Of a stretch of DNA of 54,692 nucleotides, positions 1 to 54,692 are shown in pieces. The notes under the pieces were generated by a model, which saw only the letters and a list, made by a program, of their open reading frames with translations, was not told the origin of the DNA and did not search any database. How positions within the stretch are numbered: position 1 is the stretch's first letter; each line of letters starts with the position of its first letter. The stretch is from Acidobacteriota bacterium (GTDB taxonomy: Bacteria; Acidobacteriota; Terriglobia; UBA7540): contig JARLGN010000439.1 in the NCBI GenBank assembly GCA_031292775.1, forward strand, positions 1 to 54,692, read 5' to 3'. The translations under genes and the position numbers were made by a program.

Positions 1-1
1 T

Positions 2-277
2 TGCTACTCCCGGCTGCCGGTGGCTTTCTTTGACGTTGGCTGGGGATCGGATGTGGCGCGCTGCCGCCAAGAGCTTCCCGGTGCTTTTTTGAACTTACGA
101 TTAAGCCCCGTACGCATGTTGCAATGCACTGCTGCCGAAATTCGCCGGGACGCCGAACAATTGCTGGCCGCCGCGGGCGACACGCGGAACGTGGGCCTCT
201 GCTGCATCAATATGGATTACGGCACCCCCGATGAGAATGTTCGCGCCATGTTGGGAGTTGCCGCATCGGGAGGATGA
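2..277 (+). CDS. C-terminal fragment of a uroporphyrinogen-decarboxylase (URO-D/MtaA)-like protein; 5' end lies outside the window
   Basis: Frame is open from the window edge to the stop at 275-277. The tail NLRLSPVRMLQCTAAEIRRDAEQLL...NMDYGTPDENVRAML fits my recollection of the C-terminal GN.dP..L..GT.eei / tp.eNv pattern of URO-D-family enzymes. Confidence 0.4.
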   Translation, partial: CYSRLPVAFFDVGWGSDVARCRQELPGAFLNLRLSPVRMLQCTAAEIRRDAEQLLAAAGDTRNVGLCCINMDYGTPDENVRAMLGVAASGG

Positions 278-327
278 AGTTTTGGGTGAGACTATTTCGG
301 AACGAAAAGAGCATTTCACGCGAAGGC

Positions 328-420
328 GCAAAGACGCAAGGGGCGCAAAGAGAGCGGAGTAATTATACTGTGCGGGTCTTAGCGCCTTGGCGTCTTTGCG
401 TGAGTTTGTTTGATTTTCAC
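328..420 (+). terminator. Long imperfect inverted repeat followed by a T-rich tract (terminator-like or REP-like)
   Basis: cgcaaagacgcaagg(g)gcgc (328-346) pairs with gcgccttggcgtctttgcg (382-400). It is followed by tgagtttgtttgattttc and lies 50 nt after the upstream stop. Confidence 0.35.
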
Positions 421-455
421 GGCTCAAAATAACACCAGGAAGCGGAGGTTTTCTG

Positions 456-2384
456 ATGATACGCGTGCGCAGGGTGGTAACCGTCTTGGGAATACTTCTC
501 GTCATGTTGTCGGTAGCTCAGTTGTCAGCTCAGTCCCAAGGGCATAACGAGGCCGAGCAAAAGGCCGAGGCACTGAAGGATTACATTCGGGCCAATTACA
601 CCAAATCCGAATACCTCGCGCCCATGCGCGACGGCGTACGCTTGTTCATTTCCGTCTACGCGCCCAAAGACACCTCCAAGCGTTACCCCATCTGGATGAT
701 GCGCACGCCGTACACGGTTGGGCCTTACGGGGCGGACAACTATCGCGACAACCTCGGACCGTCGGAGTTGTTTGCCCGCGATGGTTACATCTTTGCCTAT
801 TGCGATGTGCGCGGCCTTGGCAAATCGGAGGGCGAGTTTGTGCACGTTCGCCCCTACATTCCCAACAAGACGGGCCGCCAAGTTGATGAGGCCTCCGACG
901 CCTACGACACCATCGATTTCCTTTTGAAAACCGTCCCCCACAACAACGGCCGCGTGGGCGTTTGGGGAATCTCCTACCCCGGCTTCTATGCCACCATGAC
1001 GATCTTAAGCGGGCACCCTGCCTTGAAAGCCGCCTCCCCGCAGGCGCCGGTCACCGAATGGTTTCTCGGTGACGACTGGCGGCACAATGGCGCGTTATTT
1101 CTGGCGCACGCGTTCAATTTCCTGTCCGCGTTTGGGCGCCCCAAGACGGGGGAAAATGAAGTGCCTGGTCCCGGCTTTGATTTCGGTACACCTGATGGTT
1201 ACGATTTCTACCTGCGCATGGGGACCCTGGCCAATGCTGACAAGGAATACTTCAAAGGGAAAATCGACTACTGGCAAGAGTTGATCTCGCATGACACCTA
1301 CTCAAGTTACTGGAAATCGCGCAACCCGCTGCCTTACCTGAAAGACGTTCATGCTGCCGTCATGACGGTGGGCGGATGGTTCGACGCCGAAGACGCCTAC
1401 GGGGCGATGCACACGGCACAAGCGATGCGCGAACAGAATCCCGGCGCGGTCAGTGTGCAAGTCGAAGGCCCCTGGTTCCACGGCCAATGGAATCGCGACG
1501 CGGGTGAGGTCCTGGGAGACGTGCATTTCAATCAGAAGACCGGCGAATACTTTCGCGAGCACATCGAGTTCCCATTCTTCCAACGCTTCCTGAAAGACCA
1601 GGGTGAAGCAAAACTTCCTGGCGCTTATGTCTTCGAAACGGGTCGCAACGAATGGCACACGCTTGACCGTTGGCCGCCACCGAATGCCACTCCCACGACG
1701 TACTATTTCGAAAGTGGTGGCCGGCTCAGCTCCGCGCCACCTTCCGCCTCCGGGGAAGCGTTTGATGAGTACGTCAGTGATCCCGCCAAGCCCGTGCCGC
1801 ACATCTCCTGGATCAGCACTTCCATGTCTGGCCCTTACATGACCGGCGACCAGCGCTTTGCCGGCAGGCGCCCTGACGTGTTGGTATATCAAACTGAGCC
1901 GTTAACCCAGGATGTGACTTTCGCGGGCCCGTTGAAGGCGTCGCTCTACGTCTCGACCAGCGGCACCGATTCTGATTTCATCGTGAAGCTGATCGACGTA
2001 TACCCCGGAAATTATCCTGACCCCGATCCCAATCCCACCGGGGCAAAGATGGGCGGCTACCAGCAACTTGTGCGGGGCGAACCTTTCCGTGGGAAATTCC
2101 GCAAGAGTTTCGAGCATCCCGTCCCGTTTGCGCCCGGCCAGCCCGACAAAGTGGAATTTCAGCTTCCTGACATTTATCAAACCTTCCGCCCCGGCCATCG
2201 CATCATGGTACAAGTGCAAAGTTCGTGGTTCCCATTGGTGGACCGCAATCCGCAGAAGTTCATGAAGATCGATGAGGCGCAGCCCTCCGATTTTCAGAAG
2301 GCCACCGAAAGGGTTTACCACTCGGCAAAGTTGCCCTCCAGCATCACGGTACGCGTGCTGCCGGCAGGGGGTGCAAGTAATTAA
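456..2384 (+). CDS. CocE/NonD-family hydrolase (X-Pro dipeptidyl-peptidase S15-like), secreted
   Basis: 642-aa ORF with GGAGG 7 nt upstream of the ATG. Signal-like N-terminus MIRVRRVVTVLGILLVMLSVAQLSA. Nucleophile-elbow string GISYPGFY and overall length fit CocE/NonD hydrolases. Confidence 0.85.
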   Translation: MIRVRRVVTVLGILLVMLSVAQLSAQSQGHNEAEQKAEALKDYIRANYTKSEYLAPMRDGVRLFISVYAPKDTSKRYPIWMMRTPYTVGPYGADNYRDNLGPSELFARDGYIFAYCDVRGLGKSEGEFVHVRPYIPNKTGRQVDEASDAYDTIDFLLKTVPHNNGRVGVWGISYPGFYATMTILSGHPALKAASPQAPVTEWFLGDDWRHNGALFLAHAFNFLSAFGRPKTGENEVPGPGFDFGTPDGYDFYLRMGTLANADKEYFKGKIDYWQELISHDTYSSYWKSRNPLPYLKDVHAAVMTVGGWFDAEDAYGAMHTAQAMREQNPGAVSVQVEGPWFHGQWNRDAGEVLGDVHFNQKTGEYFREHIEFPFFQRFLKDQGEAKLPGAYVFETGRNEWHTLDRWPPPNATPTTYYFESGGRLSSAPPSASGEAFDEYVSDPAKPVPHISWISTSMSGPYMTGDQRFAGRRPDVLVYQTEPLTQDVTFAGPLKASLYVSTSGTDSDFIVKLIDVYPGNYPDPDPNPTGAKMGGYQQLVRGEPFRGKFRKSFEHPVPFAPGQPDKVEFQLPDIYQTFRPGHRIMVQVQSSWFPLVDRNPQKFMKIDEAQPSDFQKATERVYHSAKLPSSITVRVLPAGGASN

Positions 2385-2469
2385 CCCGCAGCTCGGTTGG
2401 CAAGGACGGGGCTTTACAGGCTGCGGAAAAACGCCCCCTAGCCCGCATTTCTCACGAGGGCATGCAGAA

Positions 2470-2538
2470 CAGACTTTCGGAGTGCGGCGACTCGTCGCCG
2501 CTTTCCCTTGCCGCGACTCGTCGTGGCGCTGGAGTTTC
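2470..2538. repeat. REP-like palindromic element (two hairpin units); a related copy lies at 8029-8070 in opposite orientation
   Basis: gcggcgac-tc-gtcgccgc is a perfect 8-bp hairpin (2484-2501). The reverse complement of 2510-2538 (gaaactccagcgccacgacgagtcgcggc) matches 8029-8057 (gaaactccagtgccgcgacgagtcgccgc) at 26/29 positions. Confidence 0.6.
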
Positions 2539-3309
2539 TACATTTCTGACCGGGTTCTCCCTCTCTGACCTTCCGAGACGGCCGCGCCGACCACACATCG
2601 GGTATGGGCGTTTGTATTATGGTGGATTGTTGATGGGCGACCGCAAACTCACCCCGTATTTCCGCAAAATTGCTATCGGTTAGGCGAAAATGTCCGAATC
2701 AAACGCATAGATGTCCGAATTATTTCCGGGCAATGTGTCACATATTTGTTTGTTTTCATACACATAACGGCTTCGAAGGCATTTTCTTAACATCTTTTTT
2801 TGCACTGTCCCCCGCCGGAACTTCCCCAAAGCATTGATAACGCGGCACATCCGGCGAAAGTCGAGGTCTTTCATTGGAAATGAACCCTTAAGCGCTCTAC
2901 CCCGCCCACGGCGTCTCGAACCCCCAAACCCTAACCCCGAATCCCGAGTCCCGTGTCCCGTATTACGCGGCAAGCAAAAGACCCACACTAGTATGCCACT
3001 ATTCCTAGGCTTTGTTAACAATATAATGAGCCTAGCTTATACAACCCACAAGACAAGCAAAAACGTCCACGCGAAGAGGCGTGCCCACGCCCCCCATGCG
3101 TCTGGAAATACCATGCGCGGCAAGGGGAGGAGAGCCATCCGCCGGCACAGACGCCTGTGCAGGACCAGCGTAATGCCGTATGGCCAGCGCCGCGCAAATC
3201 GGGGGTAAGGCCGTTTGACCAATTGAAGAGGAGCGCAGATCCAGACATCCCAGAACCCCGTTTCTCGGGCGTTTGACTGCGCGAGGCACTTCTACGGTTT
3301 AGCGCCATG

Positions 3310-4803
3310 TCAAAGTGAGCGCTCGGATTGGAGTCGAGAGCTATACCTCATAGCTTCGGTTTTCATCGTTTCGAGACAAACTACGGAGGCGATGGGGTCC
3401 GGCGCACTGGACGGCAGAGCGATAGTGACACCGGTCGCGGTCGGCTTAACACCCAATGCGGTCTGGCTTGGATCCGCGAGCAGATATGCCTTAGCGATGT
3501 TGAATTTAACAGCGGGCAGGTCGAGCCTTCCTAGTGTAGGCCACTGGAAAATGTGGACGTAAAGCCTGTCGGGCTTGGTAGTACAGCGCCACTCGTTACG
3601 CGGTTCAAATTGCGGCTTACCGTCTTTATCCACCTTAATCTTGCTAAAGGAGCCGAACTCTTGGCCGAATGGGCTGCGACCGGCCCCGTAAATCGCCTCG
3701 CCATTCACCTTCAACCACCTTCCTACTGCGCGGAGGATGTCCTGACTCGGCTGCGGAATTACACCCTCGCCGTCGGGCCCGATATTTAGAAGATAGTTCC
3801 CACCTTTGCTGACAATATCGACGAGTTTAAAGGTAATGTCTGCTGGTTCTTTCCAGTTATGGTCGCTCTTCTTGAAGCCCCAAGTGTCGTTGAGCGTGGC
3901 GGGCGTTTCCCATGCCCCGGCGCGGGACAGATTCGGAATACTGTTGTCGCCTTCCGAGTCGTAGTCGCTCTGGAACTTGCCACCGAGACGCCCGCTGATG
4001 AGGCAGTTCGGCTGTAACTCACGCACGAGCTTCTCCAACCTGGTCGCGCGCTCGACGTTCATAACTCCGAGTGGTGTGTCAAACCAGATAACCGCGATGG
4101 GGCCGTAGTTGCTCAGTAGTTCCCGAATTTGTGGAATGACCTTGGTATTGAAATAGGTGTCGAAATCGCCGTTTTGTTTTGGGTCCCATTGTGGTACGGC
4201 ATAGACCGGATCGTTCTCGTGCGGCCCCTTCCAGATGGCGCCCCCCGGCGCGTGCCAATCTTGAGCTTGCGAATAATAGAAACCAAGTCTGATATTGCGC
4301 CTGGCACACGCCGCAGCCAGTTCCTTCATCGGGTCGCGTTTGAATGGTGTCGCATCCACGATGTTGAACTGGTCAACCTTCGACCCAAACATCGCGAAGC
4401 CGTCATGGTGCTTCGAGGTGATGATGAGATACTTCATGCCCGCGTCTTGCGCCAGTTGCACCCACGCCTCGGCGTCAAACTTGACAGGGTTGAAGTGCGC
4501 GGCGAGATGCTCATAGTCTGCCAGCGGGATACGGGCCTTGTACATGATCCACTCGCCAATGCCATCGTAAAGTTTCCCCTTCCACTCGCCCGCAAGCAGT
4601 GAGTAGGGCCCCCAGTGAATGAACATCCCGAAGCGCGCCTCGCGCCACCAGCTGATGCGCTGCTCGTGGGTGGGACCGAAGAGGTCCGCGCCCAGGAGAC
4701 GATCCTTTTCATCAACCCCCGCTCTAGCCGTAACCGCTCCTGCCATCAACGACGCGCCGCCGAACAAAATTAGTTTCAAACAGTCTCGTCGGGACTCCGG
4801 CAT
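3310..4803 (-). CDS. Alpha-L-fucosidase, glycoside hydrolase family 29, Tat/Sec-exported
   Basis: FGMFIHWGPYS and YLIITSKHHDGFAMF strings are typical of GH29. I prefer the ATG at 4803 (GAGGAG 8 nt upstream, MPESRRDCLKLILFGGASLMAG signal) over the ORF-track start at 4839. Confidence 0.85.
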   Translation of the reverse strand: MPESRRDCLKLILFGGASLMAGAVTARAGVDEKDRLLGADLFGPTHEQRISWWREARFGMFIHWGPYSLLAGEWKGKLYDGIGEWIMYKARIPLADYEHLAAHFNPVKFDAEAWVQLAQDAGMKYLIITSKHHDGFAMFGSKVDQFNIVDATPFKRDPMKELAAACARRNIRLGFYYSQAQDWHAPGGAIWKGPHENDPVYAVPQWDPKQNGDFDTYFNTKVIPQIRELLSNYGPIAVIWFDTPLGVMNVERATRLEKLVRELQPNCLISGRLGGKFQSDYDSEGDNSIPNLSRAGAWETPATLNDTWGFKKSDHNWKEPADITFKLVDIVSKGGNYLLNIGPDGEGVIPQPSQDILRAVGRWLKVNGEAIYGAGRSPFGQEFGSFSKIKVDKDGKPQFEPRNEWRCTTKPDRLYVHIFQWPTLGRLDLPAVKFNIAKAYLLADPSQTALGVKPTATGVTIALPSSAPDPIASVVCLETMKTEAMRYSSRLQSERSL

Positions 4804-4851
4804 CTGTATCACTCCTCTGCGGGCACACGCGCATGGCATAATGGGACTCCG

Positions 4852-5286
4852 CTACCTAATCGAAGCGTCGTTCCTGACGATGAACCATCTTTGAGCATCT
4901 CGCCCCAGGTATTCCATTTGCGCTATGGAGGATTGGGAGCGTCCAGTCAGCGCCTGGGTCAGCGCAAGTTCGGTGGCGCTGTTGTCGATCAAAAAAGTAC
5001 CATTTCCTACCGGACGGATTCTCCACGAAGCGTGGGCTTTCTGGGGATCGGAAGTCCCAGCGAGAGGCGTGGCCCGGCCATCCTCCGCGTCGTTTCCTAG
5101 AATGCCTTGCGGATCTCCGATCGAAAGAGCTTAGAGGCCACCGTCTTTGCATATGATCTGCCACCCCGCGGCATCCTCCTTCGACTCGGCCGGAACGGCT
5201 GTCAAGGCGCCCTTTCGGATCACAAGCAGGGTAGCGCAGACTTACGCGCAGTTTGCGTTAGTCTGCGGCTTTTCGTTCTTTCGCAT
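4852..5286 (-). pseudogene. Decayed small secreted ricin-type (beta-trefoil, QxW) lectin gene with two in-frame TAA codons
   Basis: One 145-codon frame runs from ATG 5286 to the stop at 4852, broken only by TAA at 5242-5244 and 5131-5133. It holds three QxW-like subrepeats: AGWQIICKDGG, ASWRIRPVGNGTFLIDNSATELALT and AQRWFIVRND. Confidence 0.4.
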
Positions 5287-5402
5287 TGACAAATATGTGA
5301 ACGCTCATCGCATTCAGATCCGCGGAGTAGTGCAGAAGACGCACAACGCGATACCCCGCTATGGGCCGTCGACGCCTACGAGCCGGACTTTTCAACTTCT
5401 AG

Positions 5403-5969
5403 TTACTTCCGCACCGCAGCCTGGAGTGCAAAACACTTCAAAGCGAGGGCTTTTCTGGACTCCTTATAGATATCCCACTCACCTCTGGTGATGTTCTGTG
5501 ACATCTCGGACGTCACCAGCGCCAACGAATCGAAAGCTTCTTTGGTTTCCTTGCTGCACACTGTCGCCACGAGCAATCGGGCCTCATCAAACTTTGTGGA
5601 CACGTCAAACCATCTCCTGGAACTCTTATTTCTCGCTTCACTCAAAGCCAGGTTATCTGGTTCCTCCTTGTGCGCGAATACGCTTCCGTATGACGTTAGC
5701 GTGTCATCGAGCGAGGCGAACGCCCTCGCCGCCGAGAACAGCACGTCCCGCTTCATTTCCCAGCGTTTCTGCCGGTCCCACACATCACTTGAGATCTCCG
5801 CTTCGATTCCCTTCGCCGCCTGAGTGACGGCCGCCACCTGTGGTACGAGTTTGTCAATGTCCTCGTGCGTCGCGAGGTTTTCGCCTTTTTTCTTGAGGTA
5901 GCCGCCGAAGTAATAGCCCAAACAGCCACTAATGAGCACTATGAGTCCACCTGTCATGAGCAGTTCCAT
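5403..5969 (-). CDS. Hypothetical membrane-anchored protein
   Basis: 188-aa ORF with one N-terminal hydrophobic helix (LLMTGGLIVLISGCLGYYFGGYL) and then an ordinary charged, helical composition. No recognised motif. Confidence 0.5.
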   Translation of the reverse strand: MELLMTGGLIVLISGCLGYYFGGYLKKKGENLATHEDIDKLVPQVAAVTQAAKGIEAEISSDVWDRQKRWEMKRDVLFSAARAFASLDDTLTSYGSVFAHKEEPDNLALSEARNKSSRRWFDVSTKFDEARLLVATVCSKETKEAFDSLALVTSEMSQNITRGEWDIYKESRKALALKCFALQAAVRK

Positions 5970-6257
5970 ATGCCAAGCATTCTACGCCAATTTATCCACA
6001 GTTGTTCGTATTGCCAATTGCGGGAATCCGGGCACGATATTTCCTATTTCCTGCGGCCATCCTTCAGGGTTCTGAGCTTCACGCGTCGTCGTCCCTTGCC
6101 TCCCCGGCACCGGGTCACGGCCCCCGCTCGCGGGTGGGGACACCCGCGCTACAAACGAGGGATTACCCAGTAAGATATAATGGACGCGGGTCGATAGCCG
6201 GGAGGTGGTTATGGTGTGGAAATGGTCAGGAACCACTTCTCTTTCGGAGGAGATTCA

Positions 6258-7289
6258 ATGATGAACCGGCGCAACTTCCTTTCATCGGCTGCGGCTGCTG
6301 CAAGTACGGTAGTGGCCAGGCCGCTTTGGGGAACAGGAACTTCCAAGTTGTCACACCAAGAGCGGGTCGATCGCGCGCTGCGCGGCCAGGAGGTGGATCG
6401 TCCGCCTTTCACCTTCTATCATCATTACAAGCGGCCCACGGCGCAGCAGGAAGCAGACGAGCATCTGGCCTTTCACCGCGCCTATAACACTGACATCGTG
6501 AAGGTGATGAACGATTTCGACTACCCCAAGTCAACCACCGATAAGTGGTATGAACTGAAGCCGGTCGATTCGCCCTATCCCGGTCAACTCGCCACCCTCC
6601 AGCGTGTGCGCGACGGTCTCGACGGCGACGCCTACTTCATCGATACGCTCTATGGTCCTTACATGACGGCGATGATTCTCTACCAATCGCAGGCCCGATT
6701 TGCCAGCCTGCCCAAATCCGACGAGGCCAAAGACGAGCAGATCAAAAGCCTACGCGAGTTCCAGCAGCAGAATCCCGAGGGATGGCATCGGGCGCTCGAA
6801 GCCATAACGCAGTCCACCCTCAATCACATTCGACATGCCAAAGCGATCGGGGCGTCGGGCACGCTGGTGAGCGTCTTCAATGCCGAAAGCAAATTTGGTT
6901 CGGTCGAGGACTATCAAAAATACACTCGCCCCTACGACCAGCGCGTGTTCCAGGCGTTGGCTGACACCCCCTTAACCGTTCTCCACCTCCACTATCTCGA
7001 ACGGGCGTACATAGACCTTTTCAAGGACTTCCGCGCTCCCATCATTCAGCACTCGGTGAAAACCAGTGGAATCTCGATCGCCGAAATGCGCCAACACTAC
7101 ACGCAGCCAATTCTGGGAGGCGTGGACGAGATCGATTTCCGGAAACTCACCGCGGCAGATATCGGCCGGCAGTGGACCGCAGCGCGGGAGCAGGCCGGCG
7201 CCAAGTACATTGCGGCTCCGGGATGCTCGGTTCCCGACGATTCCACCCCGGCGGAGCTGGCACACTTCCCGCAGGCCATGGGAATTTAG
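6258..7289 (+). CDS. URO-D (uroporphyrinogen decarboxylase)-like protein with a twin-arginine signal
   Basis: GGAGGA lies 6 nt upstream of ATG 6258. N-terminus MMNRRNFLSSAAAAASTVVARPLWG is a Tat-type RRxFL motif. ERVDRALRGQEVDRPPF and the C-terminal GCSVPDDSTPAEL resemble URO-D family ends. Confidence 0.6.
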   Translation: MMNRRNFLSSAAAAASTVVARPLWGTGTSKLSHQERVDRALRGQEVDRPPFTFYHHYKRPTAQQEADEHLAFHRAYNTDIVKVMNDFDYPKSTTDKWYELKPVDSPYPGQLATLQRVRDGLDGDAYFIDTLYGPYMTAMILYQSQARFASLPKSDEAKDEQIKSLREFQQQNPEGWHRALEAITQSTLNHIRHAKAIGASGTLVSVFNAESKFGSVEDYQKYTRPYDQRVFQALADTPLTVLHLHYLERAYIDLFKDFRAPIIQHSVKTSGISIAEMRQHYTQPILGGVDEIDFRKLTAADIGRQWTAAREQAGAKYIAAPGCSVPDDSTPAELAHFPQAMGI

Positions 7290-7586
7290 AAGTTAATCAC
7301 CGGCCGGCGGCTGGCTCGCGCAGGGTGAAACCCTGCGAGCGAGAGAAAGGGTGTCAAGCGAGAGAAAGGATGTCAGGTACCATTTCTTTCCTAAATAGCC
7401 AATATTGCAGGAGCGGGTGCAGAGCGAGTGCGGATGCCGAAAAGAGAAAACCTCCCGGGGAGGATGGTGCGGACGGCGGGCTGGCGCGGAGTCAAATGTT
7501 GCGTTTTGGGATAATTGGGATGACAAACGGAAAGGGTCAGAGACGCTAATCGCAGAGCTGTGCTCACTCTGATGCGCCAGGCCGCC

Positions 7587-7753
7587 GGAAGTGACCCCTC
7601 ATCCGTCCCGCGACGGCTGGTGAGTGCGCCCGTCGCGGTCCACCTTCTCCCCTCGGAGAAGGCTAGACCCATCGCGCACGCGTGCGAAAAGAAATTTTCC
7701 CTCTCCGCAGGGGAGAGGGGGGACCGCAAGGCGGTGGGTGAGGGGTCACTTCC
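7587..7753. repeat. 167-bp MITE-like or structured element with 15-bp perfect terminal inverted repeats
   Basis: ggaagtgacccctca (7587-7601) is the exact reverse complement of tgaggggtcacttcc (7739-7753). Internal hairpins: ccttctcc-cctc-ggagaagg (7643-7662) and ccctctcc..ggagaggg (7699-7719). Confidence 0.6.
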
Positions 7754-8028
7754 TCGCATTCACCACCGACTCAAATCACATTGACCATAAACGCCCGAAC
7801 CGTAGAAATGCAACCCCTAACGCCCCTGAATTCCGCTTCGAGGAGGTTACCGTGCTGCTTGCGATCGCCTGGTTGTGTCGTCGCCAAACCACCGAAAGGC
7901 GAGCCACGGCAGGGATAGCTGTCTGCGTATCAGGTTGGAACAGCTCGGAAGGGATGGCGTGGGGAACGGCCTTTCCACCCGCTGGGGACGGAGTCCGCGC
8001 CAGGGTAATTTGAGGCTCCGAAAATGCA

Positions 8029-8070
8029 GAAACTCCAGTGCCGCGACGAGTCGCCGCTCTCCGAAATCCG
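8029..8070. repeat. Second copy of the REP-like element seen at 2470-2538
   Basis: gaaactccagtgccgcgacgagtcgccgctctccgaaat combines both halves of the 2470-2538 locus in reverse orientation. Confidence 0.55.
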
Positions 8071-8169
8071 GATCGGTGGGGCGCACAAGCTGTTCGCGGG
8101 GGGCGGTCCGCGCCACACCCTACATCTGAAATCAGGACAGCACCGATTTTCCGCCGAAGTCCGCACTTG

Positions 8170-9465
8170 CTACACGGCGGCTCTCTGGCGATTGCCAAAG
8201 TAATAGAAGACTACTCCCAATAAGACGAGGGTAAGTCCGAGGGTAAAGGTATTAATCGGGCCGATTCGTTCCGCGTGATTTCGTGCGCAGGAGAAAGCAA
8301 TAAGGGCAGCAGGCGGGATGCTTAACAATATGACGCCTGCGTGACCACCTTTTATGCGGAAGGGACGCGCGAGATCCGGCTCCTTGATGCGGAGAGCGAT
8401 GAGTGCAGCAAATTCCAGAAGGATGCTGAGGCCAGTCATAAGGACATCCAGCATCACGGTTGCTTCAAATCCCATAACCGTTGCCAATGCCCAGAATGTG
8501 GCGCAAACGCCGATGGCAACCCACGGCGCACCGCGGCGATTCTCCCTGGCAAATACCTTGGGAAGAAAACCATCGCGAGCCATGGCGTAGGGAAGGCGGG
8601 AGAGCGACATCACCAGCGTGTTGAACGTACTCAGCGCAGCCACCACGCCCGCCGCGGTTATGAGGAAGGCAAGTTTCTGCCCACCCAAAAGCCCCCCAAA
8701 GGTTACCCAGGATCCCGTTTCCCAATTTGATGCTGGGATTCCCGCATGCGCCACCGCGGCGATGGGTACGATATAAGTCAAAACGACGACCACAACCGAA
8801 ATGGTCATCGCGCGAGTGTAGTTGTGCCGCGCATCCTTCACGTCACCTGCGATCATTGAAGCGTTATCCCAGCCCATGTAATTCCACATGGCGATAAGAA
8901 CGCCGCCCAATAAATCCGGCTTGGTGATGGTCATTTGTGCCGCGCCCGGATGTGAGGACGAGAAACCGTACCACACGAGAATCCCAAAAGGTGCAAGCAG
9001 CGCCAAAACAAAGATGATGGATTCCTGCCCCACGAAACTGGTTCCGAGCAGATTCATGGCGACACAGATCACAATCATCAGTGCCCCCATAACGAATGGG
9101 ATGAACCCTTTCCCCAGCGAAGGCACCAGATGGGCCAGATAGGTGGAGAAAAGAATCGGATAGATCGCCATATCAAAAATACTGCCCATGAAGGTAAGCC
9201 AGGATTCCTGAAAACCCCAGAATGGCCCCAGTGCACGGTTTACCCACACATAAAATCCCCCGGTTACGGGAAGCGCTGACGCAAGCTCGCTAATCATCAG
9301 CGTCGTGGGTATTGCCCAAAGAACAGGCGTGATGCAAAGGATCAGGATTGCCCAGGCATATCCATTGTTTCCCACGATCTCTTCCAGGCCAAATGGCCCG
9401 CCCGCGACCATGGAATAGGTTGCAGTAACCAGCGCGAGCAATCCTATCTTCCGGGCCTGCTTCAA
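8170..9465 (-). CDS. APC-family amino acid / polyamine permease
   Basis: 431-aa polytopic membrane ORF. N-terminal strings YSMVAGGPFGLEE ... ELASALPVTGGFYVWVNRALGPFWGF are typical of APC transporters. Confidence 0.8.
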   Translation of the reverse strand: MKQARKIGLLALVTATYSMVAGGPFGLEEIVGNNGYAWAILILCITPVLWAIPTTLMISELASALPVTGGFYVWVNRALGPFWGFQESWLTFMGSIFDMAIYPILFSTYLAHLVPSLGKGFIPFVMGALMIVICVAMNLLGTSFVGQESIIFVLALLAPFGILVWYGFSSSHPGAAQMTITKPDLLGGVLIAMWNYMGWDNASMIAGDVKDARHNYTRAMTISVVVVVLTYIVPIAAVAHAGIPASNWETGSWVTFGGLLGGQKLAFLITAAGVVAALSTFNTLVMSLSRLPYAMARDGFLPKVFARENRRGAPWVAIGVCATFWALATVMGFEATVMLDVLMTGLSILLEFAALIALRIKEPDLARPFRIKGGHAGVILLSIPPAALIAFSCARNHAERIGPINTFTLGLTLVLLGVVFYYFGNRQRAAV

Positions 9466-9609
9466 TTTTTCCCTTTCACTCCATTGGAGTCGAAACGCCG
9501 TGGCTATTTATAAACCATTTTGAGTGGTTCGTCAGTTGTTTGGCTGGTGAAAGATCTTTCGCAGCCTGTGGGGGATAAACCTTGAACCTGAAACCAGGCA
9601 CCAAAAGCC

Positions 9610-9698
9610 TGGTGCGGAGGGCGGGAATCGAACCCGCACAGTCCTTGCGGACCGAGGGATTTTAAGTCCCTTGCGTCTACCAGTTCCGCCACCCCCGC
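9610..9698 (-). tRNA. tRNA-Leu (anticodon UAA), class II with a long variable arm, CCA encoded
   Basis: The reverse complement reads GCGGGGG-..-AGGGA CTTAAAA TCCCT-..variable arm..-GCGGG TTCGATT CCCGC-CCTCCGC-A-CCA. The 7-bp acceptor stem has one G-U pair and the anticodon loop is CU-UAA-AA. Confidence 0.9.
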
Positions 9699-9716
9699 AC
9701 GATGAAAAGAAGGGAG

Positions 9717-10856
9717 TTAATTGACAGGCTTACTGACATCCTGTCCGTGGATAGCCTCGACCATGGCCAAACTATGGCCGGACTGATTCTCCGCCATCCT
9801 CGCCTTCGCGTCAAGGAGCTTCGCAGCCTCCGCGAGGTCGGCCTCGTCAGTGATGTCATAGCGCTTGAACACGGCTGCCGTCTTGTGCCCGGAAATCCGC
9901 ATGGCCACAGACTCCGCGACGCCAAGGCGGCGGAGGTTGCGCACGCCAGTCCTGCGCAGGTCATGAAGTAGCAGCCCCGGGCACCCTGCGGCCTCAGTTA
10001 CCTTTGTCCACGTTACCCGGAAATCTTTCACAGGGCGACCGTCCGGCCAAGTGAAGACGAAGTCGTCCTCGCCCTTTCCGGCAACGCAGGCGGAGAGAAG
10101 GGCATAGACATTCTCCGTCATCACGACGACGCGGCCGCAATGGTTCTTGGAATCAAAGAGGCGGATGGTTCTGGCTGCGAGGTCCACCTGCCTGCATTTC
10201 AGGCTGAGGAGCTCGCCCCTGCGCCAGCCGTAGGTATAGGCGACCTCGAACAGCGACCTGAGCCACAGCCCCACCCTGTGGCACTCCTCGGCCAGCTTCG
10301 TGTACTGGTTGTCGCGGAGGAAGCCCTTGCGGGCATTGTTCTCGACCAGCATTGGGAACCATGGGATGGTCCGGACCAAGTTCGACTTTCTCGCCAGGTT
10401 GAAGGCCGCACGCAGCAGTGCCAGTTCGCGGTTAACCGTCGCAGGGGACGCTCCCTCCGCTCTCCGCTGCTCAACATATTTGCTGAGGTTAGGTGTGCAA
10501 AGGCTCGCGGCCTTCAGGTGGCCGAGCGCCGGCTGGAGGTGGAGCTTCCACCGTCTCTCCACATGGACGGCGTCCCGTAGGGCATTTGCCCGGTCGTAGC
10601 TCAGCTTGGCATCCACAAGCTCAGTCACCGTTACCCGTGAGGCTTTGGGGCTGTAGGTCCCGAGGCTCGCCTCCGCAATTTTGTCCCGGAGGCAATCCTG
10701 CGCCTTTCGCTTGTTGTCGGTTCCTGTTGACTCCCGGAAGCGTTGCCCGTTCCGGTGGAACTGCACCCACCAGATTTTGCTTCCCGGCTGTTGATACAGG
10801 CAACCCGTTCCTCTTGGTCTTTTTGCCATTCCATTTTTCCTGACTACAATGTACAC
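9717..10856 (-). CDS. Tyrosine-type site-specific integrase
   Basis: 379 aa. The C-terminal catalytic region carries LLLHDLRRTGVRNL and ISGHKTAAVFKRYDI (R..HxxR..Y signature). The stop lies 18 nt from the tRNA-Leu 5' end. Confidence 0.9.
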   Translation of the reverse strand: MYIVVRKNGMAKRPRGTGCLYQQPGSKIWWVQFHRNGQRFRESTGTDNKRKAQDCLRDKIAEASLGTYSPKASRVTVTELVDAKLSYDRANALRDAVHVERRWKLHLQPALGHLKAASLCTPNLSKYVEQRRAEGASPATVNRELALLRAAFNLARKSNLVRTIPWFPMLVENNARKGFLRDNQYTKLAEECHRVGLWLRSLFEVAYTYGWRRGELLSLKCRQVDLAARTIRLFDSKNHCGRVVVMTENVYALLSACVAGKGEDDFVFTWPDGRPVKDFRVTWTKVTEAAGCPGLLLHDLRRTGVRNLRRLGVAESVAMRISGHKTAAVFKRYDITDEADLAEAAKLLDAKARMAENQSGHSLAMVEAIHGQDVSKPVN

Positions 10857-10902
10857 GGCCCGAGCCGTAGAAGAAAAGTCAAATATGGCCTATGACTATG
10901 GC

Positions 10903-11115
10903 CTATGCAGAACTCGCCCGGAAGTCCGTCGCTGCGGGCACCGTGTATCTCTCCAGGTAATCGTCCAAGTGCTTTACCCGGAACCTCAGGGCGGATGTGT
11001 TGTCACCATCGCTGATGTATGCCATCTTGCCTTCGTGGACCAGATTCCTAAGCTTCCAGGGAGAAACCGCCAGATAGGCTGCGGCCGATTTCGTCTTCAA
11101 AACTTTGTTTTCCAT
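10903..11115 (-). CDS. Excisionase / MerR-AlpA-like helix-turn-helix protein
   Basis: The string KSAAAYLAVSPWKLRNLVHEGKMAYI is typical of excisionase-family HTH proteins. The gene sits directly upstream of int on the same strand. I prefer the internal ATG at 11115 (MENKVL...) to the ORF-track start at 11160. Confidence 0.6.
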   Translation of the reverse strand: MENKVLKTKSAAAYLAVSPWKLRNLVHEGKMAYISDGDNTSALRFRVKHLDDYLERYTVPAATDFRASSA

Positions 11116-11403
11116 TTGTAATTCCCCCCGTTCATCTATGTAATACTCAATCCTGAACAAAACTTTCAGACGAACCCCAAAAGGGGTCTCCGGTAGCTCA
11201 GTTTTTACGAAGAAATTGGGAAGTTCAGTTCAAAGGACTGACGAATTCAGGGTGGATTCGGAATAATGCCGATTCTTAATTTATTGAAAAATAAGGAAGA
11301 ACGAACTTTGATACGGATTCTGGGTCAAGGCGGTCAGGATTCCGAAATCAATCCGGTCGGCGATACACGTTTCAATCTGGCCATTTTTGCTTAGTTGCCA
11401 GTT

Positions 11404-11466
11404 CGCCTGGCACGATTCCCCGCCCGAGATACACTCCCCCAGATACCAATACTGGAATTCTGGCAG
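11404..11466. repeat. B-box copy 0 (diverged), about 180 nt upstream of the methyltransferase-1 start
   Basis: cctggcacgattccccgcccgagatacac matches copy 2 (17571-17599, cctggcacaacgcctcgcccgagatacac) at about 25/29 positions. aatact and ggaattctggca are also shared. Confidence 0.55.
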
Positions 11467-11649
11467 ATTTATTCCAAGAAACCCGGGAAACTTCGAAAAT
11501 CTTCTCGAGCAGCCGCCCATAAGGCATCGCTCTCCATAAAAGAACCTTTTTCTTTCCTCCAAGCCGTTAACTTGTCCCAAGAACCAGTAGTACGTCCCTA
11601 TAGGGGTATGGTTCGCCGTCCCCGGATGAAAGCTAGGAGGATCGCAGAG

Positions 11650-13179
11650 ATGGGAAGCCCGATACCAAATGATTTAACGACCGGGGAAGGCATCGTCAGG
11701 TTAAGCGGAATAGGACTCCGCCCGGACGTGGCAGGAGAAGAAAATGGGGCAACCGCAACCCCTGTGGGAGTGGGACGAGCGGAAGCGGCCAGTGTTCGCC
11801 TCATTACCACTGTGATTCAGACGGACTGCCTTGCGGGGCTTGACGGTCTGGAGAAAGGCTCAGTCGCTGCAATCGTTACGTCGCCGCCCTATAATATCGG
11901 GAAACAATATCAGGGGTCTGATGACAACAAAGATGACTATCAAAGCTGGATGCGCTCGGTTTTTGTCGCTTGCAAGCGAGCCTTGGCCGACAACGGGCAC
12001 TTCTTCCTCCAGGTGGGGGGCATTCCAAGCCGCCCCCTAATTCCGTGGGAAGTCATTACGCAAGCCCTCAGCGCCGGGTTTGTCCTGCAGAATCAGATTG
12101 TGTGGGTCAAAAGCGTGGCAATTAGGGAAAAGACTTACGGGCATTTCAAGCCTATAAACAGCAAGCGGTTTATGAACCAGACCCATGAGTTCATCTTCCA
12201 CTTGACCAACAAGGGAGAAACTTCAATCAACCGGCTGGCGGTGGGCGTCCCCTTCACTGACGAATCCAACATCAAGCGATTTGGGCATGAGAATAATCGA
12301 CGGTGCCGGGGGAATACCTGGTTCATCCCCTATGAGACGATAACCTCAAAGAAGAAGGGCTACAACCACCCGGCCGCCTTTCCCGTAGCCTTGCCCGAGA
12401 TGTGCATCAAATTGGCGGGAATCCCCCAAGGTTCTCTGGTTGTGGACCCATACGTCGGCACCGGAACTACGTTGGTAGCCTGCAAAAGACTCCAAATGAA
12501 CGGCATCGGATTTGATATTTCCCCCGAATACTGCAAGATGGCAGAAGAGCGTTTGATCGGTTTAGAACCGGCCACAGAACCAGCGATCCTTGTTGCCACG
12601 CTAACCCGTACCGCCCTCGGCGACACCGCTTCAATGATCCCGCCGAAGCAAGCAACGCCCCAGGCTTTCCTGGCGAACCCCGAAACCGAGATTCGGTTTT
12701 CCGGTTCGCCTTACCTGCGTAGGGTACCACCCACCTTCAGGTACGCCAATACTTGCCCGTGCTTGGAAGACGTCCCACTTGATCTCGGCGACCATCTTGA
12801 CGGCTTCGGGTTGATTTCCATCTTGCGAGAGACCAGATGCGGAGTAGTTGACCCACGGCCGTTCGACGATCAGTGGGCCAGGATCGTCCACAATCTCTGT
12901 GAGGCACGCGGAATACCGTTCAGATATGGACATATGGGGGACCGAGAACGGTTCCCGTCAAAGCTTCTGGGTAGCGTGGAGCGCGAGGACATCCCGGCGT
13001 TCTTTACTGGAACGCAGCCGGAAGGCAGATCGGCCGGACCCTTTCGGTTATCCGGATCGTTCGCTAGCGACATGGGCATGAGAACCTCGTGCCCAGCGGG
13101 TGTCGTATCGCTATTCTCGGAGACGGGGAAGTCCGAGTCCGGGAGTGGGCTGCCGAGGCCTGAGCAGGCGGCAAATTAG
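11650..13179 (+). CDS. DNA methyltransferase 1 (beta-class N4-C/N6-A, PF01555-like) with a long C-terminal extension
   Basis: Motif IV is IVTSPPYNIG. Downstream are HPAAFPVALPE and motif I VVDPYVGTGTTLVA (order IV then I, hence beta class). AGGAGG lies 9 nt upstream of ATG 11650; the ORF-track start 11395 overlaps the B-box. About 190 C-terminal aa are not MTase-like. Confidence 0.8.
   Translation: MGSPIPNDLTTGEGIVRLSGIGLRPDVAGEENGATATPVGVGRAEAASVRLITTVIQTDCLAGLDGLEKGSVAAIVTSPPYNIGKQYQGSDDNKDDYQSWMRSVFVACKRALADNGHFFLQVGGIPSRPLIPWEVITQALSAGFVLQNQIVWVKSVAIREKTYGHFKPINSKRFMNQTHEFIFHLTNKGETSINRLAVGVPFTDESNIKRFGHENNRRCRGNTWFIPYETITSKKKGYNHPAAFPVALPEMCIKLAGIPQGSLVVDPYVGTGTTLVACKRLQMNGIGFDISPEYCKMAEERLIGLEPATEPAILVATLTRTALGDTASMIPPKQATPQAFLANPETEIRFSGSPYLRRVPPTFRYANTCPCLEDVPLDLGDHLDGFGLISILRETRCGVVDPRPFDDQWARIVHNLCEARGIPFRYGHMGDRERFPSKLLGSVEREDIPAFFTGTQPEGRSAGPFRLSGSFASDMGMRTSCPAGVVSLFSETGKSESGSGLPRPEQAAN
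13054..13171. repeat. A-repeat copy 1 (inside the 3' end of methyltransferase 1)
   Basis: ggatcgttcgc..catgggcatgagaacc..gaagtccg..ggcctgagcaggcgg aligns colinearly with 17298-17412, roughly three quarters identical by eye. Confidence 0.6.
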
Positions 13180-13518
13180 TTTCGTCGCCAGTGTGCAGCG
13201 AAAACGGCGCGATCAAGATGGAACCGTTCAACGGTCCGCGGAATAGAGCAAGGGCGAGGCGGTGGCTTGATGGGTACTGAGGACGCTGAACCGCCATCTG
13301 GACTGGGGATGCTCGCCGCAACCGCGTCAAGGCCAGCTTGCGCGGACGCGCTATCGTAACCGGCGCAAGAAGCGGCTGAGAACCGAAGCAAAGTATCTTG
13401 GCTCTTGCGGTTCGGCGCGGAGAGTCGCCGATGCACGGGGGATCTGCGGACTGAAGTATGTCAGCCTCGCCGCCCACCAAAGACAAACCTGAATCAAGCT
13501 GATGACTGGCATCCCGGG

Positions 13519-14652
13519 TCAGCTACCCTCTGCACGATCCGACAAAGGACTCCAGTCCATGAACGGGATCGTTGATATGGTTCCTTTCGCCATTTCCCAG
13601 AGCTTTTCGTCCGGCTCAATACATGTGGCCGCCCAAATCCCCGAGGAACCGGTGAGGACCGGCAGCGCCACCGGAAAGCGGATTGAAAGCGTTGTGGTCG
13701 ACGCACTATCGGGAAACTGGTTCGGCAATTGGCTGAAGAGAGACTCTTCGAGAGATTCTGCAATCCTTTGGCGTGCCATCCCCGCATATTCAGGGTTCAA
13801 CTCCAGCCCAATGAACTGGCGATTATGCTGCACCGCAACTACTCCTGTTGTCCCCGAGCCGCAGAATGGGTCAAGCACGACGTCTCCCGGTCTGCTCCCT
13901 GCCAGGATGCACGGTTCAACCAGCTTCTGCGGGAAGACGGCGAAGTGAGCACCTTTATAATGCTGCACGGCTACGCTCCACACCGTTCGCTTGTTGCGGG
14001 TCTCCGAGATGGAGACAAAACTCTCCTGTCCTGTGCCCTTTTGACCGTTGCGCTTGCCGCCATAGCGGATGCGGCCAGTCCCGGCACGTTTGTCACTTGC
14101 CCATATCGCCGGTTCGGCGACGGCTCCGGAATCATAAAAATATTTTGCACTCTTGGTCAGCAGGAATACCTGTTCGTGGCACCGGGTGGGGCGTGTCTTC
14201 ACTGACTCCGGCATCGGGTTCGGCTTGTACCAGATTATCTCGGAGCGCAGCCACCAGCCGTCCCCACGCAGGGCGAGTGCGAGCTGCCATGGGATGCCCA
14301 CCAACTCTCCCGATTTGCAATTTTCCGGAACTGCCTTCGATGCGTAACTGTCCCCGATGTTCAGCCACAGCGTGCCGTCCGGTCGCAGGACCCTCCGGAC
14401 CTCACGAAACACCTCGACCATCTTTTCGACGTATCCAGTCGGGGTCGCCTCGTGACCGAGTTGGCCGTTGACGCCATAATCACGAAGGTTCCAGTAAGGA
14501 GGCGAAGTAACCACACACTGGACCGAATCTGACAGCATTGCTCCAAGCAGGTGCAGGCAATCCCCGACCCGCACCTCGAAAGTTGCTGCGACGGATTGTG
14601 GGCTGACGATTACCGGAGGGGCACTCCGCTCCAACTTTTGTAATTCCATCAT
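13519..14652 (-). CDS. DNA methyltransferase 2 (beta-class N4-C/N6-A, PF01555-like)
   Basis: Motif strings: VVTSPPYWNLRDYG, IIWYKPNPMPES, HFAVFPQKL and AGSRPGDVVLDPFCGSGTTGV. I prefer ATG 14652 (MMELQK, GGGAG upstream) over the ORF-track start at 14763. Confidence 0.85.
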   Translation of the reverse strand: MMELQKLERSAPPVIVSPQSVAATFEVRVGDCLHLLGAMLSDSVQCVVTSPPYWNLRDYGVNGQLGHEATPTGYVEKMVEVFREVRRVLRPDGTLWLNIGDSYASKAVPENCKSGELVGIPWQLALALRGDGWWLRSEIIWYKPNPMPESVKTRPTRCHEQVFLLTKSAKYFYDSGAVAEPAIWASDKRAGTGRIRYGGKRNGQKGTGQESFVSISETRNKRTVWSVAVQHYKGAHFAVFPQKLVEPCILAGSRPGDVVLDPFCGSGTTGVVAVQHNRQFIGLELNPEYAGMARQRIAESLEESLFSQLPNQFPDSASTTTLSIRFPVALPVLTGSSGIWAATCIEPDEKLWEMAKGTISTIPFMDWSPLSDRAEGS

Positions 14653-14976
14653 GGGCTCCCGAATTGAAATTGTCAGGAAAGACATGCGACTCACCGGGCG
14701 ATTGCGATACCGGCGGCGATGTGAGATAGCCGGGCGCCTGCCTGGAGGTGGTGCGATCAGCACCTGACAATGTTCAATACCGGTTTCTCAAAGAAAAATG
14801 GGTCGGGCGGAGATCCCATTGGCGGTGCAGTGGTGGGGCGGAAGATCGAAACCGGTCATAGACGGAAAACTCAGCGGTCCGAGGTTCCGCTGGTGTGCAT
14901 TCCAGGGCAACGCGGCAAGATCCCAAGATGAGACCGGACACTTATTCCAATGCCGTCACTTTTTGCCAGCTGGCCG

Positions 14977-15041
14977 TTCCCTGGCGCGATGTCCTGATTG
15001 AGATACACTGCCTCAGTTACTTCAATACTCGATTCCGGCAA
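14977..15041. repeat. B-box copy 1, about 600 nt upstream of the 15649 gene
   Basis: The core gagatacactgcctcagttacttcaatactcgattccggcaa (15000-15041) is 41/42 identical to 17590-17631. The left flank ttccctggc.. is also similar. Confidence 0.75.
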
Positions 15042-15648
15042 ATCCCTTTCGGGAATATCCGAGAGCTTTGCAAGTTTTTCGGGCAGCCCAACGGGAACTC
15101 GGGAGCCATGGGCAGGGACCCGACCATCCCTACCCTGGCCAAGCTGCCCCACTTGGCATGGTTCCCACCAAATCAGACTGTCTGGCCAACCACACGGTCG
15201 GGTTTCTTGTTTTCAGTGGTTTGGGTGACTCAGCCCAGCGCCGCGAGCAACCGGACTCCCAAAATCAAGGTCATGGTGCGGACAAGGGCAAACCTTTCCC
15301 GGACTAAGCTACCTGGAGTTGCGCCACCCCCCCCGAGGCCTACTGCCCGACCGATCCGCTCTTCCGGATCTCTCCAGCGCAATGGTGAGCGCTGCATGCC
15401 TGTTGTTCCCATCCTTTGAGATCGGCCCCTTACTTTTCAGTGGCTTATGGAAAGAATAGGAGAGTGCCGATTTTTTTCATTTTCTATGCCGGGCGCGGAG
15501 TATTTATCAGCACGGACTGTGCTCGACCTTCCAGGGTAGGGCACGTGGGATGGCGATCAGCAATGTCCCGCTCTCCCGAACAAGACATTGCGGTTCCAAA
15601 GCAACTGTCCTGTTGCCTTTCCGAACTCGACAACTCAAGGAGAACGCC

Positions 15649-17223
15649 ATGATGGATAAAATTCCTGCATATGACATGCCCGGGCTTCAAACTAGCGCAG
15701 AATCTGCACGAGTTCAGGGCGGATATGAGTCTCTCGATGTAAAGAGCACTAAGATGACCTATGAAGAACTAAATGGGGTCTTGGAAAAGCTCGCCACTAC
15801 TGTTGTTCAGACCCTCGACCAGATGGTTCCCTACTTGGCGAAAATGCAATCGCTGCTGAGCCAGCGTGGTGCGGACAGGAGGAAGGTTCTGCAACAGGCG
15901 GGGCTACCCGGCTGGACGCACTGGGCGAAGGCTTATGCCAGCAAGCTGGACCGCTCCCTGCGAACCATCCAGGACCGCATAAAGCAGTTCCGGGGGCAGC
16001 AGGCAGGCGGGACCACTGGCAAAACCAAAAGCGGCAGCACGGGCGAGCGCCTCAAGCTGGACAGCCGCCAGCAGGCTGCGCTGGTAAAGGCGCAAGTAGC
16101 GGCGAACGACCTCGTCGCCGCATTAAAAAGCGGCGCAGACTGGCAGACGCCACTCGCTGAATACCAGAAGGTCGCCGTCGCTCCGGCAAGGCTGGACACA
16201 TTCATGAATGCGCTTAGCCCGGAACCCGATTGGAAAAGCATCTTGAAGCAATTGGTAGATATGCTGGAGGAATGCGGCGGCGAGTTGCCCGTTCCGGTCA
16301 GGAACGCACTGCGTGCTGCGCAGAAGCTACTCGATGGCAAGGCCGACCAGCAGCAGGTGACTTCCGGAAAAGGGAAGGCTGGTGTCAAAGAGCAGAGCTG
16401 TGGGCAGAAGCCCAGAAACGACAGCACATGCTGCGTCGTCCCCCGGGAAGAAATGCCGAGCGGGGGTGCCCAGAAACTTTCCGTGTTGGTTAGGGGCACA
16501 GCATGTCCGACTGTTCCGGACCCTAAAGTAGAGTGTGGGCACGGAACGTTGGGCGCCGTATCCGTTCAGGGCTCCACTCCGGTGGCAGCAGTAATGGATG
16601 GCACCCCGCCCGAACAGACATCTGCTGAATATCAGAGTCGGAAGGCCGGGCAACAAAAGGAGTCCTGGCCGGGGAAGAAGCATGCCGAGCTAGCGGCCCA
16701 GGCAGCCAAGCCGGCCACCCCCCAGCCTGCCGCAACGCCAGCCCCGGAGCAAGGAACTAAGAAGAAAGCTCGGAAGGCGCCGGAGTCAGTTAAAACCAAA
16801 GTATGTCCTCCTGCCCTTAGCCCTGAGGAGGAAGAGCGCAAACAGGAAACGTCGGTTGCCGCCTCCAATTACCCTGGCCGCAGGCAAGGAGACTTTGTCC
16901 TTAATGAGAACCGCAAATATGAATATGACCCTGAGCTGGAGATGGCTGAAGCCGATGAAATCCAAGAAACCCAGCCCGGCAGTGAGCCGGTGCCTCCCAG
17001 GGAGCCGATGGCGAGCATCGAAAAATCGTATCGGGTGAAGCCCCGTAGCAAACCGGGATTCAAGACGGACTATTTGATTATCTGCGGCGGAGACAAGCAG
17101 CCATACGATGTATTCGACACCGAATGCGAAGCCAAAACGGTCTGCGAGAGTCTGAACAGTGGACTTGTGGGCAACATCGTGTCTCAGCACACTAACGCTC
17201 TATCAGCTGCACAGGCGGCGTAA
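15649..17223 (+). CDS. HTH (DUF3102-like) paralog X1: N-terminal HTH-like module, shared middle module, P/A/K-rich linker, small C-terminal domain
   Basis: AAGGAG lies 6 nt upstream of ATG 15649. LPGWTHWAKAYASKLDRSLRTIQDRI resembles the G.W..W......S.RTA.R signature. The middle 110 aa are homologous to 18279-19757. No enzymatic motif seen. Confidence 0.6.
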   Translation: MMDKIPAYDMPGLQTSAESARVQGGYESLDVKSTKMTYEELNGVLEKLATTVVQTLDQMVPYLAKMQSLLSQRGADRRKVLQQAGLPGWTHWAKAYASKLDRSLRTIQDRIKQFRGQQAGGTTGKTKSGSTGERLKLDSRQQAALVKAQVAANDLVAALKSGADWQTPLAEYQKVAVAPARLDTFMNALSPEPDWKSILKQLVDMLEECGGELPVPVRNALRAAQKLLDGKADQQQVTSGKGKAGVKEQSCGQKPRNDSTCCVVPREEMPSGGAQKLSVLVRGTACPTVPDPKVECGHGTLGAVSVQGSTPVAAVMDGTPPEQTSAEYQSRKAGQQKESWPGKKHAELAAQAAKPATPQPAATPAPEQGTKKKARKAPESVKTKVCPPALSPEEEERKQETSVAASNYPGRRQGDFVLNENRKYEYDPELEMAEADEIQETQPGSEPVPPREPMASIEKSYRVKPRSKPGFKTDYLIICGGDKQPYDVFDTECEAKTVCESLNSGLVGNIVSQHTNALSAAQAA

Positions 17224-17297
17224 TGGACCGCTGCCCCGAAAGTGGGTCAGCGATGGCCCGCCCCTGGCGCAGAGAGTCTGGGCGAACGAAGACACCT

Positions 17298-17412
17298 GGA
17301 TCGTCCGCCGGCAACATGGGCACGAGAACCTGAGGCCCTTGCGGGTTACATCGTTTTTGTCGGAAACGAGGAAGTCCGGGCGCAGGAGGGTGGCCCAGGC
17401 CTGAGCAGGCGG
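17298..17412. repeat. A-repeat copy 2 (intergenic)
   Basis: ggatcgtccgc..catgggcacgagaacc..gaagtccg..ggcctgagcaggcgg aligns colinearly with 13054-13171. Confidence 0.6.
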
Positions 17413-17566
17413 GGGGGATAATTGCTGCTGGGATGTTGCGCAAACGGCTCGGCAGGCAGGAATTGCTCAAAAGCGAGCGGAAGGGGTCAGTGGCACGGCG
17501 GCTGCCGCTTGAGGGGCATTGAGGAAGTCCGAGGGGGATGATCGCAGTATCCAACTTCGCACTGCA

Positions 17567-17631
17567 TTCCCTGGCACAACGCCTCGCCCGAGATACACGG
17601 CCTCAGTTACTTCAATACTCGATTCCGGCAA
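17567..17631. repeat. B-box copy 2, about 650 nt upstream of the 18279 gene
   Basis: gagatacacggcctcagttacttcaatactcgattccggcaa (17590-17631) has one mismatch to copy 1. Confidence 0.75.
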
Positions 17632-18278
17632 GTTCCGCCCAAAAACCTCTTGGGACGCCCACTGAACAAACATGTTGCGCTTGAAGCTGCAAGCAGCCGT
17701 GAGCCCTAATCTCGGTCTTGATGGTCAACATCGTCTGCTCCAGGTCGTCTCTGCCGCAGCAAGGGCATTCGCAAACTTCGGCGAGCCGCCAAGCGCCGGA
17801 GGGGTACCGCTCTTCTTTTTGCTGACCAATACTTCATTCGTTGTGTAAAATTCCACGCGACGTTAGCGTCACCACTTGCGGGTTTCCCCTCGTTCGGCAG
17901 CGTTCGGTCGAACTAGGATCCGAGCATGACATTGGGGATTTCAGCAATGGGGAGGAGCGGCTACTCTTAAAAGGTCCAGGCACGTGAGCCCCCTTCGCTG
18001 GAGTTGTGGGCGTTGATCTGGGCCTTGCCTGGGCGGGATTCGATACCGTGTGGCAAGTTGAAGTGGTGCCACAAATCGCGATGCTCATCGGCGCCTTGGT
18101 GCAGCGGAGCGAATTCCTTCTTTAGGCGAGGGGAGCTCAGTCGGTGCTGCCCGGTCAGCGGCGTAATGGCAGCGGGGGCATTGATGCCGGGATGCGGGGC
18201 GGATCCGAGCCAGGGATCCACCCGAGCCCCGATCGGGGCGATGGTCCTGGACCGGGGTGTCTGGAAAACGGAGGCTGC

Positions 18279-19757
18279 ATGGTCGATACAGCACGGGGGA
18301 GGCCCGGACCCGCGGACCAAGGTCCGGGAGTCGAGATCGCCCGCGACAGCGGAAGGGATCAGTGTGCCCACGCCATGGGCGACGCCGAGCTGTGCGCGTA
18401 CATCGCGGGAGCCCTTTCGCCGGTGAAGAGGATCCTGCGGGACATCCTCCCCTACCTCGCCGAGGCGCGGAGGCGGTTCGCGCAACCGGGGCGGCGGGTC
18501 CCGGTTCCGGGAAGACCGACCTGGGGAGAATGGGTCAGGCAGAGCCTTGGGATCAGCGACCGCCACGCCCGGCGGCTGCTGGCGGAGGTACGCGAGCCGC
18601 AGGGCGGCAGCGGGGATCCAAGACAGGTCAAGCTTGATGGTCACCAGCAAGCTACGCTCGCTAAGGCGCATGTGGCTGCGAACAACCTTGCGACCGCGCT
18701 GAAGAGCGGGGGAGATTGGCACCCAGCGCTGGCAGACTTCGAAATGATCGCCGTCGCCCCGGCGAGGTTGGAAACATACTTGAGCGCCCTGGAGCGCGAG
18801 ACCGATTGGAAGACTGTCCTGGTCAAGCTGGTATTTGCGCTGGAGCAGTGCGGCGACAGGCTGCCGGTCCCGGCCAAGGACGCCGTGAATGCTGCCAAAG
18901 AGGTGTTGGGGGGCAAGGCCGACCAGCAGCAATTGCCTTCCGAAAAACCGAAGGCTACCTGGGCGACAAAATCGCAGGGGCGAACAGCAGACAATAAGGA
19001 GAACACCCCCCCATGCGCTTTCCCCACCATCTCTTATCCTGGTGGCAAAGCACGACTGGCTCCTGCTCTGGTCAGCTTCATGCCTCCGCAAGGACGGTCG
19101 TACGTGGAGCCATTCGCAGGGCGAGGAAATGTCTTCTGGGCTGCCGCCTCCAGCCAACTTGGTTTCCAGCGATGGGCACTGAACGATATCCGCACGGCCC
19201 CCTTCTTCGAGGCCGTGCGGGACATCGGCGACACGATGGAGGTGCCCGTGAAGTCCCGTGAGGAGTACAGCCGGCAGCGGGAAGCCTTCGAGCAGGGTGA
19301 CCCCAAGGCAATCCTGTTGGAGCCATATTTTACGTTCGATGGAGATGGGTATGGACGTGGTTTGCAGGGAAAGAATGGTCCAACATTGGCTGGATACACC
19401 CGCACGCTACGGGTCTGTCATAGGCTGATGCACGCCACGAAGGCGATCATCACAGGTTGCGACTGGACGGAGTTCGACTGGTCATCGCTGACCCTCGACG
19501 ACTTTGTTTTCATCGACCCACCGTACCTCGGCAGTGATGTGCGGTCATATAAGGAAAAGGACCTCAACCATGAAGAGTTGGTTCGTTTTTTACTGGCGGC
19601 CAAGTTTAAGTGGATGTTCACCGAATACGCGCATGAACTATATTTCCGGGAGCTTGGCCAGCCTTTTTTCATAAGGGACATGCAGCTGAACGCCGTCAAC
19701 TTTCACGTGCGCGGGGGCAAGGAACGCCGCTTGGAATGCGTGTGGAAGAACTACTGA
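18279..19757 (+). CDS. Fusion X2: DUF3102-like HTH module, shared middle module and a Dam-type (D12 class) N6-adenine DNA methyltransferase
   Basis: The C-terminal half has YPGGKARLAPALVSFMPPQGRSYVEPFAGRGNVF (motif I) and FVFIDPPYLG (motif IV). The start at 18279 (MVDTA.., GGAGG upstream) is chosen because it aligns with MSDTA.. of the 23591 gene. Confidence 0.8.
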   Translation: MVDTARGRPGPADQGPGVEIARDSGRDQCAHAMGDAELCAYIAGALSPVKRILRDILPYLAEARRRFAQPGRRVPVPGRPTWGEWVRQSLGISDRHARRLLAEVREPQGGSGDPRQVKLDGHQQATLAKAHVAANNLATALKSGGDWHPALADFEMIAVAPARLETYLSALERETDWKTVLVKLVFALEQCGDRLPVPAKDAVNAAKEVLGGKADQQQLPSEKPKATWATKSQGRTADNKENTPPCAFPTISYPGGKARLAPALVSFMPPQGRSYVEPFAGRGNVFWAAASSQLGFQRWALNDIRTAPFFEAVRDIGDTMEVPVKSREEYSRQREAFEQGDPKAILLEPYFTFDGDGYGRGLQGKNGPTLAGYTRTLRVCHRLMHATKAIITGCDWTEFDWSSLTLDDFVFIDPPYLGSDVRSYKEKDLNHEELVRFLLAAKFKWMFTEYAHELYFRELGQPFFIRDMQLNAVNFHVRGGKERRLECVWKNY

Positions 19758-19873
19758 AACTTCGGATGAATAGGGAAGTAAGAGCGGTCTTCCGGGCGTG
19801 CTTTTGGTAATGGTGCTGCATTACGGGAGCTGATCGCCGGACCAGCACGAACAAAGGATGTTCAGGATTGGGA

Positions 19874-20626
19874 CTATTGAGGCCCGGTGAGAGTCGGTTC
19901 CTTCACACCCTTAGGTTTCTTGCGCCTCTTGCGGTGCTCGCGGATGATTCGCGGCCAAATGAATAACGCGTTAGTGATTTCAGGGCTCTTTGCCATCCTC
20001 CTCAAACGGCTGAGGTACTGCATCACAGGGTCCGGGAACTTCACCAGCGCCGTTTCCCAAAGGCTGCCAGCATGAATTGGGATTTTGGCATCCGCAAACT
20101 TCTGCTCCAACGAGCGCGGCAGCCATGCCCATAGTGGGTCGTCTTTGCTAGTCTTCAGGGCAGAAAGCCTGGAATTCTTCCTGTCAAGATACTCGACTAA
20201 CTCCTCGTTCTTGGCCTCCGGGTGCCTGCGAAGGTACTCGATTGCGTAGAAGCGCGCCCGGTCCTCGCCGAGCTCCACGCCAAGGTGGAAGAGATCGTGT
20301 CCCGCAAGGATGCCGCGATAGGAGGCCACCTTGGCGAAGTTCAACAGATACCGCTTGAAGCACGCCAACAATTCCACGTTCTCCTCTGTCACGGGCTGCG
20401 TGAAATGCACGAACAGCCGCTTCCTGTCTTCGCCCATCTCGGCAAGGACCCGCCGCTCGGTCTCAGGCCGAAATAGGCGCGCCCGTCCGAATTGAAACTC
20501 CTCCCGCACCTTTTTCGTGATTTCTTTCTTTCGTTGCTCATCCATGTTCGCGTCGGACCCCTGCCTGAATATGGACCGCAATTCAATCTCGATTCTCTCC
20601 ATCAGTTTCTGCCTAGGCCCCTTCAC
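19874..20626 (-). CDS. Hypothetical protein, convergent with the Dam-like gene
   Basis: 250-aa ORF with normal composition (alternative ATG at 20602). No confident motif; only weak strings GHDLFH and DDPLWAWLPRSLEQK. Basic C-terminal tail. Confidence 0.55.
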   Translation of the reverse strand: MKGPRQKLMERIEIELRSIFRQGSDANMDEQRKKEITKKVREEFQFGRARLFRPETERRVLAEMGEDRKRLFVHFTQPVTEENVELLACFKRYLLNFAKVASYRGILAGHDLFHLGVELGEDRARFYAIEYLRRHPEAKNEELVEYLDRKNSRLSALKTSKDDPLWAWLPRSLEQKFADAKIPIHAGSLWETALVKFPDPVMQYLSRLRRMAKSPEITNALFIWPRIIREHRKRRKKPKGVKEPTLTGPQ

Positions 20627-20828
20627 ACGTCTAAGTTGACTCCCATATGCAACGCCAACCCAGCGAAGAACTTAGCACAACGGCCCGCGCATTGCATCCT
20701 GACATCGGCCGTGCGAGTAACCATGATCGGGCTGGCAAAATGTATTCTGGAGGGGCGAAGGAAGGACTTGGCTGGGCGCTGGGCTTGCACCGAGTCTTTT
20801 GCACGTACCCTCAACTCGCGCGTCCTGA

Positions 20829-21149
20829 ATGAGTTGCCGCCCTGCACTTGCAGGAAATCACTCTGAATTCGCAACACCATCCAAAAAGCGCATAATCCGC
20901 AGCACGAACGAACAATATCTGACAGTCGCAGAAGTTGCACAGATGCTGGACGTCAGCCGGGACACGATACGGCGGATGTTCGCGGAGGAGCCGGGGGTCG
21001 TCAACGTCGGGGCGCAGAGGAGGCACGCCAGCCGACCCTACCGGATTCTGCGGATTCCCCGAAGCGTGCTCGAACGGGTTCTGGCTGCCCGTGCAGTCAA
21101 GGGCATCACGAGCGCTCAAAACGACGGAGAACTGAAGCAGAGCGAGTAA
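20829..21149 (+). CDS. Helix-turn-helix DNA-binding protein (excisionase/AlpA-like)
   Basis: YLTVAEVAQMLDVSRDTIRRMFAEEPGVV...YRILRIPRSVLERVL is a typical MerR/excisionase-type HTH. The gene is divergent from the 250-aa gene. Confidence 0.65.
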   Translation: MSCRPALAGNHSEFATPSKKRIIRSTNEQYLTVAEVAQMLDVSRDTIRRMFAEEPGVVNVGAQRRHASRPYRILRIPRSVLERVLAARAVKGITSAQNDGELKQSE

Positions 21150-21183
21150 GGTCAGGGGCTGGAAAGACTAAAGGAGATTCGGC

Positions 21184-21453
21184 ATGACGGGCAAAAGAGT
21201 TTCGGCAGAACAGGTGAAGACGATGGCGGTGTTCACGACCGAACCCCAAGGATGGTTTGATAGCAACTCCATCCAGCGCAAGACGGAGATACCTGACAAC
21301 AGTCTCCGGCATTTCCTGTTCGCATTCTTAAGGCTCGGATTGCTGGAACGTTTAGAAGTGCATGGCGGATACCGTTACCGGCTTTCGCCCATGGCAGAGA
21401 CGCAGCCGTATTTTCAGCGCCTGCAAGCGGCGGGAGCACCGATGAAGCCGTAA
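21184..21453 (+). CDS. Small winged-helix-like protein
   Basis: AAAGGAG lies upstream of the ATG. LRHFLFAFLRLGLLERLEVHGGYRYRLSP resembles the recognition helix plus wing of wHTH regulators. Confidence 0.5.
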   Translation: MTGKRVSAEQVKTMAVFTTEPQGWFDSNSIQRKTEIPDNSLRHFLFAFLRLGLLERLEVHGGYRYRLSPMAETQPYFQRLQAAGAPMKP

Positions 21454-21571
21454 GCCCACAAGTTCTGTAGACAAGCAAGGAATGTAAGTCAGGTAGCGTG
21501 GTTTCACAAAAAGTGAACTCACACGACCAGGGAGAACTGTTGCCCAAGTGCGAGACTTGAAAGGAGAAGCG

Positions 21572-22270
21572 ATGGAACCAGAAGTAATACCCACAGTCGA
21601 TGAAGTTGGGCTTGATGCAGTGCAGACCATGAAAGCAACCTCTGGAGCAATCCCGGAAGTTGAATACGCTCAAGCGCCCGCGGCAACGGTAGGCATTAGT
21701 TTTGCGCTTACCAATCTTAGAAATGCCGACACGGACGCATTCTTCGAGAAACCGGCGAAGCTGCCTTATTTGGCGACCACAAGCCTGAAGCAATCTGGCG
21801 AGCCCGTTCTGCCTGCTCCGCCTTCATCCGGCACGGCCGGATTGCTGAGCAGCCCTGTTCTGAAGAAAGGCGATTGGCACGGGTTGGCGAAAGCGTTCCT
21901 CAATGGGCTGGGCGAATCGGCAGACGCAGTGTTTCTTGGCTTGGCTGTGCATGATTTTGCCTACGCTCTTATTCAATTCGCTTTCGAGATCGGGAAGGTG
22001 TATGCGGCCATCGACGGAATAATCGCTCATCCTCCCTGCGTCGGGCAGGACAACGGACCCGATAACACAGAAGCTGTGGATCCTGCCCCTTGTCTTTGGG
22101 CTGAGGTGGCAAATGCAGAAATAAGGAAAGAACTGGAGACAATCTTCACGGGGTCCACCCAACCATTTTCGGAGCGCCGCCCTTGCGGTCCATTTTCAAT
22201 GTCGAGCATTGAAGTCCCCCCGAAAAGCGGGTTGCCCATCGACATGGACGATTGGGTGGAATTCGAATGA
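21572..22270 (+). CDS. Hypothetical protein
   Basis: AAAGGAG lies 5 nt upstream of ATG 21572; the ORF-track GTG at 21548 is less likely. Ordinary composition, acidic C-terminus, no recognised motif. Confidence 0.5.
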   Translation: MEPEVIPTVDEVGLDAVQTMKATSGAIPEVEYAQAPAATVGISFALTNLRNADTDAFFEKPAKLPYLATTSLKQSGEPVLPAPPSSGTAGLLSSPVLKKGDWHGLAKAFLNGLGESADAVFLGLAVHDFAYALIQFAFEIGKVYAAIDGIIAHPPCVGQDNGPDNTEAVDPAPCLWAEVANAEIRKELETIFTGSTQPFSERRPCGPFSMSSIEVPPKSGLPIDMDDWVEFE

Positions 22271-22481
22271 AGGGATGATCGTCTCACGTAGCAGGTTTTT
22301 GCTGGCCGTCCGGTCAAGGGCAATTCCAGCGACCGGAAGGGCGGCGAATTGAAGCAGGGCCAAGAACGGGCTGACGGGACCCGCTGCATCTGGGTCACAG
22401 ATCCGGCAGAAGAGACCGCCGGAAGTCAGGCTCAATAACTGAAACCGGGGCAGTACCAAAACCAAATAGGAGGTTCCTTGT

Positions 22482-23351
22482 ATGGAAAGTCCAGAGCTAA
22501 TGCAACCGCAAGTGACGCCGCCCTCTGTTTTGAAGCTGGCGGTGATGAGTACTGACCGTCAATTCGACACAAACGGAATCCAGACCTTGCAACCGGCCAG
22601 TCCAGCCGAAACCTCCGGACTGAGTCCGCAGGTTTTCCCGCAGCCCGCAACGGGCAGGCCCAGTCCGAAGGGCTGCACAACCGACCAGTTGTTCGAAATC
22701 GTAATTGAAGTCGCCCGGCGGTTCCGCACCGCCAAGGCGGATGTGGCGGAACACAAGGGTTATATCCTGCGCCTCAAGAATGATGTGTTCAAAGTCAGCT
22801 TTGGTTCGGTAGGCGTACATGTGCCCGTGACGTACAAAACCGAGGATGGCGTCCCGGCGACGAAGAAGATGCGCTGGAACGAGTTCTGCGAAACCCAATT
22901 CTGCGTGAGCGCGGATTGGATAAACCGCATCTGCGGTGGCAAAGCGGAAGGCAGGGTCGCGAGCCAAGCCGCCAAGCCTGAGAGCGAGAAGGTCCTCTAT
23001 AAGCACGGCTACCAGGCAGCGAAGGCGGAGTTGCAGGCACCGCTTAAGGCCGCCGCCGAAATGCAGGCAACGCTCGAGGGGCGCCTCGCCGAACTGGAGA
23101 CGGAAAACAAGAAGTTACACGGCACCACAGGCGGGCGCCAGCAGCATGGTCAGGTGAGTGGGGGCAAGGTAGTCGCGAAACTCGAGGCGCAGGTAGAGGG
23201 CCTCAAGGAATTCGCGGACCTTGCGACCGAAGCCTTTGAAATTATCAACGGGGACTTTGGGAGCCGTCTGATGGGTAACGTTGACGGGAACCGCCTGGTT
23301 GCCATTGCCAAGAAAGCGCTCGCGATGAAGGGAAAGCTCAAGGTCTGCTGA
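22482..23351 (+). CDS. DUF3102-like HTH paralog with a C-terminal coiled-coil
   Basis: TAGGAGG lies upstream of the ATG. ARRFRTAKAD...KKMRWNEFCETQFCVSADWINRIC aligns with ARRRFAQPG...PTWGEWVRQSLGISDRHARRLL of the 18279 gene. The C-terminal AELQAPLKAAAEMQATLEGRLAELETENKKL is coiled-coil-like. Confidence 0.6.
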   Translation: MESPELMQPQVTPPSVLKLAVMSTDRQFDTNGIQTLQPASPAETSGLSPQVFPQPATGRPSPKGCTTDQLFEIVIEVARRFRTAKADVAEHKGYILRLKNDVFKVSFGSVGVHVPVTYKTEDGVPATKKMRWNEFCETQFCVSADWINRICGGKAEGRVASQAAKPESEKVLYKHGYQAAKAELQAPLKAAAEMQATLEGRLAELETENKKLHGTTGGRQQHGQVSGGKVVAKLEAQVEGLKEFADLATEAFEIINGDFGSRLMGNVDGNRLVAIAKKALAMKGKLKVC

Positions 23352-23590
23352 AGCATGACGGTTCAGGGCAAGAAGAATTGCGGCCTGAGATCCATCTTGC
23401 CCTGAATGCGGAGTATTCGGTGCCAGCTGAGTCATGCAAGGCAAGACACGGATGTGGGGCAGCCAGCGAAGTGGCCGAAGGCGATGCTGGTTGGGATGCG
23501 GAGCTGGACGAAGGGTGTGCTGAAGAAACGAGTATTAGGTGAATTAGAGTCCCTGATATTGACCCAGGGTTTTAAGCGACTGAAGGATGC

Positions 23591-25720
23591 ATGAGCGACA
23601 CAGCCCATGACAAATCGGAACCTCCGGACAAATGTCCGCGGGTTGAGGCCGTCGGAGAGAGCGAGAAGGCGCAGCACGCTCAATCCATGGGCGATGGTGA
23701 ACTGTGTGAGTTCATCACGAATGCCTGGTCTCCGGCGAAGAAAATCCTGCGGGACAACCTCGCCTATATTGCCGAAGCTCGAAAACGGTTTGCGCAGCCC
23801 GGACGGCGAGTCCCGGTAGCGGGAAAACCGACCTGGGGAAATTGGATTGAGCAGAACCTCGGAATCAGTGACCGCCACGTCCGGCGTCTCCTGGCCGGGA
23901 AGACCGCACCGCAGAAGCGCCAGGAGAAGAAAACTGAATCGCGAGTTGAGGTCGAGTCAGCAGGAATCACCCTTGGCAGCAAGGGCCAGGAGATGGCGCG
24001 AAGGCTTCCAGAGGGGGATCTTGAAGCGGGCAAGAAAATCGGGGCGGCAAAGCCTGATGCTCACATCGACTGCCCAGACAGCCCGTTGGCCGCGCCTGAA
24101 CACGTGAAGACCCTGGGCAATGGGGATATTGAAACCCTGGCCAACTTCTGGCGACAGGTATTCGACCCCCTGAATCACGCACAGCGACGTGACCTGCTCG
24201 TCCGGTTCTTCGGACAGATTCCGGTGGAACACATCGCCGATATTAGGGCCGCAATTGAGTGTAGCCCGGTTCATGCGGACAGTGCTGGCGCTGCGGGTGA
24301 GGCGGAAGAGATGTCGGGGCTGACGGCAGTAGGAACTCAAGAGCAATGCAGTCAGGCCTCGAACGACTCTGGGTCGGCGACGGCCGGCCAAGATTTAGCA
24401 GCCCTGGGTCAAAGCAGTGAAAACAGAATAGGAAGTGAGTTCCTGATTGTCCGGGCGAACGCGCGGAACATCCCGCTGGCGGACAACTCCGTGCAGTGCG
24501 TCGTGACCAGCCCACCTTATTTCGGGCTGCGGAAGTACGCGGGGGAGCAGGAGTTGGTGTGGCCAGTATCCCAAAATCGTGGGGTAGTGCGCTGCAATCG
24601 TGGTGACCACTCGTGGGGCGAGACCATTGTTGTAAAGACTTCCGACACTTACAACGTCGGGTTCAATGAGCGATGCGGTAACGCCAGCGGGAAGCGTAAG
24701 CAAGAGGCCTCGAGTTATGGACAGGTTTTGAAGGGGTGCTTCTGCCAACGCTGCGGCGCTTGGCGTGGAGCCTTCGGTCTTGAGCCGACCATCGCGATGT
24801 ACGTCCAGCACAGCGTTGAGATACTACGGGAGATTCGGCGGGTGCTGAGGCCGGATGGGGTGTGCTTCTGGAATATTGGGGATAGTTACGCGAATACATC
24901 ATCGAGGGCCGGTGGGCAAGATAAACAATCGGACCAACAGACGGTTGAAATGCGTGGGATAACAAAGCCGATTCCTGACGGCCTCAAGCCCAAAGACCTC
25001 TGCCTGATACCGCAAAGAATAGCCCTGGCTGCGCAACAGGATGGTTGGTGCGTAAGGGACGTCATCATCTGGCAAAAGCCGAACCCCATGCCGGAAAGCG
25101 TCGGGGACCGCTGCACGCGGTCATACGAACCCATCCTGATGCTCACGAAGTCGGAACAGTATTACTGGAACAAGGAAGCCATTAAGGAGCCGAGCAAATA
25201 TCCCAACGACACCCGCAAGTCCAGGAGCCGCTCTGGTCAAAAAAGGCTGCCAACCGAGGAGGTTGCTGGAATCCGACCGGGAAGCAAAACCTACCCGTTC
25301 CGCAACCCCCGCAATGTTTGGACATTCCCGACGCAGCCCTATAGTGGAGCGCATTTTGCCACATTCCCGGAGCAACTTCCCCGCCGCTGCATCCTGGCAG
25401 GGAGCAGACCGGGGGATGTAGTTCTCGACCCGTTCGGAGGCTCTGGCACCACAGCCAAGGTCGCAGCTGCACTGGCACGCCGCGCAGTGTCAATCGACCT
25501 CGCTTACCACGACATCGCCCGCGAGAGAGTCGCCGCGGGATGCCGTCAGACGAACGCCCGGGAAGAAACCTCCGCTGAGCCCCTCAGTGTCACCGTAAAT
25601 CAACGGGAAGCAGCTGGGGGTACGCTGCAGGGGGCAGATGTTCCTATGCCAAGCATCCCCGAAAGCGTGCCGGCATTCGGCGAGGAAAGCCAAGGGATGG
25701 GGATTCCGTTGCCGTGCTAG
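23591..25720 (+). CDS. Fusion X3: DUF3102-like HTH module plus beta-class DNA methyltransferase 4 with a Cys-rich insertion
   Basis: The N-terminal 105 aa are about two-thirds identical to the 18279 gene. Catalytic strings: VVTSPPYFGLRKYAG, CFCQRCGAWRGAFGLEPT, IIWQKPNPMPES, HFATFPEQL and AGSRPGDVVLDPFGGSGTT, the last nearly identical to MTase 2. Confidence 0.85.
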   Translation: MSDTAHDKSEPPDKCPRVEAVGESEKAQHAQSMGDGELCEFITNAWSPAKKILRDNLAYIAEARKRFAQPGRRVPVAGKPTWGNWIEQNLGISDRHVRRLLAGKTAPQKRQEKKTESRVEVESAGITLGSKGQEMARRLPEGDLEAGKKIGAAKPDAHIDCPDSPLAAPEHVKTLGNGDIETLANFWRQVFDPLNHAQRRDLLVRFFGQIPVEHIADIRAAIECSPVHADSAGAAGEAEEMSGLTAVGTQEQCSQASNDSGSATAGQDLAALGQSSENRIGSEFLIVRANARNIPLADNSVQCVVTSPPYFGLRKYAGEQELVWPVSQNRGVVRCNRGDHSWGETIVVKTSDTYNVGFNERCGNASGKRKQEASSYGQVLKGCFCQRCGAWRGAFGLEPTIAMYVQHSVEILREIRRVLRPDGVCFWNIGDSYANTSSRAGGQDKQSDQQTVEMRGITKPIPDGLKPKDLCLIPQRIALAAQQDGWCVRDVIIWQKPNPMPESVGDRCTRSYEPILMLTKSEQYYWNKEAIKEPSKYPNDTRKSRSRSGQKRLPTEEVAGIRPGSKTYPFRNPRNVWTFPTQPYSGAHFATFPEQLPRRCILAGSRPGDVVLDPFGGSGTTAKVAAALARRAVSIDLAYHDIARERVAAGCRQTNAREETSAEPLSVTVNQREAAGGTLQGADVPMPSIPESVPAFGEESQGMGIPLPC

Positions 25721-26060
25721 GGCTGCAGCGAGATCGTGCACGCGGACTGGCCTCAGATAGCGATCCACAGCATGGGTCGGCGCACAGACGAAGTGACCGG
25801 CAGAGTGGCTGACCAGTAGCGCAACGGGTCAACGCAAGAAAGGTTGCGACACGACGCCAATCTTGCCCAGACGGGCAGTATTAACGAGCTAGCGGGACTC
25901 GTAAGGATGGCGACCGACGCCGCAAGCCTCCCACGGGCGGTGAAGGAGATCGCAGCATGGGAACCAACTTTCCCCTTCCGAGGTGGACGAAGCTCTTGAA
26001 CGCATGAAGTAGCCCGACCGGCGAGACGACCCGCTGGCGGACGATGTAAAGGAGACTGTT

Positions 26061-26816
26061 ATGAGAAAAAAGAAAGGTCAGAAACCCAACGGAGGCTGCC
26101 TCGGGACATGGAGATTCAAGAACTATGAATTGGCTCCCGAGCCTGCCCTTTCTGATGAAGCCATGGAAGCCGCATTGGTGAAAGGCTTCATTGATAACAG
26201 CAATGCAATCATCCTTAAAATGACACCGGACATGGTTCTGCCTCCTATCACCTTTACCTTTGTCGATGACCACAACTTCTTTATTTTGGAGAGCTTCCCG
26301 GTCAACCAGCAAGACAAAGATGCCACCTGGAAGCTCGTTAAGTACAAAGCGGCTGTGGAGAACCCTCGTTTCATCTTCCTCATCGCTGACTGCCGCCGCA
26401 ATGCTACCGGCGAGGACGGGTTCATGCTGCAAATACGCAAGCGTGGGCAGGATGAAGTCAGGCTTATCTGGATGCCTTTTACATGGCGTGACGGCAAGGC
26501 CGTGGCGGGAGAAATGGAGTACGCCTTCCTGCCGGATGATGATGCCGACAACATCATTCCCGCTTGGTGGGATGTGATAGAGCAGAAGAAAGAGTTGAAG
26601 TCGATGATGGAACTCATGGGCGATGCTTCGCCGGAGCACGCAAAGTGCATGTTCCGCCTGCTCTTCAAGCGTGGCATAAAGACCACCCAACAGTGCAGGG
26701 ATGCTTATGATAGCGGCGTGTTGAGCGACGAGGAATGGCAGGGATTGGTAGGAGAATCTCTCTGCATGTCCGACCCGGGTAACCCAATGTGGCAACCGAG
26801 TAATGGCCAGACTTAA
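26061..26816 (+). CDS. Hypothetical protein
   Basis: AAGGAG lies 6 nt upstream of the ATG. 251 aa of balanced composition. Preferred over the antisense 304-aa ORF. No recognised motif. Confidence 0.6.
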   Translation: MRKKKGQKPNGGCLGTWRFKNYELAPEPALSDEAMEAALVKGFIDNSNAIILKMTPDMVLPPITFTFVDDHNFFILESFPVNQQDKDATWKLVKYKAAVENPRFIFLIADCRRNATGEDGFMLQIRKRGQDEVRLIWMPFTWRDGKAVAGEMEYAFLPDDDADNIIPAWWDVIEQKKELKSMMELMGDASPEHAKCMFRLLFKRGIKTTQQCRDAYDSGVLSDEEWQGLVGESLCMSDPGNPMWQPSNGQT

Positions 26817-26972
26817 ACCTAGCTCGACGGCAGCGTGGGTGGGGGCTCAAGGAGCAAGCCCAAGCCCGAAACGCCCTGCAAGGGGCGTAGCTGGTTGAAG
26901 ACCAGCCTGACGAGGGCAACCTGACGTATACCGACGCAGGCAACAAGTCGGCAGCAAGTAAAGGAGAAGGCC

Positions 26973-28058
26973 ATGACCAAACGCCAAGCAGGGAAGCTTA
27001 TGCCCCACGAACTGCCACACGAGTCGCCCTATAGACGCCTGCCCCACGGCCCTGATATCCCATCGCTGCCCGCCACGACGCCCGCGATGCGGCAACAGTC
27101 CGTGGAGCGGCACGGCGAAAACCAGCCGTATTTCGACGTCTCACGCCAACAGTGGTTTGTGAATCGCCCTGGCGAGCGCCAGGTGTTTTTTAACGACGGC
27201 GACATTTGCGTGTGGGCTGTCCAGCGGCACGGGGACTTGCGGGTCGACTTCAGGGCGGTGGTGCGGCTTGATACCACTGACACCGAAAATCCTGACACGC
27301 CGCTGTCACGGGAGGAATTCCTCGCCAAGTATCCCCTCCATCAGAGCCTCATTGACTTTCCTGATGCCAACCCTAGGACGAGGGCGATGTGTCGGTGTTT
27401 TGCAAACAATTATCACGCCCACGAAAAAGAGTACTTGACACTCTCAGCCGTGGAAAAAATCAGAATCCTTAACCCACCCGAAGAGGGAGAAATGGCATCT
27501 GTCAAGGTTGAAGAGCTCTCCGACAGACAGCGGATTGGCATCGGCATTTCCAACGAGGAAAAGGAGGTCGTCGTGCCTGAGAAGTTACCAAAATTGAGCT
27601 TCACGAGCGCAATCCAAGGAGCAAGTGCAGTCCGGGGAAAACTCATCGAGGATACTGGCGAAAACAAGGAGAGTATCGTGGCGAACTTTGCCTACGACGA
27701 TAACGACGCTTTCTCCGTGCGCCTGCGCATTGACGATAGCTTGAGCCTTGAAAGCATTCAGCCAGGCTATGAGATTCTCGCTCAAAAGGTCAAGGAAAGG
27801 TCGGACCTACTTTTCTTTATGCAGAAGCTTCGCCGTTCAATTTGGTTTCTTCGGAGTGGCGATTCAAGAATTGACCCCTCTGCCTTTGACGATGGGCATG
27901 AAGAAGAACGAGAGAAAAAATGGCGCAAGGAGTTTGAGGAATCCCGGAAAAAGAAGTTTCCCGAGATGTCACCCGAACCTGCCGGTACACCGACACTTCA
28001 TGGTCGTAAGATTGAGAATGGTCCCGAGGATAAAGACTCTGTTGTGGCGGTTCTCTGA
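26973..28058 (+). CDS. Hypothetical protein with an acidic/charged C-terminal third
   Basis: AAGGAG lies 6 nt upstream of the ATG. 361 aa with no recognised motif. Confidence 0.6.
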   Translation: MTKRQAGKLMPHELPHESPYRRLPHGPDIPSLPATTPAMRQQSVERHGENQPYFDVSRQQWFVNRPGERQVFFNDGDICVWAVQRHGDLRVDFRAVVRLDTTDTENPDTPLSREEFLAKYPLHQSLIDFPDANPRTRAMCRCFANNYHAHEKEYLTLSAVEKIRILNPPEEGEMASVKVEELSDRQRIGIGISNEEKEVVVPEKLPKLSFTSAIQGASAVRGKLIEDTGENKESIVANFAYDDNDAFSVRLRIDDSLSLESIQPGYEILAQKVKERSDLLFFMQKLRRSIWFLRSGDSRIDPSAFDDGHEEEREKKWRKEFEESRKKKFPEMSPEPAGTPTLHGRKIENGPEDKDSVVAVL

Positions 28059-28322
28059 CACGATGGTCCTGACCGGTGTCGGTGAGACTGCGCATGGACG
28101 ATACCTTGGGCGAGGAAAGAAGACGCAGCCGAAGTTCGAGTTGTGGGGGGGGCAGTTATATCAAGGCACACCCGCGGGAAAGCTATCGGGAAGTCGGCAG
28201 GACGGTGCGCATCCAGGTGTGGAAGGCTGTGGTGATCGCCTGAAATCAGGGCATTCGGAGGATCCGCGGACATCCGGGCGCCTACGTCCGCAAGCCCAAA
28301 AACCACAACGAGGCGAAATGAC

Positions 28323-28655
28323 ATGGACGAGAGGACGGAAGGAACAGTCAGCATTCCGATGCCGGCGCCGGGGTTCGCCCCATACATGAACGCCCCCTTC
28401 AACTCCGCGGAGATGGTGCGGGCCAAGGAGTCGGAAGAGGGAGACGGCACGGAAGGGACGGGGCAGATTCAGCGGGAGAAACCTGATGCCCTGGGGGCAG
28501 CCGCCAACCCACCGCCAAAAAGGAAAGATGTGAACGACTACACCGACCAGGACTTCCATCAGCTGCAAAAGACACGCCTGCGTTTCGCCGTCCGTCTGGC
28601 CGGGCAAGGCTTCCATTTTGCCCCCGCAGGCTGGGCTGTACGCACGGGGAGATAG
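28323..28655 (+). CDS. N-terminal piece of the Prim-Pol domain, out of frame with the downstream ORF (probable frameshift fragment)
   Basis: It ends ...RLRFAVRLAGQGFHFAPAG, matching the first strand-loop (aL.yA..G..vfP) of bifunctional primase/polymerase domains. The stop at 28653 is 9 nt before the next ORF, which is in the -1 frame. Confidence 0.5.
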   Translation: MDERTEGTVSIPMPAPGFAPYMNAPFNSAEMVRAKESEEGDGTEGTGQIQREKPDALGAAANPPPKRKDVNDYTDQDFHQLQKTRLRFAVRLAGQGFHFAPAGWAVRTGR

Positions 28656-28663
28656 GCTGGCCC

Positions 28664-30859
28664 ATGGATGCCACTACGGACCGGGAACGGATCAAGGCGT
28701 GGGTGAATGCCGGCAAGCAGCTCGTGATGGTGGCCAAGTTCGGGAAAGGCGCCGTGCTGGATTTCGATAATTTCGAGGCGTGCAAGGCGCTGGGGTTCGA
28801 CGAGCAGTGGCTCCAGGGAATGCTCAGGGTGGACACGCCTTCCGGCCCCGGCCATTTCCATTGCTACCTGCCCTGGAGCGCAGCCCTGGATGCCTTCCCC
28901 AATGGCGCCGCGAATGCGGATGCGTTTGACGCCAGTGGGAACCTGGTCGGCGAACTGAAGCTCAACAACTCGACCGTCGCCGCCCCCGGCAGCCTTAGAT
29001 TCAACTCGGAGTGTCCAGGCAAAGTGGAGGGAGCCTATATTCCCGTCACAGACCAAAATGCGGAGCTTTGCCCCAACGCCCCGGCAGTTGCCGCGTGGTT
29101 CAGGGCCCACGGCAAGGCCACCAAGCCTAAGCCGGAATTCACGGGCCGCAAAGAGCCGTGGAAGTTCCACCCCGAGTTTGATCAAGACGAGTTTCTTAAT
29201 CACAACCTATGCTCGGGACTCGACGGCGAAGGGGAAGGTTGGATAGAGGACGGCGTCTATCACCTTGTCCCGGACGAATGCCCATTGTGCGGGCAAGAGG
29301 CAAGACAAAATACCACCCTGGCGGCGGCCGTCACCAAGTTCATCTTCTCCGGCACGTGCTATGGATTCATCTGCCACCACTGCGGGGTGAATTCCAGGGC
29401 AGACTTCGAAGGAAAGATGGCGGAGGACCACCTAGATTGGGAGCCTTGGCATGGTTACATCTATCGGCACGACAGCGATACGCTCCTGTTTGCCGACGCC
29501 GCAAGGGCGGGCTTGGAGGTGGAGATGGTGGGCTGCTCAGATCACGATGAAACCTCTGCTGGCACGACGACATGCCCAGAGCAACCTGCGGAGCAACGCT
29601 CGCCAGTTATACATGAGGAGAAGCCCGCCAGGCTCCGGTTGGCAGAGATGCCCGAATCCGCCATGTATGGCTGGATTGCAGACAAGGCGAGGGAACTCCA
29701 GGTCCCGCTGGGGTTCGCCTATGCTGCGACACTCACGGCCTTTGCTCCCTGCATTACCACCTTCCCCCGCCAGATTCGCCCCACCCTTTACACCGCGCTG
29801 ATCGGGCCCGTCCACTGCGGCAAGACGGAGACGCTTAAGAGGGTGCGTGCAAGCATTCAATACCCCGACCCCGAGACGGTCAAGACCACGGTTCCCGGGT
29901 CCGACCGCGGGCTCATCAATATCTTCGGCGGCAAGAAGAAGGACAAGAAAGACGAGGCCTTTGGACTGGAAGTCCCAAAGACCAGGCTGCTGGTTCAGGA
30001 CGAGCTTCGCAATACCTTTGCCAAGGCCATGATCCAGGGGAGTAGTCTCCCCAGCACGCTGTGCACCCTGTTTTCGGAAGACGAGGCCGGGACCGCGGAC
30101 AAGACGGGGGAACACATAGCACTGGTCAGGCTCAGCATCCTCGGCGCATTGAAGGCCGAAGATGCCGATGACTTCGCAGAAGTGTTCGGGAAAGGGGCAA
30201 CGTCCGGCCTGTATGACCGCTTTGTGTTCGCCGTCGGGAGCAAGGGATGGCAATACTTCGACTGGGCGCCGCCAGCCGAGCCTTCATTCTGTTGCCCCTC
30301 CCGGCCCGAAATTCCCGCCACGGTCTTTCAGATGCTGGTTGCGTGGGGAGCGCACAATACCGACCGTCATCGGCTGGGGGAGATAGCCTTCCGGGTCGCC
30401 TACATCTCGGCGGCGGCAAATCAAGACAAATTCATTAGCGAAGCATGCATGGCTGCTGCATTGGAGTTTGCCGAATGGCAGGAGGCTATCCGGGGAAGGT
30501 ATAAGCCGGGATTGGGGGAAGGCGACAGGGCCCGGGCAACGGCAGCCATACTCAATGTTCTGGAGGCGGTCCAGGGCAAATGGATCCAGTGGCGTGAGGT
30601 GGCTACCAAAAAAAACTGGTACCGCAAGTTTGGGGCTGCGGTCATAAGCCAGGCCCGGGACTCATTAGCACGGTCAGGAATGACGGTCGAGGAGACTGAG
30701 GAAAGCGAGAACGGCAGGCAGCGCCGGACGGGCGCGTGCGCTTGCGCACGGCAGAAGATGAGGCTTAGGCCCAGTTGTCACTTTTGGGCCAGTTGTCAGT
30801 CCAGTTGTCACTTGGTTGTCAAAGAAAATAAAGGAGTTAAGTCAGTAGTCATGGTATGA
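28664..30859 (+). CDS. Primase-helicase: Prim-Pol domain plus a DUF3987/P-loop (phage/plasmid primase P4-type) domain
   Basis: Prim-Pol strings: DATTDRERIKAW, AVLDFD, VDTPSGPGHFHCYL and NSTVAAPGS. P-loop: Walker A LIGPVHCGKTE and Walker B-like LLVQDEL. The last 40 codons read through a DNA repeat array, so the real end may be earlier. Confidence 0.8.
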   Translation: MDATTDRERIKAWVNAGKQLVMVAKFGKGAVLDFDNFEACKALGFDEQWLQGMLRVDTPSGPGHFHCYLPWSAALDAFPNGAANADAFDASGNLVGELKLNNSTVAAPGSLRFNSECPGKVEGAYIPVTDQNAELCPNAPAVAAWFRAHGKATKPKPEFTGRKEPWKFHPEFDQDEFLNHNLCSGLDGEGEGWIEDGVYHLVPDECPLCGQEARQNTTLAAAVTKFIFSGTCYGFICHHCGVNSRADFEGKMAEDHLDWEPWHGYIYRHDSDTLLFADAARAGLEVEMVGCSDHDETSAGTTTCPEQPAEQRSPVIHEEKPARLRLAEMPESAMYGWIADKARELQVPLGFAYAATLTAFAPCITTFPRQIRPTLYTALIGPVHCGKTETLKRVRASIQYPDPETVKTTVPGSDRGLINIFGGKKKDKKDEAFGLEVPKTRLLVQDELRNTFAKAMIQGSSLPSTLCTLFSEDEAGTADKTGEHIALVRLSILGALKAEDADDFAEVFGKGATSGLYDRFVFAVGSKGWQYFDWAPPAEPSFCCPSRPEIPATVFQMLVAWGAHNTDRHRLGEIAFRVAYISAAANQDKFISEACMAAALEFAEWQEAIRGRYKPGLGEGDRARATAAILNVLEAVQGKWIQWREVATKKNWYRKFGAAVISQARDSLARSGMTVEETEESENGRQRRTGACACARQKMRLRPSCHFWASCQSSCHLVVKENKGVKSVVMV

Positions 30860-30980
30860 GGATGAGAGAGAGAAGATTAATCTTCTTGCCCTACCCTCCC
30901 TATCCGGGACTATTGACTAACAGCCTTTGTTATCTTTGACAACGGGGCTGACAACTGGATGAAAACAGAACCGACAACAG
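30771..30980. repeat. Candidate origin or protein-binding region: four direct CCAGTTGTCA boxes, an AT-rich spacer, and three inverted TGACAAC boxes
   Basis: Direct boxes lie at 30771, 30789 and 30801 (perfect 10-mers) and 30814 (ggttgtca). Inverted boxes lie at 30936-43, 30948-58 (ctgacaactgg, exact complement) and 30972-78. The spacer 30821-30935 is visibly AT-richer than its surroundings. Confidence 0.6.
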
Positions 30981-31282
30981 CTTGCCCTAAGAAATAGCTG
31001 GACATAGATGTTGGGAGTTGCCTTGGGGCGGCCACCCCCTTTCCCGCCAGCGGGAATCGGGGTCGCCGCGGGGATGGCAAGGCGGGGCGAAACGGATCTG
31101 GTTAGCAGAGAGATTGTACGCGGACTCGTTCCAAGAATTGCAGATTGGATCAGGCTTGCCTGGTGTAGATTGTGTATCCATCCCACCTCCTCCAAGCCCG
31201 ATTCCTTAACTTGAGTGGAATGGCCTTCCGGCCGTCCCGCGCTCCCCTCCAAAACTTATGCGAATGGAATCTCATTTCAGCC

Positions 31283-32419
31283 TCAACCTAAGGCTGCCTT
31301 CCTCTTGGCGTTCGCTTTCCTCTCCTCAATCTCCTCCGTCTTCTGGTAGTAGAATGGGTCTGCGCAAGACGGCGGCAAAGCCGCCTCTTTGTTCACTTCC
31401 CTTTCCGCCTTCATGGTCCGAATTACTGGTTCGCTTCCTGGTTCACTTATTGATTCCACTTTCATTATCTCAGTCATCCGGGATGACTGGGGCAGTCCGC
31501 CCGAGTGACTGGGGCAGTCATCCCAGAATACTACCCAGTCATCTGGGGTAACTGGGGCAGTCAGCCGGGCTGACTGGGGCAGTGACGTGGGCTGACTGGG
31601 GCAGTCATCCGGAGTGACTAGGTAGTCAGCCGGGATGACTGGCGGAGCCTTTCTCTTGGGCCTGGGGTCTGGCTTCACAAGGTGAGATACATCGAGGTCG
31701 TCCCGATGGAACACCAGGCAGCGACCCGCCTGCCAAGCCATCGACATGACCCCGTCATCCTGCTTCTTGGCATCCATAAACCTAAACTCGGGACCCAGAC
31801 CGTTCTTCAGCAGATTCACGTCTTCGGGATTGTCCAGGTCGAACAAGTCGAACAACCGCCGCCGCTCGGCGGGAAACTCCACCTTGGTGGATTGGACCGG
31901 GGCATTCAGTTCCCGTCTCCATCGTGCCCTGTCGTCCGGGTCGAACATGACGAAGTCTGGGTCGCACCAGCCGATTTCAAACAGCCGGGGCCTCCAGACC
32001 GGGTACCAGGGAGGTGTGGCCTGGGGTTTGTCGAGCGGGACATACTCATCATTTGGGCCGTAGCACCATCCGATGAAGGCGTCCGCTTTCTTGATGTCCC
32101 TCCTGGCATTGGTATACAAGACCGTCTCGGTGTTGCGCAGAAGGTATTCGTTTGAGGCTGCCGCACCCGAAGGCAGGAACCTGTGGGTGATTTTCATGAA
32201 TCCCAAAAGTTCCAGCAAGTCCAGGGCGTTGGATATGGAATCCCGGGATTTCAATTGCGCATGCGCCGAGATGTCCTCATAGGAGGGATGGCATCTCCCC
32301 GTTTCGGAGTGTGCCCGTGCGGCGAGTGCCATCGCCACCGACTTGAGCGTTATGGCATCGACCTTGCCTCCTTCGGGGAAGCTCGTGTTGAAGACCGCCA
32401 TCATGTGATTGAAGCCCAT
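31283..32419 (-). CDS. Winged-helix replication-initiator-like protein (Rep-like)
   Basis: The N-terminus has LKSVAMALAARAHSETGRCHPSYEDISAHAQLKSRDSISNALDLLELLGFMKI, typical of the wHTH of plasmid/phage replication or DnaD-like initiators. Its start abuts the upstream stop (TAGATG). The 3' third contains the iteron array. Confidence 0.6.
   Translation of the reverse strand: MGFNHMMAVFNTSFPEGGKVDAITLKSVAMALAARAHSETGRCHPSYEDISAHAQLKSRDSISNALDLLELLGFMKITHRFLPSGAAASNEYLLRNTETVLYTNARRDIKKADAFIGWCYGPNDEYVPLDKPQATPPWYPVWRPRLFEIGWCDPDFVMFDPDDRARWRRELNAPVQSTKVEFPAERRRLFDLFDLDNPEDVNLLKNGLGPEFRFMDAKKQDDGVMSMAWQAGRCLVFHRDDLDVSHLVKPDPRPKRKAPPVIPADYLVTPDDCPSQPTSLPQSARLTAPVTPDDWVVFWDDCPSHSGGLPQSSRMTEIMKVESISEPGSEPVIRTMKAEREVNKEAALPPSCADPFYYQKTEEIEERKANAKRKAALG
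31484..31649. repeat. Eight iterons phased at 21-22 bp, each a dyad TGACTGgggCAGTCA
   Basis: Units start at 31484, 31506, 31527 (degenerate), 31549, 31571, 31593, 31615 and 31636. The core tgactggggcagtc is perfect in 3 units and near-perfect in the others. Confidence 0.8.
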
Positions 32420-32635
32420 CTACTTGACCCTCCAGACCCTGGTTCCTTCCGGCAGGCTGCGGCAGGTGAACTTCTTCCCGTACTTCTTCTGCCTCCAAAA
32501 AACGGAATTGGCGATTTTGTGTATGTTGACGTTCTTGAATAGAATGCTGTCCCCAACCTCCATCCGGTCCAGTTCGGCATACTTTTGGCTCCGGGTGCGG
32601 GGGACGGGGACTCCTTGCTCGATTTTCTGTTCCAT
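32420..32635 (-). CDS. Small conserved phage/plasmid-type protein, translationally coupled to the Rep-like gene
   Basis: AGGAGG lies 6 nt upstream of the ATG. KYAELDRMEVGDSILF...KKYGKKFTCRSLPEGTRVWRV resembles a small family I recall as KYPF..M.VGDSF...G.KF..R....G.RVWR. Confidence 0.6.
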   Translation of the reverse strand: MEQKIEQGVPVPRTRSQKYAELDRMEVGDSILFKNVNIHKIANSVFWRQKKYGKKFTCRSLPEGTRVWRVK

Positions 32636-32830
32636 TGTGTTTCCTCCTGTTTAGGCTCTTCGTAGACAAGATTTTCAATTACTGGCACGATCGCCGCGAT
32701 CCCGGCGATTGGCGGCGTCATGCACTGAAACTCGACAACAAAAAATGTGGGCGCTACCGGCCTCTTTAAATGGGAGCAATTTGGTGAGGCAATTTCTGCT
32801 CCCCGGTTCAAAATCTGAGGAGGCACAAAC

Positions 32831-33433
32831 ATGGAAGACACCGTTGCGGAGAACACGAGCACCGGGTTTGCCTTAGCAATATCGCCAGGGCCTGAGGACG
32901 AGCAGAGGCTCGCCGACGAAATTCAGCAGTTGTGGGCGGTTCACATTGAGGCCAAGACCACCGTCAAAAGGACCCGGGAGGCAATGAAGGCCATTCGCCA
33001 GCGACTCGGCGAGCGGTTGTATGAGATGAAACTGTTGCTGGTGAAGCCGGGACGCAACGGGGGCTGGTCTTATTTCCTGCGGTTGCAGGGAATCGCCAAG
33101 GCGACCGCCGACCGACTTGTCCGGGCGCACGAAAAACCCATTGGCCCGAATCCGAATGTGCTCAGTGACCAGGTTTCCGAACCCAGCAGGGAAGAGGTGG
33201 GTCTGTTCATTGATGCGCTTTGGCCCAAGCTGGAACAGAAGCTCCCCACTCCCCGGTCTGCTTACTATTTCCTCTGGTGGTTTATTGGGTACTCAGGCCT
33301 CCCCTACGAGATGCGAGAAAATGGGATTTTGGTAATCAACCCGGCGGCTGCGTCGTCCTGCACCGCAGCCACGCCCACGGAGGCAGGGCACACCGCTGCC
33401 GCTGCCGTTGCGACCGATGGCGATGTGGTGTAG
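32831..33433 (+). CDS. DUF3102-like HTH protein (stand-alone paralog)
   Basis: GAGGAGG lies 7 nt upstream of the ATG. LADEIQQLW...LLLVKPGRNGGWSYFLRLQGIAKATADRLVRAHE matches the G.W..wL......S.rTA.R.m signature. Confidence 0.65.
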   Translation: MEDTVAENTSTGFALAISPGPEDEQRLADEIQQLWAVHIEAKTTVKRTREAMKAIRQRLGERLYEMKLLLVKPGRNGGWSYFLRLQGIAKATADRLVRAHEKPIGPNPNVLSDQVSEPSREEVGLFIDALWPKLEQKLPTPRSAYYFLWWFIGYSGLPYEMRENGILVINPAAASSCTAATPTEAGHTAAAAVATDGDVV

Positions 33434-33457
33434 CCAGGAGGGAAGGGGAATCAGCAA

Positions 33458-33679
33458 ATGACGGGCAGAAGTCGACGACCCCAAAAGTCAATGAGGACCG
33501 CCGTGGAGATGGCAATCGGCAGCTTGGACAGCCATCCTAGCCCCAATCCCCTGGACATGGACATGAGTGATATCGGCGAATCTCCTACCGACCTCGACCT
33601 GCCCCTGCCGGGTAAGCTGGAGAGCCGGCACGCCGCCGAGACAGGGGCGGCTCGTGGCGGGACCAAGAGGCGGTCCTAG
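33458..33679 (+). CDS. Possible small acidic protein
   Basis: 73-aa ORF with a purine-rich stretch upstream. Pro/Asp-rich, no motif. Weak call. Confidence 0.25.
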   Translation: MTGRSRRPQKSMRTAVEMAIGSLDSHPSPNPLDMDMSDIGESPTDLDLPLPGKLESRHAAETGAARGGTKRRS

Positions 33680-33926
33680 CGACAGGGATAACGCCCGCCG
33701 CTCATTCCCTGAATCTCGCAAAGGGAGCCGATTTCAGCCATGCCTCCAGTGGGTCTATGGTTCTGGTGCCGCAGACTGGTGCAGAAGGTTCCACGAGATT
33801 ATTGACCACCTTTGCGGGGCTATTTGGATGACGGTCTGATTCTGCGGCTGAGCCCGGGAGTCGTCCCGGGCAGTGGAGTGCTTTAGCTTGAGTGATTTTC
33901 TCGCCAGCCTTGTGGGTGCCGGCAGC

Positions 33927-34877
33927 ATGGAGATGATGCATGCTGCCCTTGGTAGGACCGCCCTGACCATTTGCCAGGGAGACTCCAGGGAACTTGGCTG
34001 GATTGCGCCGGCATCAGTCCACTTGGTCCTGACCTCACCTCCCTACTGGACGCTCAAGGAATATCCCCGCCGCGAAGGCCAGCTTGGACTCGTCGAGGAC
34101 TATGACGCCTTCCACAATGAACTCGACAAGGTGTGGAAGCACTGCTTTCGTGTTTTGGTTTCCGGCGGCCGGCTCGTGTGCGTCGTCGGGGACGTCTGCC
34201 TGTCCCGCCGCAAGCATGGCAGGCATTCGGTCATGCCCGTGCACGCCGACATCATTGTGAGGGCCAGGAAGATTGGCTTCGACAACCTCACTCCCATTCT
34301 GTGGCACAAGATAACCAATGCGAGTTATGAGGTCGAGAACGGGTCCGGCTTCCTGGGAAAGCCCTACGAGCCCAACGCCATCATCAAGAACGACGTTGAG
34401 TTCATCCTGATGCTGCGGAAGCCAGGCGGGTATCGCCAGCCCACCGAGGAGCAGCGCGAAGCGTCCAGGCTTTCAAAGCAAGAGCACCAAGAGTGGTTCC
34501 GGCAGGTATGGAACGGCCCCAACGGAGAGTCCACAAGGCACCATCCGGCGCCGTTCCCGGAGGAGCTGGCGCATCGCCTCGTGAGGATGTTCTCCTTCGC
34601 CGCCGATACCGTCCTTGACCCCTTCATGGGCACGGGGACGACTATGCTGGCTTCCGCCCGCTGCGGCCGAAACGCTATTGGGGTGGAGATCGAGCCGGCT
34701 TACGTCATGATGTCGAAGGAAAGAATCGAGAGGGAGCTTGCGACACTCTTCCGGCCAGCAAAGGGCATGGCCATTCCACAGACATCAGCATGTGGAGGGA
34801 CTGCCTCGTTGCCCGAGCCCAATGCGGCGGCAGCTGTCCTCCCTATGACCGTTCTTGGCCTCGAACTCACAGCATAA
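33927..34877 (+). CDS. DNA methyltransferase 5 (beta-class N4-C/N6-A, PF01555-like)
   Basis: Motif strings: LVLTSPPYWTLKEY, HHPAPFPEELAHRL and VLDPFMGTGTTMLA. I prefer the ATG at 33927 (MEMMHAALGRTALTICQGD). Confidence 0.85.
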   Translation: MEMMHAALGRTALTICQGDSRELGWIAPASVHLVLTSPPYWTLKEYPRREGQLGLVEDYDAFHNELDKVWKHCFRVLVSGGRLVCVVGDVCLSRRKHGRHSVMPVHADIIVRARKIGFDNLTPILWHKITNASYEVENGSGFLGKPYEPNAIIKNDVEFILMLRKPGGYRQPTEEQREASRLSKQEHQEWFRQVWNGPNGESTRHHPAPFPEELAHRLVRMFSFAADTVLDPFMGTGTTMLASARCGRNAIGVEIEPAYVMMSKERIERELATLFRPAKGMAIPQTSACGGTASLPEPNAAAAVLPMTVLGLELTA

Positions 34878-35272
34878 CTGTCACAACCTCGATTATAAGG
34901 CCGCAGACCGTGCCGAAATGCGTGGTGCAGGCCTAATGCAGAGTGCTCGCCCGCTGTGTGTATCCATTTCGCACAGGTAACCTAATTTTGGCAGGTAGAC
35001 TTCAGAAGAAATTGAGAATGAAGAGTCGCATGGTCGTCAACTGGCGAAGTGCATTGCTGCTGGCGGGATTCAGGCGTGGAAGGGCGTTTCCAAATCCGGC
35101 GAAGTACCCACTCGTCCTAGTTTCCGAGTGTGCCGTCGCTCGGCCAGAACTTCGGATTGCCCCTGCGGGTTTGTTGATAAACCCTCGGCGACTACTCGCT
35201 GGCAAGACTCTCGCTTTTGAAAGTCTCATGGAACCTACGCCGTCCGTTTCGAGCCCTGACCGTGATACAGCT

Positions 35273-35824
35273 TCAGAACAAGAACGGGATAAATCGTCGC
35301 GTGCGTTTCATGTAATCAGCATAGGCCGCACCGAAGCGCACGAGGTTCTCCCTTTCCTCGGCAATTGAAGTGGCGATGAGAAGAACGCTCGCCCCCACTG
35401 CCAGCGCAATCCCGCTGATGGCTAACGGATTCTTCAGGTAAGCGCACCACACAACCGCCAGCAACGACGCGTACAGAGGGTGTCGGATATAGCGATAGGC
35501 GCCAACCGTGACCAGCGTGGTTGTGTTCTCAAAAGGAAGATTGGTGCTGCGTGAGGCTGCGGGGGTTGGCCTGCCAATCAGGCGAAGAAGCCGGAAACCT
35601 TCAATTGCCAGTCCGATCGAGGCAGCTCCGAAGAACCATGACACCAGTTGGCGAGGCGAGAGCGGGCAGCGGAACCATATCGGGGCATTCAGCAGGATCA
35701 GGACCGACAGGAGTTCAAACGCGAAGAAGTGATAGAAGCCGTGAGAGCGCAAATCCCGCATCGACCGCCACGACAACTGCGTGATCCCGGCTGACACAAC
35801 GAGAAAGATATCGAGTCGCACCAT
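35273..35824 (-). CDS. Isoprenylcysteine carboxyl / phospholipid methyltransferase-family membrane protein
   Basis: LVTVGAYRYIRHPLYASLLAVVW...EERENLVRFGAAYADYMKRTRRFIP is the hallmark C-terminal region of the ICMT/PEMT family. The internal ATG 35824 gives a typical 183-aa size and avoids overlap with aldA. Confidence 0.75.
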   Translation of the reverse strand: MVRLDIFLVVSAGITQLSWRSMRDLRSHGFYHFFAFELLSVLILLNAPIWFRCPLSPRQLVSWFFGAASIGLAIEGFRLLRLIGRPTPAASRSTNLPFENTTTLVTVGAYRYIRHPLYASLLAVVWCAYLKNPLAISGIALAVGASVLLIATSIAEERENLVRFGAAYADYMKRTRRFIPFLF

Positions 35825-36076
35825 TGTGTTCGCCAGCCTATGGATCGAGCCCGACGGAACAGCGGTTACGAGCTTGCTCCCGCATCGCCGTAGTGTTCTC
35901 GTATACGGCGCCTTAACCGCGGGAACCCACCCCGTCCGCAACGCCAATATGGCACCTTGCACGGCTCGGGCGAACAACGAGCATCGCCACGGGTGCACAC
36001 GATACACTTTCCAAGAAACCAGCTTCTTGGGATAAATTGCGAGTATCGCCGCTATGGGGGGCGATCGCAAACTGTC

Positions 36077-37546
36077 TTACTTCTTCTGCTGGTTATAATC
36101 GACGTAGACCACATGGGTTTGCAGGTACTCCTCAACCCCATGTTTGCCGTCGGCGCCGCCGATGCCGGATTTTCGCCACCCCGCGTGGAAGCCTTGCATG
36201 GCTTCGAAATTCTCACGGTTGACATAAGTTTCGCCGAACCGCAACTCGTTGCACGCCCGCATCGCCACATCGAGGTTCTGGGTGTAGATCGAAGAGGTAA
36301 GACCGTATTCGCAGTCGTTCGCGAGCTCAATGGCCTCGTCAAGGTCTTTGAATGTTGCGATCGGCAGAACCGGTCCGAAAATCTCCTTCTGCATGATGTT
36401 GGTGTCTTGCCGGCAATGGGTGAGCACCGTGGGCAGGTAAAAGAAGCCGTGGGGTTTGTCCGCCTTTTTCCCGCCGAGAACGACGGTTGCCCCATCCTTG
36501 ACCGCCTGTTCGACCGCCGCCCCCACGTCCTGAAGTTGCTGCTTGCTGACCAGCGGGCCCATCTCGACGTCACGCTCTTCAAGCGGGTCCCCCAACCGGG
36601 TGGCCTTCATCGCGGCGGTCACTTTTTCGATGAACTTCTCGGCCACCGATTCGTGCACGTAAACACGCTCGGCGCAGTTGCAGACCTGGCCGCTATTGAT
36701 AATCCGGGAATCGCGGATCGACTTGGCAGCCAAATCAAGGTCGGCATCGGGCATGACGATGGCAGGGGCTTTGCCGCCCAGTTCGAGCGAAACCTTGGTA
36801 ATGTTCTCGGCCGCCGCCCGCATGATGGCGACACCGGCCCCCACGCTGCCGGTCAGGCTGACCATGCCAACCTTGGGGTGGCTGGCAAGGGCTTTGCCCA
36901 CCACCGATCCGGAGCCCGAGACCAGATTGAATACGCCTTTGGGCAAAGAGGACCTGGCGACCAGCTTGGCGAACTCAAATGCATTGTTCGGCGTTTCACT
37001 GCTGGGCTTGATGACGATGGTGTTTCCGGTTACCAAAGCCGGCGCCATCTTGCGGGCAATCAGGAAGAACGGGAAATTCCACGGCAGCACGCCAGCAATA
37101 ACCCCGATCGGCATCTTGAAAAGCAGAATGTTCTCGTTGGGGCGGTCGCTGGGAATGATCTCGCCATCACAGCGGCGCGCAAACTCCGCCATGTAATCCA
37201 TGTAGTCGGCCGTAAAGCTGACTTCGACCTCCGCCAGCGGAAGTATCTTGCCCTGCTCTTCGGTGATTGTCCGGGCCAGAGCATCCTTGTTCTGGCGAAT
37301 TGCCGCCGCGATCTCCCGGAGATAGCCGGCGCGTTTGATGGCCGGCAACTTACACCAGGTTTTTTGCGCTCGGTCGGCGGCCAGGACGGCGGCGTCCACG
37401 TCAGCAGCCGTTCCATTGGGAACTTCCGAAATCACCTCTTCGGTTGCGGGATTGATCACAGAGATCATGCTGTCGGAGGAGCTGGGGACAAATTCACCAT
37501 TGATAAACATTTGGTAGCGTCGGGTCGATATCTCGGTTTGATTCAT
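36077..37546 (-). CDS. aldA: Lactaldehyde / glycolaldehyde dehydrogenase (NAD-dependent aldehyde dehydrogenase)
   Basis: Near-colinear match to E. coli AldA as I recall it: LPWNFPFFLIARKMAPAL, ELGGKAPAIVM, INSGQVCNCAERVYV and FEAMQGFHAGWRKSGIGGADGKHG. Confidence 0.9.
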   Translation of the reverse strand: MNQTEISTRRYQMFINGEFVPSSSDSMISVINPATEEVISEVPNGTAADVDAAVLAADRAQKTWCKLPAIKRAGYLREIAAAIRQNKDALARTITEEQGKILPLAEVEVSFTADYMDYMAEFARRCDGEIIPSDRPNENILLFKMPIGVIAGVLPWNFPFFLIARKMAPALVTGNTIVIKPSSETPNNAFEFAKLVARSSLPKGVFNLVSGSGSVVGKALASHPKVGMVSLTGSVGAGVAIMRAAAENITKVSLELGGKAPAIVMPDADLDLAAKSIRDSRIINSGQVCNCAERVYVHESVAEKFIEKVTAAMKATRLGDPLEERDVEMGPLVSKQQLQDVGAAVEQAVKDGATVVLGGKKADKPHGFFYLPTVLTHCRQDTNIMQKEIFGPVLPIATFKDLDEAIELANDCEYGLTSSIYTQNLDVAMRACNELRFGETYVNRENFEAMQGFHAGWRKSGIGGADGKHGVEEYLQTHVVYVDYNQQKK

Positions 37547-37687
37547 TGAGGATCACCCCTATAACTTTTTATCAGCCTTGAACGGCTTTCTGCCGATGAC
37601 ACCATCCGTCCGGAATTCCTCATTCGGTTTTATCTTGGCGCATTATCGTACGCGGGCCGCCCTCTCGTGTCAAACTCATCAGCCACC

Positions 37688-38050
37688 TCATCGGCAAACC
37701 GGAGAAACCGATACCGCGGTTCCTTCCCCCCGGTACGACCACTGAGCCACCCGTTTTAGTTGACTCTCGCTGATGCCAAAATCCAAGGCGCTCTGGAACA
37801 TGGCACCATGGCTGGGTTCATTGATGCTGGGGAGACTATTGCCATGCCAGCATAGTATTCGGCCTGAAGGTTGCCTGCCCATCAACTGGCTTGCCTCCTG
37901 GCCCCGCCGGACTTCGGTGTGAAAGGGCATCAACCACCCAGAATCCACGAAGTGATGCGCGCTACAGGAAAACCATTGATGACTAAACCGGTGCCATTTC
38001 ATTGAACAACGTTCCAGGACAACCAAGGTGCCCGCAGGTCGCCGTCTCAT
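37688..38050 (-). CDS. Hypothetical protein (start uncertain)
   Basis: It is the only sizeable ORF between aldA and the TolC-like gene. The internal ATG 38050 avoids overlap with the upstream stop at 38115. No confident motif. Confidence 0.3.
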   Translation of the reverse strand: MRRRPAGTLVVLERCSMKWHRFSHQWFSCSAHHFVDSGWLMPFHTEVRRGQEASQLMGRQPSGRILCWHGNSLPSINEPSHGAMFQSALDFGISESQLKRVAQWSYRGEGTAVSVSPVCR

Positions 38051-38114
38051 GACGAAAACCTCAAAATGGATAGACTCGTGAGTTTGGTGCGGGCCTTTGC
38101 TGACCTTGCCTTCG

Positions 38115-40010
38115 CTAATTCGCCCCATTATGTGTTCCAGGGATATTCGGTATGCGATGAACTTCCCCATCAACGGCCTCGGACAATGCAATGTTGTTTC
38201 TATCCAGGAGGGTTCCCGTAGCCTGTTCATACTGTATCAATGCCTTGGCGTATGTGGCGCGAGCTTTCACAACGTTGCCTTCGCCCGTGGCCAGATTCCG
38301 CTGCGCGGTGATGACGTCTTCCACCGTGGCTGACGCCAGGGTAAATTTCTGTTGCTGCATGTCGAGCACCTGGCGCGCAAGGGTGGCCAGGTTCAACGTA
38401 GCGTCCAGTTGGTCCTGCGCCTGCTTCACCGCGCTCACTGCCTTGCTGACGTCCCAAACGGCCTGGTTTTTCGCATCCTGAAGCTTCATTTGCAACTGCC
38501 GTTGTTCCAGCAGCGCCCGCGCGGCGTCCGCTTGGGCAGTACGGTTGCGAATGGGGATGCTTAGCGACACTCCGTATGAGAAATTGGGGAAGTCATTTTG
38601 GAAGATATTCCCAAAGGTGGGACGCAGCGCTCCGCCGAGCCCAGAGAGACTGTATGATGCAAAAACTTCGAGCGATGGCAGCAGCGAATTGTGTATCGCT
38701 TCAATCGTCACCTGCTGATTGCGCAGGTTCAACTCCGCCTGCTCGATTTCCGGGCGGTGGCTGGCTGCTTCCCGCAAGGCCTCGGCCAGGGCGGGCACGT
38801 CATCGGCGTGCGGCTCAGGCAGCCGGTCGGAAGGAGCAATTTCCACCGTCGCCAACTCCTCATTGAAACTCTTGGACATTTTCGCTTTCAGAGATTGGGC
38901 GTCCTGGGAGAAGGTATTTTGCGTAGCGAGCAAGTCTTGCTGCCGTAGTGCAACTTCCTCCTGGCTCCGTAGCACGTCATACTGAGCCACAGCACCGATT
39001 TTCGCTTCCGCCTGGTTATTTTCCAGGAGCTTCTGCGCATACCGCAGCCCTTCTTGCGCCACGCGAATGCTTTCCTGGTCGGCCAGCAGGTCGTAATAAG
39101 TGGACATTACGGCAGCTGTCGAGGTGATCACATATTGCCGGAAAACACTCATGGAGTATTTCAAATCATTGCGCGCGATTCGAATGAACCTGCTGTTAGC
39201 ACGTGTGCCAAAGCCGTTGAGCAGGTGCTGGCTAAAACCTGCGGAAAGCCCCGAGACAAATTCTGGATTGTATATGCCGGTAGTGGTATTTGAGGACAGG
39301 CGAGAGCTGCTCTCGGACACGGATAGGCTGGTGCCGGTCAAGAAACCCTGGCTGAATCCTGCTGAAACCGCCGCCTGGTGAGTGGTGTCGATCGGCACAC
39401 CGCTTACCACGGTGTAATTCAAGGGGGTAATGGCATTGCTCCAGCCGTAGGCGACGTAAAAGTCCGGGTCGCAGCAACTTGATGAACCCACGCCGTTGAT
39501 TCCGCCTCCCAGAATGCCCCCTGCGCCACGTCCGCCGATGCCTCCGCCACCGCCAACTCCTCCACCCAGTACGCCCGAAAACAGTGTAGTGGACTGATAT
39601 GAGCCCGCCACCCCGCGGGCGGCGCCGCCTGCCTTGGCACGCAACAGATCCGTCTGGGCAATCGGCAGGTTGTACCGCGCCACGGCGATGTCCAGGTTAT
39701 TTTCCAGAGCCAGCCCGATAGCGTCATCAAGCGCCAGCATTAATTTTCCGTCGATAATCAGGTCTTTAAGCCGTCGAGAGTTGTCCAGTCGCGGCTCGGG
39801 AACATAGGGGATGGAGTAGGGAGAAAGAATATTGGGAAAGCTGTGGCTGTTCGAGTAGTCGAAGTGGGTCGCTTCCTCACGCTGCGGTGACGGTCGTTGG
39901 CCGCCGTCCGAAACCCCACCTGTTTCCTGGCAGACGGCAGGTTTGAAGAGAAACAAAATTAGAACGGGAACTGCCACTCCCAACCGCCAAAATCGCGTGC
40001 TCGTCGCCAT
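38115..40010 (-). CDS. TolC-family outer-membrane efflux protein
   Basis: Signal peptide MATSTRFWRLGVAVPVLILFLFKPAVCQ. Duplicated coiled regions with DLLRAKAGG / AQYDVLRSQEEV type strings and a Gly-rich insert. Length fits OMF proteins. Confidence 0.8.
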   Translation of the reverse strand: MATSTRFWRLGVAVPVLILFLFKPAVCQETGGVSDGGQRPSPQREEATHFDYSNSHSFPNILSPYSIPYVPEPRLDNSRRLKDLIIDGKLMLALDDAIGLALENNLDIAVARYNLPIAQTDLLRAKAGGAARGVAGSYQSTTLFSGVLGGGVGGGGGIGGRGAGGILGGGINGVGSSSCCDPDFYVAYGWSNAITPLNYTVVSGVPIDTTHQAAVSAGFSQGFLTGTSLSVSESSSRLSSNTTTGIYNPEFVSGLSAGFSQHLLNGFGTRANSRFIRIARNDLKYSMSVFRQYVITSTAAVMSTYYDLLADQESIRVAQEGLRYAQKLLENNQAEAKIGAVAQYDVLRSQEEVALRQQDLLATQNTFSQDAQSLKAKMSKSFNEELATVEIAPSDRLPEPHADDVPALAEALREAASHRPEIEQAELNLRNQQVTIEAIHNSLLPSLEVFASYSLSGLGGALRPTFGNIFQNDFPNFSYGVSLSIPIRNRTAQADAARALLEQRQLQMKLQDAKNQAVWDVSKAVSAVKQAQDQLDATLNLATLARQVLDMQQQKFTLASATVEDVITAQRNLATGEGNVVKARATYAKALIQYEQATGTLLDRNNIALSEAVDGEVHRIPNIPGTHNGAN

Positions 40011-40565
40011 CGCATTTCTCCCATGGGCTTTTGAGACTTCTAGCCTGGGACCTTCGACGCACATCCACTGCCATACCTGAAATGTGCGCTATGTCATTTA
40101 TAATTATTACGATGCGAACTGTTTACTGCTTGCTTCCGACCCTCTGGCCGTTCGATAGTGGGATTACGATGGCCGGAATCGAACACGTGAAGCGACACGA
40201 AGGGCTGCAACCTTTGCAAGTGAACTCATGATTTCTCGAAAGGCCGCAGCCGTTTCACTTTCGGACAGTCGCATCCCATAAACGAACACTGCGCCATGCC
40301 ATTTGGGGCCCATGGGCAGGCCGCACAGAGCTCGCGGCGAATCGTGAATTCGCATGCTTTCGGGGGGAGTTTTCGATGCAACGGCGAGCACGAAGAGCGT
40401 AAGGTAACGATTTGAAAACACATCGGAAGCCTGCAGAATAGCGCCGCTCCGGCTGCACGGCGGCTTGACGCAAGAATCCGTTACCTTGATCGTCCCTTGG
40501 CGTGCGCTCAGGTTCTAATGCCAGTTTGGTGACGGTATTGCCCGAAGAGAGCGTAAGTCAATCCT

Positions 40566-42971
40566 ATGCGAATAATACTGTCCGAGCTCCGGTACGGTTT
40601 CAGAGTCTTGACGAAAAGTCCAGGGTTCACGGCAGTGGCCGCATTGATTCTGGCCCTGGGCGTTGGCGCGAGCACCGCGATCTTCAGCATTCTCGATGCT
40701 GAGGCGATTCGCCCGCTCCCCTATGAAGACCCCGGTCGGCTTGTGGTGATCTGGAAAACGGATCCCCGCTCCGCGCAATGGACGGCTTCCGGCGCTGACT
40801 TTCTCGATTGGGCAAAGCAGAGCGACGTGTTCTCCGCGCTGGCGGGCGCCATGCCCTTCAACCCGGCGCTGACCGACGCCGGTGAGAATGTGCGTCTTCG
40901 TGCATATAGGGTTACCCCAGACTTCTTCAAAGTTTTGGGGGTGAAGCCGGCGAGCGGCCGCCTGTTTGCGGCGGAGGATGAACAACCGGGGCGCGATCAT
41001 ATGCTTGTCCTCGGCGCCAGGTTCCAGGCTCGCGAACCGGGAAGGAACCCCACCGCGCTTGGCAGTACACTCAACTTGGACAAAGAAGAATTCGCGGTGA
41101 TCGGGAGCATCCCGGCCTCATTCCGTTTTCCCGCGATCAATCCTGGAACGGAGACTGACGCTGAGGTTTATGCGCCGTTCCCCGCCGAAGTGCTCACTGA
41201 AGTGCTCACTAAAGAGCGGCAAGGCGCCTGGCTTTGGGTCATAGGAAGGCTGAAGCCCGGGATCACGCTCCGGCAGGCCCAGGCCCAGATGGCGACAATT
41301 GCCTCCCGCCGCGCGCAACAATTCCCGGACACCAACGCCGGCATGGGGGTTCGGGTGGTGTCCTTGCGGGACCAGGTTGTGGGTAGTTCCATGTCCATTG
41401 TGAGCCGGCTTCTTTGGGGGGTGGGATTGTTGTTGCTCATAGCGTGCGCTAATGTCGCCATCATGCTGCTCACAAGGGGCGCCCGGCGAGAGCGCGAAGT
41501 AGCGATTCGCCAGGCGGTGGGCGCCAGCCGGACCCGAATCACCGTGCAACTCCTCACGGAGAGCATTCTCCTGGCACTCGCTGGTGGTGCGCTTGGCGTG
41601 CTGTTGGCGTTTTGGTTCAAGGATGCGCTGCTCCTTTTCTGCCCGGCGGGGCTGATTCCCCAGGTCAATCCCATCCAAATCAATGGGCAGGTTCTGGCTT
41701 TTGCCCTGGTTCTCTCAGTCACGACGGGGGTCCTCTTTGGACTGATTCCAGCCTTGCAACTTTCCAGAGTGAATTTGGAAGGGTTGCTCAGAGAAGGCGC
41801 GCAGGCGGCAGGCACTGGCGCGCGGTCGGTGGGGTTCCGAGATTTCTTGGTTGTTTCTGAGGTTGCGCTTGCACTTTCTCTGCTGATTGTCTGTGGCCTC
41901 TCCATCCGAGCCCTGACGGCCGTGCTGCTGTCCAAGCCGGAGTTTAATCCCAAGAATCTGATGACGATCTCATTCACTATTGCGGACTCGAAGCATCCCA
42001 CCTTTGCGGCCCGCAGCGCCTTCAGCCGCGAACTTATTGAACGAGTCAACGCTCTTCCGGGCATCCAATCCTCGGCGCTGCAAGGTATGTCGTTAGGCCA
42101 CCTGGCCTCGCTGGACAATGACCTGACCCCTACCGAGTTCCGGAAGCGTCCATTCACATTCGTCTCGGTAGTGAGTCCGGAATACTTCCGTACCATGCAG
42201 ATTCCACTGCTTCGGGGGCGGCAGCTCAGTGCGGCCGACTACGTGGAAAACCCTTCGGTGGCTATCGTCGACCCGACACTTGCCGCCAGCCTCTGGCCGA
42301 ACCAGGATGCTCTGGGCAAGCGCTTCACGGTCACCTATCCTCCCCATTGGTATGAGGTCGTGGGTATAGCGGCCGAAGGTCATTATCTTACTGGCGCACC
42401 TATGCCTTCGGCCATCCTTCCGAATTTTCCCAATCGGGGCCAGTTGCTGGTGCGGACCGTGGGCGAGCCCGAACGCACGATACCCTCCATCCGCAACCTG
42501 ATCAGCGATCTCGACAAAGACGTTCGAGTGTCTTCCATCTGGACGGTGGAGGAATCCCGCGAGAAATTCGTCGCTCCTTTTCGCTTTATTGCCTTCATCC
42601 TGAGCACTATGGCGGTCATTGCCCTTTTGCTGGCAACGATCGGGGTCTACGCCGTGACGGCATTCTCTGCCGCCCAGCGTACTCACGAGATAGGCGTCCG
42701 CATGGCGCTGGGAGCCCGGCGCGGTCAGGTGCTCTTGCTGGTAATGCGCCACGGCATTCGGCTGAGTTTCCTCGGGGTAATAATTGGGCTGTTCCTTGCA
42801 CTGGGGTTGAGTCGCGTGTTGGCGTTCTTTCTTCACGGCGTGACCGTCGGCGATATATCAACTTACATCGGTGTGTCACTTTTGCAATTGCTGGTTACCC
42901 TCCTTGCCAGCTACATTCCTGCCAGGCATGCAACCAGGATTGATCCCATCTCCGCGTTACGATATGAGTAG
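40566..42971 (+). CDS. ADOP-family (MacB/FtsX-like duplicated orphan) permease 1
   Basis: The N-terminus is LRYGFRVLTKSPGFTAVAALILALGVGASTAIFS. There are two FtsX-like halves (IACANVA..; EIGVRMALGA). The C-terminus is YIPARHATRIDPISALRYE. Confidence 0.85.
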   Translation: MRIILSELRYGFRVLTKSPGFTAVAALILALGVGASTAIFSILDAEAIRPLPYEDPGRLVVIWKTDPRSAQWTASGADFLDWAKQSDVFSALAGAMPFNPALTDAGENVRLRAYRVTPDFFKVLGVKPASGRLFAAEDEQPGRDHMLVLGARFQAREPGRNPTALGSTLNLDKEEFAVIGSIPASFRFPAINPGTETDAEVYAPFPAEVLTEVLTKERQGAWLWVIGRLKPGITLRQAQAQMATIASRRAQQFPDTNAGMGVRVVSLRDQVVGSSMSIVSRLLWGVGLLLLIACANVAIMLLTRGARREREVAIRQAVGASRTRITVQLLTESILLALAGGALGVLLAFWFKDALLLFCPAGLIPQVNPIQINGQVLAFALVLSVTTGVLFGLIPALQLSRVNLEGLLREGAQAAGTGARSVGFRDFLVVSEVALALSLLIVCGLSIRALTAVLLSKPEFNPKNLMTISFTIADSKHPTFAARSAFSRELIERVNALPGIQSSALQGMSLGHLASLDNDLTPTEFRKRPFTFVSVVSPEYFRTMQIPLLRGRQLSAADYVENPSVAIVDPTLAASLWPNQDALGKRFTVTYPPHWYEVVGIAAEGHYLTGAPMPSAILPNFPNRGQLLVRTVGEPERTIPSIRNLISDLDKDVRVSSIWTVEESREKFVAPFRFIAFILSTMAVIALLLATIGVYAVTAFSAAQRTHEIGVRMALGARRGQVLLLVMRHGIRLSFLGVIIGLFLALGLSRVLAFFLHGVTVGDISTYIGVSLLQLLVTLLASYIPARHATRIDPISALRYE

Positions 42972-42989
42972 GCAGTTACAGGACTTCCT

Positions 42990-45383
42990 ATGCGAACAAT
43001 TCTCTCCAATCTTCAATACGGATTTAGGGTCCTGGCTAAAAGTCCGGGGTATACAGCGGTGGCAGTATTCATTCTGGCGCTGGGCATTGGCGCCACCACC
43101 ACCATCTTCAGCGTCCTCTATGCCGTCGGCATCTGTCCGCTTCCCTACGACCATCCCGAGCAGCTCGTTGTACTCTGGAGAACTGACCCGGCGTTTGGAA
43201 AGGCAGCGGTTTCCGGCCCCGTTTTTCTCGATTGGACGAGGCAGGCCGATGCCTTTTCGGGCCTGGCGGCATTCGGACGATATAACCCGTCAGTTACGAG
43301 CGCGGGTGAGACGGTGCGCCTTATAGGCTTCATGGTGACGCCTGATTTCTTCAAGGTGCTGGGAGCGCAGCCGGCGCAGGGACGCTTATTTGCGGCGGGC
43401 GACGACCAACCGGGCCGTGAGCATGTGGCGGTCTTCGGGGCCGGGCGTGGCGTGCAGGACGTGGGGAAGAATCTCACCGCCACCGGTGCAACGGTATCGC
43501 TCGACAATGAGGAATTCGAAGTGCTTGGGCGCACGGCGGAGTCCTTCCGTTTTCCCCCGTTTGCGTCCGGCACCTTTAACGAACCCGATATCTTTATGTC
43601 GCTTCCGGTCGCACAGTTGAGCAAGGACCGGCAAAGGCAGGCGTATTTTGTAATCGGTAGGCTCAAGCCCGGCATCACCGTCCGGCAGGCCCAAGCCCAG
43701 ATGAAAACGATTTCATCCCGGCTCGCACAACAGTATCCCGAATCCGATAAGGCTTGGGGCGCGCGGGTTGTGTCCCTCCATGATGAAATCATGGGCAGCT
43801 CCGGGCCCTTGGTCACGATTATCTTCTTGGGAACGGGCTTCCTGCTGCTCATTGCCTGCGCGAACGTTGCTGTCCTGCTCTTCACGCAAGGGGCGCGCCG
43901 GCAGCGTGAGATCGCCATTCGCCAGGCGGTGGGCGCCAGCCGTGCCCGGATTTCGATGCAACTGCTCACGGAAAGCACCCTGCTTGCGGTTGTGAGTGGC
44001 GCCGCCGGCGTCTTGCTGGCCTATTTTCTGAAGAAGGCGCTGCTCTCACTTGACTTGTGGAGGCTGCTTCCCCAGGCCAATCCCATTGAGATCAACGGGC
44101 AGGTGCTGGCTTTTACACTAATCCTCTCGGTGGGGACGGGCGTGCTATTTGGTCTTATTCCCGCGCTGCAACTCTCCCGCGTCAGTCTGGAACCCTTGCT
44201 GCGGGAAGGAGCGCAAGCGGCGGGCACTGGGAGTCGCTCGGTGTGGCTTCGGAACATCCTGGTGGTTTCCGAGGTAACGCTAGCGCTCTCTCTGCTCATC
44301 CCTTGCGGTCTCATGGTCCGGACTCTGGCGGGGTTCCTGCTCACCAAGCCGGGATTCAATCCACGAAATCTGATGACAATCGGAATGTCAGTGGTGGAGC
44401 AAAAGCAGCCTACCTTTGAGGCCCAAACGGCGTTTTGCCGTGACTTGGTCCAGCAGGTCGACGCCCTTCCGGGAGTTAAGTCGTCTGCACTGGAAAGCGT
44501 GTCGGGAGGCCCTGTTGCCGCTTTCGGAAATACCGTCACTCCCGACGCACTCAAGAAGAACCCAGTGGCAATGTATGGTATGGTGAGCCCGGAATACTTC
44601 CGCACTTTTCAGTTGCCGGTCCTGCGAGGGCGGCCTCTTGCTGCGGCTGACTACGTCGAAAAGCCCTCCGTAGCGGTCGTAAACGCTACGATGGCCCGCA
44701 CTCTCTGGCCCAATCAGGACGCGCTGGGCAAGCGCTTCACCACATCCTATCCTCCCGAATGGTACGAAGTGGTGGGAGTCGTGGCGGACAGCAACATCTA
44801 TGGAAATTATTCACTGCCCCAGGCATACCTTCCGAAAATGTTCGAGCACGGAGAACTGCTGGTTCGAACGGTGGGTGACCCCAAAAGCCAGGTAACGCCG
44901 ATCCGTAACCTGCTCAAGGACCGTTTCAAGAACCTCAAGGTCTCCGCCGCATGGACGGTGGAGGAGTCCATGGCGAGAATGGCCACGCCCGTCCGCTATA
45001 TGACAATTCTGCTAACCTCCATGGCGATCATCGCCCTCCTGCTGGCCACAGTTGGGGTCTATGCCGTGACAGCCTTTTCCGTTTCCCAGCGGACCCATGA
45101 GATCGGGGTCCGCATGGCCCTGGGCTCCCGGCGGAGCCAAGTTCTCTTCTTCGTAATGCGTACCGGTACAGGCCTGAGTTTCCTTGGCATCGTTATCGGG
45201 CTGTTTATTGCATTTGCGCTCGGTCGAGTGCTGGCATTCTTCTTTCACGGCGTGTCCGGTGGCGACGTGTCAACTTATCTCGGCGTGGCGCTGCTGCTCC
45301 TGTTCGTCACACTCCTGGCCAGCTACATTCCCGCCCGCCGCGCCGCCAAGGTTGACCCGGTGGCGGCGTTGCGATGTGAATAG
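42990..45383 (+). CDS. ADOP-family permease 2
   Basis: Same architecture. The gene starts 18 nt after permease 1. The N-terminus is LQYGFRVLAKSPGYTAVAVFILALGIGATT and the C-terminus is YIPARRAAKVDPVAALRCE. Confidence 0.85.
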   Translation: MRTILSNLQYGFRVLAKSPGYTAVAVFILALGIGATTTIFSVLYAVGICPLPYDHPEQLVVLWRTDPAFGKAAVSGPVFLDWTRQADAFSGLAAFGRYNPSVTSAGETVRLIGFMVTPDFFKVLGAQPAQGRLFAAGDDQPGREHVAVFGAGRGVQDVGKNLTATGATVSLDNEEFEVLGRTAESFRFPPFASGTFNEPDIFMSLPVAQLSKDRQRQAYFVIGRLKPGITVRQAQAQMKTISSRLAQQYPESDKAWGARVVSLHDEIMGSSGPLVTIIFLGTGFLLLIACANVAVLLFTQGARRQREIAIRQAVGASRARISMQLLTESTLLAVVSGAAGVLLAYFLKKALLSLDLWRLLPQANPIEINGQVLAFTLILSVGTGVLFGLIPALQLSRVSLEPLLREGAQAAGTGSRSVWLRNILVVSEVTLALSLLIPCGLMVRTLAGFLLTKPGFNPRNLMTIGMSVVEQKQPTFEAQTAFCRDLVQQVDALPGVKSSALESVSGGPVAAFGNTVTPDALKKNPVAMYGMVSPEYFRTFQLPVLRGRPLAAADYVEKPSVAVVNATMARTLWPNQDALGKRFTTSYPPEWYEVVGVVADSNIYGNYSLPQAYLPKMFEHGELLVRTVGDPKSQVTPIRNLLKDRFKNLKVSAAWTVEESMARMATPVRYMTILLTSMAIIALLLATVGVYAVTAFSVSQRTHEIGVRMALGSRRSQVLFFVMRTGTGLSFLGIVIGLFIAFALGRVLAFFFHGVSGGDVSTYLGVALLLLFVTLLASYIPARRAAKVDPVAALRCE

Positions 45384-45524
45384 ACCAGTCATAGTCTTCG
45401 AGCGAATCAGGTTAGTAAGCAATCTGTGCGAGGTCAAGAATTTTCCGATCAGAGCGAGATTCAGTCTCGTGGCATATCGACTCGAATTTTTCATTCGGGC
45501 TACGAGATTTATTAATAGGTCGCT

Positions 45525-45872
45525 ATGTCATCTTCAAAGTCACAAGCTTTTGATCGAGAATTGAAAAAGGGGAGCGGCGAGTTATTGATTCTTTCCGTGA
45601 TCGATGCCCAGCGTCGGCACGGGTACGACATCGGCAAATTGATCGAGCAGCGGTCCGGAGGCGCGTTGCGGTTCAACTTGGCATCGATTTACCCTCTGCT
45701 TTCTCGATTGGAGAAGTGCGGCTACATCAAAGGCAGGTGGGTAATAGAGGTCGGGCGGCGGCGACGTCGATTCTACCGCCTGACTTCGCAGGGCCGCGGG
45801 GCACTGGTTGCGCGGAGGCAAGCCTGGCGCGTATTTGTCGCAGCCGTCAATCGCATCACCAAAGGGCAATAG
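45525..45872 (+). CDS. PadR-family transcriptional regulator
   Basis: KGSGELLILSVIDAQRRHGYDIGKLIEQRSGGALRFNLASIYPLLSRLEKCGYIKGRW is the canonical PadR wHTH. The gene sits directly upstream of an ADOP gene, as in the acidobacterial PadR-ADOP pairing. Confidence 0.85.
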   Translation: MSSSKSQAFDRELKKGSGELLILSVIDAQRRHGYDIGKLIEQRSGGALRFNLASIYPLLSRLEKCGYIKGRWVIEVGRRRRRFYRLTSQGRGALVARRQAWRVFVAAVNRITKGQ

Positions 45873-46122
45873 TGGAAAGTTGCACTTTAGAAGTTTCTTT
45901 CTGAGAAAGGAAGGAATCACGGTGTTGCAATACACGGTTTGTGCCGGAACCGCATACCCAAATTCCACAATCGAACAGTCTTACTCAGACAAACAGTCGC
46001 GCTGGGTCATAAGTCGTTGAAGTAGCGTGCGATGTTTTGCCATGCCGATGGCAATGTACCTGCCGAAAGCACGATTAACCGGCGCAACGGCTTGCTGGCC
46101 CAATGGCTCAATGGGAGGTTGG

Positions 46123-48534
46123 ATGTTCACGCTGATTCAAGATCTGAAGTACGGCTTACGGATGTTAACGAAGAATCCTGGCTTCACGGCTGTTGCTGTC
46201 GTAACGCTCGCGCTAGGCATCGGAGTCAACACAGCGATCTTCAGCCTTTTGGACGCGGTCGTTAACTTGCGTTTTCCGATCAAGGACCAGAATCAGATCG
46301 TCAATCTTTGGGCCTCGAACGAGTCCTATGGGCCCAGAAACAGCCTTTCCATTCCTGACTTTCTCGATTATCGGAAACAAAACCGGGTTTTCGAAGACCT
46401 CGCTGCGTATTCTTTGGAGACATTTCATCTGACCCACGCCACTGAGCCTCAGCGCGTCGGAGGCAACCGAGTGTCCTTCAATTATTTCAGCCTCCTGGGA
46501 GTGCAACCGGCGATCGGTCGAAACTTCCTGCCCGAGGAGTCAGAGGCGGGCAAAGCGCGAGTGGTCATTTTGAGCCACGGGTTGTGGCAAGGCACTTTCG
46601 GGGCTGACCCCGCGATCCTTGGGAAAAGCATTACATTGGACCGTGAAAGTTACACGGTGATTGGGGTGATGCCTGCCGGTTTCCGGTTGTTCAACAGTAT
46701 CGGCGACCTATGGGTACCGCTCGACCTAAGTTCCAGCGAGTTGAGCCGCGGCGCTCGTCAGGTAATGGTAGTCGGACGATTGAAATCTGGGGTTAGCAAA
46801 GGGCAGGCACAAACGGAAATGAGTAACCTCGCCTGTGGCTTAGCACAAGCCTTTCCCAGCACGAACAAGGGGTGGGACACCAAAGTCGTTCTCCTCCAAG
46901 ATGAAATCGACAAAAGGTTGGAAGGGGGATTGGTCCTTATCATGGCCCCTGTCGTTCTGGTCCTGCTCATTGCATGTGCGAACGTGGCCAACCTCCTGCT
47001 GGCCCGGGCCTCGGTGCGTGAAAAGGAAATGGGAGTCCGCGCCGCAATGGGTGCTGGCCGGCTCCGTCTCATCCGCCAGCTTCTCACTGAAAGTGCGCTG
47101 TTCACGCTGCTTGCCGGAGGACTAGGTATCTCGCTTGGTATCTGGGGGATGTCGATTCTCCGTTCACTGTTTGCTGCCAGCATAAATAGCAATCCGCATT
47201 TGGACGCCCGGGTTTTGGGATTTGCGTTGCTCCTTTGTCTGTTAACGCCTCTGCTGTTTGGATTGGCCCCGGCATTCTACGCGACCAGACTGAACCTCAA
47301 TGAAATCCTCAAAGAAGGAAAAAGAGGTTCCCGAGCCGGAGGTTCACACCGATTGCGGGAGTACTTGGTGGTTTCAGAGGTAGGTTTCGCCGTCGCTCTC
47401 TTGGGCCTCAGTGGTTTGCTCCTTCGCCTCTTCCTCCTGGTGGGCAATCCCAAGCCTACATTTGATTCCAGGAACCTGTTGACCATGACCATCTCCCTGC
47501 CCGAGGCTTCCTACCCCAAGGACCGCGACGTGGCTGGGTTTTATCGCCGGGCGCTTGAAGGCTTTCAATCTATCTCGGGGGTGGGATCGATAGGGGTCAC
47601 CGACCGCCCTCCGCGATCTCTCCTCAGTGAATATCGGATGGCACTGCGGCCAATTGACATCGCAAGCGGACCTGGAGCGGAAGTGCGGGCCTCTGCCATA
47701 GTGTCCAATGTGAGTCCGGGTTACTTCTCAACGCTGGAGATTTCGCTGCGTCACGGTCGGTCCTTGATAGATGAGGACGCAGTTGGCGCTCCCCGCGTGG
47801 GAGTGATTAACGAAAGCCTGGCACGTTTATGGGGCGGAGCGGATCCCATCGGCATGAGATTGCGGGTAGTAAGCTCGAGTTCCGAGCAACCTTGGATTAG
47901 TGTTGTGGGGGTCGTTGCGGACATCATAAGTAACCACCTCGGGGCGGCTTTGCCCGGCGTTTACCTGCCCTGTGCCCAGAATCCCAAGCGAGCAATGACG
48001 TTCGTGATACGCACCCTTACACCTCCACTCGGCCTTGAGCAGCCTCTTAAGCGGGAGCTGTGGGCTTTGGATAGAGACCAATCGATGGAGGATGTACGGA
48101 CAATAGAGCAACTCAAGTCCGATGAATTCGCCGGGCAGCGCGCGATGGTGGAGATGGTTGTAGCCTTTGCCGTGCTGGCTTTGGTTCTCGCCTCGACCGG
48201 GGTTTACAGCGTGATGAGCTATATTGTGGCGCAGCGCACACAAGAGCTTGGAGTCCGGATGTCGCTGGGAGCACGTCCGCGCGACATCGTGCAACTGGTA
48301 ATGAAAGAAGCGATGCCGCTTGTCACGGGGGGCGTGGTAATAGGCTTGGCAGGGGCATATGCATTCGGATGCCTCCTCGGGCACGAGCTAACGGCAACTG
48401 GAATCAGGCCTTATGATCCAATAACATTCTCATGGGTTTCCCTTTTGCTCATGCTCGCAGCTTTTATGGCTTGCTATCTACCCACGCGTCGAGCCGTGAG
48501 AGTGGAACCTGTGGTGGCGCTGAGGTATGAGTAA
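46123..48534 (+). CDS. ADOP-family permease 3
   Basis: I prefer ATG 46123 (GGGAGG upstream), giving [26 protein letters not shown]. The C-terminus is YLPTRRAVRVEPVVALRYE. Confidence 0.85.
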   Translation: MFTLIQDLKYGLRMLTKNPGFTAVAVVTLALGIGVNTAIFSLLDAVVNLRFPIKDQNQIVNLWASNESYGPRNSLSIPDFLDYRKQNRVFEDLAAYSLETFHLTHATEPQRVGGNRVSFNYFSLLGVQPAIGRNFLPEESEAGKARVVILSHGLWQGTFGADPAILGKSITLDRESYTVIGVMPAGFRLFNSIGDLWVPLDLSSSELSRGARQVMVVGRLKSGVSKGQAQTEMSNLACGLAQAFPSTNKGWDTKVVLLQDEIDKRLEGGLVLIMAPVVLVLLIACANVANLLLARASVREKEMGVRAAMGAGRLRLIRQLLTESALFTLLAGGLGISLGIWGMSILRSLFAASINSNPHLDARVLGFALLLCLLTPLLFGLAPAFYATRLNLNEILKEGKRGSRAGGSHRLREYLVVSEVGFAVALLGLSGLLLRLFLLVGNPKPTFDSRNLLTMTISLPEASYPKDRDVAGFYRRALEGFQSISGVGSIGVTDRPPRSLLSEYRMALRPIDIASGPGAEVRASAIVSNVSPGYFSTLEISLRHGRSLIDEDAVGAPRVGVINESLARLWGGADPIGMRLRVVSSSSEQPWISVVGVVADIISNHLGAALPGVYLPCAQNPKRAMTFVIRTLTPPLGLEQPLKRELWALDRDQSMEDVRTIEQLKSDEFAGQRAMVEMVVAFAVLALVLASTGVYSVMSYIVAQRTQELGVRMSLGARPRDIVQLVMKEAMPLVTGGVVIGLAGAYAFGCLLGHELTATGIRPYDPITFSWVSLLLMLAAFMACYLPTRRAVRVEPVVALRYE

Positions 48535-48699
48535 GGCTCTCAGCGATACACGGTCAGCTCTAAGCTCGGAATCGATGCACTCCGCGAGTAGTAGCTGAGT
48601 ACTGAAAGCTGGTTACTCAAAGCCGAGGATGCCGTCCGCGGTCTTGGAACTGCGGAAACCAGTCTGGAATTCCATCCTCTCGGCAGGCGGTTCTTTCAA

Positions 48700-48959
48700 T
48701 TAGCCGCAATCCTGCGTCGAGTGCTGCGTAATCCATCAATCGCTGGCGGCATCGCGGGCATATTCGTACATGCTTTGCCTCGTCGGGGACGGGCTCCGCA
48801 TCGTACCGCGGCGAACATGCTGTCTGGCATCAAGCCTACGTACCCTGCACCTTCTTTGCACTGGGACTCCTTCTGTCGGGCATCACGTTGCTGGCATGCT
48901 ATATTCCCGCCCGGCGAGCAACCAAGATCGACCCCATGGTGGCGTTGAGGCATGAGTGA
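48700..48959 (+). pseudogene. Frameshifted C-terminal remnant of an ADOP permease
   Basis: Frame 1 reads ..[13 protein letters not shown]...[10 protein letters not shown]. Frame 0 then reads [36 protein letters not shown] (stop 48957-59). Together these correspond to the last 70 aa or so of ADOP proteins; no upstream body is present. Confidence 0.65.
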
Positions 48960-49127
48960 AGGCACCCTGTCGCCGCCCTGTTCGTTATCGCCAAGCCTAA
49001 TCCCAATATCGAACACCACGCCGCTACTCGAAACTCCTAACCTTCCACTTAACCAATTTGATTCCATAGTTTTAGATACAGTCGGGCAATGGTACGCCCC
49101 GTGCTCGTTTACTCTCGGAGGCTGAAC

Positions 49128-50381
49128 ATGGATATCCCCCGCGAGGACGCAATCCGGAAGAGACGCATCCGCCGGATAATCTACACTCTGGCCGGACTTG
49201 TCGCCGTCGTCTCGGTGACGCTCGGCGTGTCCCGCCTCAAGCCCGCCCCTCCGAGCGTCGACAAGGCCACTGTCTGGCAAGACACAGTGAAGCGCGGCCC
49301 CATGTTGTTGGAGGTTCGCGGACTGGGCAGTCTTGTACCGGAAGAGATCCTGGTGATTCCTGCCCCTACTGACGGCCGGGTGGCGCGAAGGCTCCTACTG
49401 CCCGGCTCGCACGTTAACGCCGACACCGTCCTGATGGAATTGACCAACCCGGAGCAGGAGCAGGCCACGCTCGACGCCGAATGGCAAATGAAAGCCGCGG
49501 AGGCGCAATACAAAAGCACCAAGGCGGAACTTGATAGCAAGTTGCTGGACCAGAAGGCCCAGACGGCCACCGTGCAATCCGACTACACCGAAGCCAGGCT
49601 TAACGCTGAACGCGACGTGGAACTTGCCAAGCGCGGACTGGGTTCGGAGTTGAACGCCAAGGTGACGCGCGCCAAAGCGGAAGCCCTGGCCACGCGCACC
49701 GATATTGAGAAGCAACGCCTCGCCGTAAGCGCCGCTTCCGCCAAAGCGCAACTGGACGAGCAGCAGGCGAAGGTGGAGCAACTGCGCGCGCAGTGGCAAC
49801 TGAAGAAGGCGCAACTCGCTTCTCTACATGTGCGGGCAGGGGCGGAAGGCGTTTTGCAGGAACTCTCCGTGGAAGTCGGCCAGCGCGTTGCCGCCGGAAC
49901 TCCTCTCGCTAAAGTCGTGCAGCCCACGCGGCTGAAAGCGCAATTGAAGATCCCCGAGACCCAGGCCAAGGACGTGATCATCGGCCAGTCGGCGGCCATC
50001 GACACGCGCAATGGGATCATTCCCGGCCATGTGATGCGGGTTGACCCATCGGTGGTCGAGGGCAGCGTGACGGTGGACGTGAAACTTGACGCCGCACTTC
50101 CCAAAGGCGCGCGTCCCGACCTGAGCGTGGAAGGCACGATCCAAATTGAAAATCTCGCCGACGTCATCTACGTTGGACGTCCCGGCTTCGGCCAGCCCAA
50201 CAGCACCGTGGGAATCTTCCGGGTTGACGAGAGCGGCAACATCGCCAGCCGCGTGCAGGTGAAGTTGGGCCGCGCCTCAGTGAACTCCGTCGAAATCCTG
50301 AGTGGCTTGCAACCCGGCGACAAGGTCATCCTCTCCGACATGTCGCAGTGGGACGCCTTCAACCGCATCAAGCTGGAGTGA
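49128..50381 (+). CDS. HlyD/MacA-like periplasmic adaptor (membrane fusion protein)
   Basis: GGAGG lies 6 nt upstream of ATG 49128. The protein has an N-terminal anchor (IIYTLAGLVAVVSVTL), a long coiled-coil (AEAQYKSTKAELD...QLRAQWQLKKAQL), and barrel strings GQRVAAGTPLAKV and LQPGDKVIL. Confidence 0.8.
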   Translation: MDIPREDAIRKRRIRRIIYTLAGLVAVVSVTLGVSRLKPAPPSVDKATVWQDTVKRGPMLLEVRGLGSLVPEEILVIPAPTDGRVARRLLLPGSHVNADTVLMELTNPEQEQATLDAEWQMKAAEAQYKSTKAELDSKLLDQKAQTATVQSDYTEARLNAERDVELAKRGLGSELNAKVTRAKAEALATRTDIEKQRLAVSAASAKAQLDEQQAKVEQLRAQWQLKKAQLASLHVRAGAEGVLQELSVEVGQRVAAGTPLAKVVQPTRLKAQLKIPETQAKDVIIGQSAAIDTRNGIIPGHVMRVDPSVVEGSVTVDVKLDAALPKGARPDLSVEGTIQIENLADVIYVGRPGFGQPNSTVGIFRVDESGNIASRVQVKLGRASVNSVEILSGLQPGDKVILSDMSQWDAFNRIKLE

Positions 50382-50562
50382 GGGAATCGGGAGATCGGGT
50401 GATCCGGCCATTTAACGATTGAGAGTTAGGTGAAGGGTGAAGGAGCGATCGTGGACAAGCCACTAATGCCTAATACAACCAATGAAACCCTAAAGGGTTC
50501 AGTCGCCCAATGGGTCGACGGCCCAACGACTCAGTGACACGATGCCCGAAATGAGGACGGTA

Positions 50563-52998
50563 ATGAGTCTACTGGTCCAAGATGTCCGTTTCGGCCTCCG
50601 GATGCTGGCGAAGAATCCCGGATTCACCTCCGTGGCGGTACTGACTCTGGCTCTGGGTATCGGGGCCAATACGGCCATCTTTAGCGTGGTGAACGCCGTG
50701 CTTCTCCGGCCTCTTCCCTACGCGGATGCGGACAGGTTGGTCAAACTTGATGAGACGAACGCACGACTCGACCATATGTCTGTCGCTTATCTCGACTTTC
50801 GAGACTGGCAGCGGGAGAACCACTCTTTCACTCAAGCGGCAGCCTTCGTGGAGGATCATCTTGTTCTGACCCTAACTGAAGGTGCTGAATATGTTCCCAG
50901 CAGGTACGCTTCGGCTGACTTCTTCTCAGTGCTGGGAGTGCAATTAGCGCTGGGCCGGGCATTCTTGCCCGAAGAAGACCAGCAAGGTGGACGCCCTGTT
51001 GTCATCATCAGCCACCAATTGTGGCAACGGCATTTTAGCGGAAGCCTGCAGGTGCTTGGCAAAGCCGTGACTTTGAACCGTAAAGCCTACACTGTCGTGG
51101 GCGTTCTTCCCGGCAGTTTTCAGCTTTTTAGGGCGGAAGACGTTTACATCCCGCTCGGCCAATTCGATCCCGTCCAGCTCCAAGACCGTAAAATCCGCTC
51201 GGGAATCTCTGTTGTCGCCCGCCTTAAGCCCGGCATAACGCTTGATCAGGCACGCTCCGACATGGCGCTCGTACAGCGGCGAATTGCGCAAACCTATCCG
51301 GACGCCGCCAAGGGAGTTGGGACTATTGTTGTGCCCCTCAAGCAGTACCTCGTGGGCAATATGGGGCGGACTCTCATGCTGTTCTTTGTCGCGGTTGGGT
51401 TCGTTTTACTCATCGCTTGCGCCAACGTTGCCAACCTAATACTTGCACGCTCCGCTGCGCGCGGCAGAGAGTTTGCGATCCGTTCCGCCCTAGGGGCGGG
51501 TCGCGCTCGGCTGATCAGGCAATTGCTGGTGGAGAGCGTGCTGTTCGGACTCATGGGCGGAGCGTTGGGATTGGCCGTTGCCGCGTGGGGAACCCGTCCA
51601 GGGCTCGCCGCTATCCCCGGAGGCTTGCCCCGCAGTTCTGAGGTTGGGATTGACCCCCATGTGCTTGTGTTTACCCTGGCCATCTCTATCTTCACTGGCA
51701 TTCTGTTCGGTTTGGCGCCTTCACTCCAGAGCACAAAAACAAATTTGCAGGAGTCGCTCAAGGAACGAGCTGGAGGTGCGGCAGGCAGACGTAACCGGAC
51801 GCAGGGTGTCCTGATTATTGCTGAGACTGCCCTCACGTTGATTTTGCTGGTGGCGGCGGGGCTGATGATACGCACCATCTGGCGGCTCACGGATACCGAC
51901 CCAGGATTTGACCCTAACGACCTCCTTACTCTTAAGACAGCGCTTTCGCCGCAAGTCGCGTCGAGCCCAGAAAAGATCCGCATGGCTTTTCGCCAGCTCC
52001 TTGGACAGGTGGAAGGCATTCCCGGGGTAAAAGCGGCAGGGCTCACTAATATGGTCCCCTTAAGCCCTATGTTCAGCACAATCGACTTTTGGATCGGGCC
52101 TCAAACCACCCCTCCGCCTCAGGCGGACATGACTGGGGCGTTGTGCTTCATCAGCAGCCCCGGTTATCTCCATTCCATGGGAATTCCGTTATTGCGTGGG
52201 CGCTTGCTTACTCGGGAGGATACGCTAAGTTCTCCTCGCGTGGTGGTGGTGGACAATGTCCTTGCACAGAGATTCTTTCCTGGTACCGACCCGGTCGGCA
52301 AACGAATCAATATGGATTTCCTGGGGCCAGCAGAGATCGTGGGCGTCGTCGGCCACGTTAAGCACTGGGGACTTGGTTCCGACGCCGGCGCTAAGATCCG
52401 ATGCGAGATCTACTTCCCTCTGGAGCAGGTTCCCGATAAGTTCATGAGCATGACCGCGGGAGGAATGACCGTCGTCCTGCGGACGCACTCGGATCGAATC
52501 ACAATTGTCCCTGCTGTCAGGCGGGCGATCATGGGTCCTGGGAAAGACCAGCCGGTTTTCAATTTGCAGACCATGGAGCAGGTCATCGGCGCCTCGCTAG
52601 TCGGCACTCGCTTTCCACTGATCCTGCTCGGAATCTTCGCCGGCGTGGCCTTGCTTTTGGCTTCCGTCGGAATTTATGGCGTGGTCTCATATTCGGTGAA
52701 CCGACGCACACACGAAATGGGTATCCGGATGGCGCTCGGTGCCCAGCGCGGAGACGTCCTGAAACTCGTCATTGGGCAGGGGCTCAGGCTGGCACTTATA
52801 GGTGTGGGAATCGGCATTATCGGCGCGTTGGCACTGACACGCTTCTTGTCGAGTCTGCTCTATGGTGTCAAGCCCACCGACCCGGTGACGTTTATTGCCG
52901 TCTCACTGATTCTGACCGCAGTGGCGCTCATCGCGAGTTACATCCCCGCCCGACGGGCAACGAAGGTCGATCCCATGGTGGCGCTGAGGTACGAATAA
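50563..52998 (+). CDS. ADOP-family permease 4
   Basis: GAGGA lies 5 nt upstream of ATG 50563. The N-terminus is [41 protein letters not shown] and the C-terminus is [19 protein letters not shown]. Confidence 0.85.
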
Positions 52999-52999
52999 T

Positions 53000-53320
53000 T
53001 GCCGATTGTCGATGGCCGATTGTCGATTGGCGGAAAGACGAAACTCGAAACTGGAAACTCGAAAATCGATACTCGAAGATGCAACGTGCAAGATGGTCGA
53101 CGAATTTCCAGTTTCCAATGTCCAGTTTCGATTTTCGGTCTTTGATGAGCCGATGGTTAGATGATCGGATGAGCGGATGGCAAAAACTCTCCTCCTTAGT
53201 TAAGGAGGGGTGCCCGAAGGGCGGGGTGGTTGGTTTTAGCTGAAGGCTGAGAGCTGATAGCTGACAGCTGAGAGCTGACAGCCGGCCACTGAATACTGAC
53301 GACCGACAACTGAGGACTGA
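53000..53320. repeat. Intergenic mosaic of short oligonucleotide-word tandem blocks
   Basis: Successive blocks are (ccgattgtcgat)x2, gaaactcgaaactggaaactcgaaaatcga, then its complement words tttccagtttcc / tcgattttcg, then gatgagccgatgg/gatgatcggatgagcggatgg, then gctgagagctgatagctgacagctgagagctgaca. There is also a perfect palindrome cctcctta-gt-taaggagg (53191-53208). Confidence 0.6.
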
Positions 53321-53323
53321 ACG

Positions 53324-54692
53324 ATGAGCACGTTACTCCAAGACCTGAAGTTCGGCCTGCGCATGTTGGCAAAGAATCCTGGCTTCACGGCGGTGGCGGT
53401 ACTCACGCTGGCGCTGGGCATCGGGGCGAACACAGCCATCTTTAGCTTGATTGATGCCGTCATGTTGAAAACACTGCCGGTAAAGAATCCGCAGCAACTC
53501 GTCGTGCTGAGTCGGCGCCAGACGAAGGCGGTGCGGGGGGGCCCGGGCTATAGCGGGCACGGCAATAGCTCCCTCTCTTACTTAGGCTTCAAACGGTTGC
53601 GAGGTCACAACGACATCTTCTCCAGCGTAATCGGCTTCGTGCCTCTCGGTACCGGCCCCGAAAGCGTCACGGTAAACATCGACGGCCGACCGAGCGTGGC
53701 CGGCGGCGAGATGGTCAGCGGGAATTATTTTACCGGGCTTGGCGTCTCGCCGATCCTGGGCCGCGTGCTTACGGAAGCCGATGAGGACCATGCTGCGCGC
53801 GTCACGGTGCTCGGGTATGGCTACTGGACACGCAAGTTCGGGCGCGATCCGGCGGTCATCGGAAAGACGATTACGCTCGGTGGCGAGACCTTCAGCATCG
53901 TGGGTGTGGCGCCGCCCGAGTTCTTTGGGGTCGAACCCGGTCGGGCGCCTGACTTTTGGATTCCCCTGATTGACGTACCCAGCCTCGGTCCCTGGGGCGT
54001 CGTGTCGCAGTCCCCTTTCACCTCCAAGAGCTGGTGGTGGCTATTGATCGTGGGGCGCCTGAAGCCCAGCGTAAGCCAGTCGCAGGCACGGGCCGCTCTC
54101 GACATATGGATTCGGCAAAGCCTCACCGATGAGGTGGGCCTCGCGCCGGCGGACGCACGAGCTTTCTCGGTTGGCCTCGACCCCGCTAGCCGCGGACTCG
54201 ACAGCTTAAGGGGGAAATTCTCACAGCCTTTGCTCATTTTGATGGGCGTGGTCGGTCTGGTGCTGCTGATCGCCTGCGCCAACATCGCCGCGCTGCTGCT
54301 GGCGCGCGCTCAGGGCCGCCGCAGGGAAATCGCCATGCGCCTGGCCTTAGGGGCTTCGCGTGTGCGCCTCATTCGCCAACTGCTTACCGAGAGCTTATTG
54401 CTGGCGGCGGCCGGGGGAATGTGCGCGATGGCGGTGGCGGGTTGGGGGGCGAGGATTCTCCTCCGACTGATGTCGGGCGGACCTTCGCTGCCGTTGGAAG
54501 TTCACCCCAGCCTGACGGTAGGAGGTTTCGCCACCGGGGTTTCGGTGCTTACGGGAATCCTGTTTGGTCTCGTGCCGGCGCTCGGCTCAACCCGCTTAAG
54601 TCTCAGCCCTACCCTCAAAGAAAACGCGCGCGGCGCTCTCGGAAGCCGCAGCGCACGTTGGAGGCTGGGAAAATCATTGGTGATCGCTCAAA
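53324..54692 (+). CDS. ADOP-family permease 5 (3' end outside the window)
   Basis: Not in the ORF track because no stop is reached. ATG 53324 (GAGGA upstream) opens [41 protein letters not shown] ... [15 protein letters not shown], and the frame stays open to the window end. Confidence 0.85.

Follow-up and report, generated by a model that had tools for sequence, protein, structure and literature searches.

The window, that is, the whole 54,692-nucleotide stretch of DNA that was analysed, contains a single ~25-kb mobile element of the integrative, autonomously replicating type, extending from ~9,700 to ~34,900–36,000 (hereafter the island; Table 1). An integrase beside a tRNA-Leu gene, an Xis-like gene, a Rep gene with iterons, and a PrimPol-helicase gene bear out the mobile element proposed in a preliminary description of this DNA. 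The left junction of the island is the 5' end of tRNA-Leu(UAA), and in four contigs from related strains (L065–L068; 95.7% nucleotide identity), homology stops exactly at window position 9699. No att sites were found, there being no repeat of at least 11 nt in common with the tRNA region; therefore, the right border is approximate only. Transfer or packaging genes were not detected on the island. The island lies in the chromosome of an uncultured soil or peat acidobacterium, a placement based on four ADOP permeases encoded in its flank (TIGR03434, 769–962 bits against a cut-off of 622).

Table 1 Features of the island and its left border, in order along the window.
Feature	Position	Strand	Matches and remarks
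tRNA-Leu(UAA)	9610..9698	-	ARAGORN; Rfam RF00005, 58.6 bits
Tyrosine integrase	9717..10856	-	PF00589 E=1e-16, Int_N
AlpA/Xis-like small DNA-binding protein	10903..11160	-	phrog_66 E=6e-5, phrog_7338 E=8e-7
~75-nt motif, copy 1	11400..11475	+	Cassette junction
MT1, beta-class SPPY	11650–13179	+	ORF from 11395; PF01555 E=1e-45
MT2, beta-class SPPY	13519–14763	-	PF01555 E=3e-51
~75-nt motif, copy 2	14977..15046	+	Crossover point in L015
unk557	15550..17223	+	N-terminal module, low-complexity linker, C-terminal domain; without MTase domain
~75-nt motif, copy 3	17567..17636	+	Kept in L014 and L015
Dam-like alpha-class D12 MTase	18279–19757	+	ORF from 18144; PF02086 E=1e-10
unk250, unknown protein	19874..20626	-	Convergent with Dam-like gene; no family matches
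Second HTH/Xis-like protein	20829..21149	+	phrog_66 E=6e-6, several HTH DNA-binding PHROGs
Three unknown ORFs (89, 240, 289 aa)	21184..23351	+	No family matches
MT3, beta-class SPPY	23591–25720	+	PF01555 E=1e-47, phrog_67 E=2e-64
ORFans unk251, unk361, 110-aa ORF	26061..28655	+	Upstream of primase
PrimPol with DUF3987-type helicase	28664..30859	+	PF09250 E=1e-4, DUF3987 E=8e-4
Rep-like initiator (HTH_36)	31283..32419	-	PF13730 E=7e-7, replication-initiator PHROGs
Small ORFs: 71 aa, unk200, 73 aa	32420..33679	-, +, +	
MT4, beta-class SPPY	33873 or 33927 to 34877	+	PF01555 E=1e-41; right end of element

The integration and replication genes form a backbone that recurs elsewhere. The small protein encoded next to the integrase matches phrog_66, which is annotated as “excisionase and transcriptional regulator”. 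The PrimPol-helicase gene is predicted to encode a replicative primase-helicase; it has 51 homologues, several annotated as P4-type primase/helicase, and homologues were found in small elements with an integrase and a primase. The Rep-like gene contains iterons, consisting of about eight 22-nt palindromic repeats (31471–31670). In relatives, the same backbone is packed into as little as ~5 kb. L003 and L004 comprise an integrase and a primase together with two small ORFs, and L005 has an integrase and a primase that are 48% and 55% identical, respectively, to those of the island. The gene order primase, 73-aa ORF, MT4 is shared by the island and L002, in which the counterpart of the 73-aa ORF (55% identical) lies directly upstream of the MT4 homologue. 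The 71-aa ORF matches phrog_37142.

The preliminary description had reported that motifs I and IV are intact in five DNA methyltransferase (MTase) genes, and profile matches together with motif positions confirmed all five: four encode beta-class enzymes with SPPY matching PF01555, and the product of the fifth, which matches PF02086, belongs to the alpha class (D12) and has DPPY. Motif IV and motif I strings lie at aa 78 (TSPPY) and 268 (YVGTG) in MT1, 87 (SPPY) and 300 (FCGSG) in MT2, 307 (SPPY) and 615 (FGGSG) in MT3, and 55 (SPPY) and 251 (FMGTG) in MT4. The five frames are open, with catalytic and SAM-binding motifs intact. MT1 and MT2 also match PADLOC MTase_II (E=9e-76 and E=5e-102, respectively). 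The best PDB match of MT1, which has a C-terminal extension of ~200 aa, is the cytosine-N4 MTase 8s9m (E=1e-19), and MT4 matches 2zie (TTHA0409; E=1.6e-111). Relatives of MT2 with 36–50% identity are present in 14 IMG/VR contigs; the catalytic domain of MT3, which carries a Cys/His-rich insert, is 43% identical to that of MT2. Because the pairwise identity of the four beta-class MTases is 25–43%, they probably have distinct specificities. They probably form m4C, although the association of an SPPY motif IV with N4-cytosine is a tendency and not a certainty.

The D12 enzyme scored 41.9 bits against PF02086 (cut-off, 22 bits), a match covering the first 52 profile positions only, and it also matched phrog_56, “DNA methyltransferase”, at 3e-24 over aa 296–537. 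Its FAGRG (aa 279) and DPPY (aa 413) strings stand in alpha-class order, and it is predicted to form m6A. The earlier label “Dam-type” is to be read as D12 class only: the dam profile TIGR00571 (cut-off, 115 bits) gave a score of 51 bits. “Dam-like” is used here for the class, and the score does not imply GATC specificity. In comparison with metagenome relatives, the Dam-like gene had a dN/dS of 0.19–0.39 and MT4 one of 0.17, indicating that both are under purifying selection.

A conserved helical, HTH-like module is common to the Dam-like enzyme (aa 1 to ~245), MT3 (aa 1 to ~230, followed by a linker), and unk557, which is not an MTase. Over its first 108 aa, MT3 shares 60% identity with the Dam-like enzyme (72% at the nucleotide level over 300 nt), and unk557, which had no match in any family library, is 37% identical to the Dam-like N-terminus over 279 aa. 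The fusion of the module to the D12 domain is kept in L013 (78% aa identity) and L014/L015 (95%), and the C-terminal domain of unk557 is joined to an MT3-type module in L011/L012. The module had no Pfam relative and no fold match in PDB or BFVD, and it is associated with DNA-modifying enzymes. In other peat-metagenome elements, it occurs alone or has a C5 MTase, Mom, or a 2OG oxygenase as its fusion partner; C5 MTase fusions were found at about 20 of 53 loci, and 36 long cluster representatives included fusions to C5 (5), Mom (1), and 2OG-FeII_Oxy_2 (1). Around the module genes of 16 metagenome loci, about a dozen of which have a complete C5 MTase-module fusion, HTH_36 (5) and integrase (3) recurred among 96 neighbouring ORFs. 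The module probably binds DNA, either at control regions of the element (autoregulation) or on the element itself (targeting), and such binding would restrict methylation in time or space. By eye, unk289 seems to display a module-like pattern (W/F, then an “S..W..R” helix); its homologue in L006/L007 (27%) lies three ORFs away from a stand-alone module gene.

A conserved intergenic motif of ~75 nt is present in three copies, compared with 0.02 expected, and brackets gene cassettes. In a 91%-identical metagenome contig (L015), the sequence jumps from the context of window position 14830 to that of 17589 exactly at this motif; therefore, this contig is without the unk557 cassette. The arrangement points to cassette-wise accretion at the motif, and the exchange may occur by homologous recombination between repeated promoter regions. 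The cassette junctions and the shared module, both missed by the earlier reading of the sequence, are the more novel features of the island.

The lack of a recognisable endonuclease partner, also noted earlier, held in searches of Pfam (relaxed to E≤10), PHROGs, NCBIfam, and PADLOC: the ~15 non-MTase ORFs gave no match to a nuclease, a restriction-type helicase, or a specificity subunit, and no non-MTase defence protein was found among the neighbouring ORFs. For unk251, unk361, and the 110-aa ORF, there was no family or PDB sequence match and no homologue in a search of 5.8 billion proteins. Some of these three proteins and unk557, unk250, unk240, unk289, and unk200 could be novel nucleases.

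By analogy with known elements, we consider it fairly probable that the solitary MTases provide protective self-methylation (a “Trojan horse”) for a mobile element expanded by cassettes. The concept of protective orphan MTases has been set out (PMC12707154, section “The Trojan Horse defense”), and M.EcoGIX has been shown to shield pESBL during entry (PMC7736820). The backbone of integrase, Xis/AlpA-like regulators, PrimPol-helicase, and Rep with iterons would have been enlarged by accessory cassettes, including the five MTases. Element DNA would then be methylated at several unrelated motifs during replication or exit from the cell and, so modified, would withstand the Type II-like restriction systems of the next host. 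Recombination at the conserved ~75-nt sequence probably assembled the MTase set step by step, and the module on two MTases and one non-MTase protein would limit methylation through DNA binding. Restriction-site counts bear on this explanation in two ways. Observed/expected ratios for GATC, GGCC, and CGCG are 0.60–0.64 in the island versus 0.82–0.86 in the flanks, and this depletion may be a sign of restriction pressure; however, avoidance of palindromes would be less needed if methylation protected the island fully. Of the anti-restriction strategy with multiple orphan MTases suggested in the preliminary description, the mobile element, the intact MTases, and the absence of a detected REase family all stand, and the functional half is argued by analogy.

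The alternative raised there was a dense R-M/defence cluster, in which one or more ORFans (unk250, unk251, unk361, unk240, or unk557) would encode endonucleases that escape recognition, some or all of the MTases would be modification halves, and the R-M genes would be carried as addiction or defence cargo. REases are notoriously hard to detect by sequence, four ORFans of the island have no homologue that we could find, and unk250 (250 aa) and unk251 (251 aa) have a typical Type II REase size and lie 116 and 340 nt, respectively, from an MTase gene. The best-placed candidate is unk250, whose sole homologue found (L044, 44% identity) also adjoins an MTase gene, being located between an integrase and a C5 MTase-module fusion. 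The neighbour of unk250, however, is an N6-adenine D12 MTase, whereas that of its homologue is a C5 MTase, and a cognate REase is not expected to pair with both classes. Moreover, about 20 other loci with module-fused MTases are devoid of unk250-like genes, the 96 neighbours of module genes include no recurring nuclease family, and an AF2 single-sequence model of unk250 is all-helical without a beta-sheet core, albeit at low confidence (pLDDT 43.6). Nothing lies between the convergent genes MT1 and MT2, and MT4 is preceded by only the 73-aa ORF and followed by non-coding sequence. Together with the negative results from the four HMM libraries, these observations weaken the hidden endonuclease, which we regard as unlikely.

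It is similarly improbable that the MTases serve epigenetic control, marking the origin or regulatory regions of the element or the host chromosome and thereby timing replication or excision or reprogramming host gene expression, on the pattern of phage P1 Dam (packaging) and of CcrM and Dam (chromosomes). The HTH-like module could tether two of the MTases to specific control DNA, with the Rep iterons and the 75-nt motifs as candidate sites; phage orphan MTases with a regulatory role have been described (PMC12707154), and the N-terminal HTH of M.SsoII-type MTases regulates transcription (PMC3978073, PMC2760811). Yet the module is missing from MT1, MT2, and MT4, relatives with the same backbone replicate with one MTase or none, and five divergent enzymes far exceed the need of any known regulatory circuit. 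Cassette-like gain and loss also suits accessory cargo rather than core regulation. The cassette polymorphism among close relatives is likewise compatible with passive accumulation, whereby MTase cassettes would have hitch-hiked at recombination-prone junctions with little current function, some being possibly silent or decaying. The MT4 homologue of L002, 82% identical and in the same position, is truncated to 184 aa, and MT1 has both the lowest codon-usage score of any island gene and a C-terminal extension similar to part of DUF5131 (a weak, sub-threshold match, E=4e-4). Nevertheless, all five MTases of the island retain open frames and intact motifs, dN/dS is well below 1 in both genes compared, and carrying 7.4 kb of useless DNA would be costly for an element of 25 kb, which makes such accumulation very unlikely.

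Protective self-methylation would make the island a system of a kind already known, with an unusual MTase load and architecture. Like the anti-restriction orphan MTases, such as M.EcoGII, M.EcoGIX/M.BceJIII, and the multispecific MTases of Bacillus phages, those of the island are encoded on a mobile element with no adjoining REase gene and are Type II-like beta- and alpha-class enzymes from families common in viral contigs (phrog_67, phrog_56). Known cases rely on a single enzyme that is promiscuous or multispecific, or on one or two genes, whereas the breadth of the island lies in five separate divergent genes occupying 29% of the element. In the same phmmer screen, five MTase ORFs were detected in the window, compared with one (33/37) or two (4/37) in 37 viral contigs carrying an MT2 or MT4 homologue. 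Among 22,673 gut phages surveyed, the 3,543 genomes that had R-M genes contained 3,921 MTases, or about 1.1 each (PMC10711547).

Two of the island MTases resemble M.SsoII and M.Ecl18kI, with their N-terminal HTH autoregulator, in having a fused noncatalytic, probably DNA-binding domain (PMC3978073, PMC2760811), although no REase gene or operator was found with them. As with the ParB-MTase fusions of phages and plasmids, the module also occurs alone and on other enzymes (PMC12704722). Neither in sequence nor in fold does it detectably resemble SsoII-type HTH regions or ParB; it spans ~100–250 aa and precedes the catalytic domain in Dam-like and beta-class MTases but follows it in C5 MTases.

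In its tRNA-adjacent integrase, AlpA/Xis-like regulator, primase-helicase, replication initiator with iterons, and lack of virion structural genes, the island is similar to small integrative elements that have an integrase and a P4-alpha-like primase-helicase (P4-like and PICI-like satellites, integrated plasmids). Because capsid-redirection, packaging, and mobilisation genes are undetectable, we do not place it in any satellite family. It also differs from these elements in the side of the tRNA that it abuts, which is the 5' end rather than the 3' end, and no att repeat was found. Although it is without the IntI-type integrase signature, attC-like imperfect palindrome, and conserved hairpin of integrons, the island is comparable to integron-type or phage “linker sequence” platforms in that direct conserved intergenic repeats bracket its cassettes and a close relative differs from it by exactly one cassette at a repeat.

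An ORF map of the window scored by codon usage, followed by Pfam scans, confirmed the five DNA methyltransferase (MTase) genes that the preliminary description had claimed, and inspection of the sequences found motifs I and IV intact in all five enzymes, as it had stated. The four beta-class SPPY enzymes (MT1 to MT4) and the alpha-class DPPY enzyme (the Dam-like enzyme) scored above the gathering cut-offs of the profiles proposed for checking them, PF01555 (26.7 bits) and PF02086 (22 bits), respectively. In MT1 to MT4, TSPPY lies N-terminal to the (F/Y)xGxG SAM-binding motif, the order of the beta class; in the Dam-like enzyme, FAGRG precedes IDPPY, the order of the alpha class. The PF02086 match of the Dam-like enzyme spans profile positions 1–52 only, phrog_56 ("DNA methyltransferase") covers aa 296–537 with E = 3e-24, and the best PDB match had E = 0.0078. 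Its score against NCBIfam TIGR00571 (dam, GATC-specific) was 51.2 bits, under the cut-off of 114.85, so GATC specificity should not be assumed. Of the earlier label "Dam-type", the D12 class stands as the predicted assignment, on the PF02086 match and the motif order, and Dam proper does not.

Features of the island and copies of its repeated sequences (window coordinates unless a related locus is named)
Feature	Position	Strand	Remarks
tRNA-Leu(UAA)	9610-9698	minus	island starts directly to its right
Tyrosine integrase	9717-10856		followed by AlpA/Xis-like gene
MT1	11650-13179		PF01555 156.9 bits; SPPY aa 78, motif I aa 268
MT2	13519-14763	minus	PF01555 175.0 bits; SPPY aa 87, motif I aa 300
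Dam-like enzyme	18279-19757		PF02086 41.9 bits; FAGRG aa 279, DPPY aa 413
MT3	23591-25720		PF01555 163.4 bits; SPPY aa 307, motif I aa 615
PrimPol/DUF3987 primase-helicase	28664-30859		
HTH_36 replication-initiator-like gene			right of primase-helicase; iterons in 3' part
Iterons	31471-31670		about eight 22-nt repeats, each palindromic (CAGTCAnCCGGGnTGACTGGGG)
MT4	33873/33927-34877		PF01555 143.5 bits; SPPY aa 55, motif I aa 251
Module, copies in window	18279-19028; 23591-24300; 15550-16400		in Dam-like enzyme; MT3; unk557
Module, copies elsewhere	L044 2490-4043; L038-L063		related loci
~75-nt motif	11400-11475; 14977-15046; 17567-17636		direct orientation; also L015 263-474, L014 ~300-380

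Motif IV is SPPY in the N4-cytosine enzyme N4CMT and DPPY in the adenine enzyme CcrM (PMC10406627). The SPPY motif and the best PDB match of MT1, a cytosine-N4 MTase, are thus suggestive, and only suggestive, of N4-cytosine as the target base. MT4 was close to the uncharacterised Thermus enzyme TTHA0409 (E = 1.6e-111 in the PDB search). Pairwise identity among the beta-class enzymes was just 25–43%, which makes different specificities plausible. MT2 and MT3 were 43% identical apart from a Cys/His-rich insert of MT3 that MT2 lacks (CNRGDH...CFCQRCGAW; window 24560–24790, aa ~325–395); this insert lies after motif IV within the catalytic domain and may be a zinc ribbon. MT1 has a C-terminal extension of ~200 aa (window 12580–13179) that weakly resembles the C-terminal third of the phage Gp37/Gp68 family DUF5131 (E = 4e-4, sub-threshold). 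Among the island genes, MT1 also scores lowest for codon usage, and GC content is lowest in its region (52.7%).

The island encodes an integrase, a Xis-like protein, a Rep with iterons and a primase-helicase; together with the break in homology to related strains at the tRNA gene, they identify it as a mobile element. These backbone genes bear out the mobile context in the earlier proposal of anti-restriction by a mobile element with many orphan MTases; the anti-restriction role is putative. The repeats are a predicted iteron-type origin embedded in the Rep-like HTH_36 gene; the origin of phage lambda is likewise embedded in its initiator gene, O. A 36-nt inverted repeat (30815–30850 and 30908–30943; 81% complementary, 57-nt spacer) runs across the end of the primase-helicase ORF into the intergenic region before the Rep gene. 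The integrase gave only generic, weak matches to XerC/D models. No virion, conjugation or mobilisation genes were detected in the island with Pfam and PHROGs, and 9.7–35 kb held no structural PHROG or Pfam match to terminase, portal, capsid or tail genes. The relatives of the element came from peat and soil metagenomes. Minimal relatives with a primase homologue (L003 and L004) contain an integrase, two small ORFs and the primase, and carrying so few genes they indicate a small backbone; in the window, ~18 kb of accessory genes lie between the Xis-like gene and the primase. The integrase and primase of another relative, L005, were 48% and 55% identical to those of the window, and the order in L002 is primase, a 73-aa ORF and an MT4 homologue at 82% identity. 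A search for whole-island relatives with PrimPol as the query found only one 3.4-kb genome contig and no viral contig.

Two of the MTases share an N-terminal module with unk557, an island ORF of 557 aa that has no family assignment and is not an MTase. The first 108 aa of the Dam-like enzyme and MT3 were 60% identical (72% over 300 nt of DNA), and the first ~280 aa of the Dam-like enzyme aligned with unk557 at 37%. The conserved core reads ...L..N.AY.REAR.RFAQPGRRVP..G.PT..WI..NLGISDRHVRRLLA, or in another rendering ...REAR.RFAQPGRRVP..G.PT..WI..NLGISDRHVRRLL..., and had no match in Pfam, PHROGs or NCBIfam. An alignment-based AF2 model was all-helical (pLDDT 62; 74–87 over residues 21–100), matched no PDB or BFVD fold at E ≤ 0.001 and contained an HTH-like pair of helices (82–90 and 94–102), which suggests that the module binds DNA. 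The family is small, with 256 cluster representatives (E ≤ 1e-3) among 1.84 billion proteins, and most members are stand-alone proteins of ~270 aa in contexts bearing an integrase, a resolvase or a polymerase. About 20 of 53 metagenome loci encode a complete C5 MTase with the module fused to its C-terminal end; the 36 long representatives include five C5-MTase fusions, one fusion to Mom and one to a 2OG-Fe(II) oxygenase. The Dam-like fusion recurs in three related loci (L013–L015), and L011 and L012 combine an MT3-type module and the unk557 C-terminal domain in a single fusion. This pattern of fusions across loci indicates a mobile-element domain that was repeatedly joined to DNA-modifying enzymes. 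Its role might be either autoregulation, as in M.SsoII (PMC3978073), or targeting, like the PolI coupling of M.EcoGIX (PMC7736820).

A second repeated feature is an intergenic motif of ~75 nt (TTCCCTGGCAC...GAGATACAC.GCC.CAGTTACTTCAATACTCGATTCCGGCAA) whose copies bracket gene cassettes. It has three matches against 0.02 expected by chance, one each upstream of MT1, of unk557 and of the Dam-like gene. The last two copies were 83% identical, and the proteins behind them just 37%. L014 (91% nucleotide identity) has the same arrangement as the window. L015 (91% identical) corresponds to window 14830–15041 left of the motif and to 17589–18917 right of it, with the crossover inside the motif, and therefore lacks exactly the 2.6-kb unk557 cassette. 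From this comparison, the motif appears to be a recombination junction where cassettes come and go, and the MTase set may plausibly have been built up in this way. A Frpo-like single-strand promoter or RNA was rejected as an identity for the motif, with no conserved hairpin, no Rfam match, folding z-scores of −2.2 to +1.2 and structures not common to the copies; a sigma-54 promoter was rejected by eye, TGGCAC being present with no GC at the −12 spacing. Upstream of the Dam-like gene, a stretch of ~1 kb (17224–18278) has no convincing ORF and is kept at ~91% in L014, as well conserved as the coding sequence next to it; candidate identities are a long leader, an RNA gene and a decayed gene. Taken together, the module could be a new adaptor domain for DNA-modifying enzymes and the motif an exchange site of a cassette platform, a joint proposal that we regard as doubtful. 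The adaptor would couple otherwise unrelated enzymes (C5, beta-class N4/N6 and Dam-like MTases, Mom and the 2OG oxygenase) to the element's own DNA or replisome, so that modification would take place in cis on the mobile element and not on the host; at the motif, acidobacterial elements would collect and swap anti-restriction genes.

The MTases could belong to a hidden restriction–modification (R–M) cluster. The preliminary description had found no recognisable endonuclease partner, and scans of ~15 non-MTase island ORFs with Pfam (also at E ≤ 10), PHROGs, NCBIfam and PADLOC agreed with it: there was no nuclease, restriction-type helicase, specificity subunit or non-MTase defence component. 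No neighbour of an MTase matched a restriction endonuclease (REase) family, as a Type II system would have it, and no partner of Type I or III R–M, BREX or DISARM (specificity, helicase or nuclease subunits, PglZ, DrmA/B) accompanied the MTases. PADLOC returned only MTase_II and oMTase models for the MTases, apart from one MTase_III among the weak matches of MT3, and a sub-threshold Cas8e match (E = 8e-4) for the unassigned ORF unk251. Novel REases may escape a sequence search, and the best-placed candidate is unk250, a 250-aa ORF that is convergent with the Dam-like gene and separated from it by 116 nt. A concatenated query of unk250, unk251, unk361 and unk240 had no match at E ≤ 1e-3 among 5.8 billion proteins, PDB sequence searches with unk557 and unk361 were empty, and the single-sequence AF2 model of unk250 was all-helical with a pLDDT of 43.6, too poor for a fold search. 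The only homologue of unk250 found (44% identity) lies in L044 between an integrase and a C5 MTase, an MTase class different from its Dam-like neighbour in the window, and unk250 was absent at other loci with related MTases. Its candidacy as a conserved partner of module-fused MTases was dropped, as an HMM of its two known sequences turned up nothing more in 64 loci. In a set of 96 genes next to related MTases on other elements, HTH_36 proteins (5) and integrases (3) recurred, with no recurring nuclease family. The lack of REase matches, the evidence on unk250 and this survey weaken the R–M reading, which we consider unlikely.

The five MTase genes occupy 7.4 kb, or 29%, of the ~25-kb island. 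In the same phmmer screen, 33 of 37 IMG/VR loci (5–21 kb, each with an MT2 or MT4 homologue) had one MTase ORF, and the other four had two. Observed/expected ratios of GATC, GGCC and CGCG were 0.60–0.64 in the island (9717–34877) versus 0.82–0.86 in the flanks, a stronger depletion of the kind that exposure to Type II restriction should leave in DNA. The genes might instead be passive cargo, which we judge very improbable; the dN/dS of the Dam-like gene (0.19–0.39) and of MT4 (0.17) against metagenome relatives is evidence that they are functional. The MT4 homologue of L002 (5073–5807) is cut to 184 aa with its SAM-binding half gone, which shows that decay of MTase cargo also occurs among these elements. 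Epigenetic self-regulation by the MTases seems to us about as unlikely as a hidden R–M cluster. SsoII-type MTases use a terminal HTH region to bind an operator in their own R–M promoter; here, the modelled module has an HTH-like helix pair, the 75-nt motif lies upstream of three genes, and there is no R gene. The protection of element DNA by solitary MTases of phages and plasmids is well documented (PMC12707154, "Trojan horse defense"; PMC7736820), and the island is probably best explained as an acidobacterial integrative replicon that carries an arsenal of several orphan MTases against restriction.

Acidobacteriota rank with the most abundant bacteria of soils, and to our knowledge almost nothing is known of their mobile elements and gene-flow barriers. 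An arsenal that devotes nearly one third of the element DNA to five different MTases would imply that these communities exert a restriction pressure both strong and diverse, and it offers five candidate new specificities, several of them probably m4C. Gut phages carry ~1.1 MTases per R–M-positive genome (PMC10711547), compared with five divergent enzymes on this 25-kb element. Fusions of MTases to DNA-binding domains are known from SsoII-type and ParB-MTase proteins (PMC3978073, PMC2760811, PMC12704722); in contrast to the latter, no ParB/Srx (PF02195) domain was found here, and the module is without a Pfam match. In integrons, IntI acts with attC hairpins that flank the cassettes, whereas the integrase here is only generically XerC/D-like and there is no conserved hairpin. 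Since the defining features of each system were looked for and not found, the island is not a Type I, II or III R–M system, BREX, DISARM, a ParB-MTase fusion, an integron or a complete prophage. What is new is the five-enzyme load, the undescribed fusion module and the cassette junction. On mobile DNA, at least five classes of DNA-modifying enzyme are linked by the module; should it target the element itself, for which the PolI coupling of M.EcoGIX is a parallel (PMC7736820), this would explain how many MTases can be carried without disturbing host epigenetics. The junction shows how anti-restriction arsenals may be assembled.

At the left boundary, contigs of related strains were 95.7% identical to the window from an amino-acid permease gene to exactly 9699, the 5' end of the tRNA gene, and then diverged. 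The island adjoins this 5' end, with the stop codon of the integrase gene 18 nt away on the same strand; the 3' end of a tRNA gene is the usual insertion side. No word of at least 11 nt was shared between 9460–9760 and 11000–40000, and a comparison of the tRNA region with the island and right flank (exact-word, blastn-short) found nothing above chance as attL/attR. No empty site was found; because the related-strain contigs share just 1.8-kb blocks with the window (permease and tRNA at 95.7%, the aldehyde dehydrogenase gene Aldh at 91%), they do not fix the right boundary, which lies between 34,878 and 36,047. Between MT4 and Aldh lies an ORF for an ICMT/PEMT-like membrane methyltransferase (35273–36070) with a TTG start and a low codon score; three related contigs lack it next to their orthologous Aldh gene, so it may belong to the island cargo or be a variable gene of its own. 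The right flank (40566–52998) contains four duplicated permease genes of the ADOP family, together with genes for an RND adaptor and a TolC-like protein, a set that is characteristic of Acidobacteriota chromosomes; the ADOP permeases and a homologue bearing the name "Candidatus Sulfotelmatobacter" place the host in Acidobacteriota.

Follow-up and report, generated by a model that had tools for sequence, protein, structure and literature searches.

Three genes of the window, the whole stretch of 54,692 nucleotides analysed here, are related to one another by domain shuffling. Genes A, B and C carry a portable head, a basic module of ~85 residues with a conserved Gly/Pro/Arg loop that is often followed by an all-helical block of ~100 residues, and this head is joined to DNA methyltransferases of two different classes in B and C and to no catalytic domain in A. 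The best explanation is that A, B and C represent one protein family, as yet undescribed, that belongs to integrative, self-replicating elements of Terriglobia (Acidobacteriota). As for function, we give about even odds (a probability of roughly 0.5) to the reading that the head binds DNA and tethers or regulates the DNA-modifying enzymes encoded by the element. The three genes and their parts are as follows.

15649-17223, plus strand: gene A (524 aa), with the head (A-type N-module and middle block), then an extended region rich in Pro/Ala/Gln/Lys and a small part at the C-terminus.
15739-16020, plus strand: A-type N-terminal module of A, aa 31-124 (A-type HMM, 1.4e-47).
16051-16344, plus strand: middle block of A, aa 135-232, a predicted five-helix bundle (HMM from 15 foreign A-type middle blocks, E=1e-46).
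18279-19757, plus strand: gene B (492 aa), with a B/C-type N-module, an A-type middle block and a D12/Dam alpha-class N6-adenine methyltransferase.
18357-18611, plus strand: B/C-type N-module of B, aa 27-111 (B/C-type HMM, 2e-39).
18627-18920, plus strand: A-type middle block of B, aa 117-214 (A-type middle HMM, E=1e-37).
19023-19757, plus strand: D12-class methyltransferase domain of B, aa 249-492 (PF02086, 1e-10; TIGR00571, 1.4e-13; phrog_56, 2.5e-24).
23591-25720, plus strand: gene C (709 aa), in which a B/C-type N-module is followed by a helical region of another kind (C-type), by an N6_N4 beta-class methyltransferase and by a short tail.
23669-23944, plus strand: B/C-type N-module of C, aa 27-118 (B/C-type HMM, 6e-43).
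23945-24460, plus strand: C-type region of C, aa 119-290, common to P0007, P0195, P0225 and L019.
24473-25585, plus strand: N6_N4 beta-class methyltransferase domain of C, aa 295-665 (PF01555, 9.8e-48).

Pairwise and profile alignment of the three proteins confirmed their homology. In BLASTP searches with composition-based statistics, residues 1-108 of B and C aligned without gaps at 60% identity (E=7e-37), which bears out the near residue-for-residue N-terminal match reported in the initial annotation. Residues 6-281 of A aligned with residues 11-265 of B at 37% identity (E=4e-44), and the identity was 56% over the middle block of ~100 residues that had likewise been described as common to these two genes. 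The N-terminal module had been assigned to B and C; while these two do share it, it is not confined to them, as an HMM made from B/C-type heads alone, all of them from other organisms, detected residues 33-116 of A (E=3e-8). Thus gene A also has a divergent subtype of the N-module, and the head is present in all three genes. The A-type middle HMM had no match in C. At the nucleotide level the identity was 72% between 18272-18583 and 23584-23895, with similarity beginning 7 nt upstream of both ATGs, and 70% between 16052-16380 in A and 18628-18956 in B. A Shine-Dalgarno-like AAGGAG, GGAGG or GAAGGA lies ahead of each of the three start codons.

It could be argued that the shared segments have no common function and reflect low complexity, a local duplication of recent date or an error of assembly, in which case B and C would be ordinary orphan methyltransferases whose extensions are junk. 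There is indeed compositional bias in the first 30 residues and in the linkers, and several relatives are frameshifted in long-read metagenome assemblies. We consider this explanation highly improbable: composition-corrected E-values range from 1e-37 to 1e-44, the modules recur with conserved motifs in 273 related cluster representatives, and dN/dS, at 0.34 in the N-module (B versus C) and 0.21 in the middle block (A versus B), indicates purifying selection. Overall, the shared modules have dN/dS of 0.2-0.36 and dS of 0.8-1.3, which marks the copies as old and constrained. These values, together with the nucleotide identity, refute a junk extension or low-complexity origin, and an identity of only 70-72% rules out an assembly duplicate.

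The genes reside in a mobile element which carries five methyltransferases and in which no virion or conjugation proteins were found among the examined ORFs. Its other features are listed below.

9610-10856, minus strand: left end of the element, with tRNA-Leu(taa) at 9610-9698 (ARAGORN, Rfam) and a tyrosine integrase at 9717-10856 (PF00589, 1.3e-16).
11395-13179, plus strand: M1, a head-less beta-class methyltransferase (PF01555, 1e-45).
13519-14763, minus strand: M2, a head-less beta-class methyltransferase (PF01555, 3e-51).
28664-30859, plus strand: PrimPol/DUF3987-like primase-helicase of the replication module.
31283-32419, minus strand: HTH_36 initiator-like gene of the replication module, with 22-nt iterons at 31471-31670.
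33873-34877, plus strand: fifth methyltransferase of the element, beta-class.

Both the Pfam matches and the motif orders agree with the initial assignment of B to the Dam-type alpha enzymes and of C to the beta class. B matches PF02086 MethyltransfD12 with 42.3 bits (curated Pfam cut-off 22), and its FAGRG motif at aa 279 precedes DPPY at aa 413, the order of the alpha class; since its 51 bits against TIGR00571 fall below the equivalog cut-off of 115, B is a family member and not a Dam equivalog. C matches PF01555 with 163.4 bits (cut-off 26.7), and SPPY at aa 307 precedes FGGSG at aa 615, the order of the beta class. The catalytic body of C is 43% identical to the neighbouring M2, in which ~70 aa of C (aa 323-392) have no counterpart, and 68% identical to the stand-alone enzyme P0180. 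Ahead of these bodies lie N-terminal extensions of 250 aa in B and 290 aa in C, both from a family without a library entry. Gene A had no matches in Pfam, PHROG, NCBIfam or PADLOC and lacks a catalytic domain; its orthologues occur in L002, L004, L008, L010 and L012 at 51-72% identity.

B and C are themselves mosaics. B is a rare chimera whose N-module is of one subtype and whose middle block is of the kind usually found with the other, a mix seen in only 5 of 78 B/C-type heads; orthologues of B were found in L001 (56-75% identity), in L017 and L018 (95%) and as P0156 (63%, PF02086). Residues 1-243/262 of C are 65-72% identical to the non-enzymatic proteins P0007, P0195 and P0225 and to a C5 methyltransferase fusion in L019, and the full-length domain combination of C had no second member among 5.8 billion clustered proteins, being found in the window only.

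The head family comprises 273 cluster representatives at E<=1e-3 and 39 at E<=1e-30, nearly all of them unnamed. Among the best 148 relatives, seven carry a C5 DNA_methylase domain, two more MethyltransfD12, two PF05869 Dam and one 2OG-FeII_Oxy_2; the remainder have no known domain, and in most of the family no enzyme is attached. In 21 of the 58 fetched loci the head lies at the C-terminal end of C5 enzymes; on the D12, Dam, N6_N4 (P0244 is another such fusion) and AlkB-like proteins it is N-terminal. The modularity proposed at the outset is therefore stronger than first claimed, with four methyltransferase families and an AlkB-like oxygenase as bodies and the head at either end of the enzyme. 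The head may also be encoded separately: a head protein is directly followed by an N6_N4 gene in L008, in L028 the gene of a head protein comes within 4 nt after a D12 gene, and in L016 a C5 gene, a 62-aa gene and a head protein stand in this order, with AlkB-like and DUF5131 genes close by. Heads likewise occur alone beside an integrase or methyltransferase gene, typically as the first gene beside the integrase. As in the window, the head gene adjoins a tyrosine or serine recombinase in L008, L010, L012, L042 and L035, where a primase-helicase, PolA or AAA_25 helicase gene is also near. Recombination appears to have placed the head again and again on enzymes acting on DNA bases and to have left it unaccompanied by an enzyme in proteins like A, which best explains these arrangements.

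Such repeated attachment to unrelated enzymes, in both orientations and as a separate gene, suggests a domain that is generally useful to enzymes working on DNA. Its independence of position and the common DNA substrate favour an autonomous tethering domain over a catalytic accessory.

The architecture is not a common, already characterized one, as it recurs in soil metagenomes without a family-library entry or an informative name. The heads of A, B and C had no above-threshold families in Pfam-A, NCBIfam, PHROGs or PADLOC, the best E-value in a PDB profile search was 0.047, and Foldseek of the predicted head against PDB and BFVD returned nothing at E<=0.001. The family was not detected in IMG/VR, GenBank phages or PLSDB plasmids, and all four genome matches were Terriglobia or Acidobacteriaceae MAGs. 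The head is thus a candidate new domain family for reference libraries.

The fragment of B covering residues 29-265 was modelled with AlphaFold from a 48-sequence alignment (mean pLDDT 74.5, pTM only 0.37). The model places in order one long helix, the conserved basic loop, a helix-turn-helix and a five-helix bundle. Helices are predicted at 7-40, 54-62 and 66-77 in fragment numbering, the last two separated by 'GIS', and in the middle-block bundle the pLDDT block means are ~72-97 and mostly above 83. In the N-module of B the long helix is thus followed by the loop QPGRRVPVPGRPTW and then by the helix-turn-helix WGEWVRQSLGISDRHARRLLA. The motif LG(I/V)SxRxVxRLL in the head conforms to the classical helix-turn-helix pattern, and in three different members sub-threshold Pfam matches to HTH_23 (20.7 bits against a cut-off of 24.6), HTH_29, HTH_28 and Rv2175c_wHTH fall exactly on the predicted helix-turn-helix. 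HTH_11, HTH_23, HTH_28 and HTH_29 were each matched by 4 of 43 members. On average, the net charge is +7.6 in the N-module, +5.1 in the 37 residues of loop and helix-turn-helix, and -1.6 in the middle block. These features make DNA binding by the head plausible; equally, its long first helix might serve for coiled-coil interaction.

The homology, the size of the family, its domain architectures, the mosaicism and the mobile-element context are shown by the analysis; DNA binding, tethering, a preference for the element's own DNA and an anti-restriction benefit we infer, and the targeted modification system suggested in the initial annotation is hypothetical. As a DNA-binding tether, the head would keep the methyltransferases in contact with DNA, so that the element genome is modified fast and completely at several specificities, and such modification would shield it against restriction in a new host. 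Transcriptional control of the head-bearing genes could be a further function of the helix-turn-helix, and stand-alone proteins like A, with the same head, may act as DNA-bound regulators or hubs. Several points weigh against the tether: the analysis identified no DNA target or binding site, the 70-nt block described below does not follow the B/C head, the recognition helix hardly varies between elements, neither an above-threshold HTH family nor a PDB or BFVD structure matched the head, pTM is low, and most of the family lacks an enzyme.

A precedent for regulation alone exists in M.SsoII and M.Ecl18kI, where a separate helix-turn-helix region binds an operator in the enzyme's own promoter and times expression (PMC3978073, PMC2760811). 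If the head were mainly such a transcriptional autoregulator, the enzyme would not be targeted and A would be a stand-alone regulator of an early operon. The predicted helix-turn-helix with its sub-threshold matches is consistent with this, as is the place of stand-alone head genes first beside the integrase, where regulators usually lie. A conserved 70-nt block is also found upstream of M1, A and B, ~600 nt upstream of A and B. However, this block is absent upstream of C and from related loci and so does not track the B/C head, and it was the only repeated non-coding element found near A, B and C. The regions upstream of B and C share no operator-like repeat despite almost identical recognition helices, and the head, with no above-threshold match to any Pfam HTH family, probably lacks sequence similarity to the SsoII region. 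No restriction enzyme or defence-model match was recognized among the neighbours of B and C (Pfam, PHROG, NCBIfam, PADLOC), although an endonuclease may escape such recognition, and the convergent 250-aa gene at 19874-20626 had no matches. The SsoII-type C5 enzymes have a small, separately folding DNA-binding region on a flexible linker outside catalysis (PMC3978073, PMC2760811), of which the head would be a putative counterpart. Those enzymes belong to restriction-modification pairs and bind an operator between the R and M genes; for the head proteins the analysis found neither a restriction gene nor an operator. The head, moreover, belongs to a different, larger family of ~85 to 190 aa that is mostly enzyme-free and sits at either terminus of four methyltransferase families and an oxygenase; its C-terminal position on C5 enzymes and its recognition helix conserved across unrelated elements are both foreign to the SsoII type. 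We regard autoregulation as the head's main role as unlikely.

Across otherwise very different elements the recognition helix SDRHVRRLL hardly varies, an observation that element-specific operators do not predict and that fits a conserved partner or non-specific binding better. The loop is near-invariant as well, in keeping with a conserved partner. A protein-protein adaptor or oligomerization module would suit the conserved partner: heads would pair, A serving as scaffold for its clients B and C, or they would dock onto the element's replisome or a host factor, and several modifying enzymes would be gathered at replicating or entering DNA. The element has three paralogous heads, two head proteins adjoin each other in L002 and L028, head genes lie near primase-helicase genes in L006 and L046, and the 34-residue first helix and the helical bundle are typical interaction surfaces. 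The conserved C-terminal tail of A-like proteins could serve docking or degradation. Against this, both the helix-turn-helix pattern and a charge that is strongly basic indicate nucleic acid, and the replication genes beside heads vary between elements (PrimPol, D5_N, PolA, AAA_25), so that there is no single conserved replisome partner. The analysis identified no protein partner of the head, and the adaptor role seems to us quite unlikely. It is similarly doubtful that the head is the common docking module of a multi-enzyme DNA-modification complex, in which A would be the DNA-bound scaffold and the methyltransferases and, in relatives, the AlkB-like oxygenase would be clients recruited to replicating or newly entered element DNA; if true, mobile elements of bacteria would have a counterpart of replication-coupled methyltransferase targeting.

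The family can be compared with other systems. Like the ParB-methyltransferase fusions on phages and plasmids (e.g. Bacillus cereus Bce_0392), it places an accessory domain, DNA-interacting in ParB and putatively so in the head, on orphan adenine or N4/N6 methyltransferases of mobile elements (PMC5512222). In contrast to those fusions, the head is predicted to be all-helical and has no PF02195-type Pfam match. ParB/Srx has an alpha+beta fold with nuclease/NTPase activity. The family also recalls the polyvalent proteins of Iyer, Burroughs, Anand, de Souza and Aravind (2017), in which methylases and other domains are shuffled promiscuously on mobile elements and many domains are element-specific and unnamed (PMC5512222). 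Polyvalent proteins, however, which belong to phages and conjugative elements, have 2-15 effector domains each and enter by injection or transfer together with the DNA, whereas the head proteins have at most one catalytic domain. No virion or conjugation genes turned up among the examined ORFs of the element and no relatives in the viral, phage and plasmid collections, and the head proteins are not counted among the polyvalent ones. Compared with ordinary orphan methyltransferases of phages and plasmids (Dam/D12, N6_N4), B and C have standard catalytic bodies with intact motifs and differ in their N-terminal extensions.

The usual view of orphan methyltransferases on mobile elements is that of free-standing enzymes; here an unnamed accessory domain is repeatedly joined to DNA methyltransferases of four unrelated families and also to an AlkB-like oxygenase. 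If the head tethers or co-ordinates these enzymes, this would explain full protection of the DNA of an element with five methyltransferases, and a tethering head would be a portable DNA-tethering part. Acidobacteriota are a dominant and poorly studied soil phylum whose mobile elements are very sparsely known, and the present case adds to that knowledge. The source is a soil acidobacterium, in which the element is integrated. A-like proteins share a conserved C-terminal tail.

The N-terminal regions of genes A, B and C form one undescribed family of heads, in which a basic helix-turn-helix-like N-module (about 85 residues) is often followed by a middle block (about 100 residues). The head is portable, is built of sub-modules that recombine, and is repeatedly fused or adjacent to enzymes that modify DNA bases, in mobile elements in Terriglobia. 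In the window, the three genes lie on an element integrated at about 9.6-35 kb, which carries five DNA methyltransferase genes (four beta-class and one alpha-class), including the head-less beta-class enzymes M1 and M2.

Features of the integrated element (strand given where noted)
9610-9698: tRNA-Leu(taa), left end of the element
9717-10856: tyrosine integrase, left end of the element
11395-13179: M1 methyltransferase
13519-14763, - strand: M2 methyltransferase
15649-17223, + strand: A, 524 aa, without catalytic domain
18279-19757, + strand: B methyltransferase, 492 aa
23591-25720, + strand: C methyltransferase, 709 aa
28664-30859: PrimPol/DUF3987-like primase-helicase
31283-32419: HTH_36 initiator-like gene, with a 22-nt iteron array at 31471-31670
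33873-34877: fifth methyltransferase

The initial annotation had described an N-terminal likeness of B and C and a segment shared by A and B, and alignments agreed with both. Residues 1-108 of B and C aligned ungapped with 60% identity (E=7e-37), and about 270 residues of A and B aligned with 37% identity (E=4e-44). At the DNA level, B and C were 72% identical over 312 nt, starting 7 nt 5' of both start codons, and A and B were 70% identical over 333 nt spanning the middle block. Because dN/dS was 0.34 (dS 0.8) for B/C and 0.21 (dS 1.3) for A/B, the copies are old and constrained, which rules out a recent duplication or an assembly artefact as their source. The catalytic bodies were also as first described: B has a D12/Dam-type domain with the alpha-class order FAGRG279 then DPPY413, and C has a beta-class N6_N4 domain with the order SPPY307 then FGGSG615. 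Both are ordinary members of their respective families.

To avoid circularity, HMMs were made from foreign sequences alone. The HMM of B/C-type N-modules matched residues 33-116 of A (E=3e-8), indicating that the N-terminal module, originally assigned to B and C and indeed found on both, is present in all three genes. In A it is a divergent subtype (QRGADRRKVLQQAGLPGWTHW…LDRSLRTIQ), the consensus of B and C being QPGRRVPVPG.PTWG.W…LGISDRH.RRLL. The A-type middle-block HMM matched A (1e-46) and B (1e-37) and gave no match in C, even when the search space was set to one sequence; residues 119-290 of C are a region different from the A/B middle block. A mixed HMM with C-like sequences among its members did span this region of C, but a diverged A/B middle block hidden in C was rejected on the negative result of the A-type-only HMM. 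In the family census, 79 of 86 proteins with an A-type N-module had the A-type middle block after it, and 5 of 78 with a B/C-type N-module had it, including B and its orthologue P0156. Thus, B is a chimera.

Direct evidence for the attachment of one and the same head to different partners comes from gene C. Over aa 1-243/262, the head of C shares 65-71% identity with the heads of the non-enzymatic proteins P0195, P0225 and P0007 and 72% with a head placed after a C5 methyltransferase (locus L019), and the catalytic body of C shares 68% identity with P0180, an enzyme that stands alone. Among 5.8 billion clustered proteins, no second one had the full combination.

Queried with the three heads, a word-indexed search returned four fragments only. 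An exhaustive HMMER search returned 273 cluster representatives at E<=1e-3, of which 132 reached E<=1e-10 and 39 reached E<=1e-30. Where source names were given, head-only members were called 'hypothetical protein' and enzyme fusions had generic methylase names; no Pfam domain was recorded on the head in family members. The database search proposed in the initial annotation found a recurrent architecture, with a head that had nothing above threshold in Pfam, PHROGs, NCBIfam or PADLOC. The species-representative genome set gave 4 matches, all Terriglobia or Acidobacteriaceae MAGs, and metagenome contigs gave 42 further loci; IMG/VR viral contigs, GenBank phages and PLSDB plasmids gave no relatives.

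Partner domains of the head among the best 148 relatives
C5 DNA_methylase: 7 members
MethyltransfD12: 2 members
PF05869 Dam: 2 members
AlkB-like 2OG-Fe(II) oxygenase: 1 member
No known partner domain: all others

C-terminal placement of the head is seen on the C5 enzymes and on P0012, a protein with a DPPY motif and no Pfam match; on the D12, Dam, N6_N4 and AlkB-like proteins the head is N-terminal. A C5 methyltransferase of about 500 aa, carrying the head C-terminally, was the head-bearing ORF in 21 of the 58 loci fetched. P0244 is a second fusion of head and N6_N4 domain, and in P0190, P0213 and P0236 the last two helices of the middle block alone remain before the enzyme. Split forms were also found: a head protein then an N6_N4 gene (L008), a D12 gene then a head protein within 4 nt (L028), and a C5 gene then a head protein with a 62-aa gene between them, close to AlkB-like and DUF5131 genes (L016). 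The modularity suggested from the sequence is therefore borne out and extended, with the head on four methyltransferase families and an oxygenase, at either end or as a separate adjoining gene.

Structure prediction, also proposed at the outset, gave a head with a long helix, a loop, a helix-turn-helix and five further helices. AlphaFold with a 48-sequence alignment gave a model of the B fragment 29-265 with a mean pLDDT of 74.5 and a pTM of 0.37 (a five-sequence alignment gave a pLDDT of 48.8 only); the pTM fits two domains whose relative orientation is not fixed. In fragment numbering, a 34-residue helix (7-40) is predicted to be followed by a conserved loop (41-53), two helices (54-62 and 66-77) with a three-residue turn between them, and a further five helices spanning 93-183, where the block means of pLDDT are mostly >83. 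The segment LG(I/V)SxRxVxRLL agrees with the classical helix-turn-helix pattern, and in three members this segment is precisely where sub-threshold Pfam matches to HTH_23, HTH_28, HTH_29 or Rv2175c_wHTH lie. An origin of these weak matches in an extra C-terminal helix-turn-helix of some tails was also considered, and rejected because their positions are those of the head's own helix-turn-helix. The N-module is strongly basic, with a mean net charge of +7.6, and its 37-residue segment of loop and helix-turn-helix has +5.1; the middle block is weakly acidic. Foldseek of the head model against PDB and BFVD found no match at E<=0.001, and the head profile found nothing significant among PDB sequences.

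Because the head occurs, N- or C-terminally, on four methyltransferase families of different structure and on an oxygenase, a role in catalysis or in the enzymes' sequence recognition is unlikely, and an autonomous tether is more likely. A protein-protein adaptor or scaffold is a rival reading of the head; the charge and the helix-turn-helix of the head favour DNA as its ligand. We propose that a DNA-binding head would keep the element's modifying enzymes on DNA, and that it may regulate the genes of these enzymes as well. For DNA binding and tethering as a whole, we estimate a probability of about 0.5. Alternatively, the head could be purely regulatory, as in SsoII-type methyltransferases, which carry a regulatory helix-turn-helix (PMC3978073, PMC2760811). 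These are among the closest architectural precedents, but no restriction partner or operator was found for the head described here; indeed, no restriction endonuclease gene was recognised on the element (9610-36077). The other precedents are the ParB-methyltransferase fusions and the domain-shuffled polyvalent proteins of phages and conjugative elements (PMC5512222). Unlike these, the present head has no ParB fold, and its proteins have no multi-effector polypeptide, virion or transfer context. The head belongs to none of the three groups. The general principle of an accessory DNA-interacting domain on mobile-element methyltransferases is already familiar; the head itself is a candidate new domain family, whose function we infer.

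Three observations argue against sequence-specific targeting to the element, which the initial annotation had considered possible. The recognition helix is near-invariant across very different elements, no upstream repeat is common to B and C, and the only conserved non-coding block (M1, A and B) is independent of head subtype and absent from relatives. This block occurs in three + strand copies (11406-11446, 14977-15046 and 17567-17636) upstream of M1, A and B, with the consensus CCTGGCAC…GAGATACAC..CC.CAG.TAC..CAATACT.G.ATTC.GGCA. Between the A and B copies, identity is 83% over 70 nt, and each copy lies about 600-640 nt 5' of its start codon; the core pattern has a chance expectation of 0.02. 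It was absent upstream of C and from all 16 related loci searched. Terminator-like hairpins (15180-15203 and 17798-17816) lie about 135-160 nt after the A and B copies. The 70-nt block could be a promoter/operator or a short transcript. A reading as a sigma-54 promoter (TGGCAC…) was not supported, as the -12 GC is shifted by one base in two of the copies and missing in the third. The 15-mer TGTGAGATTCGGCAG, found in 10 of 16 upstream regions of C5-head genes, was rejected as an operator: it is the coding start GTG AGA TTC GGC AGC, encoding M/V-R-F-G-S of methyltransferase motif I, and thus not a binding site.

The window DNA is chromosomal, and the element is flanked by peptidase, fucosidase, permease, aldehyde dehydrogenase and many MacB/FtsX transporter genes. 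Its right end was set by gene content alone, between 34877 and 36077, with no direct repeat marking it. When the tRNA-Leu/integrase junction was compared with the whole window by BLASTN, no convincing attachment-site direct repeat emerged, the best match being 23 nt within gene C. The iteron array (about 5 copies of CAGTCATCCGGGATGACTGGGG, within the annotated initiator-like ORF) and nested inverted repeats at 30782-30965, immediately 3' of the primase-helicase gene, are probably the replication origin. No capsid, tail or conjugation proteins were matched among the element ORFs examined, and a literature search for methyltransferase-rich elements in Acidobacteria gave nothing relevant. In the relatives, head genes are likewise located in integrated elements, adjoining a tyrosine integrase in L010, L012, L042 and L001 and a serine recombinase in L008, and the gene nearest to the recombinase is often one of the stand-alone, A-like form. 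Nearby replication genes vary (D5_N primase-helicase, PolA, AAA_25 helicase or PrimPol). Since the window's 200-aa gene 32831-33433 has homologues in several such elements, they constitute a loose family of elements.

Several minor features were observed. M2 and C have homologous catalytic domains (43% aa identity) on opposite strands, with inverted DNA segments at 13845-13911 and 25388-25454 (67 nt, 84% complementary) and at 14207-14263 and 25039-25095 (57 nt), which could in principle mediate inversion of the intervening 11 kb. About 70 residues of C after SPPY (aa 323-392, 24557-24766) do not align to M2 and are Cys- and His-rich (…CNRGDHSW…CFCQRCGAW…), resembling a zinc-binding insert. The C-terminal extension of M1 (aa 439-516, 12709-12942) has a sub-threshold match (E=0.0014, 18.6 bits, cut-off 28.9) to DUF5131, the phage Gp37/Gp68 family; the DUF5131 genes near the head gene in L016 are stand-alone. 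Between B and C, a 289-aa protein (22482-23351) has a segment …MRWNEFCETQFCVSADWINRICGG (also given as …VPVTYKTEDGVPATKKMRWNEFCETQFCVSADWINRICGG) that resembles the head's loop and helix-turn-helix; it is possibly a very divergent fourth head, and was not accepted as one (hhalign E=0.021, 2% probability). A 250-aa gene (19874-20626, - strand) lies tail-to-tail with B, 117 bp apart, a layout like that of a cognate restriction gene, an identity that nothing supports; it had no match in any library and no homologue in related loci. In ENA assembly ERZ25039509, a frameshift divides the orthologue of B (L001 10001-11390) into two called genes, and likewise that of A (L002 110-1590), through either long-read sequencing error or genuine pseudogenisation. 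In L035 (10880-13743), an ATP-dependent DNA ligase gene and a ubiquitin-like conjugation gene (Prok-E2_B plus ThiF) lie directly 3' of a C5-head fusion gene and are unusual cargo for such an element. Finally, A-like proteins (P0006, P0012, P0021, P0116 and P0166) have a conserved C-terminal tail …P(Q/R)H(I/V)NPQ.AAQSAA, which in A (17180-17223) reads …SQHTNALSAAQAA. As ssrA-type degradation tags end in Ala-Ala, this tail may by analogy be a degron or a docking peptide.
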